IMG/VR virus record: IMGVR_UViG_3300024272_000023 | Length of the DNA stretch: 64,000 nucleotides | From: a virus | Lineage: Duplodnaviria > Caudoviricetes | Strand: one strand, 5' to 3' | Part shown: one piece after another, positions 1 to 64,000 of the stretch | How positions within the stretch are numbered: position 1 is the first letter of the stretch | Layout: each line of letters opens with the position of its first letter | Notes under the pieces: model-generated | Told to the model about the DNA's origin: nothing | Seen by the model: only the letters and a program-made list of their open reading frames with translations | Databases searched by the model: none | Made by a program: the position numbers and the translations under genes

Positions 1-12
1 GATATAATAATT

Positions 13-28
13 ACAGTACAAAATGATT
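13..28 (+). repeat. 16-bp motif ACAnnRCAAAATGATT, copy 1
   Basis: ACAGTACAAAATGATT. Confidence 0.85.
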
Positions 29-55
29 GTACAATAATTTGGAAAGGATTGTAAT

Positions 56-361
56 ATGGAAGAAACGACAAATATGTCTGCGGTTATTGACGAAATCAAG
101 AGTGCAGATGAAGAGAGTCTGCGTAAGGTTATCGAAGGCTGGTTCGAAAGTACTCGCACAGACGGTATGAAAATTGGAGCTCAGTTTATAGCCGCAGGGG
201 TAATGGGCAAATTCAAGAAGCATCTTGAAAAGCCGGGCAAAATTAGTTTGCGAGACTATGAACGTTGTATTGCGGATATTAAGAAGATGCTCTTAGTACA
301 GCTTACAAAACAAAATGATTCAACAGAGAACAATGCCTCGGAGGAAGTTGCTAATGACTAA
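56..361 (+). CDS. hypothetical phage protein
   Basis: 101-aa ORF with AAGGA RBS, and TATAAT at 3-8 upstream. It overlaps the next gene. Confidence 0.8.
   Translation: MEETTNMSAVIDEIKSADEESLRKVIEGWFESTRTDGMKIGAQFIAAGVMGKFKKHLEKPGKISLRDYERCIADIKKMLLVQLTKQNDSTENNASEEVAND
305..320 (+). repeat. 16-bp motif, copy 2
   Basis: ACAAAACAAAATGATT. Confidence 0.85.
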
Positions 362-1118
362 TAAAGAGAAGATTTCTCTGTTTGAAAAAGAAATCGATTA
401 TATGGAGATCGAAAACATTAAAGATTTCTTCAAAAAGGCAATAACGCTTGTGCCCGATTACTTCTTTGAGGTTCCGGCGTCCTCTTCTGGTAAGTTTCAT
501 AGCGGCCTTGAATGTGGCTTTGGCGGTCTAGTGTATCACACTAGATCCGTCGCCAAGGTTGCAAATTATCTTGTTAACTTACAGCAGTATAAAAGCAAGT
601 TAAATGAGGTCGAGAAGGACTGTGTAATTTGTGCTGCACTGTTACACGATTGTCTGAAACACGATTGGGAGAATAAGACTGGTTTCTCAGTGCATCAGCA
701 TCCAGTACTCGCTGCAGAATTTGTCAAGACTGATGAAAGACTCAATGGAATTGTCAGTGATGAAATTAGAGTTATCATTGGTGATGCCGTTGCTAGTCAC
801 AGTGGCGAATGGACTACAAGCAAGAGAAGTAAGGTAGTATTACCTTCTCCTCAGACGCTCGTACAGGAGCTCGTGCACCTCAGCGATTATATTGCAAGCC
901 GTGGTGATATTCACATTCTGTTTGAAGGCGAAGATAGTAAACCAAAGTTGCCCGACATCAATGAATATAAGTTGAATTTTGGCAAACATAGCGGCAAGAC
1001 TATCACCGAGATTGCTGTCGTAGATAGAGGTTGGCTTGTTTGGGCCCAGGAGAATTTAACTAGAGAGCCATTACTTACTATGATTAAGAAATATTTTGAA
1101 GAGGAGGACGAAATATGA
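354..1118 (+). CDS. HD-domain phosphohydrolase with C-terminal FGKHxGK module
   Basis: H...HD...H...D motif (YHTRSV, ALLHDCLK, HQHP, SHSG, HLSDY); C-terminal KLNFGKHSGKTITEI..WLVW. Start moved from 315 to ATG 354, which follows GGAGG. Confidence 0.85.
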   Translation: MTNKEKISLFEKEIDYMEIENIKDFFKKAITLVPDYFFEVPASSSGKFHSGLECGFGGLVYHTRSVAKVANYLVNLQQYKSKLNEVEKDCVICAALLHDCLKHDWENKTGFSVHQHPVLAAEFVKTDERLNGIVSDEIRVIIGDAVASHSGEWTTSKRSKVVLPSPQTLVQELVHLSDYIASRGDIHILFEGEDSKPKLPDINEYKLNFGKHSGKTITEIAVVDRGWLVWAQENLTREPLLTMIKKYFEEEDEI

Positions 1119-1453
1119 CAGTGATAGGCTGGACTGATGCATATACGACACAATATTCTGTCGTGCCTTTTACGAAGGAAAGAAGAAAAGCTCTTATAGA
1201 GAGAATTCGCAAGAGAAGATATAACTTTAATCATTTCGATCATGAAATGTTGGGTTGTGCTCCATTTTATGATGATAAAGTTATTTGTGTACTCAATAAA
1301 TCCCAATTCGATGACGTAATGTCAGAAGCATATGAAGAAATACCAAGAGGACAGAGACTTCTTCCGCAGGATGTTATCACAAGACCGGCAAAGAATGGCA
1401 TCTTGTTTGAAAAAGAAAAGTTTGAACAGGAAGGAGAACAGAACAATGGATGA
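1115..1453 (+). CDS. hypothetical phage protein
   Basis: 112-aa ORF with ATGA overlap to the previous stop and a GGAGG RBS. Confidence 0.75.
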   Translation: MTVIGWTDAYTTQYSVVPFTKERRKALIERIRKRRYNFNHFDHEMLGCAPFYDDKVICVLNKSQFDDVMSEAYEEIPRGQRLLPQDVITRPAKNGILFEKEKFEQEGEQNNG

Positions 1454-1598
1454 AGTTAGAACTTTCGGATACTGCGAAAATTGCGGTGACCCTGTTACGG
1501 ACGAAGGCGAAGAATATTACGTAAATGACGACGGCGAAGTATTTTGTTGTCTTGAGTGTGCATTAGAACACTGCGGCGTGACTAAAATAGAGCTTTGA
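1446..1598 (+). CDS. small Zn-finger protein
   Basis: CENC...CCLEC; AAGGAG RBS before ATG 1446 (the track start at 1332 is over-extended). Confidence 0.7.
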   Translation: MDEVRTFGYCENCGDPVTDEGEEYYVNDDGEVFCCLECALEHCGVTKIEL

Positions 1599-1599
1599 G

Positions 1600-2157
1600 G
1601 TGAAACAAATGGATTTTAAAGTTGAAATTTTAAAATACCCTAAAGAAGAGGATTGGATGTGGTGTAAAACCTGCACATTAAATACCGTCGGTAAAGTTAG
1701 TGCAAAGCTACCAACAGACGAATGGAAGAAGAAACTTATTCAGGCGGAGCATAGCCCTCTTAGAGAACTATGGTTTGGCATCAAAATGACGATACCCTCA
1801 TATGTGTCGGTACATTTTGTGCGTCATCACATCGGAGTTAATCATTATGTGCAGTCTCAGCGTAATGACAGACAAGATAATTACGATAGAACCAAAGCTC
1901 CGCAAGACGCAATGGTCGCCCATATTATGTCTGTAAACGCTCAAGAGCTGGTATTTATGGCACATAAGAGATTGTGTGGGCAAGCAGATCCATACACTCG
2001 TAAGGTTATGCAAGAAATTGTTAGACAGGTGGTTGAAACAAATCCAGAGCTTAATGATGTGCTTGTACCCCTATGTGGATATAGAAATGGTATATGTACA
2101 GAATTCAATTGTTGTGGGTTAAACAAGAAATATCAGGGTGGTGATAGTGATGAATAA
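1600..2157 (+). CDS. thyX: ThyX-like flavin-dependent thymidylate synthase
   Basis: EHSPLRE, HFVRHH..QSQR (variant of RHRx7SxR), NAQEL..KRLC, C-terminal VPLC..C; nucleotide-metabolism context. Confidence 0.75.
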   Translation: MKQMDFKVEILKYPKEEDWMWCKTCTLNTVGKVSAKLPTDEWKKKLIQAEHSPLRELWFGIKMTIPSYVSVHFVRHHIGVNHYVQSQRNDRQDNYDRTKAPQDAMVAHIMSVNAQELVFMAHKRLCGQADPYTRKVMQEIVRQVVETNPELNDVLVPLCGYRNGICTEFNCCGLNKKYQGGDSDE

Positions 2158-2731
2158 AGAACACGTATTACTTTGTATCCTCGGACGCACATCCTGTGGC
2201 AAAGATACTCTTGTTAATAAGTTGTGTGAGCGTACAGGTTTAACTGCAATAACATCATATACTACACGTCCTCGTAGAAATAATGAGGGTGACACGCACA
2301 TCTTCTCTACTAAAGAAGCTTATGAGCAAATGCAGGCGGATGGTAATGTTGCGGCATATACCGAGATTGCTGGAAACATCTATTGGACCACTATCGAGCA
2401 GTTATATGAACACTCAGTGTATATTATAGATTACAAAGGGATTGAGACTCTCCGAGAATTAAATCTGCCCAATCTTCGTCTTGTAACTATTTTCATCAAC
2501 ACGCCAGATGATGTTCGCAAAGAACGAGCACTTAACAAGCGCGGCGATGATAGACTTGTATTTATGAAGAGGGATATGGCAGAGAGAGACCAATTTCGCG
2601 TTATGTTAAGAAATGCAGATTTTGATTATGCAATATCTAATATAGATGCAGCAAAAGCATACTCTGTTCTTCGTTGGGTGGCAACAGTTGAAGGCGTATG
2701 GAAGAATAATCTCGGGGAGGAAACAAAATGA
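2150..2731 (+). CDS. gmk: guanylate kinase-like NMP kinase
   Basis: P-loop GRTSCGKDT followed by TSYTTRPRRNNE. Confidence 0.85.
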   Translation: MNKEHVLLCILGRTSCGKDTLVNKLCERTGLTAITSYTTRPRRNNEGDTHIFSTKEAYEQMQADGNVAAYTEIAGNIYWTTIEQLYEHSVYIIDYKGIETLRELNLPNLRLVTIFINTPDDVRKERALNKRGDDRLVFMKRDMAERDQFRVMLRNADFDYAISNIDAAKAYSVLRWVATVEGVWKNNLGEETK

Positions 2732-3297
2732 AAAAGATAGCAATCGACTTTGACGAAACACTGTTTCCAACACTAGAAAAAGTTCTTGAGATCTATAACA
2801 AACGTCACGGCACAAATTTTGAATTATCGCAGATTGTCACATATAACTTGTCAGATAGTTTTGAGTCAGATGTTGCAGACGAGTTAATAGAACTTTTCAT
2901 AGAGAAGGATGTGTATTCTTCTTTACAACCTTATAAAGGTGCAATTAGGGCGGTTAAAACTCTTGTTGAGCAAGGACACGAAGTGTATATTGCAACAGCA
3001 ACTGATGTGAGAAATATGGAATGGAAGGAAGAATTGCTTAAGAAGCACTTTCCGTTTATTCCAAAGAAGAATCTAATTCGTATTCATAATAAGGCGTTAC
3101 TTAATGTAGATGTGTTAGTAGAAGATAAACTCGATAATCTGAAAAGCACATTTGCAGATAGAATATGTTTTAATCAGCCTTGGAATGTGGATAAAGACAT
3201 GGACTATGTTTATAGTATATATCGTATCCGTAATTGGGGTGAGATAAATAATGTAATAAATATAATTGAAAGGAAAGAGAGAGAATGGGAAAAGTAA
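2728..3297 (+). CDS. 5'(3')-deoxyribonucleotidase (HAD, NT5C family)
   Basis: IAIDFDETL motif I, YIATA motif II, K..., DVLVED motif, QPWN. Confidence 0.85.
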   Translation: MKKIAIDFDETLFPTLEKVLEIYNKRHGTNFELSQIVTYNLSDSFESDVADELIELFIEKDVYSSLQPYKGAIRAVKTLVEQGHEVYIATATDVRNMEWKEELLKKHFPFIPKKNLIRIHNKALLNVDVLVEDKLDNLKSTFADRICFNQPWNVDKDMDYVYSIYRIRNWGEINNVINIIERKEREWEK

Positions 3298-3497
3298 TTT
3301 TGTATGAGCATGGATGTCCGAAATGCAAGGTGCTTAAGATGAAACTCGACAAGAGCGGCATTCAATATGAGACAGTGAATGATCTTGAGGCTATGAAAGC
3401 CAAAGGTTTTAACGAGGCGCCTAAACTTGAAGTTGAGGGTATTGTCATGGGATTTAAAGAAGCAGCAGATTGGATAAAGGAGCAGTCAAATGGCTAA
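3285..3497 (+). CDS. nrdH: NrdH-like glutaredoxin
   Basis: CPKC active site and EAP cis-Pro loop; directly upstream of nrdD. Confidence 0.8.
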   Translation: MGKVILYEHGCPKCKVLKMKLDKSGIQYETVNDLEAMKAKGFNEAPKLEVEGIVMGFKEAADWIKEQSNG

Positions 3498-5313
3498 GTA
3501 TAGTAGTTATTCAAAATATGTAAATTTTATTAATAAGTATAAGAAGGCAAGCAATGCATCAAGTGGTAGTGAAGTAGACGCAAATGCCAATGTTGAAAAT
3601 AAGAACATTGCAACAATGCAGGGAGAGTTACCCAAGAGAGACCTAATTGGAACAAACAGATTGCTTATGTGGAATAAGATTTCCGAAATGTTTGGCGAGG
3701 ATATGGCAGATGAGTATATCAGACAGCTTGAATCTCACGAGATTTACAAGCACGACGAAACTTCAGTAATGCCTTATTGCGTAAGTATTACTATGTATCC
3801 ATTCTTGTTTGAAGGACTTAAATCTATTGGTGGACTTTCTGAGGCTCCACAGAATCTTGATTCATTCTGTGGGTCATTCATCAACTTGGTGTTTGCCATT
3901 GCGTCACAGTTTGCCGGAGCAGTATCGACACCTGAGTTTTTGACATATCTTGATTACTTTATTAGAAAGGAATATGGCGACGACTATTATCTTAATGCAG
4001 ATAAGGTTGTTACTATGAGCAATAAACCTAAAACTATCGACAAAGTAATCACTGATAAGTTTGGACAGGTAGTGTATTCTATCAATCAGCCTGCTGCGGC
4101 AAGAGGATATCAGGCAGTATTCTGGAATATTGCATATTTCGATAAGAATTATTTTGATGGAATCTTCCACGAATTTATTTTCCCCGATGATACTGAGCCT
4201 CAGTGGAAAAGCGTGAACTGGCTTCAGAAGAGATTTATGAAGTGGTTCAATGCAGAGAGACTTAGAAAGCCTCTGACCTTCCCCGTAGAGACCGTAAATC
4301 TTCTTGATGATGGCAAGTCATATGTTGATAACGAATGGTTCGACTTTGCGGCCGAAATGTACTCAGAAGGACATTCGTTCTTTACATATAGAAGCGGAAG
4401 CGTAGATTCTCTTGCAAGTTGTTGTAGACTTCGTAATGAGCTTCAGGATAACACTTTCTCATTTACTCTTGGTGCTGGTGGTGTATCTACTGGTTCTAAG
4501 GGAGTTATTACTATTAACATTAATAGGCTTGTACAGGACGCAACAAAGTCCAACAGAGACATTTCTGAGGCGGTAACCGAACAGATTAAGAAAGTGCATT
4601 GTTACCTTAAGGCATTTAATGAGATTATGAAGGACAATTTCAACGCAAGACTCCTTCCTGTGTACGATGCCGGATACATATCTCTTGACAAGCAGTTTGT
4701 AACGATTGGCGTAAATGGATTTGTAGAGGGTGCTGAGTTTTTAGGTATTCCGATTACGCCCAATGATGAGTATTTCAATTATTGTGAAAAAATTCTTAAG
4801 CCCATCTATGAACTCAACAAAGCAGAGAGAACTGACGAATTGATGTTTAATACGGAATTCGTCCCTGCTGAAAATCTGGGCGTAAAGAATGCCAAGTGGG
4901 ACAGAGAAGACGGATACTTCGTTCCCCGTGATTGCTATAATAGTTATTTCTATATTGTCGAAGATGAAGGAACAAACGTAGTAGATAAGTTCATTCTTCA
5001 CGGAGAAAAGCTTACAAAGTATCTCGATGGTGGTAGTGCGCTCCATGCAAACCTTAATGAGCATCTTACAAAGGAACAGTATAAAGTGCTGATGAATGAT
5101 GCAATTAAGACCGGATGTTCTTACTTCACCTTCAATATCCCCAACACAATCTGTAATGAATGCGGACATATTAGTAAGCACCGTTTAGATCATTGTGAAA
5201 AGTGTGGAAGCACAAACATTGATTACCTAACGAGAATCATCGGCTATCTTAAGAGAGTGTCTGCATTCTCTGAGGCAAGACAGAAGGAAGAGAAAAAGAG
5301 ATATTATGAATAA
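3490..5313 (+). CDS. nrdD: anaerobic (class III) ribonucleoside-triphosphate reductase, no ATP cone
   Basis: YKHD..PYC, SCCRL finger loop, PAENL, Zn site CNECG..CEKCGS, glycyl-radical motif TRIIGY. Confidence 0.95.
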   Translation: MAKYSSYSKYVNFINKYKKASNASSGSEVDANANVENKNIATMQGELPKRDLIGTNRLLMWNKISEMFGEDMADEYIRQLESHEIYKHDETSVMPYCVSITMYPFLFEGLKSIGGLSEAPQNLDSFCGSFINLVFAIASQFAGAVSTPEFLTYLDYFIRKEYGDDYYLNADKVVTMSNKPKTIDKVITDKFGQVVYSINQPAAARGYQAVFWNIAYFDKNYFDGIFHEFIFPDDTEPQWKSVNWLQKRFMKWFNAERLRKPLTFPVETVNLLDDGKSYVDNEWFDFAAEMYSEGHSFFTYRSGSVDSLASCCRLRNELQDNTFSFTLGAGGVSTGSKGVITININRLVQDATKSNRDISEAVTEQIKKVHCYLKAFNEIMKDNFNARLLPVYDAGYISLDKQFVTIGVNGFVEGAEFLGIPITPNDEYFNYCEKILKPIYELNKAERTDELMFNTEFVPAENLGVKNAKWDREDGYFVPRDCYNSYFYIVEDEGTNVVDKFILHGEKLTKYLDGGSALHANLNEHLTKEQYKVLMNDAIKTGCSYFTFNIPNTICNECGHISKHRLDHCEKCGSTNIDYLTRIIGYLKRVSAFSEARQKEEKKRYYE

Positions 5314-5791
5314 GTTAAAATATCTGGGATATAGCATTGTATTCCAAGAAGTCCCAGACGAAGTAACTCTTGCAATTAATATTAGTGGTTGCCCTCACAA
5401 ATGTGAGGGTTGCCACAGCAAGTATCTATGGGAATATGACGGACATTATGTATCCGATGATTTAAAAGACTTAATTGAAAAATATAAAGAACTAATCACT
5501 TGCGTGTGTTTTATGGGCGGAGATCAGAATCAAAAAGAACTAACTGACTTATTAATACTTGTTCATAATTACGGACTAAAAACAGCTTTATATACAGGCT
5601 GTGATTTTATGAGCGACTTGCATATTCGTATATTGGGTAATTTAGACTATTGCAAACTGGGACATTACGATGTAACTTATGGTGGTCTTGATAACCCAAA
5701 CACCAATCAAAAAATGCTTGCGTGGGATTGGAAATGTGGCAAATGGAATGATATAACATATAGATTCCAGAAAGGATATCATAATGGTTAA
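5306..5791 (+). CDS. nrdG: class III RNR activase (radical SAM)
   Basis: FQEVP..SGCPHKCEGCHS (CxxxCxxC), FMGGD, TNQ; overlaps nrdD. Confidence 0.93.
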   Translation: MNKLKYLGYSIVFQEVPDEVTLAINISGCPHKCEGCHSKYLWEYDGHYVSDDLKDLIEKYKELITCVCFMGGDQNQKELTDLLILVHNYGLKTALYTGCDFMSDLHIRILGNLDYCKLGHYDVTYGGLDNPNTNQKMLAWDWKCGKWNDITYRFQKGYHNG

Positions 5792-5996
5792 ATATAAAAT
5801 TGTACTTGGCGACGATCGAGAGTTAATTGCCGAGGTAAATAGACAACTCCAAGAGACAAAAGGCTATTGCCCTTGTGCGCTTGAGTGGAATGAGGACACA
5901 AAGTGTTGCTGCAAGGTGTTTAGAGAAGCTCTCGCAAGAGGTGAAGAAACCGAATGTAACTGTGGCAAATACAAAATTATCAAAGTAGAAGATTAA
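5784..5996 (+). CDS. ferredoxin:thioredoxin reductase catalytic-subunit-like protein
   Basis: GYCPC..KCCC..ECNCGKY resembles the CPC/CPC/CHC pattern of FTR catalytic chains. Confidence 0.75.
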   Translation: MVKYKIVLGDDRELIAEVNRQLQETKGYCPCALEWNEDTKCCCKVFREALARGEETECNCGKYKIIKVED

Positions 5997-5997
5997 A

Positions 5998-6013
5998 ACA
6001 ATACAAAATGATT
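5998..6013 (+). repeat. 16-bp motif, copy 3
   Basis: ACAATACAAAATGATT. Confidence 0.85.
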
Positions 6014-6029
6014 AAAAGGAGATTTAATT

Positions 6030-6332
6030 ATGGGAAATAAACATGCATTATACATATGCCCTTATTGTAAGGGGGCGCACGAAACACCTGGCGGTCTTGC
6101 TCGTTGTATTTTAGACTGCGAGGAAAAGAAGAAAATTGAAGAGGAAATGGCCAAGAAAGCTAAGCTCGACGCGGAAAAGGAAGCTCGTAAGAAGGAAGTG
6201 GATAACGCTATCGAAAAGTGCAGAGAGCTTGTTAAGGCATATATGCACGACTATGGCATTTACTCATATACATCAGATGACGATGATATAAATCCGCTTT
6301 TCAGTTCTAAGTTTTGGAATTGGGTTTGGTAA
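6030..6332 (+). CDS. hypothetical protein (N-terminal Zn finger plus coiled coil)
   Basis: CPYC..H..C..C followed by a charged helix; AAGGAG RBS. Confidence 0.75.
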   Translation: MGNKHALYICPYCKGAHETPGGLARCILDCEEKKKIEEEMAKKAKLDAEKEARKKEVDNAIEKCRELVKAYMHDYGIYSYTSDDDDINPLFSSKFWNWVW

Positions 6333-6344
6333 TGAGGAGTAGAT

Positions 6345-6776
6345 ATGGAAATTAAAATCAAATATTTTACCGACAAGATTGATAAGCTCCGTTATATAGA
6401 CGGCAAGTCTGATTGGATTGATCTTAGAGCAGCGGAAACAGTAGAGCTTAAGGCCGGAGAATTTAAGCTCATCCCGCTTGGGATTGCAATGCAATTACCA
6501 GAAGGTTATGAAGCGCACGTCGTACCGAGAAGTTCTACCTTTAAAAATTTTGGTATTATTCAGACCAATTCTCAAGGCATTATAGATGAATCATACTCTG
6601 GACCAAATGACCAGTGGTTCTTCCCTGCGTATGCTTTAAGAGACACTGTTATTAATACAAACGACCGTATTTGTCAGTTTAGAATTATGGAACATCAACC
6701 TAAGATTAAATTTACTGAATCGTCATTAGAAAATAATACGGACAGAGGCGGACTCGGGTCTACCGGAACAAACTAA
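6345..6776 (+). CDS. dut: trimeric dUTPase
   Basis: [22 protein letters not shown]-terminal RGGLGSTG. Confidence 0.95.
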
Positions 6777-6793
6777 TAAGGAGAAATATAAAA

Positions 6794-7468
6794 ATGAAAA
6801 ATACAGAAATTGTTTTTGTAATTGATAAGTCGGGTTCGATGAGTCATTTAGCAGGAGACACTATTGGTGGCTTCAACGGATTTATTGAAAGTCAAAAGGC
6901 TATTGACGGAAAAGCCACATTGACTACTGTTTTATTCGACACTTCATGGAGAATTCTGCACGATGGTGTAGATCTTCGCGAAATTAAGTCTATGACAAAT
7001 TCAGACTATGTTGCGGGCGGCGGAACAGCAATGCTTGATGCTATTGGCGAAATTATCAACCGCGTGCAGGATAGACATGACGAGCTTGGCACGGAGAAAC
7101 CCGAAGAGGTGCTTTTTGTAATCACCACGGATGGCGAAGAGAACTCTAGTCGTAAGTACACTAAAAGTCAGATTGAAAAGATGATTAAGCATCAGACTAA
7201 TGGCCACGGCTGGAAATTTATGTTCCTTGGTGCCAATATGGATGCTGTAAAAGAAGCAGAAAGCATTGGTATTTCGAGAGATTACGCCACTGGCTATACA
7301 TACACATCTAAGGGAGTCAATGATTTGTACACAACAATGTCCTGTGTGACAAGTTCTATAAGAGGCGTCTCAGGAGACTGTGGCGAGTCTGGAGCCATAG
7401 CTTTGGATGGAGATTTCAATCTTTCCAACGCATATGCAACGGTAGAGACATTAAATAATAACAAGTAA
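6794..7468 (+). CDS. VWA-domain protein
   Basis: MIDAS motif DKSGSM, GGTAMLDA, ITTDGEEN, FLGAN. Confidence 0.9.
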   Translation: MKNTEIVFVIDKSGSMSHLAGDTIGGFNGFIESQKAIDGKATLTTVLFDTSWRILHDGVDLREIKSMTNSDYVAGGGTAMLDAIGEIINRVQDRHDELGTEKPEEVLFVITTDGEENSSRKYTKSQIEKMIKHQTNGHGWKFMFLGANMDAVKEAESIGISRDYATGYTYTSKGVNDLYTTMSCVTSSIRGVSGDCGESGAIALDGDFNLSNAYATVETLNNNK

Positions 7469-7480
7469 TTAAAATTTCAT

Positions 7481-7509
7481 AGAGGTGGTATTATTTATCA
7501 CCTCTTTTT
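7481..7509 (+). terminator. intrinsic terminator
   Basis: AGAGGTGGTA-TTATT-TATCACCTCT followed by a T-tract. Confidence 0.75.
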
Positions 7510-7529
7510 ATTTTTAAGGAGTGGTATAA

Positions 7530-8069
7530 ATGGAAGAACAAAAACGAACCTATTATTGTATTATTATAAAACTAATAAGTATTATTGTATTGCTTTGCAT
7601 TATTATTGCAATCATACCAAAAGAAGCTGAAACGATAGAGGTTATTAAAGAAGTAGAAAAAGAAGTAATCGTTGAGGTTGAAAAAGAACCGCTATATGCC
7701 TACAATATCACATCAATGGAAAGAGAAATGCTAGCAAGATTGGTTTATCTAGAAGCTAATACGGAAAGTCTTGAATGTCAAATGGCCGTGGCATCAGTAG
7801 TAATTAACAGATGGCAAGATGGAAGATGGGGACAGACGCTACTAAAGGTTGTGTATGCACCTTATCAATTTACTCCTGCTAATTTAATTTATCAAACAAC
7901 ACCAACAGAAATCAACTATGAGGCAGTTGATTATGTGTTAAAGAATGGTTCAACCCTACCAGAGTATTGTCTTTACTTTAGAACCAGCCATCATTTTGAT
8001 TGGGAAGGGTACAAGCCATATACTCAGATTGATTACACTTGCTTTGGATATTTTGTAGCAGATAGGTAG
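7530..8069 (+). CDS. SleB/Hydrolase_2-family cell wall hydrolase with N-terminal membrane anchor
   Basis: LARLVYLEA..E..AVASVVINR..VVYAPYQF; hydrophobic N-terminus. Confidence 0.85.
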   Translation: MEEQKRTYYCIIIKLISIIVLLCIIIAIIPKEAETIEVIKEVEKEVIVEVEKEPLYAYNITSMEREMLARLVYLEANTESLECQMAVASVVINRWQDGRWGQTLLKVVYAPYQFTPANLIYQTTPTEINYEAVDYVLKNGSTLPEYCLYFRTSHHFDWEGYKPYTQIDYTCFGYFVADR

Positions 8070-8076
8070 GCGTAGT

Positions 8077-8244
8077 ATGAAGTATGTAGATAGGGGAATG
8101 GTTTATATTCCAATAGATAAAGATACCACAAAAGAAGAAGTGAATCATCTGAAAGCACAACATCCAACTAAAACAGTGGTTTTTTTAAGAAGTGGGGATG
8201 AAAATATGAAAAAAGTTTTATTGAATTTTATTGTACCAAGGTGA
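8077..8244 (+). CDS. 55-aa small protein missed by the ORF track
   Basis: Manual translation: MKYVDRGMVYIPIDKDTTKEEVNHLKAQHPTKTVVFLRSGDENMKKVLLNFIVPR*. It fills the gap between the hydrolase and the recombinase. Confidence 0.6.
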   Translation: MKYVDRGMVYIPIDKDTTKEEVNHLKAQHPTKTVVFLRSGDENMKKVLLNFIVPR

Positions 8245-8260
8245 CACGATATGTTATAAT
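8231..8260 (+). promoter_or_regulatory. sigmaA-type promoter of the recombinase gene
   Basis: TTGTAC-18 bp-TATAAT with extended -10 (TGn); GAGGTG RBS just downstream. Confidence 0.6.
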
Positions 8261-8280
8261 TACCAATAGAGGTGATTATA

Positions 8281-10218
8281 ATGGTAATAGGATATGCACG
8301 TCTATCAAAAGACGACCTAAGAAAAAAATATGTGTCAATTGAAAACCAAAAAGATATTATTAACAAATATGCAAAAGAACACGGTCTTGTTGTAGATGAA
8401 ATATATGAAGATGATGGATATACTGGATACACCATGGATAGACCTGCGTTTAATGAGATACAACATCTAATTGACGAAAACTTAGTTGATGTACTTTTAG
8501 TTAAAGACTTATCTAGACTCGGAAGACATAATGCAGGCGTTCTACTTATTTTAGAAAGACTTAGAAAACATGGTGTTAGGATTATCATGATTGATGATAA
8601 TTATGATAGCGAAGTGGATGACGATGATATTGTTGGAATTAAAACTTGGTATAATGAAAGATATGTAAAAGACGGAAGTAAAAAAGTACGTAATGCCATG
8701 AAAAATATGCAAGAGAATGGCAATCTTATAATGAGCGTTCCCTATGGATATATTAAAGATCCGTATGTAAAAACAAAATATTACATAGATGAAGAGGCTG
8801 CCATATGGGTAAAAAAAATATTTGAAACATATGCAGATGGCGGTGGATATAAAAAGACTGCAAAAATACTTAATGAAATGGGGGCACCAACTCCAAGTAT
8901 GTTGCTTGACCGCCGCAAGAAAGAAAAGGGAATAGTATCTAAAATAAAAGTGGCAAACGGATGGGAAACAAATGCTATTAGAAGGATTATTCAAAATGAT
9001 TTCTATATTGGAACATTAAGATTAAGAAAAACAATTAGAAATGGAATCCATGGCGATCAAAAGCATCTTTCAGAGGAAGAACAACACGTCTTTGAAAATG
9101 CACATCCTCCGATAATTTCACTTGAATTATTTAATTTAGTACAATCTATCAATGAAAGAAGAAGAGAGAGCAATGCATACAAAGGCACAAGAAAATACGA
9201 TAATTTGTACGGAGGATTATTATTCTGCGGAGACTGCGAAAGCTCTTTAACAGTCGCTCATTATAACGATGAGGGAATTACTTCATATGCTTGTAGAGTA
9301 TATAGAGAAAGAGGTGTGTCTGCTTGTTCCGCGCACAGCATTAATAAAAAAGAACTTGATTTAATTGTGCAAGATTATCTAATATTATGCAGAAGTGCAA
9401 TGAAAAGTATGATTGAATCATTAGATAGTATAATGTACGAGCAATTGAAGCAAAGTAATGGCAAAGATAAAAAGCTAAAAATGATTAAAGAAAATATTAA
9501 AAACGCACAAGAAGAATTAAAAATTATAATGCAACAAAAAATTAGAGATATTAAAGATGCCGGGGGCGACCCTACAATGACAGAAATGATTGCGCAGACA
9601 TATGACGAAATTCGAAAAGAAAAGTTAAATAAAATTAATAATTTACAGGCCCAAATTAATGAATATGAAAATATGGATAAAAACAGAAGTAATATAAAAC
9701 GTAACTTTACAACGGCATTAGGTTTATTTGATGAAATTATCAACTCGCCAAAAATAAGTAAACGACAATTAGAAACTTTAGTTGAAAAAATATATGTATA
9801 TGAAGACCAATATATTGAAGTACGACTTCGTGGAGAATTAGGAAATATTTTTGAGGACCAAACTATTATGAGAATGTCAAAAGAAGATAGAATAAAACGA
9901 ACTATCATAAATTATATTTCCAGTGTTAATAGTTTTGGGAAAATAAAACTTCTTAATGAAGTTCGTAAATATGATACTATCGCTAATTATGCTATAGTTC
10001 CTATAATAGATGAATTCATAGAAAAGGGTTTTGTTAAACAAACAGAGAAAAGACACAAGGCGGATCATCCTCCATATATCTGTATAGCGTCCAAAGATGA
10101 TATGCTGAGAGGTTTCAATATATGTACTGACATTGATACTATCTACAGATACTGTAACCTTAATGCACAATTCGAAACCATTATTAAGATTAATACATGG
10201 ATATCGAGATATCTATAA
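8281..10218 (+). CDS. large serine recombinase (integrase) with C-terminal extension
   Basis: GYARLS catalytic Ser, KDLSRLGR, PYGY, recombinase domain (Y.G..HPPII), Zn ribbon CGDC..C..C, coiled coil, LVEKIYV. Likely start is ATG 8281. Confidence 0.95.
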   Translation: MVIGYARLSKDDLRKKYVSIENQKDIINKYAKEHGLVVDEIYEDDGYTGYTMDRPAFNEIQHLIDENLVDVLLVKDLSRLGRHNAGVLLILERLRKHGVRIIMIDDNYDSEVDDDDIVGIKTWYNERYVKDGSKKVRNAMKNMQENGNLIMSVPYGYIKDPYVKTKYYIDEEAAIWVKKIFETYADGGGYKKTAKILNEMGAPTPSMLLDRRKKEKGIVSKIKVANGWETNAIRRIIQNDFYIGTLRLRKTIRNGIHGDQKHLSEEEQHVFENAHPPIISLELFNLVQSINERRRESNAYKGTRKYDNLYGGLLFCGDCESSLTVAHYNDEGITSYACRVYRERGVSACSAHSINKKELDLIVQDYLILCRSAMKSMIESLDSIMYEQLKQSNGKDKKLKMIKENIKNAQEELKIIMQQKIRDIKDAGGDPTMTEMIAQTYDEIRKEKLNKINNLQAQINEYENMDKNRSNIKRNFTTALGLFDEIINSPKISKRQLETLVEKIYVYEDQYIEVRLRGELGNIFEDQTIMRMSKEDRIKRTIINYISSVNSFGKIKLLNEVRKYDTIANYAIVPIIDEFIEKGFVKQTEKRHKADHPPYICIASKDDMLRGFNICTDIDTIYRYCNLNAQFETIIKINTWISRYL

Positions 10219-10250
10219 GAGCGAATAGTCGCTCTTATATTTTTTGTTTT
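10214..10250 (+). terminator. intrinsic terminator after the recombinase
   Basis: TATAAGAGCGA-ATAG-TCGCTCTTATA followed by a long T-tract. Confidence 0.85.
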
Positions 10251-10353
10251 TTTCTTGCATAGCAAAACAAAATATGATATTATATAAACATAAAAAATAT
10301 CCATGTATTTTTTATATTTACGCAGGTTATAATTATTGCGAGTGATTATAGCC

Positions 10354-10393
10354 AAAAAAATAAGGACTACCAATTACGGTAGCCCTTATTTTT
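10354..10393. terminator. bidirectional terminator after tubZ
   Basis: AAAATAAGGACTACC-AATTAC-GGTAGCCCTTATTTT with A/T tracts on both sides. Confidence 0.8.
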
Positions 10394-11408
10394 ATCCATT
10401 TAATAACCCCATCAGCAAGTCTCTTGGGTTTGTAGGTGTAACTTGCTCTCTCGTAAATGATAACCCCTTTAGTGGTTCCAATGGTGCAAAATCTTGAATG
10501 AAATTACCACCATTCATATTCTTGACAGTTTCTTCGAACTTTATTCTAAATTTATTTAGAATCTTACTCGGAAACTGTAATCCTGAAATCATAGCAACAG
10601 AAGTTGAGTCAGAGATGCCTAAGTAACTGTCATAAACACCTTGAAATTCTCTAGTAATGTTAGTGATGTCCAGAGACCTGTTACTAGTAGAAAGTGCTAA
10701 GTACATCGCTGATTTTGAGGTAATTTCGGCATATATTCCATTGTGTAGAGCATCAAGAATGTCGGAGGCAGTACTGCGAGATTTGCTTAACTTTGCAAGT
10801 ACTGAAATACCATAGCAAGATAACATTTGTTTGCGCTCCGCTGGGTCGATCACCCCATATATACTATCATTCTTAAGATTAATAAAAGCATCAAGTTCTT
10901 TAGCGAATCTAGTGTTGATAGCAAACTTATCGTGTCTTGCATTGTCCAAAAGAAAGGTTGCTCCTAAATTTTTAATGTTCATAATTTCTACACATGTGTT
11001 ATAAGCATTTTCACACGCCTTTGCACTTTCGACCCTATCGTCTGGTAAAACAATTGCTGGTATACAAACTCTGCCTATTTGAGTTAGATATGTCATCAAT
11101 GGAATACTTAGCCCAGACCCCGTTCCTCCGCTTGAACTGAATGTACAAATAATGTATTTATGAGTCAAGATGGTAGTAATCTTATCTACAATATCCATAA
11201 TGTGCTCTGATGCCAACTGCAAAACTCTTTTTCTGTCACGCGCGGCCCCGTCCGCATTTGGGATGTGAATCTTGTGTGTTCCATTAATCGTTGCAAGATC
11301 GCTTTGACTTGAATTTACATAAACAGTAGTATAACCCAATCGCTCAAACTCGCGCCCGATATTTCCTCCACATTGTCCCAAAGATAAAACTCCAAATTGT
11401 TCACGCAT
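10392..11408 (-). CDS. tubZ: TubZ tubulin/FtsZ-family partition GTPase
   Basis: LGQCGGNI, VNSSQSD, GAARDR, SGGTGSG tubulin signature, LLDN; 338 aa; directly downstream of a wHTH gene, as in type III partition cassettes. Confidence 0.88.
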   Translation of the reverse strand: MREQFGVLSLGQCGGNIGREFERLGYTTVYVNSSQSDLATINGTHKIHIPNADGAARDRKRVLQLASEHIMDIVDKITTILTHKYIICTFSSSGGTGSGLSIPLMTYLTQIGRVCIPAIVLPDDRVESAKACENAYNTCVEIMNIKNLGATFLLDNARHDKFAINTRFAKELDAFINLKNDSIYGVIDPAERKQMLSCYGISVLAKLSKSRSTASDILDALHNGIYAEITSKSAMYLALSTSNRSLDITNITREFQGVYDSYLGISDSTSVAMISGLQFPSKILNKFRIKFEETVKNMNGGNFIQDFAPLEPLKGLSFTREQVTPTNPRDLLMGLLNG

Positions 11409-11409
11409 A

Positions 11410-11661
11410 TTACATTACCTCCAATAATTTTTTTGTTCCAATTTCTGTGATGTAGTAGGTAGAGAATTTCCCGTCCTTAACACCCTTGTTGATATATCCC
11501 TCATTTTGAAGAAAACGAAAAGCCCTATTGAAAGTCGAATCGCTTTTGCCTATATTGCAATAATTCTTCATTTCTTCTGTTGTAATAGCCGTTCCGGCCG
11601 ATGTCGCTTTGTTTTTGTATAATATTGTCATTAAAATCAAATGTGTTCTATTGATTGTCAT
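11410..11661 (-). CDS. tubR: TubR-like winged-helix centromere-binding protein
   Basis: wHTH pattern (STFNRAFRFLQNEGYINKG..TYYITEIG); 1 nt upstream of tubZ; GGGGAG RBS. Confidence 0.75.
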   Translation of the reverse strand: MTINRTHLILMTILYKNKATSAGTAITTEEMKNYCNIGKSDSTFNRAFRFLQNEGYINKGVKDGKFSTYYITEIGTKKLLEVM

Positions 11662-11696
11662 ATCCAACCACTCCCCTTCTACCGTTAGTCATTAAG

Positions 11697-11765
11697 GTGC
11701 AATCACCACCATAAATTTATGATAGCACTTTGAAAGCACTATTGTCAAGCACCTTGACATCACTT
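11697..11765. repeat. candidate tubC iterons (11-12 bp direct repeats)
   Basis: TGATAGCACTT, TGAAAGCACTA, TTGTCAAGCACC and TTGACATCACTT in tandem (11720-11765), plus degenerate GTGCAATCACC at 11697-11707, upstream of tubR. Confidence 0.6.
11719..11748 (-). promoter_or_regulatory. sigmaA promoter of tubRZ
   Basis: Minus-strand TTGACA (11748-43)-18 bp-TATCAT, with TGn extended -10. Confidence 0.7.
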
Positions 11766-11782
11766 TTTTGTTTTATTATAAT
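11754..11782 (+). promoter_or_regulatory. consensus sigmaA promoter of the RHH gene
   Basis: TTGACA (11754-59)-17 bp-TATAAT (11777-82). Confidence 0.85.
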
Positions 11783-11800
11783 ATTTTTGAGGTGACACAG

Positions 11801-11953
11801 ATGGTAATGAAAGAAGGGACACAAACAATAACATTTAGAATTCCGGGAGAACTAAAACTTCAGATCGAAATTGAAGCGGCAAGACAGGGGAGATCGGTAA
11901 ATAATTTATTAAAACAAATTGTTACTGAATATTTGAAAAATCCAAAAAAATAA
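11801..11953 (+). CDS. ribbon-helix-helix (Arc/CopG-like) DNA-binding protein
   Basis: TITFRIPGELKLQIEIEAARQGRSVNNLLKQIV; GAGGTG RBS before ATG 11801. Confidence 0.85.
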   Translation: MVMKEGTQTITFRIPGELKLQIEIEAARQGRSVNNLLKQIVTEYLKNPKK

Positions 11954-11985
11954 GGGAGCGGGCAAAGCCCACTCCCTTTAATTTT
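11945..11985. terminator. bidirectional terminator between the RHH gene and the late operon
   Basis: AAGGGAGCGGGC-AAA-GCCCACTCCCTT flanked by A and T tracts. Confidence 0.8.
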
Positions 11986-12292
11986 ATTTCGTATTGATTT
12001 TCTTTGTGGCAAGAACTATCGAATCGATTAGTTCACTTATTGCCTTTTCGTCAATATCGTACTGCAATGTGTTTTCCATTGCCTTAATAGACGATATTAC
12101 ATAATCTTTTCTTTCTGCCCCATTAGAATAATTCTGCTCAGCCTCAGCCATTAATTTGAGTACAAGCTGCACAACAGCTCCCAAATTCTTTTCTTTAATG
12201 GCCCTTTGAATATATTTTACCAACGATATGACCAATGGAATACAAGCTGTAATTCCTGACAAAATCGCTATAATTAATTCTAACCATGCCAT
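11984..12292 (-). CDS. holin (LL-H-like)
   Basis: N-terminal TM helix, AEAEQ..GAERKDYV pattern; last gene of the late operon. Confidence 0.75.
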   Translation of the reverse strand: MAWLELIIAILSGITACIPLVISLVKYIQRAIKEKNLGAVVQLVLKLMAEAEQNYSNGAERKDYVISSIKAMENTLQYDIDEKAISELIDSIVLATKKINTK

Positions 12293-12308
12293 AATTCATC
12301 GCTCCTTT

Positions 12309-12767
12309 TTAATCATTTTGTTGTGTATGATATGCTGGAAAACTTTGATTGTTATAATATCTTGTAATAAAATCAAATTCTTCATCACCTTCGTGATTCT
12401 GATGAAGAACATTTTTATACTTGTGATAAATAGTTCTAATGTGTTCCATTTCTTCTGGGTGTAATCTAATGCCACGACGACATCTATTTCCGCAATCAAA
12501 CAATTCTGCACGAATCCTATCTGATTCATTTTCCAAAACATTATTCTCAACACGCGTCAACCTATCCTCTAGACATTGATTAACTTCTAATAATTTATCT
12601 ATTTTCTTATCCATCTTATCTATTTTTTCATCTCTTTTTGTATCTTTAGATTTTCTAACAAACGAATCAATAAGACGCTGTCTAAGTGGCTTAATGATTG
12701 TAATCAATAACGCTATACAAGCAGAGATACAACCAACTATTGTGGCTATATTCTTAAATACTTCCAT
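12309..12767 (-). CDS. membrane-anchored coiled-coil protein (lysis-cassette associated)
   Basis: One N-terminal TM, a coiled coil and a Y..Y....N motif; precedes the holin. Confidence 0.65.
   Translation of the reverse strand: MEVFKNIATIVGCISACIALLITIIKPLRQRLIDSFVRKSKDTKRDEKIDKMDKKIDKLLEVNQCLEDRLTRVENNVLENESDRIRAELFDCGNRCRRGIRLHPEEMEHIRTIYHKYKNVLHQNHEGDEEFDFITRYYNNQSFPAYHTQQND
12311..12326 (-). repeat. 16-bp motif, copy 4
   Basis: ACACAACAAAATGATT. Confidence 0.85.
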
Positions 12768-12824
12768 AACATTTCACCTCCTATCATAAGGTATTTGTAT
12801 TTGTTGTTCTCTTAGGAGGTTCTT

Positions 12825-14918
12825 TTATTTCCATTTGCCAACAACAGTATATTCATATCTAACCTGTGCGGCAGTCATTGTAGTTGGGCGCAAGAATCCA
12901 TACTGAGCAGTTTGCGTTGTGGTGTTCATTCCTATTCCGCCACCCTCAGGATATGCCCATGCAGAGACACTATCTCCGCGACAAAACACGGTTTCTTGTG
13001 GTCTACTTGTAAATGTGAAAGGATAATTGATACGAGGAGCAAGAGTATTACTATAATACAAAGTTCCCCACGCCAAGTTGCACGCGCTAGTCATTGTATA
13101 AATTCCCCAGCACTCAGCAAGACCGCTATTCCATTTACGATATGTCCAAATTCCAGATGTACCTTGCTCGACAACAAAATCGGCCAACTTAGCACCGTTA
13201 AAATATATAATCGCACTACCATTTCCAATAGACAAAGAGTTGTTGGTATCGTTATAACTCCAAATTGCTCTGTTATTTTTTCCATCATAACATCCAATTG
13301 CATTTACGTTACTTGGGTTTCCGCCATATAGGTAAGAATTATGAGGATATGTGGAGGTAGTTGGATTTGAAAACCTAATAGATAATTCTCCGGTTTGACC
13401 ATTGGCTCCACCCATGTTGATATTATTTTTAGAATTAATTGCTCCTGTAGTTGTAAGTGTGCCGCTCATCGTAGTGTTACCTACAATTGTGGCAGTACCA
13501 TCAATATTAACGTTCTTATTAAAATCTGCATCCATCGACACCTCAAAAGCATCCTTAGTAGACATAGCGCCAATCGACACACCCTTACCATTAGATCGAA
13601 TATTAATCGGTCTCGCCGCAGATTGTAGTGGCGCTGTAATAGTCTTTGTGGCACCGTAAGCATCCTTGATGGTAAATCGTAGAATATATGCACTAGAAAT
13701 AGCAAACGCCCCATCGCCATATACACCCGTTTTAGTGCTTGCAGTATCGGTTGTCGCCTGAAGTGTTGTCTCGGCAGAATAAGTAGATCCATTATTACTA
13801 CTGTAAGCGACGGTTACAGTTCTTGTATTTTTGCTATTTACAGTAGAGTATGCAGAATTAACAGTATATTTTGCGTAAGTTCCGCTCTCGGTTAAATTAC
13901 CACTTGCGTCGCATCTCTGTACCGATACTGGACCAATCGACGGTGCGGCATATGGGTAAACGGTTATAGAAACCGTTTTACTTGCAGTTCTACCACGAGC
14001 ATCCTTCACTGACACCGTGTACGTTTGCGTACCAGTCGCCTGAAGCGTTGATGTAGTTGCGGTATTTGTCGTAACCGTTGTGTTTATACCAGAACCACTA
14101 TAAGTGTATGACGTAATAGAACTTCCATCTCCCGCAGTCGCAGTTGCTGTTAATTTTGCAGTGGTCTTACCTTGAACATACAGATTAGCAAAAGTGCCAG
14201 CAGTTACAGATGATGTTGCAGTAAAAGCACTTACAGACGGCACAACCGATGCAGGTACATTTGCCGTCACATTTTTGGTTGTGCTTGCAATAAATGTCGT
14301 TCCGCTATATGTTGATAACACGACAGATATTGTAGCGCTTGTGCTGCTTGGAATCCAAGAGTGTGGAATTGTAGCACTAAAAGTATTGGTGCCAGTTGCC
14401 AACGTAATGGTTTGTTTTACTGTAGAATCAATTTTCAGTTCAACCTTATGATTAAATGAAGTCGAAGACGGCGAAACTGTACCTGACAATGCGGATCCGG
14501 TATTAATACTTGTTGGCACGGTCAACCCCGATGCTCTAGGAATTGTTGGTAGTGTAATTGTTGAACTTACAGTCATAGTACCAACATAAATATTACGATA
14601 AGTACCATTCATTACAAATGCACCAGAAAGATTACAAGTACCAGTTCCGTTGCTATTGTGCGACACAGTCACCGTTTTTGTTGCCAATACAGTTGTTGTA
14701 GTGCCAGAACCACCATAACTAATTGATGTACTATAATCCGTTCTGCTGCCACCTACTGAAATATATGAACCACTCAACGCAGTTGCATATAATGCGTAGT
14801 GGCTTACTAACTGCAACTTTGCCGTTACGGTTGATGTGTTTGCCGTTGTGTTTTGTGTATATGAATAATCGATCTGAAGTGTCATCCCTCCGACCGATGT
14901 TCCATTAATAGTTGCCAT
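12825..14918 (-). CDS. siphovirus minor tail/baseplate fibre protein (DUF859-like)
   Basis: S/T-rich beta repeats, TIPRAS, QRCDASG, C-terminal VVEQGTSGIWTYRKWNSGLAECWG. Confidence 0.75.
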   Translation of the reverse strand: MATINGTSVGGMTLQIDYSYTQNTTANTSTVTAKLQLVSHYALYATALSGSYISVGGSRTDYSTSISYGGSGTTTTVLATKTVTVSHNSNGTGTCNLSGAFVMNGTYRNIYVGTMTVSSTITLPTIPRASGLTVPTSINTGSALSGTVSPSSTSFNHKVELKIDSTVKQTITLATGTNTFSATIPHSWIPSSTSATISVVLSTYSGTTFIASTTKNVTANVPASVVPSVSAFTATSSVTAGTFANLYVQGKTTAKLTATATAGDGSSITSYTYSGSGINTTVTTNTATTSTLQATGTQTYTVSVKDARGRTASKTVSITVYPYAAPSIGPVSVQRCDASGNLTESGTYAKYTVNSAYSTVNSKNTRTVTVAYSSNNGSTYSAETTLQATTDTASTKTGVYGDGAFAISSAYILRFTIKDAYGATKTITAPLQSAARPINIRSNGKGVSIGAMSTKDAFEVSMDADFNKNVNIDGTATIVGNTTMSGTLTTTGAINSKNNINMGGANGQTGELSIRFSNPTTSTYPHNSYLYGGNPSNVNAIGCYDGKNNRAIWSYNDTNNSLSIGNGSAIIYFNGAKLADFVVEQGTSGIWTYRKWNSGLAECWGIYTMTSACNLAWGTLYYSNTLAPRINYPFTFTSRPQETVFCRGDSVSAWAYPEGGGIGMNTTTQTAQYGFLRPTTMTAAQVRYEYTVVGKWK

Positions 14919-14936
14919 TCTTTTTCACCTCTTTTG

Positions 14937-15209
14937 TTATTCAATTTCATCTGGACACGTAAAGCCAAGAGCCTTAAGCGCCTCGGCAACTTTCGAAGGA
15001 AATCCTTCTTTACATGTTTCACATAGACACTGATTATAATACTTGAAAGTTCCATCTGGCGTAAGAACATTTGCCTCATAAATACCAAGAAGATCATATG
15101 CTCCATTGGTGTGTTCGACCGACGACCCAACAAGGCAATTACACTCATCGCAATAAAAGTCGTGGTATTTAACTTCTATTGTCGCTTCTTCCGTTCTAAG
15201 TTGTTCCAT
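14937..15209 (-). CDS. small CxxC..CxxC protein
   Basis: CDEC..CETC; AAGGAG RBS before ATG 15209. Confidence 0.65.
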   Translation of the reverse strand: MEQLRTEEATIEVKYHDFYCDECNCLVGSSVEHTNGAYDLLGIYEANVLTPDGTFKYYNQCLCETCKEGFPSKVAEALKALGFTCPDEIE

Positions 15210-15225
15210 AATCCATTCTCCTTTC

Positions 15226-18200
15226 TTAAGTATTAGCCACAATTGAAAGACTTCCATTACTTTCAACTATAATGCTAAATTTACCAATATTTATCACTGG
15301 TGCCTGAAGCATAGTGCTTCCTGAGTATTTACCAGTTACAGTTAGAGGCGACTCGATTTCTGCCTCTTTGATATTCATTTTGGTGCCATTAATATATGCA
15401 ATAGCCTCGTTACCGTAATTAAATGACAATCTCTCATTTGTTAATGATGTTGAAAATTGTGACGGTGTGCCGTTATTATCTTTGGCGCTAATCTTTAATC
15501 CTTCTGTAGAATCAAATGAAAAGTATTGATTGTATGTTTCAATGTTGTCCTTCAAATCATTGAGTTCTTTGTCATACTTCGTAGCAGTAACCCAGTCTAC
15601 ATCTCCATATGTGACATTTGTATGTTCTGCCCTCAGAAGCGTACCCACTGCTACGCCTGCGGGTGCATAGTCTACACCAACAACCCAAAGATCACCTGCT
15701 GCATAATTGGAAGGCTTAGTAGTGAAGACTTTATTTTCATCATTCTTGTCATCTATAGTTGCAACGCTAGTATATTCCACGCCACCAAATGTCATCTTGC
15801 ACATATAACTCTTGCTAAAAGCAACATCTTCACGATTGACTGTTAAATATGCGTTTGTTGCGCCAGAAATAGCACTCCATCCAGAAGCACTGTAGCCATA
15901 CCATTGATATGTTGCACCTGCGGTAATTTCAATATCTCCAATATACGCAAAAGTCTGTAATGTTACGTTTGGTGTATTTATAGAAAGCGCATAACCGTTG
16001 CTTGAATAAATTTGGAATGTTACTGCGTCTGCACCAGGAGCGCCGATGGCACCATCTGCAACAACTGGGATTATTTGCTCGTCCAACAAAGTCGTAGTGC
16101 CACCAGCTAAATACATTCTAACTCGAATGGTCTTATAGGTTGAGTCTACTGTAAATGTTTTTGTGATCTCATTTGCAGTCGAAGTGTATGCGTTGGTATA
16201 AATAGAACCGTCAGTAGAATATGCAATTATCCATCGGCATCCATAGTCGATTGGTGTGTTTGTACCTGTTTGGCTTTTGCCTGTAAATGTAAGTGTTGAA
16301 GGAGTAAGAATTACCGTTCCAGACGCATTTTTTTGTACAACACTCGCACTAGACACAAGCCAATATGATGTAGCAGGAGAACCTTGTGGTCCAGTACCAC
16401 CTGTAGCACCTGTGCTACCTTTGAACGCAATAGAATAAGTAAACATCTTTGTGATTGATACGCCACCAACACTAAGTACAATAGGAATACTACCATTAGG
16501 ACTCACAAACGATGTTGTGCAGGTAAATGTAATGGTTGGGGACGTTCCACTAAGCGCAGAACACGCAAATGTTAAACCAGCAATTCCCGTAGCTGTTGAA
16601 GCAGTCTTTGCTGCGACACCATTTACAGAAACGATAGTTACAGATTGTGCCGTTGTGCCTTTATAGGCTAAAACTTGTGTTGTTGCACTAGAGGCTATGG
16701 CCGTAGATGTGCTACCAGCAAATACGTGAGATTCGTTTGTTAACAAGACTGTATAAGCATCTGCACCGGCGGCGCCTTGATCGCCCTTATCTCCCTTTTG
16801 ACCTTGTTTAGCAATGCCATAAGCAACCTTTCCATCCGAGAATGTTGTTTTTGTCCAAAGGTAATCGCCCTCTGAGACTGCAACAACGGAATCTGACCAT
16901 GTGCCAGTAGGCGCAGTGGTGGCTGAAGTGCCCGCTTGATATTGAATAGAAGATACCGTCACTGAAGAACCTGCTACACCAGTGTCACCCTTTATTCCCT
17001 GTTTAGCATACACATAAGCTACAGTATCAGCCACAGATGTATCGGTATAGTCTGTGATAGTACGAGTCCATAAATACTTTCCCTCTGCGACAACAGGTAT
17101 AGATTGTTGCCAACTAGTCGGCTTAGTTGATGCGTTATCTGATACACCATAATCAATGGTGATAGAACTAATTCCAACACCATCTTTACCGTTTGCGCCT
17201 TGCTTAGCAACACCATATGCGGTTTTGCCGTCTGAAAATGCTGTCTTAGTCCATAAATATTTTCCATCAGCAACTGCGACAACCGCATTAGACCATGTTC
17301 CTGTGGGGGCGGTTGTTGCCGATGCTCCTTCTTGGTATTGGACAGACGATACGGTAACAGACGATCCAGCGGCACCAGAATCGCCTTTTGTGCCCTGCTT
17401 TGCGTAAATATAAGTCACAGTATCAGGAATTTTTTCATCGGTATAATCTATGATGGTGCGAGTCCACAAGTATTTTCCTTCTGCAACAGTAGGAATGGTA
17501 GATTGCCAATCTGTTGGCTGGGTAGACGAAGAGTCTGACACACCATAAGATACGGTTGTAGATTCTATGCCGGCACCTGTTACTCCTGTATTGATTTTAC
17601 TCCAACTGAGTTTTAAATTGGTACTTACCGGACTAGTAACTGGAATAGTGATCGTACCGCTATTACTGGACGCAGAACCAAGCGTTGAATTGTTAGCTAT
17701 ACTAAATGTTAGTATTTGCTCATTTGCCGCAGTAACCGGTGCACTAACCGTCATACCAGCAGGCAAATCTGTGATTGTGCCAATAACGGGAGTTGTTTTC
17801 GTAGTTCCAATATAAGCCACGACATTTGTTGTAAATGACGTAAGCGCAACCTGCCCACTCGAGTTAGCCGTAAAAGAGATATTCTCGTTGGTCAAAAACG
17901 CAAAAGGCGCAGGATTTCCTTGTTCTCCATCAGCACCATCAAAGGCTTTGTAAATTGTAAACACATCCACAGCTGTGCCGTCAGATGCCTTAACAACTAG
18001 CGAATTTGAGGCGAAGGTTGAGCCAGTCACAGTTACTATGTTTCCATTACGAACCACACCAGTTGGCACAGTACTTAGGAAGGTTTGACCACCATTTACG
18101 CTATAAGTCCATTCTGTAACAGTTGTGTTAATTGGAGTTGCGGTAACCGAAATTGTTGATGGCGTATAAACGTTGGTTTTACTCACCTTAAATGCCTGGG

Positions 18201-18840
18201 CGCTGCCAGTTAAGATAATAGTCTTGGCGTCTTCACCTTTTGGTCCTTGAATACGACCTACATTGATAAAGTAGTCAACGCCATTTCTTGAATCTACGCA
18301 AACATATAAGTCGCCATTGTACATATAGGAGTCATTAAGTCCTGCGTTAGATACGTCGCTTCCTTCATATGTAATGGTGTAATAGTCCGTTTCTGGAATG
18401 GCGGTTACTGATGTTGCCGTGCCTTTCGGAACGATGCTCGTACCGTCTTTACCATTTAGACCAGTATTGTTTCTTACAAAAGTAATTTTTGAAAATGCTT
18501 GTATTCCCTGATATTCGGCTCGACAAATATAGGTCACGGCCGTTTGTGTCATATTGCTATTAATGGTAATTTCTTCGGTATAGTCACCGCTAGACACTAG
18601 AGTTTCAGTCGTTTCATTAAGATATTGTCGATACCATTTCAGCTTTTCTGGTTTCTTTTCTGCAGAATCAAGAAATACATCTGCGCTCAATTTTAAATTC
18701 GTTGTACTCCAATCTGGAGTATATCCTTTATTGTTAACATCATACAATTGAATAGTTGGGTGATTAGAAGAAATGTATACTTCTAATTTGCGACTATCTG
18801 TTGTATCTAAAAATGTTAACGGTTGTGAAGTTATTTTCAT
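15226..18840 (-). CDS. tail fibre / host-specificity protein with collagen-like linkers
   Basis: YTPDW N-terminus, G-X-Y stretches, repeated GKYLWTR/KT modules, Ig-like segments. Confidence 0.8.
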   Translation of the reverse strand: MKITSQPLTFLDTTDSRKLEVYISSNHPTIQLYDVNNKGYTPDWSTTNLKLSADVFLDSAEKKPEKLKWYRQYLNETTETLVSSGDYTEEITINSNMTQTAVTYICRAEYQGIQAFSKITFVRNNTGLNGKDGTSIVPKGTATSVTAIPETDYYTITYEGSDVSNAGLNDSYMYNGDLYVCVDSRNGVDYFINVGRIQGPKGEDAKTIILTGSAQAFKVSKTNVYTPSTISVTATPINTTVTEWTYSVNGGQTFLSTVPTGVVRNGNIVTVTGSTFASNSLVVKASDGTAVDVFTIYKAFDGADGEQGNPAPFAFLTNENISFTANSSGQVALTSFTTNVVAYIGTTKTTPVIGTITDLPAGMTVSAPVTAANEQILTFSIANNSTLGSASSNSGTITIPVTSPVSTNLKLSWSKINTGVTGAGIESTTVSYGVSDSSSTQPTDWQSTIPTVAEGKYLWTRTIIDYTDEKIPDTVTYIYAKQGTKGDSGAAGSSVTVSSVQYQEGASATTAPTGTWSNAVVAVADGKYLWTKTAFSDGKTAYGVAKQGANGKDGVGISSITIDYGVSDNASTKPTSWQQSIPVVAEGKYLWTRTITDYTDTSVADTVAYVYAKQGIKGDTGVAGSSVTVSSIQYQAGTSATTAPTGTWSDSVVAVSEGDYLWTKTTFSDGKVAYGIAKQGQKGDKGDQGAAGADAYTVLLTNESHVFAGSTSTAIASSATTQVLAYKGTTAQSVTIVSVNGVAAKTASTATGIAGLTFACSALSGTSPTITFTCTTSFVSPNGSIPIVLSVGGVSITKMFTYSIAFKGSTGATGGTGPQGSPATSYWLVSSASVVQKNASGTVILTPSTLTFTGKSQTGTNTPIDYGCRWIIAYSTDGSIYTNAYTSTANEITKTFTVDSTYKTIRVRMYLAGGTTTLLDEQIIPVVADGAIGAPGADAVTFQIYSSNGYALSINTPNVTLQTFAYIGDIEITAGATYQWYGYSASGWSAISGATNAYLTVNREDVAFSKSYMCKMTFGGVEYTSVATIDDKNDENKVFTTKPSNYAAGDLWVVGVDYAPAGVAVGTLLRAEHTNVTYGDVDWVTATKYDKELNDLKDNIETYNQYFSFDSTEGLKISAKDNNGTPSQFSTSLTNERLSFNYGNEAIAYINGTKMNIKEAEIESPLTVTGKYSGSTMLQAPVINIGKFSIIVESNGSLSIVANT
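16780..17590 (-). repeat. duplicated two-module repeat in the tail fibre
   Basis: [YGVSD..P..WQ..IP.VAEGKYLWTRT..YAKQG + SSVTVSS.QYQ.G.SATTAPTGTWS..YLWTKT.FSDGK.AYG.AKQG] occurs twice. Coordinates are approximate. Confidence 0.8.
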
Positions 18841-18856
18841 CGTAATACCCTCCTAT

Positions 18857-21800
18857 TCAATTATTTTCCGTTTTGTCGTTAGGGAATTTTGTTTCGTCAA
18901 AGTTTACCTCGCAGTAGAGCTGGGAATTCTTTTCAATGTCGCCAACGGCAATAAGTATTTGGTTTGGCTTGTCATCAACATATGTTGGTTTCCATTCAGA
19001 ATCTGCGGTCGCACTATTTGATACTCTCTTCCAGTTGAATGTGCCGCCGTTAGCAATGATTTTGTCTGTAATTGGCGTTTTATAATCATAAACTTCGCAA
19101 GTAACAGTACAAGTGTGAGAGAGATCTGAAAATACAGTTAATCCACTATAAACAAGTACCGTGCTAAAACGATAAGCATTATCTATAGCGGTCATTGCAT
19201 TCATATAGTCTGTACCACCAGATCTGATTTCAACACTCCCATCTTCGTTAACTATGAATTTGGTGTTTCCAGAACCAATTTCTATTGCGCCTCCACGTAT
19301 AAGTTTACCCTCCAATGTGTCAGCCGTCACATACTCCGCAATTGGACCCCATCTTTCCTCGCCATTAATAGTATATTTACCAAACGCCGCTTTAGATGTT
19401 CTCCACGAATCATTTGTTGCCACTAACGCATTGTTGATGATAGCCATCTCCTCAGGTTCAAACTCTGTTGAAGACCCATCTCGATACTTCCTAAAATGCA
19501 TTCCAGTAGAATCCCAACTTATAGCTTGACCGCTAGCACTACCAACAGCCAATGTCAAATCACTAAGACCGTTCGCGAGACTATCCTCAAGCCAATTGGT
19601 TTTATCCACAGACTTCTGCCAAGCACCACTTGATTTTGCCACTTGCTTACCGGCAGAAACAGCCTGTGCCAATAGGCTGGCATGCTTATCAATTTCTGAT
19701 TTTGTCGTTACAAGGTTGCCGAAGGTACAAGAGAAATCGCTCAAGTCATCAAAATTCATATTAACCTCAAGCAATCTCGACCTCTTAACGTATCCATCTC
19801 TAATGCCAACCTTAATAAAGTTGCCAAGTTGAAATTGGTCAAACAAAGGCTCAAATTCTGGAAGAGCAAGAATATTTGCCATAGTCATAGAAAATTCAAG
19901 ACTAGGCTTACAAAGCGTTTTCAATTCTTTGTCGGCTGCCTCCATCAGTTCTTGACAAATTTTAATACGCTCTTCTTCACTTTCATAACCCGTCAGCAAA
20001 AAGTTGGAATCGTTAAACTCATCTTCCTTGATAAGCGGAGACAGTCTAATCCATTGGTCTACCGTAAAGAACTTACTCATCTCAGTCTTGTCGCGAATGT
20101 ATTCCATAATCATTTGATACACGCCTTGTGAGTTTGCATAGGCCACATAAGGAGTTGTACCTTTAAGATAAACCGCAAATATGTGACCACTCGTTACGAC
20201 ATAAAGGGTTTTTTCATTAGTCGTTCCATCATAGTCTGCAAAATCTTCTTCTTCAACAACAATAGGGGTGTATACTTCCATCGCGTCATCCTTAGTGTAA
20301 TACTTCTCAACAGGATTGTATGGTTTATCATTTTCTCCATAAACTATTGGATCAAACGAGGTTGTAAATGTATATAATGGGTAATTAGTATTTAGCGATT
20401 CTCTTGTTACAGTATGACCGTTAAAATGAGTTAGAGCAGCATTATGCATATTTTCTTCTAAGGAAGAACCGTCTGTTGGCCGCAATACAATAACTCTATC
20501 CGGAACGCTGTATCCATTTAGACAATATTCGGCTTCACGTTCCTTAACCGATAGCACTTGCTGAACCGCCACGAGCTTATTATAGTTATCTATATATCTT
20601 TGATAATTTTCATAATCCTTTTGATCCGTTTCTGATACCGATGCACTAACAATCTCCCAACTATCTCCATCATATTCTTTTAAAACAATAGGATTACTAT
20701 TGGTATCAAGCCACCTCGTGCCCTCTTTATAATCTCCCTCGGGCGTTTCGTCTTGTACGATACATTGTGCCTTTTCTTGGGAGAACATTGCCTCGGTTTG
20801 TGTTTGGAAGATTGTGGTGTATGTCTTGTGTTTTTCTTCAAGCATACGAACTCCGTAATCTTGAAGGTTTTCTGGGATTGTTTCATCTTTTGCAAGAACG
20901 AAGTATGCGCCCATAGTGCCGATATATGTGATTTTATAGCCCTTTAAATCCATCTTTTCTGCCGTTAAAGTGCTCTTAATCCAATCTATAATAGGATATT
21001 CATCTGGCGCCTCAGAAACACCACTAGATGCTTTAACGACAATGGAATGAACATAGTAATCATTAGCCCAGATTGTAGTACCTTCTTTTGCAAACTCCGT
21101 CTTTTTTGTATTAAAATCTGTAGCGTCCTTAAATACAATATTAGTTTCAGAATATTTGCCATCTTTATCTTTGGTATAATACTGCAGACGCTCATCATAT
21201 GAATTTGCTTCTTGGCGCTTATCATAAATACGAATTGTTGTAACATCTGACGCAGAGTTTTTCAACTTTAACAAGATATTATCCTGTTTGTTTGCATTGG
21301 TATCTTCGTCAACATGGTACTGATTAAGCTTTTTGATGAGTGCAAATTTCTTTGCATCCCACGCCAGATCAACCTTAAATTTTTCTGTTTTACTGTAAAC
21401 CAATAACGCACCTTGAACTACATACATCTCTGCATCTGTTGGTGTCGGAATTGGTTTAGTATATGCTTCATCTAAATACAAAGCAGATGTTTCAACATAC
21501 TCAGTACCACTACCAATTGTGGTTTTGCAATATGCGGTATTGATTGGTGAAAATGTGCAATAAAGTTTCTTAAACTCATCACCAACAAGCACTACATTGC
21601 CTTCGGCAGGTACCTCATTCATCAAGTCGCTCCAGCGATTGTTGGCAGATACCCAACCTTTCATAGCGTCCGGATATGACATAGGATATATTGAACTTGT
21701 GTTACCAAACTTATCTATTCCGGTTTCTGCTTCCCGTAATGCGTCAAGATAGTCACCATATGCCTCGAACAAGTCCTGTTCCATCCATTCTTCCGTGTGA

Positions 21801-22885
21801 TAGAAACTTAAATCCATAATCTCGTTACGACCAAGATTAACTTCACGAATATCGAGATTATCAGAACCGGTGACTACAAGTTTTGTCTTAATATTATCAG
21901 AACTATAGGACACCTTACACTCTGATGCAAGATTATCTTTTGAAATAAATACGTCAGTTTCAAATTGCGTGTTAATCTCGCTGCCCACATCGGAATCATC
22001 TTCCACTTCTTCGTAGAAAGATACGGTTCCCTCAATAGAGTCCCATACTGCAACACACCCAAAAGTTTCACAGATATTGTTTTGAACAAAGTCATAAACA
22101 CTAATTCTATCTTCGCTAAATTTTCTCTCCTTGCGCCAAAGTGACTGATCTACATTGCCTATCTTCCATTCTGGCGTATTTTCAAAAACAAGATGAAGAA
22201 GAGAAAGGCCTCTTTTACTCTCGTTATTATTAAAGAATTGCACATTAGGGAACTTTTTCATATAAAGTCTTTCGTGAGGCTGCGAATCTTCTTTTGTATT
22301 CGCATTGACTAATTCTGCATATTCGGTTGCATCGTCAATTTGTACCTGTTCGTAGGTGTACGAATCAGTGTCAGTGTATACTTGCTGATAATAACTTTCA
22401 TATGGGTCAAAATCTCCAGAAGCAAGTTTATAAAAAGAATCTTTGTCTGTGTTATAATCAGTTCCATACTGTGCCTCGTTAAACAAAACTTCTTTAGAGT
22501 CAATCTCTCCCGTGTTAATATGAAAGTTTGTAAGATACTTGTTAGACGTTGCGTATTCAAGTGAGAAGGCCGACACAGATTTGATATCATTGTCACTAGA
22601 GGTATCATCAATGTCTTGAAGTGAAAAATACGACAATCCCTCAACAAGAATATTTCTAGGCGCCTCTACTTTGTCATATAACGGATGAACTTTGGTTTCG
22701 CCCGTAATCATATCTACATAAGTACGTTGTATTTCAAGCGAGAACTCACTATATGAATTCCATTTTGCATTTAATTGTCTATTAAAAGCAGGGAGTTCAC
22801 CTATTCTTTTCTTGCCCGTTGTACACAAAAATACTCTTGGTGGAATTGGGTTATTTAAATAATCACGAGAAAGTGTTAGTTTCAT
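18857..22885 (-). CDS. baseplate hub / Tal-like tail protein
   Basis: 1342 aa, directly after Dit; WKIGNVD, IKTKLVVTG, C-terminal LCKPSLEFSMTMAN..LGNFIKV..RLLEV..FSCTFGN. Confidence 0.75.
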   Translation of the reverse strand: MKLTLSRDYLNNPIPPRVFLCTTGKKRIGELPAFNRQLNAKWNSYSEFSLEIQRTYVDMITGETKVHPLYDKVEAPRNILVEGLSYFSLQDIDDTSSDNDIKSVSAFSLEYATSNKYLTNFHINTGEIDSKEVLFNEAQYGTDYNTDKDSFYKLASGDFDPYESYYQQVYTDTDSYTYEQVQIDDATEYAELVNANTKEDSQPHERLYMKKFPNVQFFNNNESKRGLSLLHLVFENTPEWKIGNVDQSLWRKERKFSEDRISVYDFVQNNICETFGCVAVWDSIEGTVSFYEEVEDDSDVGSEINTQFETDVFISKDNLASECKVSYSSDNIKTKLVVTGSDNLDIREVNLGRNEIMDLSFYHTEEWMEQDLFEAYGDYLDALREAETGIDKFGNTSSIYPMSYPDAMKGWVSANNRWSDLMNEVPAEGNVVLVGDEFKKLYCTFSPINTAYCKTTIGSGTEYVETSALYLDEAYTKPIPTPTDAEMYVVQGALLVYSKTEKFKVDLAWDAKKFALIKKLNQYHVDEDTNANKQDNILLKLKNSASDVTTIRIYDKRQEANSYDERLQYYTKDKDGKYSETNIVFKDATDFNTKKTEFAKEGTTIWANDYYVHSIVVKASSGVSEAPDEYPIIDWIKSTLTAEKMDLKGYKITYIGTMGAYFVLAKDETIPENLQDYGVRMLEEKHKTYTTIFQTQTEAMFSQEKAQCIVQDETPEGDYKEGTRWLDTNSNPIVLKEYDGDSWEIVSASVSETDQKDYENYQRYIDNYNKLVAVQQVLSVKEREAEYCLNGYSVPDRVIVLRPTDGSSLEENMHNAALTHFNGHTVTRESLNTNYPLYTFTTSFDPIVYGENDKPYNPVEKYYTKDDAMEVYTPIVVEEEDFADYDGTTNEKTLYVVTSGHIFAVYLKGTTPYVAYANSQGVYQMIMEYIRDKTEMSKFFTVDQWIRLSPLIKEDEFNDSNFLLTGYESEEERIKICQELMEAADKELKTLCKPSLEFSMTMANILALPEFEPLFDQFQLGNFIKVGIRDGYVKRSRLLEVNMNFDDLSDFSCTFGNLVTTKSEIDKHASLLAQAVSAGKQVAKSSGAWQKSVDKTNWLEDSLANGLSDLTLAVGSASGQAISWDSTGMHFRKYRDGSSTEFEPEEMAIINNALVATNDSWRTSKAAFGKYTINGEERWGPIAEYVTADTLEGKLIRGGAIEIGSGNTKFIVNEDGSVEIRSGGTDYMNAMTAIDNAYRFSTVLVYSGLTVFSDLSHTCTVTCEVYDYKTPITDKIIANGGTFNWKRVSNSATADSEWKPTYVDDKPNQILIAVGDIEKNSQLYCEVNFDETKFPNDKTENN

Positions 22886-22897
22886 ACAACCACCACC

Positions 22898-23725
22898 TTA
22901 ATATTCGCCGCACTTAATCACGGTACGATATTCCAAAGTCACTTCACAATTACCCTCAATAGCAATTTCATTCTTGCCATCGTATAATTCAAGCCACACC
23001 CAATTAAAATCATCTCCGAATATACGTCTAGTCAAAGAAGTCTTAATAATTTTATTTGCACCATCTATTGTAACTGTTTCATCAGAAGCATTGTTTGTCA
23101 ACTCAAGCGAATTGTATGACTTTGACGCATTAAAGAAGTCCGTGTGCTTGTTGATAAATTTAATGTTATTGCCATTTGTCTGAATTGTCACACGAGGATA
23201 AACTGGCTTGTTGTCGTCTGTATCTATGTTAATTGTAATCTTGTTGTCTGCCTCTGTTATTGTTTTGGTGGTCGTATAAAGGTCTGACATTGCGAATGGG
23301 GATATGCTATCCCAAGTCGCAGTTATTGCAACTGTACGATTATTCGCCAACTTCTGAAGCGACAATTCAACAAAACCGCCAATGCTAGCCCACGACACCA
23401 CATTACTATCATCGTAATACACCTCAAGGAGTGCCGTAGTATCCTTTTGTGTCAACCACTTGAGGGTTGCACGCACCTCCTCTTGGCTAAAATCACCGAA
23501 ATTTGACTTCGTAAAAGTAAATTTTGGCGAGAATGTTTCTGTATATTTCATATTGTGTATTCTTTTATATCGACCATCGTAAGACTCTGATGCCACAGCT
23601 TCTCTTGAAAGAAAGGTGTTTGCTTCCCCAGAATCGCTATCAAAGGCTACGCAGGTGATTAAATCTGGTATATTTAATTCATTGCTAAAGATACCTGAGT
23701 ATCTTATTCTATGAGGACTTACCAT
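22898..23725 (-). CDS. distal tail protein (Dit)
   Basis: Follows the tape measure; SPFA, VYPRVTI, WLELYDGKNEI pattern. Confidence 0.75.
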   Translation of the reverse strand: MVSPHRIRYSGIFSNELNIPDLITCVAFDSDSGEANTFLSREAVASESYDGRYKRIHNMKYTETFSPKFTFTKSNFGDFSQEEVRATLKWLTQKDTTALLEVYYDDSNVVSWASIGGFVELSLQKLANNRTVAITATWDSISPFAMSDLYTTTKTITEADNKITINIDTDDNKPVYPRVTIQTNGNNIKFINKHTDFFNASKSYNSLELTNNASDETVTIDGANKIIKTSLTRRIFGDDFNWVWLELYDGKNEIAIEGNCEVTLEYRTVIKCGEY

Positions 23726-23785
23726 ATGGCGTTCCCTCCTTAACTACTTCAATATTTTTGTTCATTTAAATCTTCTCCTTACAAT

Positions 23786-23822
23786 TTAGCAAAGGTGGGG
23801 ATTGCTCCCCACCAAATGCTAA
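23786..23822 (-). terminator. stem-loop after the tape measure
   Basis: GGTGGGGA-GCAA-TCCCCACC (GNRA loop) with an extended TTAGC/GCTAA stem. Confidence 0.6.
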
Positions 23823-23836
23823 GTAATTGTTTGTTT

Positions 23837-26800
23837 TTATCTGCTAAAACGTTTAATTGAGTAATTAAGCTGTTTAGCAAATATATCAATTTTCTTATCC
23901 ATCATCGCTTCAAGCTGAGGCAATGTGTCTTTATCAACACGGTCAACCTTTAGGAAGTTTTCCATATCGATAACAATTTCTGGCTTATTAATTGCGTTAG
24001 CAATCATATTAATACCAGAATCAAACTTCGGTCTATTAATTAAGCCATCAACAACCTTTGGAAGATCAATTAATTCCCGTGTTAAGTCCGCTGGAATAAC
24101 GGTACTTCCGGCTCTCATAAATGAAAGTGTACCTTCAGGAGTTGCATACATGGTTAATTCATCTCCAAATTGTGGCTCGTCTGTTATAGCCCATTCATCG
24201 CGAGTTGTACCAGTAGTACCCTTAGCATGGAAATGAGCGGGAACCATTTGATAATATTTATTATACCAGTCAGCGTCAGCACTATAGCCATTCTTACGAG
24301 ACTGTATGGCACGATTTTTAATATTGCTTTCAAGTGCTCTGGCCGTATTATAATCGTATTTACCAGTCTGAGCAACCCCTATAGTTTTTTGTACTGATTT
24401 GAGAGCATTAGAGGTTTGAGTATCCCATATGCCGTTAACTGGAACCTGTTTATTGTAAACCTGTTCTAATATGGTTTGAAGCGTTCTGACGCTTGCGCTT
24501 GGAGTTGGTGTAGGATTTCCACCGCCTCCACCAGAGCCAGAACCCGATCCAGCATTTGGATTACCTCCAACATTTTGCACTCTCAACTGGGCCTGGTATG
24601 CATTGTCTGCGGCAGTTTTAACTCCATTCCACTTATCAATAATTTTTTGAATCTGATTAGCAAAACCGGTAATAGTACTCGAAAACTTATTACCAAGTTC
24701 CGTTCCAGTCAAGAAGTTCGAATACTTTTCAACAGCAACCTTGGCTGTATTCCAAGAACCAGAAAGTTTTGAACCAACTCCGTTTGCGAATACGGTAATA
24801 GCACCACCCTCGCCAATCAAAGCGGCATATTCACCGGAGGTCATACTTAGTTTCAATTCATCTTTCCACGCTATTGCCTGTGCAGATGCGTCTTTCCAAG
24901 GTTGAGTTAATTCATCAGATAATGTGATACCATATGTGTCCGCTATATCATTAAGTTCATTATAAACAATATCGGCATTGAACAGCACATCCATCATACT
25001 ATTCTGAATGAGCAATTCAACATTATCTAAAGTTTCTTCAAGTTTTTCGATGCGCTTTTCCTGAGATTTCCTGTATGCCTCAGATTCATCATCAAGTGCA
25101 GAAGACCGTGCGTCACGGCTGTGGTCATAATAAGTATCGTTTAGACCCTCTTTGGCTTCCATAAGTTGAGCCTCAAGACGTCTACGTTCCGCTACATCGC
25201 TCGCTGCAGAACTACCACTTAAACTTGCGATACGACGCTCAAGTTCACTAATGTCTTTTGTTTGCTTTTTAATATTTTTTCTAAAATCATACAGATCTCT
25301 TTCGGCATCTAATTCTTCTTTTTTTGCATCAATTAAATCTTCGTATGCCTCAATTTCTTTTTCAATTCCTTCTTTTATAGCGTCAATGCGAGCTTCGTTA
25401 AGTTCAATAATGCTATCTCGTGCGTCATTTTGCGCATTGATCGAATCGTATAAACCATCAGTCAATGTTGCAAGACGCTCTTGATATTGCTCTTCGCTTA
25501 ATTCACCATTCTTATATTGCTCTTCGACTTTTGCAATTTCAGATTGGTATCTCTGCGTGTCTGCGGCTGCCTTCTCAATAAGATTCGTATACATTGCCAT
25601 ACGAGTCAGTGCGGCAGAACTCCAGTTACCATTCTCATCTGCGACGTCTTCGTCTTCTAGTAGACTATCAACAAGCTCTAATTCTTTTCCCAAACGCGAA
25701 ATTTCATCTGTGGCTTGTTCAAAATAATGGATATCAATTTCGCGAAGCGCCTCTTGCCAAGCGATGGTGTTTGATTCACACTCTTTGATTGCCACAGCAA
25801 CCTCATTAAGAGTATTATTGTAATCGGTCCATGTGTCCTGGTCGATAGCGTCTTTATTTGCTTCAAGATAGTTGCTTAACGCAGTATACTGTTCTTCTAA
25901 TAAATCCTTTTCTTCCGTAGAAGTGCGAAGTAAATCTTCGTAATATTCTGCTGACGCTTTTCCACCACGAGCCTCAGCTTTGTCAATTTCGGCCTCAATA
26001 AGATTGCGCTCATTGGTGATGAGGGCAAGTCTATTTTCGTATTTTGCAACCAACCTGTCCCATTCAGATTCAGCTTCTTCTTGGCCAGAAGTTTTGCTAC
26101 CTGGATCAAGAATATTATTAAATGATGTTGGAAGATTATCTCTAACTGAATCAATTAATCCAACGGTATTTTGGAAATTAGTCAATACTTGTTGCCACTC
26201 TTCATCGCTAACAAACTCATTATCCTGCGCACCTTTTAATGCAGCATTAAATGCAGCTACCGACCCGGCAGCAACAATTGCATCACTAGCGACAGTACTA
26301 AGTGCGCCAGAATAAGTTCCAAGCTCAATCGACGCTTGATTTGCGGCTACGGCACTATTACTAACCTCTATGGCTTTCTTGCGCTCTGCTAACGCATTTA
26401 ACTGGGTTATCGCAGTCTGTACGGCGGTTGCTTCAGCGTCAGCGAGTTTAGTTTCAAGCATGGCTTGAAGTGCAGATTGATTAATGGTTAATTGACCGCC
26501 CTCCATTTTTAGAACCGCAAGATATTCGGGTTGCAGCTGAAGCAATGCTTGAAGATTATCTAAAGACAAATAACCCTGTGCATTATATTCGGTCGTAATG
26601 TCTTTCAAGGTAGAGTAAACACTTTGAACTTTATCCGCAACAGTGTCAAAGGATTCAAATTCCAAATCAACTTTTAATCCAAGTTTATCGCCAAGTTCAT
26701 CTAATGTACCTTGTGCCTCTTCGGACAATTCATCATAATTTTGCGGATCTTCAAAATATGTTTGAAGCGCGAGTAGCTGCTCGTCTGTAGATACCATACG

Positions 26801-29800
26801 CGCAATTTCAGATTTAATTTCTTCATCAGACATATGTCTGGCCATAAAGTGAGTTTCTTTATACTTGGCAATTTGCTCATCAGTGATTTCGACTGTCGGG
26901 GCGATAACTTCGTCATACAATTTTTCGATTTGCTTTTGAATAGCTTTTCGATTTGCCTCTGCGTTGTCCTCATTAGAGGCTATAGTTGCTGTGTTGGTTT
27001 TGTCTGCCTCGGTTCGTGTGCTAATCCACAAAAACTTTCCACTCTTTTTTTTTTCGGATTTTTTAACTGCTTTTTCTAATTCATCTTCGCTTGCTTTGGC
27101 TCTTTCATATTCTGATGTCAGTGTTTGTAAAGTTTGAATCTGCGTATTATAAGTATCTGCCTTTTTTTTAGCGCTCTTTGCATCGTAAGTCGCCGCAATT
27201 ACTTGTTTTTGTTCGGCGGTAAGTAAAACATTGTTTGCCTTTTCATACTCAGAAATTGCCTCTTCGATTGTTTTTCCGCCGTTTAAAACTTCATTCGCAA
27301 TTTGTTCACCTATGCTAGAATATTCCTTAATGCCATTAAGTAGCTCCGATGCATTATTAACGCCCATATTGGTAAGCTGAGACCATAGTGCCACATATTG
27401 CTCCGTTTCAATTTTTTCTCCAGATAAAGCCGAAGTAATTAAAGTTTCAATTAAGTCATTAATTGCCGCCTTAGCTTCTTCGGTGGATGCGGTACCGGAT
27501 GTCATAATGCTTACAAAATCAGTCCACTTATCGCCCATACCACCAAAGGTTTCACTAAGCTCTACAAGTGTTTGGGCGGTAACAATACCCGTTTCGTTGA
27601 ATTCCTCAAAAGCACCCTTTAAACTTTCTACCTTGTCTGCGAGTTTTGCAGCTGCTTTAATGGCATCTTCAGTAGTAAATTCTTGTGCTTCCTCTTCAGC
27701 CTTCTTTAAGTCTTGGAAATAATATTTGACATCTGTGACAGTAACACCCATTTTGTATAGATTCTGTTTGAAGTCTTCATCAAACGCACTAGAGAAATCA
27801 AATTCTTCTCCGGCTTTCATTGCTTCTTCGATATCTTTCTTGATATCCTTAAGCTCTTGTGATGCATTATCTCCAAAGAGGCGCGATATATAGTTGGTTT
27901 TATTAAAAGTACCTCGTGCTACGCTGTACTGATCCCGAAGTTCGGCTAAATAATCGAGCGCCTTATCAGATTCTGCGCTATCTCCGTATTCAACACCGTT
28001 CAGTGCTTCAGAAATAACAGCAATATATTCATCTATTTCGGCAGATTTTTCATCCAATTCCTTTTGATATTTTTCAATATCTTTTAAAGAAGATGCATTA
28101 TCTAACTTATTTTTAATCTCTCGATAATCAGCCATATCGTCAAGAACTTCTTCGTCCTCTGATTTTCCGTTGAGCCACGTACCAATTTCATCACGTTTGC
28201 TATCAACAACTTTTGCCGCTTGACGACCAACAATGCCAGCTTTATGTTTTTCCTCGTCTTCCAAGAGTTCTTTCCTATGCTCTAACTCAGCGTTTGTTGC
28301 TCGAAGTTTATCGAGTTCTTCCTGCTCTTCGAATGTAAGATTACCTTTTGCAAGAAGCTCTTCCATACGATCGTTGGTTTTTTCAAGTTCAGAATTAACA
28401 GAATCAAGCTCGGAACGAATGTCGGAAAGTTCTGATTTAAGACCATCAAGTTCTTCTTGGAGTTCTTCGGTCGATTTATGAATTGCAGCAAACGCTGCAC
28501 CTAATGCCACAACAGCGCCGACGGCAAGCAATATCCATCCGATTGGTGTGGTAGTCATAAATGTCCACATAGCTTTTGTGGCACCCCAAATTCCTGCCAT
28601 TAACCCCTTAAAACCAAGACCAAGAAGTTGTGTCATAGTCATATTGGCAATTTGAGCTTTCGTTAAAGCACCATTTGCAATTTGTTGCTTGACATATTCC
28701 GTTGATAACAACTTCATTATCAATAACTGTTTAAGCTTCGCACCAACATCCGCAAGGGTAGCGTCTTTACTCATTGCTGTTGCTAAAACATCTTTCCAAG
28801 TAGACGCCACCTTGCCGTCTGACGCCAACGCGGCTACTGCGTCAATTGTTGCGCTCTCTCCAGTAACAATATTGTCGGCCTTTTCTGCCGCTGTTTTCGC
28901 ATTAATTGCTGCGGTCATTCCATCCAGCTTGCCGGACGCCTCTCCAATCGTTTTGTCCATTTCGGCTAAATCAAACTGAGCGGCATAACGCACAGTGTCT
29001 ACTTTTTTCTTCTGCAATGAGTCTAAGTCTTTTTCTATATTGGCTATTTCCTGAGACGCATCTGTAATATGTTGGTCGCGCTCCTTGTTCATGCGGATAC
29101 CATCATTAAATTTACGGGTAACTGGCTCGGACTCTGCTTTTGCAAGCTTTTGTTTTGCTACCTCTAATTTCTTCTGCGTGTCTGTTATGTCGTCATCTAT
29201 GGAAGTCGTGTCAATCTCGACCAACTTTAGCATATCGTCACGGGAGTCTGATTCTACGGCTTTGGCCAACTCTTCACGTCTTGCCTTAATTGCATCTACT
29301 TCTTTTACGAATGCATCTCTATCGCCGATAAGCGCACCTAATTCTGGGTCAACGGGTGCTTTAGGTTCAGCGTCGTCAATTTGTTTACGCAAGATATCAA
29401 CGCGATCCTGCGCGTCTCTTCTTTCTTGAGCGGTACGCTTATTTCCATGTTGCACGTCCGCCTGAGTTGTCTTAGCAAGATCTTGCTCTGCCTTTGCTAA
29501 TTGTTGTTTAAGCGCTTCGACACCGTCTTCTGCTGGCTTAAAGAAATTGCTAAAAATGCCATGATTTTTCTCTAAGTATGTCAGAAATCCGACAAATGCG
29601 ATATTCACTGGGCCAATTGCGTCAACTATTTTTACAAGTTGCGTCGCAAGGTCAACAAAGAATTTGACAACATCGCTATCAAGTGTGTCACTCCACATTG
29701 CTTGCATAGCATTGTTGAATTGGTCAATTTTACCCTGAATGCTATCCAAATATTTTTCATTTTCTTTTAACGCACTACCCTCTGCGTTCATCGCATCTTT

Positions 29801-30301
29801 ATATGCTGCCTTAAGATCTTCTGGATTTTGAAGCAGAGCTGCAATAACCGAACTATTTCGTTTTCCGGCTAGAAGTTCCAATAATCCCGCTCTAGCTTTG
29901 TCATCAGTAATTTGGTCCCATACCTCTGCGATTTCCAATAATATCTGATATGTGCTTTTATAAGCACCAGTATCAGTTAAAATATCTACGCCAGAAATGG
30001 CCAATACTTGACTACGAAGTTTTGATGTAGATTCGACGGCGCCATCGGTGTCTAAGCCTTCTTCCTCTAAAACCTTCACTGAAGTTCCACGCAATCTTAA
30101 AGATGTTGTCTTCAATGCAGTTCCCACAGAATCCGCGTCCTGAATTATAGCATTGGCTGTCGCAGTCAAGGCTGCCGCCTCGGCAAGGTTACCGCCTGCA
30201 GCAACCAATGATGCAGAAGATTTAGTTAAAGATTGGGCCAAATCTGCTGTCGAGATTGCATAGTTGTTGCCTATAATATTGAGCGTGTTAACAACTTCCA
30301 T
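23837..30301 (-). CDS. tape measure protein, C-terminal part (frameshift-separated)
   Basis: Begins in the middle of the TP901-type TMP domain (VNTLNIIGNNYAIS..GTALKTTSLRLRG..AGKRN). Contains TM segments, long coiled coils, a peptidoglycan-binding module and HAKGT near the C-terminus. Confidence 0.85.
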   Translation of the reverse strand: MEVVNTLNIIGNNYAISTADLAQSLTKSSASLVAAGGNLAEAAALTATANAIIQDADSVGTALKTTSLRLRGTSVKVLEEEGLDTDGAVESTSKLRSQVLAISGVDILTDTGAYKSTYQILLEIAEVWDQITDDKARAGLLELLAGKRNSSVIAALLQNPEDLKAAYKDAMNAEGSALKENEKYLDSIQGKIDQFNNAMQAMWSDTLDSDVVKFFVDLATQLVKIVDAIGPVNIAFVGFLTYLEKNHGIFSNFFKPAEDGVEALKQQLAKAEQDLAKTTQADVQHGNKRTAQERRDAQDRVDILRKQIDDAEPKAPVDPELGALIGDRDAFVKEVDAIKARREELAKAVESDSRDDMLKLVEIDTTSIDDDITDTQKKLEVAKQKLAKAESEPVTRKFNDGIRMNKERDQHITDASQEIANIEKDLDSLQKKKVDTVRYAAQFDLAEMDKTIGEASGKLDGMTAAINAKTAAEKADNIVTGESATIDAVAALASDGKVASTWKDVLATAMSKDATLADVGAKLKQLLIMKLLSTEYVKQQIANGALTKAQIANMTMTQLLGLGFKGLMAGIWGATKAMWTFMTTTPIGWILLAVGAVVALGAAFAAIHKSTEELQEELDGLKSELSDIRSELDSVNSELEKTNDRMEELLAKGNLTFEEQEELDKLRATNAELEHRKELLEDEEKHKAGIVGRQAAKVVDSKRDEIGTWLNGKSEDEEVLDDMADYREIKNKLDNASSLKDIEKYQKELDEKSAEIDEYIAVISEALNGVEYGDSAESDKALDYLAELRDQYSVARGTFNKTNYISRLFGDNASQELKDIKKDIEEAMKAGEEFDFSSAFDEDFKQNLYKMGVTVTDVKYYFQDLKKAEEEAQEFTTEDAIKAAAKLADKVESLKGAFEEFNETGIVTAQTLVELSETFGGMGDKWTDFVSIMTSGTASTEEAKAAINDLIETLITSALSGEKIETEQYVALWSQLTNMGVNNASELLNGIKEYSSIGEQIANEVLNGGKTIEEAISEYEKANNVLLTAEQKQVIAATYDAKSAKKKADTYNTQIQTLQTLTSEYERAKASEDELEKAVKKSEKKKSGKFLWISTRTEADKTNTATIASNEDNAEANRKAIQKQIEKLYDEVIAPTVEITDEQIAKYKETHFMARHMSDEEIKSEIARMVSTDEQLLALQTYFEDPQNYDELSEEAQGTLDELGDKLGLKVDLEFESFDTVADKVQSVYSTLKDITTEYNAQGYLSLDNLQALLQLQPEYLAVLKMEGGQLTINQSALQAMLETKLADAEATAVQTAITQLNALAERKKAIEVSNSAVAANQASIELGTYSGALSTVASDAIVAAGSVAAFNAALKGAQDNEFVSDEEWQQVLTNFQNTVGLIDSVRDNLPTSFNNILDPGSKTSGQEEAESEWDRLVAKYENRLALITNERNLIEAEIDKAEARGGKASAEYYEDLLRTSTEEKDLLEEQYTALSNYLEANKDAIDQDTWTDYNNTLNEVAVAIKECESNTIAWQEALREIDIHYFEQATDEISRLGKELELVDSLLEDEDVADENGNWSSAALTRMAMYTNLIEKAAADTQRYQSEIAKVEEQYKNGELSEEQYQERLATLTDGLYDSINAQNDARDSIIELNEARIDAIKEGIEKEIEAYEDLIDAKKEELDAERDLYDFRKNIKKQTKDISELERRIASLSGSSAASDVAERRRLEAQLMEAKEGLNDTYYDHSRDARSSALDDESEAYRKSQEKRIEKLEETLDNVELLIQNSMMDVLFNADIVYNELNDIADTYGITLSDELTQPWKDASAQAIAWKDELKLSMTSGEYAALIGEGGAITVFANGVGSKLSGSWNTAKVAVEKYSNFLTGTELGNKFSSTITGFANQIQKIIDKWNGVKTAADNAYQAQLRVQNVGGNPNAGSGSGSGGGGGNPTPTPSASVRTLQTILEQVYNKQVPVNGIWDTQTSNALKSVQKTIGVAQTGKYDYNTARALESNIKNRAIQSRKNGYSADADWYNKYYQMVPAHFHAKGTTGTTRDEWAITDEPQFGDELTMYATPEGTLSFMRAGSTVIPADLTRELIDLPKVVDGLINRPKFDSGINMIANAINKPEIVIDMENFLKVDRVDKDTLPQLEAMMDKKIDIFAKQLNYSIKRFSR

Positions 30302-33300
30302 TGATGTGTCCGCAGTATATCCAAAAGCTTGTACTGCTGAATCAACGAATCGGTTGCTTGAGAAACATCTGTAAATTCACTAACATTCATCAATATTTGA
30401 GTGCTTTCAGCAAATTTAACAGCATCTTCCATAGAATGGCCTAGACGGGCCCAGTCCGCTGTAGAACTCACAACCTTCTGAACCGTACTGCCAACCTTGT
30501 CTGCAGTCTTCGCCGCAGTCTCTAGGAACCTATCATAAGTTTCTTCTGTTTCGTTCGTTACCTTCTTAAGTTCTGTTAATGCAAGGTCGATATCTCTTAC
30601 ATATTGAACACCCTTCTTCAACTCATTAAACGCCTTAAAGATAATACTTGAGCCACTAAAGTACGTAAAGATTTCTTTTGTCTTACGAGTAATCGTTTCG
30701 ATAATCGTCTCCGTCTTCTTGATACCAGTACGCAGCATACTTAATCTGCCTGTAAGTGGATCTACCGTCGCACTCCAAGTTGCAAAAGTATTTGCTGCAA
30801 TCTTGGTCGTGCCAGTTAACTCGCCCGTCTCATCCTTGAGCCCTTTAATAGTCGTCTTACCAGACGAAGCATTTTTAATCGCCGCAGTGATATTATTCCA
30901 ATATTCCCTGGTACCAACAGCGCCAAAATTACTTGCGTCACCAAGGTCAGTTACATTGTCTCCGCTATACTTTTCATGAATCTTCAGATAACCATCAACC
31001 TCGGTCTTAAGTTCTTTAACTTTCGATATCTGTTTGCTTAGATTATCTCTATCCTCAGCAGACGCTTGGTCGCCCTTCTTGTCAATCTCATCGCGTAACA
31101 TACGCAACATCTTGATCCGTTCAGACAGCTCTTTAGCTTTGCTTTCAATATCCTTAAAAATACCCTCGGTACCAATAGCACGCACAACCGTCTGGTCACC
31201 AGCATTAGCTGCGGATGTCGCTGCATTAATACCAGTCGCTCTTTGGGCATCTTTGACTTGCTTCTTCCATGCGGTCTCAGCATCCTTATCGTCTTTCTTT
31301 TTCTGTTTATTTATCTCTTTTTGCGCCTTTTCGGCATCCAACAATCTTTTCTCGGCATCAAATGCTACGCTATACTTTTCTCTTAGACTAGCACTTTCGT
31401 CCATTGTCAACTTCAAGGACTTTCTTTTTCTAGATATCTCTTCTTTGAGATTTTCAAGCATAGCCTTTGTTTCAAGATTAGCATCACTTGCAAACTTAGC
31501 CGATAATTTACCAAGAGTTTTATAATCATTGATAAGCGATTTCATCATGTTGGAGCGGGCAGCCTGTGCTTTAGCTTCGGATTCTACGGGTTGCGCATTC
31601 GCCTGCTTAATAGCTCCTCGTGTAGCAATAACACCTCCCTTGGCGATCTTGCCGTCAATAGACTCCAAAACAGACTTAATTTCTGCCAATCTACCATCAA
31701 GAGCTGTACCGGCTATTGCATCAACGTTCGAAGGTGCAATGGCTCCAATCTTGCTGGTATTAGTATGAATATTATCAAGCACACCCTTGACTGTTTGCAG
31801 CGTATTTTCAAGTGCCCAAGGCGCCTGCTTCGGTTCTGAATCATTTTGTTGTGTTTGAGGATTAAGAATATTTGCAAAAACCTTAGTTAGTGTTGATTCA
31901 AGAGTAGAATCTTCTAATGCAATCTTATTTGCTGCCTTATCACTATCATCATGTGCAATCTTCACATTATACACAATCGAATTAAGAAGTGTTTTAAGTT
32001 CCTCTGAAGCTACAGACGCATGTTCTTCGCTTCCGCCAGTTTTAGCATTAGCCAATTGACCACGAAGATCAACCATCTCTTCCTGCATGCTTGTCATTGC
32101 ACGGTCATACATGTACGCCCTATCTTCTGCTTCCTTAGTTCTCTGATTTGCCTCTACTAGTTCTGCTTCGACGGCTTCTGTTACATGTCTTTCAGCAGCG
32201 GCCTCATCTTGTGCAACCCGCTCTGCTAGCTCAGCTTCTTCGCGCTTTCTATTTGCCTCAATAACTTCCGCATCCTTTGCTTCGAGTTGTTGACGCATGT
32301 TTTCAAGTTCCGCAGAAGATGCGTCTCCGGTACCGCCGCCAGGCGTCAATTGCTGTGTTTTTTCTAGGCTCTCATTGAGACCATTAACGGATTGTTCGGC
32401 AGCAATAATCTTTTCACCAAAACTTTGCCATTGTTTTCCTGGAATATCTAAAAGGTTTGGTGCAACTTCTTCTATCTTCTCGCCTACACTAATTAACTCA
32501 TCATATTCAGAATCATTAAGACTGTCCCTATTTTTAGTTAATACTGCATAGTTTTTTATCAACTCTTTAAGCTCTTCATTCGCACGAGCAAATTCATCAT
32601 CAAGAGATTCGGTTTTTATATCTTTATTCCTTGGTTGTGGCTCGTTATAAATATTTGCAATAGGCAATTCTGGCATTTTAATTGATTGCATAACCCCGGG
32701 AATACTTTGCAAGACTTCCTCTAAATCCTGTCTCAACATAACTTGGACGGCCTCTTGTCTTCCCTGGAGCGAACCAAACTTGTCTATTTGCTCATCATAA
32801 CTCATTGCTTTAACTTGTGCGCTCAACTTTTCATCTAAATCTCTGTATTTTTCGATGACTTCCAAAAGTTGAGATGGGTCTAACTTAGAAAAATCGAAAG
32901 CGAGTAATTCTTCACCGGCTCTAATGCCAAATTTCTTTATGTATGATAATTGCTTAAACCACGTTTCGAAATCGGTGACAGAAGGAGCCGCCGTCTTCCA
33001 AGAATGCGAATGTACCTCCATGTCGTATCCAAGCTCAGACATCTTTCTTGATGTTCCTGGGTCCATAGTAACGCCATGGGGGTCTCCAACAAAGAGTTCA
33101 CTCATATTGCCAGTTTGAGTATTAACAAAAGCTAAAGATTCATTTTTTTTGTCTGTTTTTTCAAATTCGCCCTGGAATTTATCCATCGCCTGCATCAATC
33201 CGAGCTCTTCTTTGCGAGCGTTGGCAGCTTTCTCTTGAGCTTTGGCTAATTTTTCTTCTTCAATGCGTTGTCTTTTCAGACTTTCTTCTTGTTCTTTTTC

Positions 33301-34836
33301 TGCCAATATCCTCTTTTCCGCTTCTTCTCGCGCTTCTTTTTCCGCTCTCGCTTTTGCCTCCGCCTCTTCTCTAAGTTTTTGAGCATTAGCAACATCCTCT
33401 GGTGTTAGAGCCCCGGTACCGTCCCCTCCAGCTCCACCCAGTCCAACAGGCGGTTTTCCTTCACCCATATTAAGAATGCTTTGTAGCATATTTTGAGCAT
33501 TATCAGCCATAGGCTTCAGTTGTTCATATAACGGCGTAAAAGGATTATTCTTTTTAGTTATCTTGTTTGAATGAGTTTTGTTTGCTGTTGTCAAGTAAGA
33601 TTCATATAGTCTAACATACTTAAGCAACGCCCGATATTCTTCTACCCAATTTCCGGATTCTGCCGCTTTCTGATATTGATCATAAAGAGCCTTAATTCCT
33701 TCGCTTGATTTAGAAGGATCAAATTCAAGAGCAGACGCGATGTGCTTTACCTGTCTATCATCAATTCTTTTTTCTCCATCAACACGAAGTTTGTTATACA
33801 CCTCTTCAATTTCATTTAATGTTTTTAAGCCGTTGTTTTCATTTTTTACAACGGTCTCAACGGCGCCTCCTGCAGTTTGTATCGATTTAGTAATTTCAGA
33901 TATTTGAGCATCAATCTCTGACATTCGATTCTCAACGGCGCTTAATTCCTTTTGGCTTTTGTTAATCGTGCCTGCAAATCTCTCCCATCTGTCTCCTATG
34001 AATTCGCCCGCATTAGTTTCATAAAACGGAACGAGAGGATTTTTACCAGCTTTATACGCCTTCTCTTCATATGCCATCCTATCTTCGGTAACATGGAAAC
34101 CATCACTGTCGTCGTACTCTAATAAGCCATATGCCGCCCGTATACTTTCTGGCACCTTTACTTCTGTTTTTTGTAATGACTTACGCATTCTATACAAATC
34201 ATGATATATTTCCTGTGCCTCATATAGAGCTTTTATATACTCCTGAGAATCTTGGCCCTGTTCTTTTCCTATGTCGCTTAATTGTTTTGCAGTATTGCGA
34301 AGACTGGAATACATTTCTTTTGCTTTTTGTATAATATCTCCATCAACATTCAAAGACTTAACGGTCTTGTCATCAAAATCAATTAAGCTATCAGCCTTGC
34401 CCTTATTTGTAACCTTTTTATTAATTTCGGCCTGTATTCTGGTACGCTCTCGTTTTAAATCAGCTTGTTCTAACCGCAGTTGTTTTAAGGACTCCTCAAG
34501 CCCGGCCGTTGAAGCACCACTTATTCCGCCAGAAACAGAATTCCATGCGTCCCAGAACGACGTCGCCGCAATCTTACCCATTTCTGCAAACATAGCAGGA
34601 GGCGGCATCTCGATTAGATCTGCAAAATTAATGCTCTTATTGCCCGCCTTGGTAAAAATCATCTCAAACGCCTTAGCAAGATTCTTCAAACTTGCAATAT
34701 TCTCTTTTGAATTTAAATCAATCTTAGACGCATTATCAAATATGTCGCTAAGCTCGGTTATAAGTTCTGATTTAGATTTCTTTTCAAGTCCAACGGCCAC
34801 GTCTAATATATGTTTAGCAACTACATTATTATCCAT
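30271..34836 (-). CDS. tape measure protein, N-terminal part (contains JAB/JAMM motif)
   Basis: Ends in the first half of the TMP domain (IDLALTELKKVT..TADWARLG..ATDSLI). The frame changes at about 30340. Confidence 0.85.
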   Translation of the reverse strand: MDNNVVAKHILDVAVGLEKKSKSELITELSDIFDNASKIDLNSKENIASLKNLAKAFEMIFTKAGNKSINFADLIEMPPPAMFAEMGKIAATSFWDAWNSVSGGISGASTAGLEESLKQLRLEQADLKRERTRIQAEINKKVTNKGKADSLIDFDDKTVKSLNVDGDIIQKAKEMYSSLRNTAKQLSDIGKEQGQDSQEYIKALYEAQEIYHDLYRMRKSLQKTEVKVPESIRAAYGLLEYDDSDGFHVTEDRMAYEEKAYKAGKNPLVPFYETNAGEFIGDRWERFAGTINKSQKELSAVENRMSEIDAQISEITKSIQTAGGAVETVVKNENNGLKTLNEIEEVYNKLRVDGEKRIDDRQVKHIASALEFDPSKSSEGIKALYDQYQKAAESGNWVEEYRALLKYVRLYESYLTTANKTHSNKITKKNNPFTPLYEQLKPMADNAQNMLQSILNMGEGKPPVGLGGAGGDGTGALTPEDVANAQKLREEAEAKARAEKEAREEAEKRILAEKEQEESLKRQRIEEEKLAKAQEKAANARKEELGLMQAMDKFQGEFEKTDKKNESLAFVNTQTGNMSELFVGDPHGVTMDPGTSRKMSELGYDMEVHSHSWKTAAPSVTDFETWFKQLSYIKKFGIRAGEELLAFDFSKLDPSQLLEVIEKYRDLDEKLSAQVKAMSYDEQIDKFGSLQGRQEAVQVMLRQDLEEVLQSIPGVMQSIKMPELPIANIYNEPQPRNKDIKTESLDDEFARANEELKELIKNYAVLTKNRDSLNDSEYDELISVGEKIEEVAPNLLDIPGKQWQSFGEKIIAAEQSVNGLNESLEKTQQLTPGGGTGDASSAELENMRQQLEAKDAEVIEANRKREEAELAERVAQDEAAAERHVTEAVEAELVEANQRTKEAEDRAYMYDRAMTSMQEEMVDLRGQLANAKTGGSEEHASVASEELKTLLNSIVYNVKIAHDDSDKAANKIALEDSTLESTLTKVFANILNPQTQQNDSEPKQAPWALENTLQTVKGVLDNIHTNTSKIGAIAPSNVDAIAGTALDGRLAEIKSVLESIDGKIAKGGVIATRGAIKQANAQPVESEAKAQAARSNMMKSLINDYKTLGKLSAKFASDANLETKAMLENLKEEISRKRKSLKLTMDESASLREKYSVAFDAEKRLLDAEKAQKEINKQKKKDDKDAETAWKKQVKDAQRATGINAATSAANAGDQTVVRAIGTEGIFKDIESKAKELSERIKMLRMLRDEIDKKGDQASAEDRDNLSKQISKVKELKTEVDGYLKIHEKYSGDNVTDLGDASNFGAVGTREYWNNITAAIKNASSGKTTIKGLKDETGELTGTTKIAANTFATWSATVDPLTGRLSMLRTGIKKTETIIETITRKTKEIFTYFSGSSIIFKAFNELKKGVQYVRDIDLALTELKKVTNETEETYDRFLETAAKTADKVGSTVQKVVSSTADWARLGHSMEDAVKFAESTQILMNVSEFTDVSQATDSLIQQYKLLDILRTHQWKLLTRSIL
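31839..31854 (-). repeat. 16-bp motif, copy 5
   Basis: ACACAACAAAATGATT inside the tape measure gene. Confidence 0.85.
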
Positions 34837-34848
34837 AATCCCACCTCC

Positions 34849-35373
34849 TTAATTCATTCTCTTAATTTGCTTTGCAAAAGAAGTTATAATGTTTTTATGA
34901 AATGTTGTATTTGCATAATTATTTAAGTATGTTGTCATATGTTCGGTTGGCGAAATAGCGTCAACGTTTTCATAATAGAACGCCTCGCCCGGCTTCGAGT
35001 TACCATCTGTAGCAGGATGAACACCGCGAAGATAATTATCTAAAATCCACGAACTATCGGTCGGACGGTACCTTTTTGACCCATAATACGTACCCTCTAT
35101 CCGTGCCGCATCATATTCTACACCAACACTACTTGTTATTTTATCTTTATCTTGTTGAATCGTCAGATATGGCACGATTGCTCGCCACAAACTGTCGGTA
35201 CGTTCGTAGCTCGTGGGGTCATACGAGTCATAATAACGCTCAAGGCAACTCATAGATTCTTTATATATATCTTTTACCGCCTCATTAGAAGCATATTCTA
35301 CTGCCTCTTTCAAGGCGCTCTCGTAATTCTTCATCAATTCGTCTATGGCAGACTCCAATGTTCTCTTTGCCAT
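34849..35373 (-). CDS. putative tail completion/neck protein
   Basis: YYDSYDPTSYERT motif; lies directly before the tape measure. Confidence 0.55.
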   Translation of the reverse strand: MAKRTLESAIDELMKNYESALKEAVEYASNEAVKDIYKESMSCLERYYDSYDPTSYERTDSLWRAIVPYLTIQQDKDKITSSVGVEYDAARIEGTYYGSKRYRPTDSSWILDNYLRGVHPATDGNSKPGEAFYYENVDAISPTEHMTTYLNNYANTTFHKNIITSFAKQIKRMN

Positions 35374-35390
35374 ATCTAACTCCTCCGTAA

Positions 35391-35963
35391 TTATTTAATT
35401 TTATCTAAAAGACCAATCAGATTGGTCAAATCTTCTCCCTTAATATCGGCGCCAAGAATGTTCTTCAAGTCAAAATTCTCAAACTTATCCTGGATCACCT
35501 CGAGCACTCCATCAAGCACGTCGGAAATCTTATTCAAGAAGCGGCCAACAAGTGCATTTGTACAATTATCCTCCAGCTCCATTTCGAGTACCATCTTGCG
35601 CAGAAGATCAATCTCGTCGTGCGAACCCTGGAACTGCGCTATAATCTGCGGAAGCAATCCGCTTTCAGCAAGCAGGTCATAATCTGAAATAGGATTTGTC
35701 GAGAACTTCAAATTGGTATGAGCCATAATAGAAGCCGCAATAAGTGCAATATAACCAGAAATGGAATCATACTTCTTAATACCATCAACCTCGGCTATAT
35801 TCTGCGCCGCCACCATCTCTGCGATTTCACGCTTAGTGCTGAACGGTACATACTCCTTAACCTCCAACTCCTTTTTGAGCCATTCAATTCTCTCCTTATC
35901 GCCCTGCTTAGTGTTCATAAATTTCTTTGCTTTGTAATTCTCGCAAAATTCTTTAATAGTCAT
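35391..35963 (-). CDS. putative tail assembly chaperone
   Basis: VKEYVPF..K, YDLL.ESGL; helical protein two genes before the tape measure. Confidence 0.55.
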   Translation of the reverse strand: MTIKEFCENYKAKKFMNTKQGDKERIEWLKKELEVKEYVPFSTKREIAEMVAAQNIAEVDGIKKYDSISGYIALIAASIMAHTNLKFSTNPISDYDLLAESGLLPQIIAQFQGSHDEIDLLRKMVLEMELEDNCTNALVGRFLNKISDVLDGVLEVIQDKFENFDLKNILGADIKGEDLTNLIGLLDKIK

Positions 35964-35993
35964 AATTATTTCTCCTTTTTCTCAATAAAATTT

Positions 35994-36009
35994 AATCATT
36001 TTGTATTGT
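35994..36009 (-). repeat. 16-bp motif, copy 6
   Basis: ACAATACAAAATGATT. Confidence 0.85.
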
Positions 36010-36031
36010 AGGGGCAGCTTCTGCCGCCCCT
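36010..36031. terminator. GC-rich stem-loop flanked by two 16-bp motif copies
   Basis: AGGGGCAGC-TTCT-GCCGCCCCT. A T-tract follows only on the + side. Confidence 0.6.
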
Positions 36032-36036
36032 TTATT

Positions 36037-39000
36037 TTAATCATTTTGCATTGTTTCTAATTTATTTTCAAGTTCTTCTACTCGTTTCTTGAGTTTCTGA
36101 ATCTCATTAACACATAAAGCTATGAATTCACCATATCGAAGTCCATAACCCTTTGAACCATCATTTTTATCATACTCTATATATCCAGCAAAATCAGATG
36201 TTGATATGTTTGTTTTTTGTAATGCATCTCTAACATCTTGCGAAATAAATCCTATATGATATCTATTACTATCGTTAACATTAAACTTATATCGCACAGG
36301 CTGTAGTTCGTCAAAGAATGTTCCATATTGATCTGGAATGGCCTCTATTGAGTTCTTTTCATTTCTATCAGACAACGAATTAAGATCAGATTGTACACAC
36401 CAAATCTCTTTCCATCTACTATCCTGAGTTCCTAATGTATACGTAGTCTCACCGTTCTTACCAGAAACAAAGTTACCATTACAAGTTATTTTATTTACGA
36501 CTGAAGCACTAGGCTGGATAAAGTCACCAACATAATAACTCACGCTATCAAATGTTTCCACCTTATATCCTCTTTGTATCAAATGTGGAACAGTAAATGA
36601 TTTACTACTTGCTCCAGGTTCAAAGGTTACATAATGTGATATATTTATATTATTAGTATACCACACAGTTACTCGAAATGTCCGACTTTGCAAAGGGGTT
36701 CTCTTGTGTAATATACCAGTACTAGGATCCTTAAAATAAAGACTTACACCAATCTGAACTTGACCTTCGTCCCGTACTTCCTCTGGAGTTATTATCGTCA
36801 GCCCTAACTGAATTGGAATGCCATAGTCAAAAGTTCCTTCTTTTATAATCGTGCTTCCTGCATGAACCTCCACTTTTTCAGATGGTGTTTCTGAATCATC
36901 TAAATCTAAAGATGTCATTTCGTTCATACCTGATATTATGCTTGTTTTTACTTTGGGCGACCCCAACTCTTCTGTCGCACTTACTTTCTTTGTCATTACT
37001 TCTCTTGAATTGGAATCCAAAGTTAATCCACCGTCTTTGGAAGTTATTAAGCCTTTATATATTGATAACGCTCCAAAATGTCCTTCTGTGGCATTAACCG
37101 TTCCATTAATACTTGCTGCGTTCGCATACAAGCTACCATCTTCAAGGACTAAAAAATTCGGGAGTATTGGACCTGTAGGTTTCTTGAAAGCAGAACCCGC
37201 AAAAATACGAGCATTAGAAGTTGTATTGGGATTAACTATAGAAGAAAAAATGCTAGTTAGTACATATCCCCACGTTACAGGACGTTCGCTGTTGTTCCAA
37301 GTGGAATCCCAACTAGACGGCTGAGGCGTTGCCTCACAATATATCATACAAATAGATAAGTCATCAGTGGTCATTCCGCATGAAAATGCATTGGCCCCCA
37401 TAGTGCTGACACTATCAGGTATATACACTGTTTCTAGGCCGGAGCAATTCCAGAACGCCTCTTTGCCGATGCTTGTTACGCTGTCGGGGATCACTACACT
37501 TGTAATGTTTGCTTGATAAGCAAACGCCTTATCACCAATACTTGTGACACTATATTCTCCTATTTTAAATGGAATATTAACTTGACTAAGATGAAGTTTT
37601 AATTTCGTTATCTCACATGTCTTATCATCATCATTTTTTTCAATCTCAAAGATATCTTCATATGATAATGATGACAATGATGATGAACAAAGTCCCACAT
37701 GACCCATTAGTTCCGTACCTGAATATAACATATCCTCTTCAATATGCCATCCGCCAATAGTGCCGCCAGTGGCATCAACATCCCTAGCAACCACATTTCC
37801 ATTTGTATCTACGATAAATTTGTCAGCGACATTAATAGCCTTGCTGTATGTACCACTATCAATATTATCAGCCGAAAGGGTTAAACTGGTTGCATCGATT
37901 TTACCGCCATTAATAACAGTTTGACCGTCCTTGTTTGTTGTTAGCCCATTTATTGTATCGCTCCAGGATTTAAATGTAGTAGTGCCATCCACACTAATCT
38001 TATCTCCCCGAATCGTCACACCTTCACTGGAAGCATTAATACAAGTAATAACATTATCTCTTCCTACCATATCCTCGGGAGCAGGTGTCCAGTCTGTAAC
38101 ACTGTTGCCCCTTTCAATTTTTATATCCGTAACATATATCGGATATTTTGCATAATAGCCTTCGGCATCCGCTTCGTAGGTAAATACACGAAACCGCGCA
38201 TTTGTCATATCTGTGTGTTGCGAAGAAACAGTCCAATGGTACCTTTCAGGAACAGAAGTTACTTCCAAGAATTTTTGTGGTAATGTATCTGGCCATAAAT
38301 CCCAGGTCAATTTTTGTCTTGCCGTTGTGTCTGTGGTTTCAAGCCAAGCCGTGAATGAAACGGTATATTCTGTGTCAGTTTCCAAATCCAAATCCTCGGA
38401 GTGACAAAAAATATCATAATTAGTAGTCCCACCAGCACAAACAAATCCAAAACCGGACTTGCTATTTTTGTCAATAGCTATTGGCGCGGTATTCTTGCCG
38501 TCAACAGTCAAAGAATAGTCGGATTTTGCAATTAGATTTCGTCCGCCGGCACTAACAACGTCTTCTGGGGCCGGTGTCCAGCTAGTCGCTTTATTTCCCT
38601 TTTCTAATTTTAACTCGGAAAACTGGATTGTGCCTTTGTAATAATTATCATAATAAAGTTGAAAACTTAGATAATATCCAACGGCATTTTCTTCGACAGC
38701 GAACGTTTCCGCAAAATAAACCCAGTCTGTGGTATCGGCTGTCGCAATAGGTGTATTGATGCCACCAGTCCAATAGTGAGAAAACTCCGAATCAGTTGCA
38801 TTCGCCTGTGATCTTACGTTCAACGATATGAGCGAACCGCCGGAAGTTGCGGTAGTTGCGGAAGTTGTAACCTTCACTTTGCCGCTGAAGGTGTATGTGC
38901 TACCAGCTTCAAGCGTGTACAGCGCAATCGCGCCGGGGTTCATAAAGCGGTAATAAATCTCGTTTATAGAAGTATTTGCATTTAGCGTTAAAACGCCGTT

Positions 39001-42000
39001 CTCAACAGAATAGCTATCCAAACCAATTACTCTTGCGCTACTTCCAACAAGAGTTATATCTTTGTTTCCTCCTGTGTTAAGAAGCAAATTCCTACCACCA
39101 ATTTCAATATTATCAATAGCACTGTCTATCGAGCCCTGTATTGAAACCGAAAATGTCTCATTAACTAATAAATTATTGACATCTATTTGGTCTGCAGTAA
39201 TAGTGCGGGTCGCAATATTCGCGCCATGAATGGTGGTACTCCCTAAAGTGCTCAAATCGGTCATCGTAACGTATCCATTAAGATTAATATGGTCCGCCTC
39301 AATTACAACCGATGAACCTGCATCATTAACCGCAGTAACAATTGACGCCGCAGTTACCTTACCATCTTCTCCGACACTTTCAACGACCTGTGCAATACTT
39401 GCGCCAGCATTATCTGCAGTCTGCTTAATATTTGCTAGATTATATTGACTACCGCCAGGATCTGTTTTCCAGGATGTTATACTTTGAACTTCCGATGCGG
39501 TATCTGATAACCACGCACCAAATCCGGCAACACTACCGTATGCGTCAACAACCTCGGCAACAATACTATTTGTATCCTGTCTAACCTGACTCACAGCTCT
39601 GCTCTGAGAATTACCTGCCAGTGTGGCAACAACGACCCAATGATACTGCGTAGCATTGCTTTCATCAACATACGATTCCCACTTATAAAGAGTATAAGCT
39701 TCATAGGGAGAAGTGACGTTGGCACCGTTAGTATACCAATAACCAAAATTACCGCTAACAGTTGGCTCTGTTGTGGTAAAATATACAGCCTTAGATGAAG
39801 TATTAACTTCACTTGTCTCCGTGTAATTTTTATCAATGGTAATCCATCGATATTGATCGCTAACTTTGCCCCACTTATATAAATACTGCGGAGTAAAGCT
39901 CCTTGTGTATTTTTGAACTGCTTTATCGACATCTGTATATTCATATTCTTCTGTGACACTTACGGTTGGCACATAAATCATACCCTCTTCAAGCACACTC
40001 GCCGCTTGCTCTAAAGTAAAACCATAAGCCTGAGAATGTGGTCCAACGCTATATTTATCCATATTTGATACAGTACTCTGAATATAAGCACCGTTAGCAT
40101 CTGCCTTTTGTTCGATACGGGCCATAGAGGTATTGGTATCACCTTGCCAAGAAGTCAAACTGTTAATGCTTGAACTGGTCGCATCAGTAACAACTTGAAT
40201 ACCAGCAATTGAAGCCGGCAAACCTGCGGTGTAAGCATCAGCGGTTTCCTTCCAACCTGCTTCATAATATCTATATACCTTATCCACAACAATATAATAA
40301 ACATGGTTTGTGTCCACTTTACTATTGTTTTGTAAAGCGGCCCACGAAGATGTCCTTGTCCATGAATTACCACCCACACAATAAGCATATTTTCTAGTCC
40401 CGTCCTCTTTAAAAGCATAAATCTTAGAGGTATCTCTGTTCTTATCAACCCATTCGGGCATAACGACATATTTGCCAGCAACACGGTTAGAAACAAGAGA
40501 AACATTTGATTCATTCTCCTTAATGTATGTATTAAGTCCGGCAAGTCCAGTAACTGTTGTACCATCGTTTTTGGTAAATTCATGATTAACAATTGCACTT
40601 AATTCTGATGTATTATCATTAACATCTGCTACCAAGCCAGCAATTCCGCTGTTGCCGCTATCACTATTGCTATATTGCGCCAAAGTATTAATGCTAGCGG
40701 AATTTGCATTTGCCGTTGCTGTTATACCTGCGAGAGCAGTATTGGTTTCATTTTTCCACGAAGTTATTTGTTCAATACTCGCCTTATTAGTATCCGCCGT
40801 TGCTTTAACTCCGGCAATTGTCGTGTTTAATTCCGTATCTTTTTGTGTCAATTGTTCAATACAAGCCTCATTTGCACTAGCAGTTTGTTTAATAGAAGCA
40901 ATGCTCGAAATATCGCTTTCTACCTCTGATTTCCATGAAGCTAAAGAACTAATACTAGATTCATTGACATTTGCCTTTTGTATAACGGCTGCGATAGATG
41001 TGTTAGCTGTGCCCTGCCACGCAGTAATTGATTCGATACTAGTTTTGTTAGCATCAGCCTGTTGCTTGATTGAGGTAATGCTCGACACTTCATCTCCTAC
41101 ATCAGATTTCCAGCTCGTTAGAGTTTCCACAGAGGCTGTATTCTCATCCACCTGTGCCTGCAACCCCGCAAGATTGTCATCAAAGCCCGCTAAAGCCGAA
41201 ATAGAACTCTTATTTTCATCAACCTGTGCTACCAAACCAGCAAATCCAGTTTTGCCGTCTTTTTCATACGAAGCAACTGCAGAAAGAGCAGCCTCGTTGG
41301 CATTAGTCGTCGCCTCTATTTCAGTAATAGATGTCGTCGTCTCGTCTTTCCACGCTGTCAGAAGAGTAATATTGGCTTCGTTTGCATCTGCTTTTTGTTC
41401 GACCGAAGCAATACTTTCTGCCATATCCTCGGGGGCTGGAGTCCAATCCATTACCTGATTTCCTCTTTCAAGTTTTATGTTCCATAAGTCATAAGTTATT
41501 ACCATGTCAACACCACGGTTGGGCTGTATATAAATATTTTCATCGCTTAAAACTTCTGGATTCACCACGAAGGTTAAAATAATATAATGCTCCTTAAACG
41601 GTTTATCTGTGCTTCCGTCCTCATCTAACGGGATTCCATTCCCATAGGCTGAAAGCGATGGCATTTGAACTCCATCCAAAATGATTTTTGAAAATATAAA
41701 ATCAGCACTGTGACCTCCGATATTTTTTAATGTACCACTAGTGCCCTGAAAGAAATAACTAAGGGTATAAGTTTCTTTGCTTTTTAATATCTCCTGGCTT
41801 ATTCGTGTGCCATGGTATCCTGCATTTTTGGTAATATTCCAACCTTTTTTGGAACCATTATTTATAGTATTATTAACGGTTACGCCAGAGTGAGTAATGA
41901 ACTTATCACAAGCAAGGTTTTTACCTCCGATAGAAAAATTGTTTTGCCACGTAGTTACATTCTTAATACTGGCCTTATTTTCATCTACCGCCTGAGTTAT

Positions 42001-43857
42001 CCCCGCGATAGCTGTAGAAGTTTCTGTCTCAAGCGATGTTACCGACTCGATGGTGGCGTAAGTTTGAGATGCTTCTTGTTTTACTCCGGCAATTGCCTCC
42101 GAAGTTTCCGCTTCTAATGAGGTCACAGACTCGACAGTAGCATATGTATCAGCCACCTCTTGTTTTACTCCGGCAATTGCCTCCGAAGTTTCCGCTTCTA
42201 ATGAGGTCACAGACTCGACAGTAGCATATGTATCAGCCACCTCTTGTTTTACTCCGGCAATTGCCTCCGAAGTTTCAGACTTAAGCGACGTGACAGATTC
42301 GATAGTGGCATAAGTATCCGAGACCTCTTGTTTAAACCCAGCGATAGATGTATTGGTTTCGTCTTGCCATATAACAAGACCTGCTAGTGTTGTCGAGTCA
42401 CTGTCTGCCCTTGCCACAAACCCAGCAGTCCCAGATTGTGTGCCGTTACTCCATGTTGCCAATGGTTCTACTTCTTGCACGAGTGATGTAATGTCTTCCT
42501 CGACTTCACCGATACTTTGGCTGAATTCATCGCGAGTATCATTTAAATTATTTTTTGTATCTTCTAAGCCTGAGGCAATATTATCTATATTATTCTGCAA
42601 TTCATCACAGGTATCTATCAAATCTTTTTTAGCTCCATTTAGTTCCTCAGATACCTCATCAATATTATTTTGTAAATCTTCACAAGCACCCTGCAGTTCT
42701 TCCTTGGTTGCCTGCAACTCAAGAGCCGCATTCTCTAAACCGACCTGCATATCTATAGCCTGCTTTTCCATCTCTTTTCTTAATTCGGTGTTTTCTACCA
42801 ACGCCTCGTTAGCTTTCTCAACTGCCTCATTGCGCATACTCTCAGCAGAAGTCGCCGCACTCTCGGCAATAGCTTTGGCTTGTGAAGAAATCAGCGTAGA
42901 GTTTGAAACCTGTGCTCCTAAATTAGTCACTTCACCCTCAAGCTTATCAACTGTACCTAAAGCCCCATCTACCTTATCAGACATTATCTTATTAGACGTG
43001 TCAACCTCTGACGCCTTTTGATAAGCCTGATTCGCCACGTTGACTGCAGATATAATATTCGCCTCGGCAGCATCCATGCGAGAGTCCAGCTCTTGTAATT
43101 CAGCACCAATTAAATTGATCTGATCTGCCGTTATATTTAATTTAATAGTTGCATATGGCACACCATTAATATTATGTAGTGCCACAACCTTATAACCACG
43201 CTTCGAGCTAACCGTAGTTGCTACGCCATATGCATTAGAAACAACATAGTCGCCCTCAACAACATCCAACTCACATCTCACAGGTGCTACGCCCGAAGTG
43301 GCCACTAATCCATAATGTTCATCTCTTGCGATATCGTCTTGCCCACCAACAAAAGCGGCGCTATCAACAACGACACCAAATATATCATCGCCTGTGCAGA
43401 TAGATATGGTGCGAGCTTCCTTGTTTAATGTTACAAAATATCCCACACCGTTCTCGCCAATCGCGTGCCCATCTGCCCATTCGTAATAGTCTGCATTACC
43501 TTTTTTATCCGAATATATTGTTTGAAGGGCTTCGATTGAATTCAGCTCTTCACGAAGCCCAGTAATTGCGGTGATAGGGTGTGCATCATTAAGTTCTCTG
43601 TGATTTAATAAAGCGTGATTAAGTGCATCATCTTCCCCAGATGCAGGAAAAGCTTCAGACATTTCAATATCAATAACTTCAACGTCAGTTACCTCTATAA
43701 AAGGCGTGTTCTCCTGGATAGCTACATCGCTTTGAACATCGACCACTTGTAGATCTTCATAAACCATTTCCTCTTCCTGCTCATCGGATACCTCTATAAC
43801 AGGTACCTCCTGATCGATCACTTGCAGATCTTCATAAATTATTTCTTCTTCCTGCAT
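36037..43857 (-). CDS. giant tail fibre/adhesin (2606 aa): G2-like domain, coiled-coil stalk, CBM-like modules, BspA LRR, C-terminal peptidase S74 chaperone
   Basis: NADYYEWADG..GYFVT..IFGVV; three GG[KR]NL..K[LI]E[KR]GN...WTPAPED modules; VTSIG..AF repeats; SDRNEK..LQPVRY..GFISQDV..LRYGEFIA. Confidence 0.85.
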   Translation of the reverse strand: MQEEEIIYEDLQVIDQEVPVIEVSDEQEEEMVYEDLQVVDVQSDVAIQENTPFIEVTDVEVIDIEMSEAFPASGEDDALNHALLNHRELNDAHPITAITGLREELNSIEALQTIYSDKKGNADYYEWADGHAIGENGVGYFVTLNKEARTISICTGDDIFGVVVDSAAFVGGQDDIARDEHYGLVATSGVAPVRCELDVVEGDYVVSNAYGVATTVSSKRGYKVVALHNINGVPYATIKLNITADQINLIGAELQELDSRMDAAEANIISAVNVANQAYQKASEVDTSNKIMSDKVDGALGTVDKLEGEVTNLGAQVSNSTLISSQAKAIAESAATSAESMRNEAVEKANEALVENTELRKEMEKQAIDMQVGLENAALELQATKEELQGACEDLQNNIDEVSEELNGAKKDLIDTCDELQNNIDNIASGLEDTKNNLNDTRDEFSQSIGEVEEDITSLVQEVEPLATWSNGTQSGTAGFVARADSDSTTLAGLVIWQDETNTSIAGFKQEVSDTYATIESVTSLKSETSEAIAGVKQEVADTYATVESVTSLEAETSEAIAGVKQEVADTYATVESVTSLEAETSEAIAGVKQEASQTYATIESVTSLETETSTAIAGITQAVDENKASIKNVTTWQNNFSIGGKNLACDKFITHSGVTVNNTINNGSKKGWNITKNAGYHGTRISQEILKSKETYTLSYFFQGTSGTLKNIGGHSADFIFSKIILDGVQMPSLSAYGNGIPLDEDGSTDKPFKEHYIILTFVVNPEVLSDENIYIQPNRGVDMVITYDLWNIKLERGNQVMDWTPAPEDMAESIASVEQKADANEANITLLTAWKDETTTSITEIEATTNANEAALSAVASYEKDGKTGFAGLVAQVDENKSSISALAGFDDNLAGLQAQVDENTASVETLTSWKSDVGDEVSSITSIKQQADANKTSIESITAWQGTANTSIAAVIQKANVNESSISSLASWKSEVESDISSIASIKQTASANEACIEQLTQKDTELNTTIAGVKATADTNKASIEQITSWKNETNTALAGITATANANSASINTLAQYSNSDSGNSGIAGLVADVNDNTSELSAIVNHEFTKNDGTTVTGLAGLNTYIKENESNVSLVSNRVAGKYVVMPEWVDKNRDTSKIYAFKEDGTRKYAYCVGGNSWTRTSSWAALQNNSKVDTNHVYYIVVDKVYRYYEAGWKETADAYTAGLPASIAGIQVVTDATSSSINSLTSWQGDTNTSMARIEQKADANGAYIQSTVSNMDKYSVGPHSQAYGFTLEQAASVLEEGMIYVPTVSVTEEYEYTDVDKAVQKYTRSFTPQYLYKWGKVSDQYRWITIDKNYTETSEVNTSSKAVYFTTTEPTVSGNFGYWYTNGANVTSPYEAYTLYKWESYVDESNATQYHWVVVATLAGNSQSRAVSQVRQDTNSIVAEVVDAYGSVAGFGAWLSDTASEVQSITSWKTDPGGSQYNLANIKQTADNAGASIAQVVESVGEDGKVTAASIVTAVNDAGSSVVIEADHINLNGYVTMTDLSTLGSTTIHGANIATRTITADQIDVNNLLVNETFSVSIQGSIDSAIDNIEIGGRNLLLNTGGNKDITLVGSSARVIGLDSYSVENGVLTLNANTSINEIYYRFMNPGAIALYTLEAGSTYTFSGKVKVTTSATTATSGGSLISLNVRSQANATDSEFSHYWTGGINTPIATADTTDWVYFAETFAVEENAVGYYLSFQLYYDNYYKGTIQFSELKLEKGNKATSWTPAPEDVVSAGGRNLIAKSDYSLTVDGKNTAPIAIDKNSKSGFGFVCAGGTTNYDIFCHSEDLDLETDTEYTVSFTAWLETTDTTARQKLTWDLWPDTLPQKFLEVTSVPERYHWTVSSQHTDMTNARFRVFTYEADAEGYYAKYPIYVTDIKIERGNSVTDWTPAPEDMVGRDNVITCINASSEGVTIRGDKISVDGTTTFKSWSDTINGLTTNKDGQTVINGGKIDATSLTLSADNIDSGTYSKAINVADKFIVDTNGNVVARDVDATGGTIGGWHIEEDMLYSGTELMGHVGLCSSSLSSLSYEDIFEIEKNDDDKTCEITKLKLHLSQVNIPFKIGEYSVTSIGDKAFAYQANITSVVIPDSVTSIGKEAFWNCSGLETVYIPDSVSTMGANAFSCGMTTDDLSICMIYCEATPQPSSWDSTWNNSERPVTWGYVLTSIFSSIVNPNTTSNARIFAGSAFKKPTGPILPNFLVLEDGSLYANAASINGTVNATEGHFGALSIYKGLITSKDGGLTLDSNSREVMTKKVSATEELGSPKVKTSIISGMNEMTSLDLDDSETPSEKVEVHAGSTIIKEGTFDYGIPIQLGLTIITPEEVRDEGQVQIGVSLYFKDPSTGILHKRTPLQSRTFRVTVWYTNNINISHYVTFEPGASSKSFTVPHLIQRGYKVETFDSVSYYVGDFIQPSASVVNKITCNGNFVSGKNGETTYTLGTQDSRWKEIWCVQSDLNSLSDRNEKNSIEAIPDQYGTFFDELQPVRYKFNVNDSNRYHIGFISQDVRDALQKTNISTSDFAGYIEYDKNDGSKGYGLRYGEFIALCVNEIQKLKKRVEELENKLETMQND
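36039..36054 (-). repeat. 16-bp motif, copy 7
   Basis: ACAATGCAAAATGATT. Confidence 0.85.
42074..42276. repeat. perfect 84-bp tandem repeat (about 2.4 copies, 28 aa unit)
   Basis: TCTTGTTTTACTCCGG recurs at 42074, 42158 and 42242. Protein unit QEVADTYATVESVTSLEAETSEAIAGVK; degenerate copies flank it. Confidence 0.95.
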
Positions 43858-43870
43858 TTATTATCACCTC

Positions 43871-44275
43871 TCATATAATATTTTGACCATCAAGTATAAT
43901 AAGCCCATCGTAGGTCGGAGTAGGTAAGATTACATCATCTAAAATAGAGTCGTCGTAAACCGGATAAACCGTAATTAACTGTTCTCGACTAGCAAAAGGT
44001 GTGCCCGTTGCAGTTACTGCCCTCAATTGGACTTTCGCCTTTCTTTTTTCTGTAAACCTCAATGTTTCCTCTTGGCTTAGTGTTATACTAAGCTCGTTGG
44101 ATTGACTACCTTGACGGCATTGTTCTTTAACTTTTAAAATTGGCAAGGGTCTATCATTTGATGGTCCATTGTTGTTATCTTGCCAAAAAGTGATTTTTAC
44201 TATTGCCAGTTCAGAAAAATCATACGGCATTTTAAATCGGAATTCTGCGTTTGCTCCACGAATCATAGACACCAC
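43871..44275 (-). CDS. BppU-like fibre-attachment protein
   Basis: MIRG..F, ITF.Q, LSQEETLRF..KVQLR pattern; directly upstream of the giant fibre. Confidence 0.55.
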   Translation of the reverse strand: MVSMIRGANAEFRFKMPYDFSELAIVKITFWQDNNNGPSNDRPLPILKVKEQCRQGSQSNELSITLSQEETLRFTEKRKAKVQLRAVTATGTPFASREQLITVYPVYDDSILDDVILPTPTYDGLIILDGQNII

Positions 44276-44321
44276 TCCTTTCTTTGTATTTTTAATTTAT
44301 TTATAATAAATGAGTTTTATA

Positions 44322-44870
44322 TTATGATATTTTATTGCAGAAGTCTAAAAACATCTGCTCAATTTCCTCTGTTGTGATGCCATATTCCGAAAGACCTTTA
44401 GGGACTTTCTTCATAGGTTTACGGCAAATTGCCTTGATGTGTTCAAGGTTAGTGTTAATGCCTATATGGATAGTTGAATACTGAATATGACCATAAGGTG
44501 TTGCACTTAGACCACTAATTTTGTATCCGTCAATGAGAACATCATTATCTTCATAGGTTGCTTTCAGACCTCTCTTCTTATATTGTTCGATAAGGTAATC
44601 AGCAAATCTGTGCATCCACTTATCACCAATAGCACCGAAGTGAACAACACTCACATCACCTTCACTCACTACTACAACGCCACCTGTGTGTTGAGTATTG
44701 AGTACAGTGTAGCCTTCGTTATCACATACCTCTCTGTCAATAGAGTCGGGGTCGGTCATAAAAATGGATTTTTCATCGTGAACACAATAGGCAATGCCGT
44801 GTTCTTGATTTGTGATGAAATGTTGAATTGTTGATATAGCTTCATTACTCTTTACTTTTTTAATGTTCAT
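44322..44870 (-). CDS. lipoate-protein ligase (BPL/LplA/LipB) fold protein
   Basis: HTGGVVVVSEGD, NDVLIDGYKISG (conserved Lys), IHIGINTN. Confidence 0.7.
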   Translation of the reverse strand: MNIKKVKSNEAISTIQHFITNQEHGIAYCVHDEKSIFMTDPDSIDREVCDNEGYTVLNTQHTGGVVVVSEGDVSVVHFGAIGDKWMHRFADYLIEQYKKRGLKATYEDNDVLIDGYKISGLSATPYGHIQYSTIHIGINTNLEHIKAICRKPMKKVPKGLSEYGITTEEIEQMFLDFCNKIS

Positions 44871-46333
44871 TATGCTTCCTCCGTAATCTTATCTGCATAA
44901 GTAGTTCCAAATGCAGATTTGTATGCTTCAGCACAACCTTTAGGGACAATAATTTGACTAACAGTATAACTACCATTACCTAAAGCATGTGTACCACCTA
45001 AATTAGGTGGAGTAGTAGAAAGAAAATGGAAAATCTTTTTTGCTGAGCTTGCCAAACCGTAAAAAGCACTGTTGCCTATTTTAGTTACTGTTGAAGGAAT
45101 TGTAACGTATGTCAGTGCCGTTGCATTTGCATTACCCCCTGAAAAGGCATCTTCACCTATCACAGTAAGCCCTTCGGGAAGAGATAAGCTTGTTAAACTA
45201 CTACAACCATCACAAAAACCTTTAGGAATTTCGAGTATACCACTAGGGATAGACATACTTGTTAAGGCTCTACAGTCCTCAAACATTCTTTCACCTAAAA
45301 CAGCGCCCTGGGGGATTGTAACGCTTGTTAGAGGGTTATAAAGGAAAGCTCTTGAACCCCAAGTTTTTACTGTTGTAGGTACAGTGATACTTTGTAGTTC
45401 ATTATATGCAAACGCACTACTGCCAACACTTGTAAGACTTGCAGGGAAATTAACACTAGTAATAGCGTTATTATAAAAAGCTTGTTCTCCTATAGATTCT
45501 ACGCCATTTGGTATTGTGTAACTACCTGACACTTTGACAAGTGCTGTAATTAACTCTTTACCGTCCTTATTAAGAAGTAAGGCACCGTCAGTAGAGTATG
45601 TCTTGTTGTTAGGGTCAATGGAAACATTAGATAGGTTTGTGCCATTAAAAGAGCTATAGGAAATACTTTTAACAGAAGCAGGAATGTGAATGTGTGATAA
45701 TGATGTACAACTGTCGAAAGCTGAATCACCTATAGATTCAAGGTTTTCACCAAGTTCCACGTTGTTTAGATTTGTACACCCGCCAAAAGCTCGCTTTCCT
45801 ATTGTTTTCAGGTTCTTGCCTAATACAACGCTCGTTAATAAAGAATTGTTCTCAAAAGCAAATTGAGGTATAGAGGTCGCCGAACCTGTGTCTTCAATAC
45901 CTATAACACATCTGCAATATGTGGTGTCATCTTTTGAAATGTTATAACTGCTGGTAGAAAATGCTGCACAATCTCCTTCAATCATCAGTGTTCCACTTGA
46001 AGGTGTTGCCACACTATCACTAGCACCTTTGAAAGTTCCGAAAAATACTTGTTGTGCACTAGGTTCTGCTGTACCACTTGTATCTGAAATAGGCTTTTGT
46101 ACACCACCATAAGTAACTCTAACTTTTCCGTTGGGTTTAGGATAAATGTCAAGTAATATAAACTCTTCGTTTGGGCGTGTTGTACCACCTGAGTAGGTAT
46201 CGGAAGTGATTTTCTTAACCTCTAAAACAGCAGGCCCACCTAAACTCCACAGAATACGTCCTGCATTATCAGTAATCAGTGTTACTACACCTTCGGGAAT
46301 GTCAAGGCCTTGCAATGTAGCAAAATCAATCAT
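44870..46333 (-). CDS. BspA-type leucine-rich repeat protein
   Basis: About 12 repeats of LxSxxIPxxVxxIGxxAF. Confidence 0.9.
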   Translation of the reverse strand: MIDFATLQGLDIPEGVVTLITDNAGRILWSLGGPAVLEVKKITSDTYSGGTTRPNEEFILLDIYPKPNGKVRVTYGGVQKPISDTSGTAEPSAQQVFFGTFKGASDSVATPSSGTLMIEGDCAAFSTSSYNISKDDTTYCRCVIGIEDTGSATSIPQFAFENNSLLTSVVLGKNLKTIGKRAFGGCTNLNNVELGENLESIGDSAFDSCTSLSHIHIPASVKSISYSSFNGTNLSNVSIDPNNKTYSTDGALLLNKDGKELITALVKVSGSYTIPNGVESIGEQAFYNNAITSVNFPASLTSVGSSAFAYNELQSITVPTTVKTWGSRAFLYNPLTSVTIPQGAVLGERMFEDCRALTSMSIPSGILEIPKGFCDGCSSLTSLSLPEGLTVIGEDAFSGGNANATALTYVTIPSTVTKIGNSAFYGLASSAKKIFHFLSTTPPNLGGTHALGNGSYTVSQIIVPKGCAEAYKSAFGTTYADKITEEA

Positions 46334-47256
46334 CCTACATACACCGCCTTTGTTACGATTCTGCCGTCTTCAAGGGTGAAAGTCCAAGTTTCGGTTTTCA
46401 AGCCAAGCTGCTCAAGAGTCACTCCGTGAGGATTATTTTTGTCATTAATATGTGCAGTAAGATTACTCTGAACGGCTGCCGCACTACCAGGAGCGTCTGC
46501 TTGTGTGAGATATCCAGCGTCATTTGTGAACTGACTCACATTAGTGGGTGTTCCCGTCAAATCTCCGTATGCGCCACTCGTTGCCACGTCTGATAATCCA
46601 AGTATGTCCGCAGTCACCCCATGTGGATTTCCACTTGTTATCTGACTATGATCATAAGCGGTTTTCCCCTTATCTCCATAATATGCAGTATTAGAAGTTT
46701 CACCAAGTGCGAGTGACTCCGAAATTTCTGCAAATACCGAACTGCTCCAACGATATGTTCGAAGAGAAGCAAGATCAAGATAGATTTTACCTGTTTCTGG
46801 AGCTATCTCTTTTGCCTTAGCTTCATCTTCATAAAATTTAGTACAATCCTCACTTACATAGCCTTCTATAACGTCATCAACATATGAAGGCAGCTGAGTG
46901 GACGGAACGTGCCCGTTAGCATCTAAAGTTGCCACACCACTCGCAGTACCCTTTTGAGCAATTGGAATGGCGCCCACTTCGTCGGGTCCATAACTCGGTT
47001 TAGTTTCTGCTTTGGCCCAATCAGGCACGGTGGGGTCGGTTTCAGTATATGATTTGGCATTATCGAGTGCCGTCTGCACCTCTTCAGTAAGGTCGCTCTT
47101 GGCAACCTCGTCTTTTGCAGCGAGGCTACCAAGAGTAGGTTTGTTTTTTATAAAATCTAATTGTGTTTCGTCGGTCTGGGTCCAGTCTGATTGAGGCATC
47201 TTCTTAAGACTACCTCCACCGCCACCGACCGTATCGCCGTAAATAGGTTTACTCAT
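46330..47256 (-). CDS. tail fibre-like structural protein
   Basis: QSDW.Q....DFIKNKP, ETDPTVPDWAK, GVATLD..G.VP..QLPSYVDDV, NPHGVT repeats. Confidence 0.75.
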   Translation of the reverse strand: MSKPIYGDTVGGGGGSLKKMPQSDWTQTDETQLDFIKNKPTLGSLAAKDEVAKSDLTEEVQTALDNAKSYTETDPTVPDWAKAETKPSYGPDEVGAIPIAQKGTASGVATLDANGHVPSTQLPSYVDDVIEGYVSEDCTKFYEDEAKAKEIAPETGKIYLDLASLRTYRWSSSVFAEISESLALGETSNTAYYGDKGKTAYDHSQITSGNPHGVTADILGLSDVATSGAYGDLTGTPTNVSQFTNDAGYLTQADAPGSAAAVQSNLTAHINDKNNPHGVTLEQLGLKTETWTFTLEDGRIVTKAVYVG

Positions 47257-47797
47257 CTTCAGACACCTCCATATCTAATACAACTTCAGTCACAGTCGCT
47301 TGTATCGGAAGTGAGCCTTCTGGCTTAGCACCAACGGCATAGACCGTAATAACACCACCGACATTTTTAGTAGTCAATGCAACGCCCCAATCGTAGAGAC
47401 GACATAAGTCACTAGTTGTGGGCTGTAAATCGACCTTGCTATTTGGTGTAATAACTGCATTTTCCACAGTTACCACCTGCGAGTATGTGTCCACCACATC
47501 TGCACCATCAATATCCACCGCTTGCTCCCACTTATCCGCATAAAGCGTAACAGATATAGGTTTCGGCAAAAGGAAGCTATCGACGCTCATATATGGTAAA
47601 GCACTGAATGGATCTTTACCGTTACCAATTTTAAGTCTTGGAATGCCGTTATCATATTCAAGAACGAGTTCACCAGCAAGCGGTATAAGATGATTCGGTT
47701 GGGCCTCATATTCGGCCCAATCATCTCGTGGCGAGCCTGTCTCAGGATCTGAATCCCATTTCCAGCCACGACGTAGTTGAGAGATATATATAGACAT
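47249..47797 (-). CDS. fibre protein with hyaluronidase/Mtd-N-like N-terminal module
   Basis: QLRRG..PLAGE...RLKIGNG..FSALPY. Confidence 0.7.
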   Translation of the reverse strand: MSIYISQLRRGWKWDSDPETGSPRDDWAEYEAQPNHLIPLAGELVLEYDNGIPRLKIGNGKDPFSALPYMSVDSFLLPKPISVTLYADKWEQAVDIDGADVVDTYSQVVTVENAVITPNSKVDLQPTTSDLCRLYDWGVALTTKNVGGVITVYAVGAKPEGSLPIQATVTEVVLDMEVSEDE

Positions 47798-47832
47798 CAA
47801 TCTCACTCCTTTCTTAAATAATATTATTTCTA

Positions 47833-50800
47833 TTAATGTATCATATATGTTACTGAGGTAATACTTGTTAAGTCAACATTTCCTAAATTAAATCTCAACT
47901 CCCAGTTATTATTTGTAGTGCTACCGGTGCCTGAAATATATAAATAATTTTTTATCATCTTGTTGCTACTATTAAGTGCAGTAGTTAAGACATAATATGA
48001 CTCTATCTTATTATTATCAGCAGTAATAATAGGAAGATATAATGGAAAAGTATTGATTAGAGAACGACCACTAGTTTGTTTTATTTCAGCTGTAATGAAA
48101 TAGTGTTTTCCATGTGGTACTCCACTTATAATTGTAGAGGCACTAAAATCACTATAAACTGGGTCGGGATTCCTGTCTTCTCCTACTTCGTGTATAAGCG
48201 AAGTTAACTTAAGCCCTGGGTCTAAAATTCCACTTGATAATTTTGCTTCAAGATTATCAAAATTCTTCTGTAACGTATTGTAAGCAGAAGAATCAACCTT
48301 ATTGGTATTTAACTTATTATATAGTCCATCTGCATAAGTTTTCACTGCCTCATCTTGAGAATCAATATAATCTTTAGTAACTTCAGAGCCTTGAATTTCA
48401 GCGAATTTTGCATCAACATAGTCTTTAATTGCTGACTTATAACCCCATTCAATTGCACATTGAGCTCTATTCCATCCATCATTCCAATTAATTGGCTTAG
48501 ATGGAGCTTCACAGTAAATAGCAAATCCAAGAACAAAAGAATTAGTAAATACTGTACTTCCCATAGTTTCAACACTAGCAGGAATAACTATACTGTTTAA
48601 ATTTCCGCATCCAGCGAATGCGCCAAAACCTATGTTAGATACATTATTACCAATAGTACAATCAGTAAGAGAAATACAATCTGCAAATGCACGTTCACCA
48701 ATAGTAACTATTGTATCTGGAATTTTAACACTTGTAATTGCTCCATTTCCATTAAAAGCATCATCGCCAATAATGGTAACTTTTTTGCCATTATAAAAAG
48801 CAGGAATAATAAGGTTCGTATCAGAACAAGTACCAATACCAGTAAGTGTATAAGTTCCATCTTGATTTAAAGCGTATTCAAGACCTTCGCTTGCACCTGG
48901 GGTAAAAGCATTAGTAATTGTATCATTAACGTATCCTTTATTTACTAAAATACTTGCACCACTGGCTTCTGATACATTACCTTGCAATTCGCCGTTTTCA
49001 TTTGCAAGAGGAATGTAACAAACCGAATCTTCTATAACGTTAAATATATTATTTTCTTCAGTGATAGCTACACTTTCATCATAAACTTCAAAATAATTAT
49101 TTACAAAAGCCTCATCTTCAAATGTTATCTTATTTGCAAAGGGCATTGTTAAACTACCACTATTTACAAATAAGATATTATCCATATTAACAATTGTTGC
49201 TTTTTTATTTATGCGCCAATCAATGTAAGTCAAATCTTTGGTAGAAGTTGTAGCTGCAGTACTGTAATAACAGTTAATATTAGAAGCAACTTCAATATCA
49301 TTTACTAATACAGTAAGCGTAGATTGGTTACCAGCCCTATGATAGTAAAGTTTAAGATTAAACCATTCATTATAAGGTAATTCACAAATCGTATCAGAAC
49401 CAGTTCCTCCTGAGCCAGTGTTATATTGAAGTAAAGTCAATACATCGTTGGATAGCTGAAAAGCTAGACCAAATAAATAAGTTTGTGAACTTCTGAATAT
49501 TATTTCGGACATTCTTAAGCTACTTGAGCTATTATATTTTAGGTCTAATGACAAAAGAGAATATTCACCTACACCATTCATGAGTTTTATACGAGATATT
49601 GCACGAGTGGTTGCAGAATTTGCGTTAATATTCAATACTTTACTTTTTATAGATTGAGAAGCAACTGGATACTGTTTTGTAGTAGAATTATAATTATCAG
49701 CATATCTTTTAGCAGTGTCTAATGTATCATTTATAACCGTAACTGCATCACTATACTTTTGATCAGCATATTTAGCAGCAGTACTAACGGCTTGACTTGC
49801 TTTGTTGTCAGCCTCTGTAATTGCATATTCAATAGCAGTATCTACATATTTTTTAGACATTGCTCTCTGATTCTCATCATAGTTATCATCCCCAACAGCA
49901 GGCTGAGATTCACCATAGTTGCTAACAGGAACTCTTAAGAAACCATCATCCATTCTTAAAGGAACACTATCCATCATCTTGTTTTGAGCAAAATCTTCTG
50001 GATCAGGATCACGAGGCCCAAAAGGATTAGGAGACAATGTTACTCTACGATTAATGCCTTTACCATTTGATCTATCCACATAAACGCGATTATAAGAATC
50101 TGCAAAACCTTTCTTCGCATTACTATAAGGGACAGGCGAACCTAATAAGTATCTATATCCAATAGCACCTTCAACCGCCTCCCATGAAGCTGTAGCTCCA
50201 TCTTCACTAATAGTTACAACAGGTGTTGGTAAATATTGAGGATGTCCTCTTTCTGCCGACTCCATAGGGCTACCATCTTCATTGATAAAACTATATGAAC
50301 TGTCGTAGTATTCAGAATTACTATCAGCAAGAGCACAAACCATAATTGAATTACCATTAAGTTCTACAGTCAGCGTTTCTGATGTTACTTCTACTGGAGT
50401 GCTCTTTATATAATAGACGCGATTATTATCTTCTTCTCCATCAAAAGTTCTCATAAGAGAAACTTTATTTGAGCTAACTTCTTCTAAAGATGCATCAACA
50501 TACTTTTTATTAACAGCATCCAAATCTTCTTTAGGCTCTGCTGTCTTAATAATACCATTTTCACGAAGAGGAATTTGATAAGGGTACATTAATTCCCCAT
50601 CTTCATAAGCTTCATTTATAGAGTGAGATATTAAATGCAGTTCATAAGCATCCTTACCATCTCTTCTTTGTACGGTATATGCGAAATGTCCATCTCTTTC
50701 AGGAGTAGGTAATTTTTCATCAACTATGCTATTTGTAAGTTCAATCCATTCATTTTGATAAGAGTATATTTTTGTCTCTAATAGCAATCTAATAGTAGCA

Positions 50801-51375
50801 TCATTGGGATCTTCACTAATATTGTTGATTACTCCATCATAACTCCAACCTGCAATAGGAAGTAATTGTGTTGCATTATACCAACCAGGTATGACTGTTG
50901 TTCCTGCTAATTGGCTAAAACCAGCAGCTAATGTTTCATCAAGATAGCCATACACTTCGCCATCACTTAAATCATAGTATGCGGTAATGGCGGTTCTTTC
51001 GAGATTTGTTGCAGGTTCTCCAATTTCAGGTCTATTGTCTACGATATAGCATTTTGAGTTATCTACAATATGGCGATTGTGAATAAATGTTGCTTTAAAT
51101 AATCTATAAAGTGCCTTTTCATCTATATTTTCTGTTGGAAGTTCATCAATTACATCCTGAATTGATGAAACATATTCTTTAATTTCATCTAAAGACATTC
51201 CGGTTAATGTTTCTGCGTCTTTAGCATTAATTTGTTTTCTTTGCAGTTTACCGTCTGCATCGGTATAATCTATGTGGAACGTGCCGTCGTCTACACAAAA
51301 ATATGCATATCCATCGTGTAATGGTTGAGTTTCTAATGACGCACGGTTTCCTCGAAATGGTTTCCAAAGTGCCAT
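47833..51375 (-). CDS. multidomain fibre/adhesin with BspA LRR
   Basis: FRGNRASL..DGYAYF N-terminus, NKKYVD linkers, lectin-like beta region, GIGTCSDTNLIIP..IGDDAF repeats. Confidence 0.8.
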   Translation of the reverse strand: MALWKPFRGNRASLETQPLHDGYAYFCVDDGTFHIDYTDADGKLQRKQINAKDAETLTGMSLDEIKEYVSSIQDVIDELPTENIDEKALYRLFKATFIHNRHIVDNSKCYIVDNRPEIGEPATNLERTAITAYYDLSDGEVYGYLDETLAAGFSQLAGTTVIPGWYNATQLLPIAGWSYDGVINNISEDPNDATIRLLLETKIYSYQNEWIELTNSIVDEKLPTPERDGHFAYTVQRRDGKDAYELHLISHSINEAYEDGELMYPYQIPLRENGIIKTAEPKEDLDAVNKKYVDASLEEVSSNKVSLMRTFDGEEDNNRVYYIKSTPVEVTSETLTVELNGNSIMVCALADSNSEYYDSSYSFINEDGSPMESAERGHPQYLPTPVVTISEDGATASWEAVEGAIGYRYLLGSPVPYSNAKKGFADSYNRVYVDRSNGKGINRRVTLSPNPFGPRDPDPEDFAQNKMMDSVPLRMDDGFLRVPVSNYGESQPAVGDDNYDENQRAMSKKYVDTAIEYAITEADNKASQAVSTAAKYADQKYSDAVTVINDTLDTAKRYADNYNSTTKQYPVASQSIKSKVLNINANSATTRAISRIKLMNGVGEYSLLSLDLKYNSSSSLRMSEIIFRSSQTYLFGLAFQLSNDVLTLLQYNTGSGGTGSDTICELPYNEWFNLKLYYHRAGNQSTLTVLVNDIEVASNINCYYSTAATTSTKDLTYIDWRINKKATIVNMDNILFVNSGSLTMPFANKITFEDEAFVNNYFEVYDESVAITEENNIFNVIEDSVCYIPLANENGELQGNVSEASGASILVNKGYVNDTITNAFTPGASEGLEYALNQDGTYTLTGIGTCSDTNLIIPAFYNGKKVTIIGDDAFNGNGAITSVKIPDTIVTIGERAFADCISLTDCTIGNNVSNIGFGAFAGCGNLNSIVIPASVETMGSTVFTNSFVLGFAIYCEAPSKPINWNDGWNRAQCAIEWGYKSAIKDYVDAKFAEIQGSEVTKDYIDSQDEAVKTYADGLYNKLNTNKVDSSAYNTLQKNFDNLEAKLSSGILDPGLKLTSLIHEVGEDRNPDPVYSDFSASTIISGVPHGKHYFITAEIKQTSGRSLINTFPLYLPIITADNNKIESYYVLTTALNSSNKMIKNYLYISGTGSTTNNNWELRFNLGNVDLTSITSVTYMIH

Positions 51376-51404
51376 TTGTTTTCTCCTCTCTGAGTAAGAA
51401 ATTT

Positions 51405-51437
51405 TAAAATAAGGCTAGTGAGTTTCCCCACTAGCCT
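51405..51437 (-). terminator. intrinsic terminator
   Basis: Minus strand AGGCTAGTGGG-GAAA-CTCACTAGCCT followed by TATTTT. Confidence 0.75.
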
Positions 51438-51460
51438 GTTTGATTTTGGTTATTTATTAA

Positions 51461-53533
51461 TTAAAACTCGCCCCAAGTAAGAAGAGCTTCAATCTCAGTC
51501 TTGTTGTAAGTTTCAGTCTTAGCATAAACATCTGCAGAATTTGCCTTCTTAGCAACCTCTGCGTCGTTAGAAGTCTTGTATGCCTCAAGTGCATCGTTAA
51601 CAACCTTTACATCAGCGTCAATTTCGGCCTGAAGTTCAGACTTAAGAGTAGCATCAGCCGCAACATAAGCGTCGTGGTCGATAGCTTCAAGAGTATCAAG
51701 TCTTGCATCAAGAGCAGTATTGATATCATCAGCATGCTTCTTAGCCTCAGCAAGCTTAGCAGAAGCATCTTCCTTGGTTTCGTAAGTAGCAGCGTCTGCA
51801 GTAGCCTGGTCAGCAATAGCCTTAGTATTAGCAGCGATATCTTCCTTATTCTTGTCGATATCAGTTCTGAAACCTTCTGCTATTGTACCGTGGTCCTCAA
51901 CATACTTAGTAAACTCGTTGATAGAGTTGATAGCGCCCTCTGCATCAGGGTTGTTCATAATGGTGTTGATCTGAGTCTGAAGACCCGCTTCAGCAGCCTC
52001 TGCACGCTCCTTCTCGGCAGCGATAGCATCAGCGTTGTCAGAAATAAGACCACGAACTTCCTCATCATCATAAGCGTCTGCGATAAGAGCAAACTTACCG
52101 TCTGCCTCTTCCTTTGTATATCTGTCTGCAACTGCAGCATCGTTAGACTCTACATATGCAGCGAGGTCATCAGCAACCTTCTTAACATTCTCCTTGGTCT
52201 CGAAGTTAGCAATGTCAGCAGCCTTAAGATAATCGCCAGCAATTTCTGCAATAGCATCAGCATTATCAGAAATAAGACCACGCACCTCTGCGTCATCGTA
52301 GTTGTCTACATCAGCAAGTCTAGCAATCTCAGCATCAGAAACAAGAGAGTAACCGGTAACCTTGTCAACCTTCTTACCGAGCTCAGTAGTCATAGTCTCG
52401 GAATCAGCCTTCTTAGCGATATCAGCCTTTACCTGAGTATCATCATAGTTGTGAAGTGTAACAAGTCTTTCGATTTCAGAAGTAGCGATAAGATCCTTGC
52501 CATCAACCTTGTCCACCTTCTTACCAAGTTCAGTGGTCATAGCCTCAGCATCAGCCTTCTTAGCAATGTCAGCCTTAACCTGAGTGTCGTCATAGTTAGC
52601 AAGAGTTGCGAGTCTTGCAATCTCGGAATCAGCGATGAGAGACTTGCCTTCTACCTTGTCAACCTTGCCAGCAAGAGCAGTCTCAACCTCAGTCTTAACT
52701 GCAGCCGCATCAGCAGTTGCCTTAACACCAGCAAGAGCCTCGTTGTTAGAAGTCTTGTAGTTCTCAAGAGCAGTATTTACATCACCGATAGAGTCTTCAA
52801 TAGCAGTCTTGTCAGCAGAAATAAGATGATCTGCAACAACGCCGTTCCATTTTGCAACATCGCCAGCAACAATCTTGTTAAGCTCAGACTCAACGAAGGT
52901 ATGAGCGTGCTTCTTAGCAACAGCGTCAGCAAGGTCTGCCTCGGTCTGAGTGTAAGTGTCAAGAAGTGCCTTGTTTGCGTGCTCATGGTCAACAGCCTCA
53001 AGAGCCTCAACACGAGCATTCATAGCCTCGTCAAGGTCGTCCGCATAGTCCTTTGCGTTCTGCTCAGCAGCGTCCCAAGCGGATACCTTATCAGCGGTGA
53101 TACCATCAAGAACGGTCTTGTTGTTGTGAGAGTGCTGTACGCCAGAAGCAGCGTTAATCTTTGCAGCAAGATCAGCGTTAAGGTCACCCTCTGCAACCTC
53201 AGACTTGTACGCCATAGAGCCAAGACCAAGAAGAGTCTTAAGCTCCTCCGCTGTAGGCTGCTTGTTAATCTGAATCCAGCCCTTCTCAGCATCATATCTT
53301 GCAAGAATATTCTCTGCGGTGCAGTAGTACATGCAAGTCTCGTGCGCACCAGAAGCAGGGAGAGCCTCAACATTAGCAACTGTGATAAAATCACCATAGC
53401 GATGATAAGAACCATCCTCCATACCAATATAGATGCCTTCGTCTTTAGTGAAATAAAGAGCACCAGCAGTGGCGGTCTGAGGTAAGTTTGCCACATTACC
53501 TCTCAGAAATTTAATCATGTTTTCGTTAGCCAT
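51461..53533 (-). CDS. abundant coiled-coil virion fibre protein
   Basis: KFLRG..GALYF N-terminus, HxH repeats, three ~49-aa KVDKV..NYDD repeats, C-terminal WGEF; capsid-like codon bias; GGAGG RBS before ATG 53533. Confidence 0.75.
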   Translation of the reverse strand: MANENMIKFLRGNVANLPQTATAGALYFTKDEGIYIGMEDGSYHRYGDFITVANVEALPASGAHETCMYYCTAENILARYDAEKGWIQINKQPTAEELKTLLGLGSMAYKSEVAEGDLNADLAAKINAASGVQHSHNNKTVLDGITADKVSAWDAAEQNAKDYADDLDEAMNARVEALEAVDHEHANKALLDTYTQTEADLADAVAKKHAHTFVESELNKIVAGDVAKWNGVVADHLISADKTAIEDSIGDVNTALENYKTSNNEALAGVKATADAAAVKTEVETALAGKVDKVEGKSLIADSEIARLATLANYDDTQVKADIAKKADAEAMTTELGKKVDKVDGKDLIATSEIERLVTLHNYDDTQVKADIAKKADSETMTTELGKKVDKVTGYSLVSDAEIARLADVDNYDDAEVRGLISDNADAIAEIAGDYLKAADIANFETKENVKKVADDLAAYVESNDAAVADRYTKEEADGKFALIADAYDDEEVRGLISDNADAIAAEKERAEAAEAGLQTQINTIMNNPDAEGAINSINEFTKYVEDHGTIAEGFRTDIDKNKEDIAANTKAIADQATADAATYETKEDASAKLAEAKKHADDINTALDARLDTLEAIDHDAYVAADATLKSELQAEIDADVKVVNDALEAYKTSNDAEVAKKANSADVYAKTETYNKTEIEALLTWGEF

Positions 53534-53573
53534 AGATTTGTCCTCCATTAAATAAAAAATTTAAATATTTGAA

Positions 53574-55130
53574 TTAAATAACTTGTCCAATACCATTATT
53601 GAAGACAAGTTCGTTACCATTATAAATGTTGTTTGCGACAGCTCCATCAACAACAGATCCTGTCACCTTGATAATTTCGCCTACATTTTCTTCTGCCTCA
53701 GCAGGGTTAGTATTAGCATTAACCATAGTATTATTCATAATAGCTAACACTGCACCATCTTTAGTGGTGATTCGCATTGCGCGGCTACCAGTATTACTGA
53801 TTATATTGTTGTCAATGAGCATAGATCCGCTAGCCCCAACAACTTGGATTGCGTTGTGTTCGCAATCTTTGATTTTGTTATTACGAATAATGACATTTTT
53901 AGATGTTCCCTGCACTAATATAGCAGTCTTTTCTTTAAGATTTACCGCACTATTAGTCGCTTCGAACTCACACTTTTCGATAACAAGACCGTTGGTAGTA
54001 CAATTTCCAATATGAACAACTGCACCGTTTACGAAGTCGCAATCAACAACAGACATGTTATCTATATTATCATTGTTTGCAATAATACCCTCGCCATTAA
54101 ATGTGATATTCTTTAATGTCAGGCCATATGGAACCCCGTAGTTGGCAGTATCCATCAAACGAATCTTCTTTATACGCACACCGTCTTCGCCAAGCAAAGT
54201 AATGTTAGATTTGGTCGCATCCGTAAACTCAATCATACCGTAATCGCCAGTCATTATTTTTACTGTATCGCCGTCGTTTGCAGCAGCAATAGCTTTTTGA
54301 ACAGTCGAATAACAAGTGTTGCCTATTTTTGCAACGCCGACATCAGAACCAAGTTCTTCCCACATCATATAATTATTTTCAATGGCACGAGAAATTGCAT
54401 TCTTCATTTCGTCACTTGTAACATAAAGCATCTGCAATGTATCTATAGTAACTCGATCCTTGTCCGTAAAGTCGCACTCCGGCACAAATAAACCATTATC
54501 TTCTGCGACAACTAAAGCGTTACCATCTGCCTCACTAATCTTTACCGAAATAGTACTGCCATTGATGTCGATTCCGGCGCCAGTCACTGGTTGAAAATGA
54601 GAAGTTCCATATGTAAACCACTTTTCGCCATTCCAGCAATATTCCGAACCATCAGCTTCAATTTCATACAAATCACCTTGAACGGCATTTGTAGGTAAAT
54701 CTTCTACTGTTGGCACAGAACCCTTGTAATGAATACCACCAACAACTTGCTTTTCAACTTCCGTTAATCTTTGTTCAATTGGTTGTAAATCGATCGTCGC
54801 AAATAAACCATCAGAATTTACAGCGATAAGGTTATTGGTAGCCTTTGAAATATTGACACCAATTTTACTGTCCGAAATAACCAACGATCCATCAACGGGT
54901 TCTAAGGTGGATGCGGGACCAGCAGCAATCAACTTCTTAAGCTCAGCATAGTCTTCGGGGGATAAAAGACCTGCTGCCTGTTCGGTTGCAAGTGCACCAG
55001 TGCCATACAGCTGGTCGCCCTTGAATAATTCAGAAGTCTCAATTATCCAATACAGACAGGAAGAATCTTTATTTTCGAGTGCCAAGAACGTAGCCTTCAG
55101 CTTGACGCTTATAAATTTAACTCCCATCAT
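53574..55130 (-). CDS. fibre protein with C-terminal right-handed beta-helix (pectin-lyase-like)
   Basis: VKF..LYW..ELFKGD N-terminus; after WEEL comes VAKIG..YSTVQKAIAAA..GDTV and Asn-ladder repeats. Confidence 0.75.
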   Translation of the reverse strand: MMGVKFISVKLKATFLALENKDSSCLYWIIETSELFKGDQLYGTGALATEQAAGLLSPEDYAELKKLIAAGPASTLEPVDGSLVISDSKIGVNISKATNNLIAVNSDGLFATIDLQPIEQRLTEVEKQVVGGIHYKGSVPTVEDLPTNAVQGDLYEIEADGSEYCWNGEKWFTYGTSHFQPVTGAGIDINGSTISVKISEADGNALVVAEDNGLFVPECDFTDKDRVTIDTLQMLYVTSDEMKNAISRAIENNYMMWEELGSDVGVAKIGNTCYSTVQKAIAAANDGDTVKIMTGDYGMIEFTDATKSNITLLGEDGVRIKKIRLMDTANYGVPYGLTLKNITFNGEGIIANNDNIDNMSVVDCDFVNGAVVHIGNCTTNGLVIEKCEFEATNSAVNLKEKTAILVQGTSKNVIIRNNKIKDCEHNAIQVVGASGSMLIDNNIISNTGSRAMRITTKDGAVLAIMNNTMVNANTNPAEAEENVGEIIKVTGSVVDGAVANNIYNGNELVFNNGIGQVI

Positions 55131-55201
55131 TGTGTTCTCCTTTCTAAAAAAATAATATATGGAAAGCCGCCACGGCTAACCAACTAAATTAATGTTTTAA
55201 A

Positions 55202-55624
55202 TTACAATTCTTCCCAGGCATACCCGCTACTAGCGCTACTAACCTCTTGATCAATGTAATCGTAAATTTGCTTTTCTATATCTTTTACTGCACCCACCGT
55301 AATAACAACGTTATATTCCTCGCCTTCAGGAATATCTTCAACATTGGTTATTGGTGCATAAATTGTCTGTAGCCAAGAATCTCTTGAGGGTGAAAGCATA
55401 AACCCAGACTTTGTATCCGTGATATAATAGACCACTCCGTCTGCAGCACACTCAAAACTAGGCAAGTCGTCACGGGTGGGCACTACTCTAACTCCGTCGG
55501 TATAAACACAGTCGCCCTTAAATATTTCACTAGAATCCTCACAGAAATAGAGGGCATTAGGATCATATGTCTCACGATTGAGATACTTACTCTTTGTGGT
55601 TTTTACAAATCTTACATTAGCCAT
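55202..55624 (-). CDS. small fibre-module protein
   Basis: VRFVK..ALYF..EIFKGD; ends in WEEL. Confidence 0.7.
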   Translation of the reverse strand: MANVRFVKTTKSKYLNRETYDPNALYFCEDSSEIFKGDCVYTDGVRVVPTRDDLPSFECAADGVVYYITDTKSGFMLSPSRDSWLQTIYAPITNVEDIPEGEEYNVVITVGAVKDIEKQIYDYIDQEVSSASSGYAWEEL

Positions 55625-55635
55625 ATGTTATCACC

Positions 55636-56145
55636 TCACTCCTCTTCCCAAATATATTCACTGTCGGTTTCATCTTCAGTCCACTCATCATAGGGATTCA
55701 AGTCTGTTGGATCTGGTACAACTAAGTCGTCTGTCACCTCTTGAATTGTCCAAGAAAGGATTTTTCGATCACTTATTTCAGGCACATATACTACACCAGG
55801 CCTACCATCGCCACCAGGGATATCAGGAGCAAGTTCTTCAGGTTTGGGCGCAACGGGCACTCTAATTTTATTGGTTATGAGTCCACGACCATCCTCGGCG
55901 GAAACCTGGAAATAACCCTCATGGAGCACCTCTTTGGGTACTCGACACATATGATTTTCATCGAGCGGTTCGCGGTAGTTCTTGCCACGATAACTGAAAA
56001 TAGCAGTCTTGGTGGGAGAGATCTCCCAGTCAGGGGTGTTGAAGTTGAATTTAAATACAGTATTTGGATAGGAGTCGGCATAGATTACGCCAGAAGTGAA
56101 TCGGCGCATACGAGAATTTGCGAGATTAAAGATAAAAATCTGCAT
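55636..56145 (-). CDS. BppU-like adaptor protein
   Basis: FNF..DW...KTAIF..CRVPKEVL pattern, YVPEI...LSWT; ends in WEEE. Confidence 0.6.
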   Translation of the reverse strand: MQIFIFNLANSRMRRFTSGVIYADSYPNTVFKFNFNTPDWEISPTKTAIFSYRGKNYREPLDENHMCRVPKEVLHEGYFQVSAEDGRGLITNKIRVPVAPKPEELAPDIPGGDGRPGVVYVPEISDRKILSWTIQEVTDDLVVPDPTDLNPYDEWTEDETDSEYIWEEE

Positions 56146-56170
56146 GTCGCATCAACTCCTTTCTTTGTTA

Positions 56171-56392
56171 TTAAAGTTCGTGGTTGTCCCACTTTTGTTT
56201 TGCTTCTCTTGTTTCAGGGCATTTCTTCCATACGAAAACGAGAGCATCCGGTCTATGTTCACTTGAAAATAAAATATCAAGCATAAAATCTGGCCCAAGA
56301 TGCTCTAGGTATTTCTTAACCTGAAGCATATTAGTCAGATAGACACAGTCGCTCGGTTCATATGATTTGCCCGTAATTTTGCTTGTAATCAT
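56171..56392 (-). CDS. hypothetical protein
   Basis: 73-aa ORF with AAGGAG RBS, in the late operon. Confidence 0.75.
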   Translation of the reverse strand: MITSKITGKSYEPSDCVYLTNMLQVKKYLEHLGPDFMLDILFSSEHRPDALVFVWKKCPETREAKQKWDNHEL

Positions 56393-56443
56393 CTTAATTT
56401 TCTCCTTTTTATCAGCGTAAAAAATAGGGATATCAGCTAAATC

Positions 56444-56635
56444 CTATTCAGATGTAGAGATATCCCTATCAATTATAATTACTTCTACATCCTCTGCTGG
56501 GATAACTTCTTTTTTAGATTCTGCCAAACATTCTTTACTACAGAATCCTAAATCTTTATAATAAATTGGTTTGAAGACACACGCTCTACAATATGCAAAG
56601 CGTGAGCCACATTGTTTGCATACATGGACATCCAT
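56444..56635 (-). CDS. small Cys-rich Zn-binding protein
   Basis: CKQC..CRAC..FCSKEC; GGAGG RBS; follows the tail tube gene. Confidence 0.7.
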   Translation of the reverse strand: MDVHVCKQCGSRFAYCRACVFKPIYYKDLGFCSKECLAESKKEVIPAEDVEVIIIDRDISTSE

Positions 56636-56650
56636 ATGTGCCTCCTAAGT

Positions 56651-56678
56651 AAAATCGGAGAGGAGTTTCCTCCCCTCC
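56651..56678 (-). terminator. terminator after the tail tube gene
   Basis: Minus strand GGAGGGGAG-GAAA-CTCCTCTCC followed by GATTTT. Confidence 0.7.
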
Positions 56679-56693
56679 AAGAAAGTGTCAAGC

Positions 56694-57464
56694 TTACGCT
56701 CTAAGAGCCTCGTCCTTAACGATAACGATATCAACGAGTTTTCTCTCAGCATCGCAGTAAGCGGGCATAGCAGTAATCTCAAATGCATGAGCACCGTCTC
56801 TAGCCATACCCCACTCAGCCTCACCAGAGAGCTTACCTCTCATGAAGAGGAATGCGAAGTAGATTTCCTGAGAGCAAAGGTCACGAAGAAGAACCTCTGC
56901 AGTGATGTCAAGAAGCTCATTCTCTGCGTCAGCAAGAGCAGTGATCTGCTCACCAGCAGGAGCCTCGATGTCATAAACTACAAGATACTTAGCATCCTTA
57001 GTGCCACCAGTAAGTGCCTTCTCAGCAACAGTTACAGTAGTGGATGCAGTAGCAGTCTTGAAGGAACCGTCGCTTGCGAGCTCGTAAACAACGGGAGTTG
57101 TGTCTGCAACAGGAGTGTAGGTAATGTTGCCCTTACCATCAGCATCACAAGTTACCATCTCGAACTTGGTGATGGTTGCACCAGTAGAATCCTTAACCGC
57201 AGAACCAACCTGTGCAGCAAGGATAGAAGTATTGAAGAATGCGTTAGAAGCACCGAAAGTTGCGCCTCTACCGTTCTGAAGAACCATAACTACATTGTTT
57301 CTGGCATCTACAATGTCTTCGGTTTCAGAAGTAAAATTAAGTGTAGGTTCTGTGATCTGCTCTGCCCAGAAAGCAAGCTGACCGGCCTTAATGCCCTTAT
57401 CTGCATTTGCACCTACGTAAGTACCAGCGACCGAGATCGCTCTATCAAACGCGAATTGTGCCAT
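56694..57464 (-). CDS. major tail (tube) protein
   Basis: Beta-rich, about 256 aa, strong high-expression codon bias, position after the neck genes, followed by a terminator. Confidence 0.75.
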   Translation of the reverse strand: MAQFAFDRAISVAGTYVGANADKGIKAGQLAFWAEQITEPTLNFTSETEDIVDARNNVVMVLQNGRGATFGASNAFFNTSILAAQVGSAVKDSTGATITKFEMVTCDADGKGNITYTPVADTTPVVYELASDGSFKTATASTTVTVAEKALTGGTKDAKYLVVYDIEAPAGEQITALADAENELLDITAEVLLRDLCSQEIYFAFLFMRGKLSGEAEWGMARDGAHAFEITAMPAYCDAERKLVDIVIVKDEALRA

Positions 57465-57531
57465 AATAATTTCCTCCATAAAATAAAATTTTTATATTAT
57501 ATTTTTCATACATAAATTAAAAGAGATGTGA

Positions 57532-58326
57532 TTATCTAACCACACCGTCGGCAATTTCCTTGCCTTTATAATTTTCATCATCTGTTATATTTCGAGTCCA
57601 GTTAAGGACTGTCTTGTCCATTTTCTTAGTGTCTACAAATCCAGAATACATACCACCCATGGCGGCATCCGCCTGAACTATTATGTTTAACCTCGAAAGA
57701 TCATCCATAAGTTCAAAGATCCCCATATCACGAATGTAATCCATACTATATCCTTGCCTACACTTCACCGCAGAAATCACAGGCCTCAAAAAAGATTCGT
57801 GCGGCTTATTTTTAGCCACTTCAATATCTTGTCGGGCAACCCTAATCATTGCTCTACGCGCCATTTCGTTGCCGGCAGGTCTATATTCTTTCTTGAAGTT
57901 GTGCATCTTACGAATATATGTCGTCAAAACTTCGTGAATTATAGGTGTAATTACAACCGGATTCGTGTCATTCTCGGTGCCCTCATACACCAACACAACT
58001 TCTTCTGTCTGTCCATACGGACGAGGTTTGAATTTAGTTAAATCTAAATCACCAAGAAGAAGACGAGTTGTTTCTGGTTTGAAAGACTGACAAAGCATCA
58101 TAAAAAGTTCAAAATCTTTAATCTTCATATAGTTAAGCTTCATATCATCCAATTGCACCATCATACTGCTCGGCGTTGCACATAGCGTTTGTGCCATGTA
58201 AAAATAGGCACTTTCACCAAATTCGGCAACATCACGAATTTTGGGGCACTTCAACACGATGCCGTGTGCAATTTTTATATCATCAGACATATAAAGTTTG
58301 AGTTCGTCTACTTGAAAACCTTCCAT
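57532..58326 (-). CDS. conserved morphogenesis protein
   Basis: 264-aa ORF between the tail-terminator-like gene and the tube gene; ends YSGFVD.KK....LNW. Confidence 0.6.
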   Translation of the reverse strand: MEGFQVDELKLYMSDDIKIAHGIVLKCPKIRDVAEFGESAYFYMAQTLCATPSSMMVQLDDMKLNYMKIKDFELFMMLCQSFKPETTRLLLGDLDLTKFKPRPYGQTEEVVLVYEGTENDTNPVVITPIIHEVLTTYIRKMHNFKKEYRPAGNEMARRAMIRVARQDIEVAKNKPHESFLRPVISAVKCRQGYSMDYIRDMGIFELMDDLSRLNIIVQADAAMGGMYSGFVDTKKMDKTVLNWTRNITDDENYKGKEIADGVVR

Positions 58327-58329
58327 AAT

Positions 58330-58854
58330 TTATCTCCTTAAACCATATTCATAAGGATTAGTTCTGCAAGGTTTAGTAGAATTGTTATCAACAAGTTCAA
58401 ACTTCAATGTACGAGTAATATAATCGGTGTCAGTCGCACCTTCCCCATTGCTAACCAAGTTCATCTGAGGGCCAAGCATATCCGACAGATTAAAGATATC
58501 CCTAATTAGATATCCTAAACAATCGTGTCTAGCCATACCAAAAATAGGTTTTTTAGCCATATCTTTATGGACAAATATAACAAACTGAACATATTGATTT
58601 TTCATTACCTCATTTCGTGGCGATAGACCCATATCACTAATAGAAAAGGTAATATAATTTTTTGATTTATCTTGCACGCCAGGGATTCGTATAAACGGCC
58701 ATATAGACGAATATAACAAATCTTCGGGGCAAGAGGGGTCGATATCCTTGTCGTCAATAACTTCAACAATATCGGGGTCAGAATAAAGTGCTTGTTCAAT
58801 GATACGCTTCTTACGAATAATATCATCATCTACTTTTTGAATATCACGTTTCAT
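58330..58854 (-). CDS. putative tail terminator/completion protein
   Basis: IWPFIRIP..NYITF..RHDCL..IF pattern; position after the head-closure gene. Confidence 0.6.
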   Translation of the reverse strand: MKRDIQKVDDDIIRKKRIIEQALYSDPDIVEVIDDKDIDPSCPEDLLYSSIWPFIRIPGVQDKSKNYITFSISDMGLSPRNEVMKNQYVQFVIFVHKDMAKKPIFGMARHDCLGYLIRDIFNLSDMLGPQMNLVSNGEGATDTDYITRTLKFELVDNNSTKPCRTNPYEYGLRR

Positions 58855-59921
58855 TAACCAATCACCTCCACGCTAACTTCTGCGGTCGAACCATCAGTAC
58901 CAACAACCTGAATGATAAGCACCTTTCCTATTAGATAGTAATTCTGTGCAACCTTAATCTTAAGCAACTCGCCACTATACTCAATGGTGTAATTTTCCGT
59001 ATCAGAGGAGACGTCTCCATTCTCGTCGCTAATAAGCCACGACTGTGCGGCCACTCCCTCGTTGCTGAAGGCGGGCGTAAAGGTTTTGAAGCTTCCACCG
59101 ACTTTGATTGTAGCAGCAATTCCAGAATAAGTTATTGCGGCAGTGCCAGCAAGTTCGGTCTCAATGTCGGGCTCAACAGGTTCGACGGTGCTATCATAAT
59201 AATTTGCAAGCATAAGCTCGGCATTATCATGAGTGGGATCGAACGTTTGTTGACTCAATACAAATTTGGTGATGCCTAACGGCATTGTATCAATAATATT
59301 ACCAACACTAAAACACAAGGGCGTTTTACGCCCATAATCAGAAATTAAAAACCTCTGTTTGTGGTCGATTAACTGAGTGTCTATATTAGTAGACATCCAA
59401 GCTATTGCATTGCCGTTGACAACGGAGGTATACGAATTTTCGTCCACCTCTCTAGTTGAACTGCCTTGACGCAAAATTCCAAGATGGTAATAAATCTTAC
59501 CTTCAGATACCCATCCAAACTTCCAATTGCATTCGGCAATGTGATATTGCCTGAAAGCTGGACGCTCATCCAATCCAAGAATCATCCACCACTTCCATTC
59601 GCCATCTTCGTCTGCCATATATACATATGAACCGACGCCAATATCAGGATTGCGCTTTTCAGCACCGTGACGGAATTGGAGGTGATAAGCTGGCTCGTCC
59701 GAACCAACCTTTTGGTAGGTGTCAACATTAAACTTAACATCAATAAGTTCATGTTTGTCTGTCACTGTGGGTAAACCACGAGTGGCTTTAACCACATAGA
59801 CTCGTCTCGCATTTGGATCATTCATCCAAGTTTGCTCAATAACCATATTGGACTGCATACGGAGCATTTCACTTTGAGTCGAGCCCATATGAGCCATACG
59901 GCTTTTGTAATGGTCAAACAT
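58854..59921 (-). CDS. head-closure protein with C-terminal Ig-like domain
   Basis: GSYV..WMI..AECNW beta barrel; IKVGGSFKTFT Ig-like C-terminus. Confidence 0.6.
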   Translation of the reverse strand: MFDHYKSRMAHMGSTQSEMLRMQSNMVIEQTWMNDPNARRVYVVKATRGLPTVTDKHELIDVKFNVDTYQKVGSDEPAYHLQFRHGAEKRNPDIGVGSYVYMADEDGEWKWWMILGLDERPAFRQYHIAECNWKFGWVSEGKIYYHLGILRQGSSTREVDENSYTSVVNGNAIAWMSTNIDTQLIDHKQRFLISDYGRKTPLCFSVGNIIDTMPLGITKFVLSQQTFDPTHDNAELMLANYYDSTVEPVEPDIETELAGTAAITYSGIAATIKVGGSFKTFTPAFSNEGVAAQSWLISDENGDVSSDTENYTIEYSGELLKIKVAQNYYLIGKVLIIQVVGTDGSTAEVSVEVIG

Positions 59922-60216
59922 TGGAATCACCACCCTTTAAAGTGTCTACCAAATTGGCAGCATCAAGGATGCACTTTCGGAACTGTATTGGATTTTGACG
60001 TGCGGTTTCCAGATTGCTCACAATAGTAAGCACCTCGGGCTGGAAACCAAATAAAACATTTGAGCCGAGGATTTGATTAATTAAGGTTTGAATTGTTGCA
60101 TCTAAAAAAGGACTGTTATCCTCTTTAAGGTATAAACAATTAATTATTGCGCCATAGAAATAGCGCTTTTGTTTTTCAATTTGATTCGACGGTACATTTT
60201 CATAAACATTTCTCAT
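59914..60216 (-). CDS. hypothetical protein
   Basis: GAGGTG RBS; overlaps the next gene; FRKCILD motif. Confidence 0.7.
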   Translation of the reverse strand: MRNVYENVPSNQIEKQKRYFYGAIINCLYLKEDNSPFLDATIQTLINQILGSNVLFGFQPEVLTIVSNLETARQNPIQFRKCILDAANLVDTLKGGDSNV

Positions 60217-60227
60217 AGTAATGCACC

Positions 60228-60650
60228 TCAATCATTGAAATAGTCGTTGTTTAAATATGTTCCACGACAGAAAAGCAGGTCAGCATCTTTACGAAGCTGT
60301 TCGTCAAGCGCACGCATTTCTGCAAGCTGATTTGCTTGAGCATAGTACTTAGTTTCTTTGCCCGAATAGACCTGTTGTGTAAGCGTAACCGACCTAATCT
60401 GTGGAGCAAGCCAGCCGCGAACCATATGTATGGAAAGTATTTTCTGGTCTCTATCGGAGATGTCAAAGTTGAACTGCTTCAATTCTTCGTCTCTATCAGA
60501 GAAGTCATACTCGCCAACCACGGGTTCAACGATGGCATCCATTAGCCAATCGTGGAGCATAGTTTCGAGATCCTCTTCTGGCAATTGAGCTAAAAGAGGA
60601 TCTGTAATTTGTGCCAGTGCACGGTCATACAATATTGTATAGGAAGTCAT
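60228..60650 (-). CDS. head-tail adaptor (connector) protein
   Basis: Helical 140-aa protein, TSY..LYDRAL..ITD, two genes after the capsid gene. Confidence 0.6.
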   Translation of the reverse strand: MTSYTILYDRALAQITDPLLAQLPEEDLETMLHDWLMDAIVEPVVGEYDFSDRDEELKQFNFDISDRDQKILSIHMVRGWLAPQIRSVTLTQQVYSGKETKYYAQANQLAEMRALDEQLRKDADLLFCRGTYLNNDYFND

Positions 60651-60668
60651 CTAGGACACCTCCCTATA

Positions 60669-61226
60669 TTAGTTAATCATCATCATCAGTTCCGTCTTCA
60701 GAGTTTCATCGATAGCTCTGATAATTCTAAGGTCGTAAAGCGTGCCATCCTGAATCATAGCATAAGCCATATTCTGCACGGTAGTCTTCATACCTACAGG
60801 AAGTTTCTTAAGCTGAGCAATAAACTGTCTCTGAGGAAGTTTGAACATTGCCTTAACATCAATATCCTGAAGGTCAGCATAAAGTTTACCAAGGTCTGCC
60901 TTCCACTCTTCAACAATAGTCTCGTCCTCGATAATAATCATAGGCTCGAAAAGATACTTGTGACGCTGAGCCTTCCAGGACAGAAGGTCTTGGTATTCTA
61001 CATCTGCAACATCACCCTCATTTAGCCATTTATATGGAGTATGAGTCTTAGGTCCAATAAGAATAAGCTCGCCGAATTTAACACTTCTACAAGTGATATA
61101 TTCATTAGGGTCGTGCTTAACGACCTTTGCGGTTTTCTTAGAGGTAGGTTCAGACTTAACTTCTTCAACGGTTTCAGTTTCGATAATCTCGTCAGTTTCA
61201 ACTGTTGATTTTTTTGTATTTGCCAT
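60669..61226 (-). CDS. hypothetical protein downstream of the capsid gene
   Basis: AAGGAG RBS before ATG 61226; charged N-terminus. Confidence 0.7.
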   Translation of the reverse strand: MANTKKSTVETDEIIETETVEEVKSEPTSKKTAKVVKHDPNEYITCRSVKFGELILIGPKTHTPYKWLNEGDVADVEYQDLLSWKAQRHKYLFEPMIIIEDETIVEEWKADLGKLYADLQDIDVKAMFKLPQRQFIAQLKKLPVGMKTTVQNMAYAMIQDGTLYDLRIIRAIDETLKTELMMMIN

Positions 61227-61263
61227 AATAATTTCTCCTTTTTGTCTATATGTCAATTAAAGA

Positions 61264-62370
61264 TTATACAATCTCCCATACTCCAAAGACGGTGTTAAGA
61301 ATAACATTGATACCCATCTTATAGAGTACTTCGTACTCGTAGCTGAAATCTCTGTTAACATCTCTATCAGTAACCTGAGAAACCTGAGTTTCACCATAGT
61401 TAACAAGTTTGATGAAACGATTTGCTACGCTAGTAGGAATAATGTAAAGTCTATCGGTATCCATCTGATACTCAACAGATGCGCTGTTGATACCAGCACC
61501 TCTCTTAAGACCCTGACCGATTTCTGCAACAGCAAAGCCCTCGAAGTTGCCAAGAATACCTGCATTGTTGTAGTATTCCTTCTTAACTGACTCAGGAGCC
61601 CAATTTACATCAGCCATAGCAGTAAGAGAAGAAAGTGCGGTACGAGAACCGAAGATAGTAACCTCGGAATTGGTTGCCATAGAAATGTCCTGGCAAAGCT
61701 TTACAAGAGTTGTCTTGTTAGCGGCTTCAAGAGCACCGTTCTTAACCCAGTTTGCACCAAGGTTGTCCTTAGCGCCTCTAAGAGCTGCGTAAAGAGCATC
61801 GTAAAGATAACGGTTCATAGCCTCAGCAACCTTAGCAACGAAGGACGCCCAATCCTCAGCACCAGTGAGAATTCTTTCAAAATCAGAATAGATCTTTAAG
61901 CCATACCACTCACCAGCTACGGAGAAGTGTCTGCCTCCTGCAAGTCTCTGACGAATCATGTTGTGGTGGTTACCAGAAACCTTGGATACGCTAAGAATAG
62001 CGTCGTCTTCAACATAGAAGTCATTCTCGTCGCCGAGAGCAAGGTTCTTAACTTCAACGAACTGCATGAAGAAAGGATTCTCCATCCAGCCAGTTATCAT
62101 AAGTTCCTCGATAGTTTCCTCAATAAGAGTGAATACGAGATCCTTGTTAGCGCGAATTGCACGCTTGATTGCCTGAGGTCTGTCAGTAGGCTCAATACCA
62201 AGAGCAGCTCTGAACTTCTCAACAATCTTCTTATTAGCTTCCTTAGCGGAAACTTCCTTTACCTCGCCACGAGCAGCGTCGGAAAGGAGCTCACTGAAGT
62301 GAACGAGATTCTCATTGTCGTTCTCGAAAGCATTCTGAACAGTAGTATTAAAAGTCATTAAATTCTTCAT
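61264..62370 (-). CDS. major capsid protein
   Basis: About 368 aa, strong codon bias, FVEVKNLALGDENDF..SGNHHNMIRQRL, position after scaffold and decoration genes. Confidence 0.85.
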   Translation of the reverse strand: MKNLMTFNTTVQNAFENDNENLVHFSELLSDAARGEVKEVSAKEANKKIVEKFRAALGIEPTDRPQAIKRAIRANKDLVFTLIEETIEELMITGWMENPFFMQFVEVKNLALGDENDFYVEDDAILSVSKVSGNHHNMIRQRLAGGRHFSVAGEWYGLKIYSDFERILTGAEDWASFVAKVAEAMNRYLYDALYAALRGAKDNLGANWVKNGALEAANKTTLVKLCQDISMATNSEVTIFGSRTALSSLTAMADVNWAPESVKKEYYNNAGILGNFEGFAVAEIGQGLKRGAGINSASVEYQMDTDRLYIIPTSVANRFIKLVNYGETQVSQVTDRDVNRDFSYEYEVLYKMGINVILNTVFGVWEIV

Positions 62371-62393
62371 AATCATTTCCTCCTTTCACTTAA

Positions 62394-62864
62394 TTACGCA
62401 ACAGTGTAACCGTCAGCATAAGATACGGTAGCTCCAATTGCGGGAACCTCGCCGCCAAATGCGTCAACAGATACGGTAAATACATCGTGCTTGTACATAG
62501 GGTACATTCTTGCTCTGTCACCCTCTGCATTGTAGTAGTTTGCGATATCCTGATATACCTTCAAGAAATCGTTAGGCATAGTTTCGGGATTGTGAACGAA
62601 ATAGCCCTCGCAGTCCTTGGTAAGCTCAAATCTAACCATAGTGCGACCAGGGTGATTAACAATCTCAATTACCTTTGCTTCAAATTCGCCAGCGAAGTCG
62701 CTAACAGTGTAGTACTCGCCTGCCTTGTACGCGCCAACAGCAACGATTTCGCCGTTGTCTCTGTCCTTATCCATCTCACCAGAGAGGATATGACCTGTGC
62801 CATAAACAGCAGAAACTCTAGAAATTTCTGCGACCCAGTGCTTATTTAAAAGATCCTGTGCCAT
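62394..62864 (-). CDS. capsid decoration/cement-like protein
   Basis: DNG.IVAVG..RMY.M...DVF.VS pattern; lies between scaffold and capsid genes; same codon bias as the capsid gene. Confidence 0.6.
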   Translation of the reverse strand: MAQDLLNKHWVAEISRVSAVYGTGHILSGEMDKDRDNGEIVAVGAYKAGEYYTVSDFAGEFEAKVIEIVNHPGRTMVRFELTKDCEGYFVHNPETMPNDFLKVYQDIANYYNAEGDRARMYPMYKHDVFTVSVDAFGGEVPAIGATVSYADGYTVA

Positions 62865-62941
62865 AAGTTTTTCCTCCTAAAAATAAATTTTGTTTTTAAT
62901 TTGATATTAAAAAAGAGCATCTTTTTAAACACCCTTAGTTT

Positions 62942-62957
62942 AATCATTTTGTGTTGT
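62942..62957 (-). repeat. 16-bp motif, copy 8
   Basis: ACAACACAAAATGATT. Confidence 0.85.
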
Positions 62958-62959
62958 AA

Positions 62960-64000
62960 TTAATCAAAAAGCTTACCATAAGCCTTTTTCTTCTTGTCGT
63001 TCTTCGTTTCTACACTGAAACCAAGAACCTTCGGCTTCTTCTTGCCGTCATCCTGAACACTAAACTCCATCTTAGACTTCATATGTGCGGCAAAGATAAG
63101 ATCTGCCTTTGTAGAGATTTCCTCAACAGAATAGTTGTCCATCTCGGTTCTAAGCTGTGCAAACTCGGCGTTGTCAGCAAGACACTCATATTCTGCCTTG
63201 TCGAGAATATCAGTCTTCTTAGCCTTAACAACGGAAGCGTCATACGTTTCCTTGAAGGCTTTTAGTTCATTATACTGAACTTCAAGAGCAGAATAATCTT
63301 CTCTCAACTTCTCGATGGCAAGTTTCTCAGACTCAGAAACAATAATCTCAAACATTTCCTGTCTGTCGCCTTCAAGAGCAACGTTTTCACCATCTACAGT
63401 ATATCCAACCTTATACAATTTGTTATTGCACCATCCCTGCATATAGAAGTAATTATCATATACAGATCTAATGCTATACCATTCATTATCTTCCTCTTCA
63501 TATACACGGATAAGATTATACAGAGCGTATCTCACGTCCTCATGAGACAACTCCACGGTAAATGTCTTCGTAAACTTTTCGGGTTCACCAACATCGCCAT
63601 CCGCATCGTCTGTATCATCATTATTGTCTGCGTCATCGGAAGAGCCGTCATCGCTACTACTTGCTTCACCATCAGAGCCATCATCAGAACCATCGTTTCC
63701 AGCATTGTCGTCCGTAGCATTATCACCATTGCCATCCTCAAATACTTCTTTAAACTTTGCCTCAAGCTCTTCATCAGAAAGGCCTTCGACGTCAAATGTC
63801 ACATCTTCAACGGTTTTACCGTATTTTTCAAGTAAAGTTTCAAAAATATTCATTTCAACATTTCCTCCTTTCTGTATATTTGTATTGAAATTAGCCAAAG
63901 TTGTATTTAACCTGTCTAAAACCTCAATCATTTTGTTTTGATAGATAAATATCGGATCTTTATGGCAGAAATCAGAAATATCTGCCCTCGCGCCCAACAT
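62960..64000 (-). CDS. prohead protease/scaffold protein, C-terminal part (5' truncated by the window)
   Basis: Acidic low-complexity linker, FTVELSHEDVR, coiled coil, basic C-terminus YGKLFD. Strong internal RBS with ATG at 63853. Confidence 0.7.
   Translation of the reverse strand: MLGARADISDFCHKDPIFIYQNKMIEVLDRLNTTLANFNTNIQKGGNVEMNIFETLLEKYGKTVEDVTFDVEGLSDEELEAKFKEVFEDGNGDNATDDNAGNDGSDDGSDGEASSSDDGSSDDADNNDDTDDADGDVGEPEKFTKTFTVELSHEDVRYALYNLIRVYEEEDNEWYSIRSVYDNYFYMQGWCNNKLYKVGYTVDGENVALEGDRQEMFEIIVSESEKLAIEKLREDYSALEVQYNELKAFKETYDASVVKAKKTDILDKAEYECLADNAEFAQLRTEMDNYSVEEISTKADLIFAAHMKSKMEFSVQDDGKKKPKVLGFSVETKNDKKKKAYGKLFD
63926..63941 (-). repeat. 16-bp motif, copy 9 (one mismatch)
   Basis: TCAAAACAAAATGATT. 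Confidence 0.65.

Follow-up and report, generated by a model that had tools for sequence, protein, structure and literature searches.

The window, meaning here the whole 64-kb stretch of DNA that was analysed, is part of an SPbeta-like siphophage genome of ~160-170 kb, and its genes form two arms that converge at an integrase/TubZ locus. It was observed that a 16-bp box, ACAnnRCAAAATGATT, is dispersed along the window in eight exact copies and one copy with a single mismatch, all of which had been listed in a preliminary description of this DNA and were recovered at the same positions and on the same strands. These nine copies compare with 0.17 expected from shuffled sequences (mean 0.17, maximum 2), and the 10-bp core, for which less than one chance occurrence had been estimated, was found 11 times in the window against 0.56 expected. 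At 8992 and 41677, the core is found without the ACA part, and these two seem to be chance occurrences; a tolerance of two mismatches added just two further matches in the window, against 1.5 expected. All nine copies are co-oriented with transcription. Their orientation does flip at the integrase/TubZ locus, as had been proposed, but this locus is merely the point at which the two gene arms converge.

On the plus strand, copy 1 (13-28; ACAGTACAAAATGATT) lies at about the +1 position of a sigma-A-type promoter, in which the -10 box TATAAT (3-8, plus strand) is placed 4 nt 5′ of the copy, in line with the preliminary description, and the -35 element would fall outside the window; an ATG at 56 follows after 27 nt. 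It is the only copy in the window that overlaps a sigma-A promoter, the other eight of the nine having no recognisable one, and its register, TATAAT-N4-ACA, was found again in G001, a related whole genome. Copy 2 (305-320, plus strand) is located within the 3′ part of the ORF 56-361, where it encodes T-K-Q-N-D, and the GGAGG of an HD-domain gene lies ~33 nt further on. Copy 3 (5998-6013, plus strand) is intergenic and without a promoter, followed by GGAG after 4 nt and by an ATG at 6030 after 16 nt.

On the minus strand, copy 4 (12311-12326) forms the final codons, T-Q-Q-N-D-stop, of the ORF 12309-12767, and a small gene (11984-12292) starts 18 nt later, while copy 5 (31839-31854) is found within the tape-measure ORF 30271-34836, with no gene start after it. 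Copies 7 (36039-36054; ACAATGCAAAATGATT) and 6 (35994-36009) flank a G+C-rich hairpin (36010-36031, minus strand; -18.9 kcal/mol, z -4.1) that has no T-run; copy 7 supplies the final codons, T-M-Q-N-D-stop, of a 2606-aa gene, and copy 6 sits immediately 3′ of the hairpin, with the ATG of the gene 35391-35963 a further 30 nt on. Copy 8 (62942-62957, minus strand) lies 5′ of a terminator-like hairpin and 77 nt 5′ of the gene 62394-62864, which is followed by a capsid-like gene (61264-62376). Copy 9 (63926-63941, minus strand; TCAAAACAAAATGATT) carries the one mismatch and has a GGAGG-ATG ~75 nt downstream; its frame reads S-K-Q-N-D-stop, so that this copy, too, is probably a gene end. Thus, the T-x-Q-N-D peptide that had been reported is encoded at 305, 12311, 31839 and 36039, and is C-terminal at 12311 and 36039, and the distances of 16-77 nt between seven of the copies and a start codon hold. 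Regarding the stem-loops assigned to copies 7 and 8, the one between 36039 and 35994 is strong, whereas a weak one follows 62942 (z -2.1). Folding analysis revealed no conserved RNA structure in the box itself.

Back-to-back near-perfect sigma-A promoters (11700-11790) serve the tubRZ side and the RHH side. They consist of TTGACA-17-TATAAT at 11754 on the plus strand and TTGACA-18-TATCAT at 11748 on the minus strand, and there is no box in or near them.

Abundance, polarity and promoter register in related genomes

Statements that go beyond the window rest on IMG/VR relatives, which include five whole genomes (G001-G005) and, for covariation, a set of eight that has G001 and G004 among its members. 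A megablast search of two parts of the window against the INPHARED phages gave no match, and related contigs occur in gut MAG bins, such as those of Faecalimonas. In G001-G005, no other 10-mer is as over-represented as the box, which is dispersed in 21-45 copies per genome, at a density of ~1 copy per 4-7 kb. The conserved block comprises 16-19 bp and is asymmetric and not palindromic, and its 3′ half is phage-dependent, reading ATGATT, ATAATT, GTGATT or ATTAA.

The polarity seen in the window extends to these genomes, in which 157 of 158 exact copies follow the direction of the genes; both arms are uniformly oriented and the flip occurs exactly at their convergence. About 62% of the copies lie entirely between genes, in genomes with ~91% coding (roughly 8% non-coding) DNA, and ~62% end no more than 12 nt from a Shine-Dalgarno (SD) sequence. 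Moreover, the sites are conserved at orthologous positions. Between the window and G001, 64 of 64 box columns are identical, compared with 79% in the flanks. The orthologues of copy 1 in G001 and G002 are identical at 16/16 positions (flanks 74-75%), as is copy 5 at the orthologous G001 position (flanks 82%); copy 3 is kept at 16/16 positions in G001 and 15/16 in G002, and copy 8 at 16/16 and 14/16, respectively.

Many copies stand in a fixed register with host-type promoters. Among perfect TTGACA-N16-18-TATAAT promoters, 7/8 in G001 and 10/13 in G003 have a box at fixed offsets. Copies are preferentially placed 4 nt (or 1 nt) 3′ of the -10 box, and others are found within the -35/-10 spacer. 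However, ~40% of the copies are without a recognisable sigma-A promoter; these are found where a gene ends, precede a ribosome-binding site by 0-12 nt, adjoin a hairpin or fall within a late gene. Sigma-A -10 and -35 elements were sought inside and 5′ of these promoter-less copies, and none was convincing. Several copies lie 4-8 nt 5′ of hairpins or terminators.

A candidate reader of the MrpR/SroF family

An MrpR-like protein is encoded in all five whole relatives and also at 46 IMG/VR loci. Its best sequence matches in the PDB are YopR/MrpR (E about 8e-8), and a full-length alignment was obtained with both SPbeta YopR and phi3T SroF. Its identity to the SPbeta repressor is only about 21%. 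An AF2 model of the protein (pLDDT 81) found its best fold matches in the phi3T SroF-DNA complex (9rd5), MrpR (8a0a) and YopR (8bj6), with E values from 3e-10 to 3e-9, whereas true recombinases matched at 6e-5 or weaker. In the relatives, the gene adjoins a true tyrosine integrase. As for the genome of the window itself, a look-alike of the repressor gene, recognised by shared words, is found ~43 kb upstream of the window, the gene itself being outside it. In 5/5 genomes, an inverted box pair covers the -35 element and the spacer of the repressor gene's own promoter, and it is the sole inverted pair in each, an arrangement in which the putative repressor gene looks autoregulated.

The box variant was compared with the identity of two candidate readers, the MrpR-like protein and a YonO-like RNA polymerase (RNAP), a homologue of which is encoded in all relatives (BLASTP 1e-22 against SPbeta YonO). 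The test covered eight related, non-independent genomes, and the repressor comparison was extended over the 46 loci. Pairs with the same box had MrpR-like proteins that were 47-71% identical and YonO-like proteins with identities as low as 44% (44-46%), whereas pairs with different boxes had MrpR-like identities of 48% or less and YonO-like identities of 69-79%; the thresholds that separate the MrpR-like proteins, 47% and 48%, nearly touch. For instance, the YonO-like proteins of G001 and G004 are 76% identical and their boxes differ, whereas those of G001 and G007 are 46% identical and the box is the same. A similar situation is found in the known phages SPbeta and phi3T, in which YonO is 98% identical, the repressors are 29.5% identical and the boxes are unrelated. 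Judged by sequence identity, the box variant tracks the MrpR-like protein and not the YonO-like RNAP. The positions at which phi3T SroF reads DNA were also compared, and their residues were class-specific, although their number was too small for this to serve as evidence.

The preliminary description had regarded the element as undescribed, but it matches in kind the SPBRE and Phi3TRE boxes of MrpR and SroF (PMC10516654; bioRxiv 10.1101/2025.11.27.690993). The binding of MrpR to SPBRE was demonstrated by ChAP-seq and EMSA (PMC10516654), and SroF binds a box of 24-26 bp as a monomer, as illustrated by the crystal structure 9rd5, with a specificity that is phage-dependent (10.1101/2025.11.27.690993). 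SPBRE and the present box are both dispersed asymmetric boxes of large siphophages with homologous integrase-fold repressors, they overlap sigma-A promoters in the spacer or at +1, and they are co-oriented with genes, which applies to all 11 SPBRE copies of SPbeta. Both phages also carry YonO, a serine integrase, PolIII-alpha and nucleotide-metabolism genes, and the sequence flavour is similar, SPBRE being AGACAAAtACAAAtAATATGTAT and the box here ACAnnACAAAATGATT, with a partial resemblance over ACA..ACAAA..ATG. In contrast, the ~11 SPbeta copies are all located at promoters of the early/lysogeny arm, with none in the late operon, whereas the present genomes have 21-45, of which the promoter-less ones include some in the late structural arm or inside genes; moreover, the dominant register here is +1 and not the spacer, and the repressors share the low identity mentioned above.

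Phi3TRE, a monomeric asymmetric site, belongs to the repressor whose structure the modelled protein matches best, and its specificity likewise differs among related phages. All 19 phi3T boxes are co-oriented, and 6/19 sit 1-4 nt before an SD sequence, resembling the promoter-less copies described here. On the other hand, its sequence is unrelated, its 24-26 bp exceed the block conserved here, and many phi3T boxes lie just 5′ of the -35 element rather than after the -10 box. The known members SPBRE and Phi3TRE are also completely different from each other in sequence. A more distant likeness exists with operators of the lambda CI type, which are repressor sites over promoters with an autoregulated repressor gene, as predicted here. 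CI operators are short palindromes at two loci bound by cooperating dimers, whereas the present boxes are single, asymmetric and genome-wide.

The box statistics, polarity, conservation, covariation, promoter registers and inverted pair are direct observations, and the explanation that probably accounts for them is that the boxes are operators of an MrpR/SroF (YopR)-type repressor encoded by the phage, a prediction made from sequence comparison. This supports the earlier suggestion that the motif is a phage-specific cis-signal recognised by a protein of the phage, and favours the operator among the several candidates then offered. The system would most likely be a further example of the SPbeta/phi3T-type switch and not a novel kind of signal. 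Physical binding and repression, which we infer and for which the inverted pair is the sole indirect support, would involve a protein with a non-recombining tyrosine-recombinase fold that clamps, as a monomer, one long asymmetric DNA site, and the box would therefore be non-palindromic and its variant lineage-specific. A repressor bound 4 nt after the -10 box, as at copy 1 of the window, or in the -35/-10 spacer would block the host sigma-A RNA polymerase, so that lytic genes would stay off while the phage is carried as a prophage or plasmid. The box-free tubRZ, RHH and integrase genes would be those needed in the carried state. If so, an annotation rule would follow for such genomes, in which a box-bearing promoter marks a lytic gene and a box-free promoter a carried-state gene. 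The SroF/MrpR switch, an unusual repressor type that was described only recently, would have its range widened from Bacillus phages to a large clade of uncultured SPbeta-like gut phages, and four or more natural classes of protein/box specificity, which are 1-3 bases apart, would offer material for the study of DNA reading by the integrase fold.

Other proposed readers and modes of action

The promoter of a phage RNA polymerase was the reading initially favoured, and it was dropped on account of site context and covariation. It was proposed that the box is, or doubles as, a promoter or start site of the YonO-like single-chain RNAP, with the promoter-less copies as late promoters. The YonO promoter sequence is undefined (PMC5467207), related two-barrel phage RNAPs use short phage-specific motifs (10.1101/2022.12.01.518664), and promoter-less copies stand just 5′ of the SD sequences of late genes (capsid, tail, lysis), where a start site would have to be in or before the box. 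Promoters of phage RNAPs, both of the T7 type and of the two-barrel type of P23-45, also resemble the box as one-block phage-specific motifs of ~16-23 bp in tens of copies, co-oriented, near gene starts and variable between related phages. However, the variant fails to track the YonO-like protein, as the pairs with G001 illustrate, copies keep a fixed register with host -10 boxes and occur at the +1 of host promoters, others are placed before hairpins or terminators, and the repressor promoter carries an inverted pair. Moreover, SPbeta YonO has one promoter (PMC5467207), and the late region of this phage contains no SPBRE. In the ~200 nt upstream of yonK, between the primer-extension primers, nothing box-like stands out, and Pfam and PHROGs returned no sigma factor and no T7-type RNAP among the scanned proteins, which represent part of the whole genomes. 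A phage sigma factor or RNAP promoter, which the preliminary description had listed among its candidates, is thus considered improbable.

Similarly doubtful is an action of the box in RNA, as a 5′-leader or intercistronic element that is bound by a phage factor and controls translation, processing, stability or antitermination. The closeness to SD sequences and the sense orientation of the exact copies agree with this idea, and where a -10 box lies 1-4 nt upstream, host transcripts would start at or in the box. Most copies would be transcribed in the sense orientation, as nut/put-type sites have to be, but copies in a -35/-10 spacer would not be in the transcript of that promoter, and the inverted member of the pair on the promoter of the repressor gene would be antisense. 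Furthermore, no candidate RNA-binding reader was found, no conserved RNA structure was observed in the box, and the phi3T boxes are bound as double-stranded DNA in the crystal structure (10.1101/2025.11.27.690993). The antitermination site of the preliminary description is therefore also unlikely.

The boxes could also be operators of another phage DNA-binding protein, for example of the Xre or RHH type, for which the MrpR-like gene would be merely one target. These genomes encode many small unannotated proteins, but the variant separates by MrpR-like identity, and the probability of this reading is accordingly put low. TubR and the RHH protein of the window, both suggested earlier as readers, are unlikely to be so because the box is missing from their own promoters. 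Small HTH or RHH dimers usually recognise short palindromes, in contrast to the asymmetric site of 16-19 bp found here. Finally, a KOPS/Chi-like polar signal for replication, segregation, recombination or packaging, aimed at the integrase/TubZ convergence, would agree with the uniform orientation of each arm and the exact flip, a pattern in which transcription and arm polarity are inseparable by orientation alone, but it is extremely unlikely given the strong enrichment in the small non-coding fraction at gene starts, the fixed promoter register, the covariation with the repressor homologue, and the occurrence as a sparse 16-mer, unlike dense short skewed oligomers.

Promoter-less copies

Returning to the MrpR/SroF-type operator, simple promoter occlusion does not account for the promoter-less copies, which make up ~40% of the boxes and include most of those in the window. 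An RNA-level or start-site function would be equally compatible with the strict co-orientation of these copies and with their short distance from ribosome-binding sites. Since these copies have the same phage-specific variant as the others, the same protein should read them. As a speculative best guess, they would hinder read-through into late genes, serving as roadblocks or insulators whose effect depends on direction. It is conceivable, although rather unlikely, that they represent a second mode of action of monomeric integrase-fold repressors, in which orientation-dependent roadblocks or insulators are distributed throughout operons, including those read by a phage RNAP. In that case, a 160-kb genome would be silenced gene by gene and not promoter by promoter.

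No discussion of this promoter-less type of arrangement was found in the SPbeta/phi3T repressor papers, and it is the one displayed by the six phi3T boxes mentioned above. A reading of the in-box ATG as the start of an upstream ORF was also considered for the box, and it was ruled out, as ATG is missing from the ATTAA variant.

Box copies, polarity and promoter registers

In the window, ACANNRCAAAATGATT with up to one mismatch matched exactly the nine sites of the preliminary description (13+, 305+, 5998+, 12311-, 31839-, 35994-, 36039-, 62942- and 63926-), against a mean of 0.17 and a maximum of 2 in dinucleotide shuffles. The 10-bp core, estimated earlier to occur less than once by chance, was observed 11 times versus 0.56 expected. 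Core-only copies at 8992 and 41677 lacked the ACA part, and a two-mismatch search of the window returned just 2 further matches versus 1.5 expected. All nine boxes point in the direction of the genes, on the plus strand to ~8 kb and on the minus strand from 12.3 kb. It was also confirmed that start codons lie 16-77 nt from box copies, that TATAAT lies 4 nt upstream of the copy at 13, and that box copies encode T-x-Q-N-D, placed at the C-terminus at 12311 and 36039. As for the hairpins reported near boxes, the one flanked by 36039 and 35994 is strong, and that after 62942 is present but weak.

Whole-record searches of related IMG/VR phage genomes (G001-G005) revealed 45 copies with up to one mismatch in G001, 35 in G002, and 24 in G004, nearly all of the latter reading ACAnnACAAAGTGATT, and almost no match to the window-type box in G003 and G005. 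K-mer counts indicated that each of these genomes has its own top 10-mer from one motif family: ACAAAATGAT in G001 and G002, ACAAAGTGAT in G004, and ACAAAATTAA in G003 and G005. The variant is ACAAAATAATT in G006 and ATGATT in G007, two further relatives. Since all copies of a genome share its variant, promoter-less ones included, a single protein is expected to recognise every one. In the window plus five relatives, 157 of the 158 exact core copies run in the direction of the local genes; ~62% of exact core copies are fully intergenic, in genomes ~91% coding by crude ORF calls. At sites aligned between the window and G001, 64 of 64 box columns were identical, versus 79% of the flanks. The box is real and biologically meaningful.

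About a third of the copies, type (a), lie at a short, constant distance downstream of a good sigma-A -10 box (4 nt in ATGATT/GTGATT phages, 1 nt in ATTAA phages), many having a perfect TTGACA -35, so that the copy spans about +1 to +16. In a few, type (b), the ACA of the box is the end of TTGACA and the box fills the spacer. About 40%, type (c), have no recognisable promoter; these overlap the final codons of the upstream gene, providing its TAA or TGA stop, and finish 0-12 nt ahead of the downstream GGAGG. Hairpins follow some of them, and a few lie inside long genes. In the window, the copy at 13 is of type (a) and the remaining eight are of type (c). Perfect TTGACA-N16-18-TATAAT promoters carry the box at fixed offsets in 7 of 8 cases in G001 and 10 of 13 in G003. 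At 11700-11790 of the window, back-to-back near-perfect sigma-A promoters of tubRZ and the RHH gene (11748-, 11754+) have no box; the same arrangement occurs at 36414/36420 of G001. Directly after the G001 boxes at 19885 and 147252, the latter with a strong promoter of its own, similar sequences (ATGGYRAATGATATRGTCT...) lacking an SD may represent a small repeated ORF or a non-coding RNA.

Candidate readers of the box

The relatives encode both an MrpR-like protein and a YonO-like RNA polymerase, leaving two candidate readers to be separated. One MrpR-like gene was found in each of five whole relatives, and a look-alike stretch lies 43 kb upstream of the window in the same genome. The 316-aa protein of G001 (82725-83672, -) gave a weak Pfam MrpR_N_CB match, a BLASTP match to SPbeta YopR (4e-9) and YopR/MrpR as top PDB sequence matches, and could be aligned full-length to YopR and phi3T SroF. 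Its AlphaFold2 model (pLDDT 81) had as top structural matches DNA-bound Phi3T SroF (9rd5), MrpR (8a0a) and YopR (8bj6), with E of 3e-10 to 3e-9, versus 6e-5 or weaker for true recombinases. The YonO-like single-chain polymerase of G001 (125768-128602, +; 944 aa) shares 24% identity with SPbeta YonO (E 1e-22). In G001 and G004 the polymerase gene start has a box 15 nt upstream; G003 and G005 have none at this place.

Pairwise identities of both proteins were compared across eight relatives. In same-box pairs, MrpR-like identity was 47-71% and YonO-like identity as low as 44%; in different-box pairs, the former was at most 48% and the latter up to 79% (G001-G004 76%, G002-G004 79%, G006-G007 69%). 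The box variant thus tracks the repressor, and the reference pair SPbeta/phi3T agrees, with YonO 98% identical, repressors 29.5% identical and boxes unrelated. Moreover, an inverted box pair covers the -35 and spacer of the repressor gene's own promoter in five of five genomes, its reverse partner in G002 being the sole anti-oriented exact copy among the 158. Such a pair is what repressor autoregulation classically looks like, and it would be senseless for a polymerase promoter.

Relation to the SPbeta and phi3T switches

MrpR, the SPbeta repressor YopR, binds its box, SPBRE, in roughly ten promoter regions, as shown by ChAP-seq and EMSA (PMC10516654). SroF of phi3T is a monomer clamped around an asymmetric 24-26 bp box, with many genomic sites and phage-specific protein/box pairs (bioRxiv 10.1101/2025.11.27.690993). 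The SPBRE consensus derived here, tAGACAAAtACAAAtAATATGTATATAAT, has 11 copies in SPbeta, every one of them inside or immediately following a sigma-A promoter and running in gene direction. In phi3T (KY030782), 19 boxes were found at up to three mismatches. Of these, 18 share a strand within the early arm, and the remaining one, on the yonP/yonO side, is flipped; all 19 follow gene direction, and several immediately precede a -35. The family thus has in common strict polarity, asymmetry, a phage-specific sequence and overlap with promoters. In this clade, however, copies are more numerous, the +1 register is preferred, boxes reach the late structural arm and the promoter-less share is larger. 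In phi3T, 6 of 19 boxes lie 1-4 nt before an SD without obvious promoter (54051, 59977, 82234, 87233, 111545, 125068), and no discussion of them was found in the MrpR/SroF literature consulted. In SPbeta (AF020713), ~1.7 kb between yonN and yonK (59153-60833, -), where a YonO start site was mapped, has no annotated gene and no SPBRE.

The box is probably the operator of an MrpR/SroF-type repressor and the counterpart, in a new phage clade, of the described SPBRE/Phi3TRE type; the earlier view of an undescribed element is abandoned. That it is the operator of another DNA-binding reader is unlikely. A promoter of the YonO-type polymerase is similarly improbable, having failed the covariation test and being contradicted by the inverted pair at the repressor promoter. 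An RNA-level leader signal, to which we give an equally small chance, is at odds with the spacer copies and the inverted copy, and the homologous system was crystallised with DNA bound. A KOPS/Chi-like signal is scarcely credible given the intergenic, promoter-locked placement.

As an operator, each box would be clamped by the MrpR-like repressor; at type (a) and (b) boxes the bound protein would block sigma-A polymerase and so silence lytic promoters, whereas promoters free of the box (partition, RHH) would remain active. Type (c) boxes might be oriented roadblocks or insulators against read-through, a speculative role that agrees with their position beside hairpins at late-gene borders. Simple promoter occlusion would not account for these promoter-less, strictly oriented copies, which are most of those first noticed in the window.

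Gene content of the window and its relatives

The plus arm comprises nucleotide-metabolism genes (HD hydrolase, ThyX fragment, guanylate kinase, NT5C, NrdD with activase, dUTPase), followed by a serine recombinase (8272-10218) and, on the opposite strand to this arm, the TubZ gene (10392-11408). From 12.3 kb on, the minus-strand structural arm encodes tail-fibre proteins, a tape measure, a 2606-aa protein, BspA-type leucine-rich-repeat proteins and a capsid-like gene. The BspA-type proteins lie within the tail-fibre cluster (44870-46333 and 47833-51375, -; Pfam LRR_5 E 1.6e-69 and 1.2e-19). The tape measure (23837-34836, -) consists of two overlapping ORFs, 30271-34836 (1521 aa) and 23837-30301 (2154 aa), with contiguous matches to PHROG 4211 (positions 575-696, then 711-985); they may form one roughly 3700-aa protein via frameshift or have been divided by sequencing error.

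A nucleotide search with two parts of the window gave no match among cultured phages. Matches to the capsid-like protein were found at 35 loci in IMG/VR, the longest contig reaching 173 kb, and related capsid genes occur on two MAG-bin contigs of 162,567 and 165,582 bp. Such phage-sized contigs, like the TubZ cassette, fit a state that is free or plasmid-like. The bins were assigned to Faecalimonas sp. and to Paludibacteraceae, the latter possibly mis-binned.

Follow-up and report, generated by a model that had tools for sequence, protein, structure and literature searches.

A JAMM motif in a long minus-strand ORF

This locus raises the question of why a phage tail gene should encode the signature of a zinc metalloenzyme, and what such an enzyme could do there. 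In the window (the whole 64,000-nt stretch of phage DNA that was analyzed), translation of 34836..30271 on the minus strand gives a 1521-aa ORF, P0001, in which HSHSWKTAAPSVTD occupies aa 609-622 and Glu566 lies upstream. The translation contains KKNESLAFVNTQTG and then YDMEVHSHSWKTAAPSVTDFETWF, and the spacing is E-x42-H-x-H-x7-S-x2-D exactly. The residues E566, H609, H611, S619 and D622 can all be read, as the preliminary description of an exact JAMM motif had proposed, and they map as follows.

33139-33141, minus strand: codon of E566
33010-33012, minus strand: codon of H609
33004-33006, minus strand: codon of H611
32980-32982, minus strand: codon of S619
32971-32973, minus strand: codon of D622
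32971..33141, minus strand: full span of the catalytic motif residues, identified by the motif and its conservation in relatives
32884..33219, minus strand: JAB/MPN+ core domain, P0001 aa 540-651, identified with AF2, Foldseek, VIA-align and a sub-threshold match to Prok-JAB PF14464

HxHx7SxxD occurs only once when all six frames of the window are searched. Composition alone predicts about 0.27 occurrences over six frames, or about 0.02 when only the long ORFs are counted. On both sides, the motif region is bordered by coiled-coil-like sequence rich in E, K and A, in agreement with the earlier account of its surroundings.

The carrier is a tape measure gene with an apparent frameshift

The ORF belongs to a tail module, with the following features.

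30271..34836, minus strand: tape measure protein (TMP) gene, part 1, the 1521-aa ORF P0001; aa 1375-1498 match phrog_4211 (tape measure), profile positions 575-696
23837..30376, minus strand: TMP gene, part 2, 2154 aa from the first ATG at 30301; frame open from 30376
29459..30714, minus strand: PhageMin_Tail (PF10145)/phrog_4211 core, split by the frameshift
30334..30345, minus strand: frameshift site; the window reads TTGATTCAGCAG, relatives read ...(T/S)LIS(A/S)VQAFGY...
22898..23725, minus strand: distal tail protein (Dit) gene adjoining the TMP gene downstream; DUF6558, DUF6558_C, SPP1_Dit
34849..35963, minus strand: two ~180-aa genes adjoining the TMP gene upstream, in the tail-assembly-chaperone position; synteny kept in relatives

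Between a conserved N-terminal domain and the first half of PhageMin_Tail (phrog_4211 E 1.2e-16), P0001 has the JAB cassette and coiled-coil spacers. Part 2 continues with PF10145 at aa 2-145 (E 2.5e-9) and phrog_4211 profile positions 711-985 (E 1e-51), and carries PF01471 (PG_binding_1) at aa 1936-1990, near its C-terminus. The phrog_4211 profile positions run on from part 1 to part 2. At 30334-30345, inside PhageMin_Tail, one T is apparently missing (ATT-TCA), and the resulting 1-nt shift splits the gene; the 1521-aa ORF overlaps the 2154-aa ORF (30301..23837), and only a read-through of the frameshift connects them. The relatives P0015, P0003 and P0004 have no break at this site and are in one frame, P0015 being a single 3696-aa ORF. 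By this comparison, P0001 is the predicted front part of a TMP of ~3670 aa. A real frameshift would leave the 1521-aa product without the distal part of the tape measure. An "intact" motif in a TMP, as first described, therefore needs qualification: the motif is complete, but in this assembly the gene that carries it has a frameshift and is not one open frame. The placement of the motif in an N-terminal extension is borne out, given that the PF10145/phrog_4211 core follows it and Dit lies downstream. This extension adds ~1300 aa before the canonical tape-measure core.

The gene order around the TMP gene is the same in all relatives fetched (L001, L007, L009-L013). No family match was obtained for the two ~180-aa upstream genes, which we infer, from position only, to be tail assembly chaperones. 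Rfam at gathering score returned nothing for the window or for L001/L003, and an insertion in L011 had no Rfam match even at E up to 1; no tRNAs were found. A screen of ORFs ending in GG for a phage ubiquitin-like protein returned only a 105-aa ORF at 59914-60231 (...LKGGDSNV), for which there is no family match.

Predicted fold and family membership

The AlphaFold (AF2) model of the domain has a pLDDT of 93.4 and a pTM of 0.85. Its core runs in the order helix a1, beta strands, the HxH strand, the S..D helix and two closing strands; as in JAMM enzymes, HxH ends a strand and S/D opens the helix that follows. The best 26 VIA-align matches are all JAB/MPN proteins, headed by PfJAMM1 (5ld9, Z 9.4, rmsd 3.0 across 106 residues), RadC (2qlc, Z 9.0) and Cap3 (9ild, Z 8.9), and the best 33 Foldseek PDB matches listed are likewise all JAB/MPN (probability 0.77-1.00). 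Structure comparison also revealed resemblance to predicted viral "minor capsid" (MuF-type), MPN and RadC proteins.

Sequence models were less sensitive. Prok-JAB PF14464 scores the window domain at 15.5 bits, under its gathering cut-off of 25; it matches four of ten family members tested (best E 6.7e-5), and P0015 as well. Neither the single domain nor a 10-member profile drew more than noise (E > 0.4) from PDB sequences. This JAB clade is divergent, and superfamily membership rests on fold and motif and not on the score of a curated model. On predicted fold, motif and conserved catalytic residues (below), P0001 aa ~540-651 is a genuine JAB/MPN+ (JAMM) zinc-metalloenzyme domain, as had been claimed.

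The near-top RadC match brings in an alternative, namely a non-peptidase, RadC-like JAB acting on nucleic acid or nucleotides, for example on the DNA end near the head-proximal end of the TMP. RadC-type JAB domains have been argued to lack a ubiquitin-tail groove and possibly to process nucleic acids (Iyer et al., PMC5512222). The window domain, however, has no match to Pfam RadC (PF04002) at E up to 1-10, whereas Prok-JAB does match, and it reads HSHSWK in place of the HNHPSG signature. We also know of no nuclease activity established for RadC, and consider this alternative very unlikely.

Conservation and distribution

All 45 distinct relatives have E, H, H and D at the catalytic positions, and 43 have S, with T in the other two, which answers the question of motif conservation left by the preliminary description. 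Identity among these proteins averages 37% and falls to 15%. In many of them the Ser-to-Asp spacing is 6 and not 2. The core is accompanied by a conserved helical extension (FDFSxL ... LRxxLExIMxxxPGVM), corresponding to helices 115-160 of the AF2 model.

32401..32883, minus strand: remainder of the exchangeable cassette (helical extension, then spacer), aa 652 to ~812

Many MPN domains (MPN-minus) are scaffolds, and TMPs tolerate insertions, so the domain could be a catalytically irrelevant MPN scaffold, or the motif a chance occurrence in a structural spacer. This explanation is disfavored, and we regard it as highly improbable: the catalytic positions are held across 45 proteins down to the lowest identity, the motif is hardly expected by chance in long ORFs, and the fold is predicted with high confidence. 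The alignments indicate an active site that is complete and selectively maintained, and we infer that the domain is probably active as a zinc peptidase.

The domain is not confined to tail genes. A stand-alone 159-aa JAB homolog has SprT-like, methyltransferase and recombinase genes, all non-structural, as neighbors. No tblastn match to the JAB domain was found in 50,697 GenBank phage records. The whole 1521-aa ORF matches four of the same records, with the match confined to aa ~1390-1505 (the PhageMin_Tail part); these are two uncultured "Bacteriophage sp." from human feces and two accessions of Brevibacillus phage Sundance. An IMG/VR scan with a back-translated domain pattern gave 72 pattern matches, of which none was confirmed. 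The TMP extension with this domain belongs to a clade of uncultured phages of ~140-165 kb, whose hosts are probably gut Firmicutes.

Cassette exchange in the N-terminal extension

The JAB module (aa ~540-810) behaves as a cassette: in relatives whose flanks are 75-81% identical, unrelated segments take its place. Slots were compared in 34 proteins found by likeness to P0001 aa 1-470, 19 of which have no match to the JAB profile. In these 19, BLASTP homology to P0001 mostly ends at aa ~510-545 and restarts at ~780-830 or further downstream (at aa 781-833 in 11, later in the others), and the unrelated inserts in the JAB slot span 210-1070 aa. The JAB-less P0040 has flanks 81% and 75% identical, as close as those of the JAB-bearing P0003 and P0006. 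Further inserts occur in relatives after aa ~725 and ~1000.

Some of the other segments resemble enzymes. ART-PolyVal (PF18760) was identified in P0050, which is without JAB, in P0083, and in P0015, which also has JAB; its scores of 27.8 and 23.4 bits are under the gathering threshold of 31.2. P0022 has a homologous ART-like segment alongside JAB, and both it and P0015 are candidates for two effector-type domains on one polypeptide. Depending on the relative, ART is added to JAB or substituted for it. The P0040 cassette gave a poor AF2 model (pLDDT 61.7) whose best 50 Foldseek matches are all protein kinases, including the kinase-homology protein RNase L; these matches are weak (E 0.14-0.45, TM ~0.2; Atlas scores 0.77). 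With so poor a model, this replacement cassette is possibly kinase-like, a lead only. In the window's own extension, JAB is the only enzyme domain recognized, with PG_binding_1 near the TMP C-terminus.

Judged from these alignments, the JAB core and its ~90-160-aa helical tail are a mobile cassette in a variable slot of the TMP extension. The preliminary description had raised the possibility that relatives swap effector domains at this position; the unrelated cassettes in the slot, ART-PolyVal in relatives and the stand-alone JAB copy agree with it.

Does JAB process its own carrier?

A conserved site lies ~90 aa upstream of JAB.

33433..33453, minus strand: P-(P/L)-V-G-(L/M)-G-G motif, then a Gly-rich linker; aa 462-468, end of the conserved N-terminal domain

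The site, PLVGMGG in the window, may be a hinge or a point of cleavage. In the latter case it could serve a self-processing peptidase: JAB would cut the TMP precursor, at PLVGMGG for instance, either in cis or across subunits. The N-terminal extension would thereby be shortened or set free, while the tail is assembled or once the TMP has been ejected. JAMM enzymes cut after Gly-Gly tails, TMP processing occurs in other phages, and the P-L-V-G-M-G-G motif is strongly conserved. In polyvalent proteins, autoproteolytic release of modules by metallopeptidase domains has been proposed (Iyer et al. 2017, PMC5512222). However, the JAB-less P0040, P0041, P0045, P0047, P0049 and P0054-56 retain both the GG motif and the entire extension, many JAB-bearing relatives (P0016-P0039) are without the motif, P0050 has ART but no JAB, and one JAB copy stands alone outside any TMP. 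The JAB-less relatives, P0050 and the stand-alone copy imply that maturation of these proteins does not in general require JAB, and self-processing appears fairly unlikely. As the motif is found in relatives both with and without JAB, and is missing from many that have JAB, the PLVGMGG site and Gly-rich linker were rejected as a JAB-specific cis substrate.

A proposed enzyme cargo on the tape measure

The exchangeable JAB cassette suggests a further role for the tail protein, that of bringing enzymes into the host cell. On balance we favor, by a little, a reading in which a genuine JAB/MPN+ cassette sits on a "polyvalent", cargo-carrying TMP extension and would be delivered at ejection, with its presence in the virion, delivery, activity and substrate all putative. 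The N-terminal extension would be built into the tail together with the TMP and exit the virion with it at DNA ejection. Cargo enzymes would then be exposed in or at the host cell, where JAB may hydrolyze a peptide or isopeptide bond, in a protein of either the host or the phage. Sister phages fill the JAB slot or neighboring slots with the ART-PolyVal ADP-ribosyltransferase, possibly a kinase-like module, or others. The label "polyvalent" depends on these relatives because JAB is the sole enzyme domain recognized in the window's extension. Counting against the cargo reading, a folded ~18-kDa domain per TMP copy must fit, or unfold within, the narrow lumen of a siphophage tail tube.

A special case of the cargo reading is an anti-defense deconjugase, in which injected JAB would strip host ubiquitin-like conjugates made by type II CBASS (Cap2/Cap3) or Bil/Bub systems. 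The best structural matches include Cap3, the Ubl-deubiquitinase 8tyy (Z 7.6) and BubCD 9ea5 (Z 7.6), but these tie with PfJAMM1 and RadC and show the common fold only. Literature searches found no paper on a phage JAB as counter-defense. As the preliminary description noted, no ubiquitin-like tail gene is visible: Pfam gave no ThiF (E1), UBC (E2) or ubiquitin-like match in any of 39 window ORFs scanned, and there is no Cap3/BilC-type operon around JAB. Any ubiquitin-like substrate would therefore be supplied from elsewhere. We consider the deconjugase unlikely. An equally speculative version of the cargo reading, which we also doubt, is a modular injection platform, in which the TMP, traveling ahead of the DNA, would deliver JAB, ADP-ribosyltransferase, kinase-like and other enzymes, and JAB would be a pre-made counter-defense isopeptidase. 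Starting in the first second of infection, it would clear ubiquitin-like conjugates formed in type II CBASS priming or when Bil/Bub tags tail proteins.

Implications

TMPs are usually seen as rulers that carry at most a cell-wall hydrolase. In this clade of large uncultured phages, ~1300 extra TMP residues appear to serve as a slot system, with swappable modules (JAB, ART-PolyVal, perhaps a kinase) that resemble injected-effector enzymes. None of the papers listed by literature searches combining tape measure with JAB, JAMM or MPN describes JAB in a TMP, and the collections searched held no isolated phage with this arrangement. If the modules are delivered, the TMP would be a second route for ready-made effectors, beside head-packaged polyvalent proteins, and JAB would be the first virion-borne phage JAMM enzyme whose role, whether in countering host protein conjugation or in self-maturation, can be tested. 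Near-identical flanks with different cargo provide natural "swap" controls, and a swap system would aid phage engineering and the search for counter-defense enzymes.

Comparison with known systems

A close likeness is to minimal prokaryotic and archaeal JAMM enzymes, PfJAMM1 (5ld9) and Archaeoglobus AF2198 (1oi0/1r5x), with Z scores of 9.4 and 8.1 over about 106 and 86 aligned residues. E...HxH-x7-S-x2-D occupies the same secondary-structure positions in these enzymes and PF14464 as in the TMP JAB, which at ~110 aa also lacks the large insertions of Rpn11 or CSN5. Identity is only 13-17%, however, and Pfam scores are below gathering; the TMP JAB has its own conserved helical C-terminal extension, and it lies inside a ~3670-aa tail protein, whereas minimal JAMM enzymes are free-standing next to Ubl/E1 genes. 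Cap3 of type II CBASS and the Bil/Bub deubiquitinases (9ild, 8tyy, 9ea4/9ea5) have a similar JAB fold (Z 7.6-8.9) and act in phage-host conflict, as the TMP JAB may do. Their genes belong to the host and lie in operons beside those for E1/E2 and Ubl or CD-NTase, whereas the TMP JAB is phage-encoded within a structural protein.

Among phage tail proteins, lambda gpK (MPN plus NlpC/P60) is likewise a tail morphogenesis protein of a siphophage that has a JAB/MPN domain. Small and located at the tail tip, gpK is associated with gpI, a ubiquitin-like protein. The TMP JAB is instead an insert that can be swapped and that lies well away from the C-terminus, the tip-proximal end of the TMP, with no Ubl gene seen and no NlpC/P60 partner. 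Other TMPs carry enzymatic domains such as a peptidoglycan hydrolase, M23 or Rpf-like motifs, which target the cell wall and are mostly found in the core or the C-terminal part. The present TMP would likewise bring an enzyme to the infected cell, and it has PG_binding_1 close to its C-terminus. In contrast, the JAB, ART and other cassettes here are in an extra N-terminal extension and resemble intracellular-type effectors.

The organization can be compared with that of polyvalent proteins, whose injection is an established concept (PMC5512222). RadC in such proteins has the JAB fold and is a module within large multidomain proteins of invasive DNA elements, but the TMP JAB has no RadC Pfam match, and the likeness is at the fold level only. 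[quoted passage not shown] Phage polyvalent proteins and MuF/portal-fused effectors carry exchangeable enzyme domains, including ART-PolyVal, on one virion-associated polypeptide (Iyer et al. 2017); the TMP appears alike, with late-gene context and mosaic architecture in common. Pfam detected no MPTase processing domain in P0001, P0015, P0018 or P0040-P0056, although divergent versions could escape it. The described polyvalent carriers are head proteins (MuF, portal-linked, DarB-like), whereas here the carrier is the tape measure protein of the tail.

A JAB/MPN+ domain in the tape measure protein

The domain lies in P0001, the front part of a ~3670-aa tail tape measure protein (TMP), as follows.

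34836..30271, minus strand: JAB-bearing ORF P0001, 1521 aa (ORF translation)

Residues 555-660 of the translated minus-strand ORF read KKNESLAFVNTQTGNMSELFVGDPHGVTMDPGTSRKMSELGYDMEVHSHSWKTAAPSVTDFETWF... and contain E566, H609, H611, S619, and D622, so the JAMM signature reported in the preliminary description is borne out, here as exactly E-x42-H-x-H-x7-S-x2-D. Across the six reading frames of the 64-kb window the string HxHx7SxxD is found a single time. Since the numbers expected from composition are 0.27 for six frames and 0.02 for the long ORFs, the motif on its own is only suggestive; conservation and fold are the decisive evidence.

Searched exhaustively with HMMER, a set of 1.84 billion representative proteins yielded 27 clusters (50% identity) with the JAB domain. 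Together with closer relatives from word-indexed searches, these gave 45 distinct JAB-bearing proteins; nearly all are 1400-3960 aa long, and the domain falls at residues ~350-800. Across the HMM-derived alignment the Glu, both His, and the Asp are unchanged in 45 of 45 and the Ser in 43 (Thr in the other two), so the conservation on which the initial reading depended is present. A616, P618, and G584 are likewise invariant, and pairwise identity averages 37%, with a minimum of 15%. Several distant members have the classical form H(T/N)HP...(A/V)PS..D, and in about half of the relatives the Ser-Asp spacing is six residues rather than two. Judged by this alignment, the predicted active site is under purifying selection. 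Pfam Prok-JAB matches the window protein below threshold (E 0.016), as well as 4 of 10 diverse members (best E 6.7e-5) and P0015, a 3696-aa relative; the domain had no match to the RadC Pfam family. That it is an inert scaffold, or the motif a chance string, is hardly credible.

The AlphaFold2 model built from the HMM-derived alignment (mean pLDDT 93.4, pTM 0.85) has the MPN fold, with HxH ending a beta strand and the Ser and Asp beginning the next helix, the JAMM arrangement. The best 33 Foldseek rows against PDB are all JAB/MPN (probability 0.77-1.00, E from 3e-3), including Rpn11, AF2198, PfJAMM1, RadC, BubCD, AMSH-type enzymes, BRCC36, CSN5, and Cap3. Rows 1-26 of a VIA-align comparison with 48,161 representative chains are MPN proteins without exception (Z scores: PfJAMM1 9.4, RadC 9.0, Cap3 8.9, DSY2949 8.3, AfJAMM 8.1). 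Similar predicted viral proteins are annotated as MPN, RadC, "tail component," and, in several cases, MuF-type "minor capsid proteins." Atlas leads, taken as leads only, were viral Prok-JAB clusters, Phage_min_cap2, and the polymorphic-toxin family Toxin-JAB1. The TMP domain is thus a real, divergent JAB/MPN+ domain. A RadC-like, non-peptidase role is very unlikely.

Exchange of cassettes in the N-terminal extension

Among 34 proteins that have the N-terminal 470 residues in common, 19 lack a match to the JAB profile. BLASTP similarity of these 19 to P0001 mostly ends at aa ~510-545 and restarts at ~780-830 in 11, further downstream in the remaining ones; the intervening segments are unrelated and span 210-1070 aa. 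Thus relatives do swap domains at this position, most clearly in P0040, whose flanks are 81% and 75% identical to P0001, as close as those of the JAB-bearing P0003 and P0006. Such near-identical flanks around a different 565-aa insert therefore indicate a recent swap. P0044 and P0048 align across the JAB region at ~40% identity, and a string resembling HxH...PSxxD is present in P0048; these two, counted among the 19 JAB-less proteins, may therefore hold a diverged copy. On these comparisons the JAB module (aa ~540-810) is an exchangeable cassette. Other cargo and a stand-alone homologue are as follows.

L005:4380-4859: stand-alone 159-aa JAB homologue P0036, HTHPFNVAVPSIDD
L013:9678-10520 (P0040 aa 560-840): alternative cassette in the JAB slot, 21 relatives
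P0015 aa 1111-1296, P0050 aa 1210-1386, P0022 aa 968-1229, and P0083: ART-PolyVal cassette, an ADP-ribosyltransferase in the TMP extension

P0036 lies in a non-structural block without tail genes, beside SprT-like, methyltransferase, AAA_24, and two tyrosine recombinase genes. Another 21 TMP fragments contain the P0040 insert. This insert scores 0.77 for Atlas protein kinase features, and protein kinases fill its first 50 Foldseek rows (counting RNase L, a kinase-homology protein), with E values of 0.14 or more on a model of pLDDT 62. It also contains GxxxxGG...ALILKK, a glycine-rich loop plus Lys, and NLGNILYD...IVDMD. These three weak, concordant signals make a protein-kinase-like cassette a lead only. 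ADP-ribosyltransferase cargo rests on firmer evidence: P0015 combines JAB with ART-PolyVal (PF18760, E 1.1e-4) upstream of PhageMin_Tail, and P0050 has a homologous segment without JAB (E 4.9e-6; 31% identity to that of P0015, E 2e-29). P0022 and P0083 carry the same segment. The insertion point follows the equivalent of window protein aa ~1000; the window TMP is without this cassette.

Structure of the tape measure gene

30334-30345, minus strand: single-base frameshift inside PhageMin_Tail, joining the frames of the 1521-aa and 2154-aa ORFs
30301..23837, minus strand: next ORF, overlapping P0001, 2154 aa, resuming the phrog_4211 profile at position 711

The preliminary placement of JAB within a TMP stands, with the qualification that in the window the gene is split by a 1-nt shift. 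The first half of the PhageMin_Tail/phrog_4211 TMP core (profile positions 575-696) forms the end of P0001, and the 2154-aa ORF has PG_binding_1 close to its end. Relatives read through the site, and P0015 is one ORF collinear with both parts. The window has ...DSLI|QQYK... where relatives have ...(T/S)LIS(A/S)VQAFGY..., so one T of ATT-TCA appears to be missing; either an assembly error or a true inactivating or truncating mutation would account for this. Dit (DUF6558/SPP1_Dit) directly follows the TMP gene and two ~180-aa genes precede it, in the same order in all related loci fetched.

The PhageMin_Tail part of relatives' TMP genes is interrupted at several differing sites, which is why most of the "proteins" in databases are N-terminal fragments of 1400-2200 aa.

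L001:14430-14655; L011:11188-11913; L012:12729-13337; L013:13525-14637; L003:6709-6990: interrupted TMP gene sites in relatives

A 279-nt gap in L001 gives a full-length match to RF00028, the model for group I introns (29.1 bits, E 1.6e-5, under the gathering cut-off), and insertions in other relatives encode LAGLIDADG or GIY-YIG homing endonucleases. The window TMP copy has no such insertion.

Genomic context and host

315-7468, plus strand: nucleotide-metabolism block (HD-domain protein, Thy1-like fragment, guanylate kinase, NT5C nucleotidase, anaerobic NrdD and radical-SAM activase, dUTPase, vWA protein)
7530-8069: SleB-type cell wall hydrolase, after this block
36037-43857, minus strand: 2606-aa fibre-like protein with BspA-type LRR and C-terminal S74 chaperone domain
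44322-44870, minus strand: 182-aa LplA/LipB-like catalytic-domain protein, within the fibre gene cluster

The window also encodes a serine integrase and TubZ besides NrdD and the large fibre proteins, and related contigs are 137-166 kb. The endolysin types of one relative (CHAP, Amidase_2, LysM, CW_7) and the anaerobic NrdD suggest an anaerobic Gram-positive host. A 105-aa ORF in the head-tail block (59914-60231, minus strand), without a family match, ends ...TLKGGDSNV, with Gly-Gly four residues before the stop.

Predicted function

Our best model, as a whole moderately probable, is that the ~1300-aa N-terminal extension would travel with the TMP, leave the tail at ejection, and bring a Zn-dependent (iso)peptidase into contact with a protein of the host or the phage. 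Within this model, a deconjugase directed specifically against ubiquitin-like (Ubl) defences is quite unlikely: fold matches include Cap3, Bil, and Bub enzymes, but these score no better than PfJAMM1 and RadC. Pfam scanning of 39 window ORFs turned up no E1, E2, or Ubl family, in agreement with the earlier remark that no ubiquitin-like tail gene is visible there.

Self-processing of the TMP by JAB seems unlikely. It would draw on a conserved PLVGMGG 90 aa upstream of the domain:

33433-33453 (P0001 aa 462-468), minus strand: P-(L/P)-V-G-(M/L)-G-G motif, then a Gly-rich linker, at the end of the conserved N-terminal domain

The motif is kept even where surrounding identity is only 25-40%, but it is equally present without JAB and missing from many JAB-bearing proteins. 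Possible roles are a hinge and a Gly-Gly signal for cleavage or loading.

As to the proposed delivery of an (iso)peptidase, there are precedents for JAB domains, for enzymes borne on TMPs, and for polyvalent cargo proteins; what is new is the combination, a TMP slot system with JAB, ART, and other cassettes. The module, spread over 27 clusters, had no match in the GenBank phage records or IMG/VR contigs searched; GenBank phage records match only the PhageMin_Tail part of the JAB-bearing ORF. We found no description of JAB inside a TMP in the literature searched. In polyvalent proteins, as described by Iyer et al. 2017 (PMC5512222), a single virion-associated polypeptide bears conflict enzymes that can be exchanged for one another; tape measure proteins go unmentioned in that paper, which places RadC-type JAB domains only in conjugative-element polyvalent proteins. 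The TMP architecture fits the same logic of interchangeable enzymes, whereas the carrier there is a head protein and here it is the tape measure.
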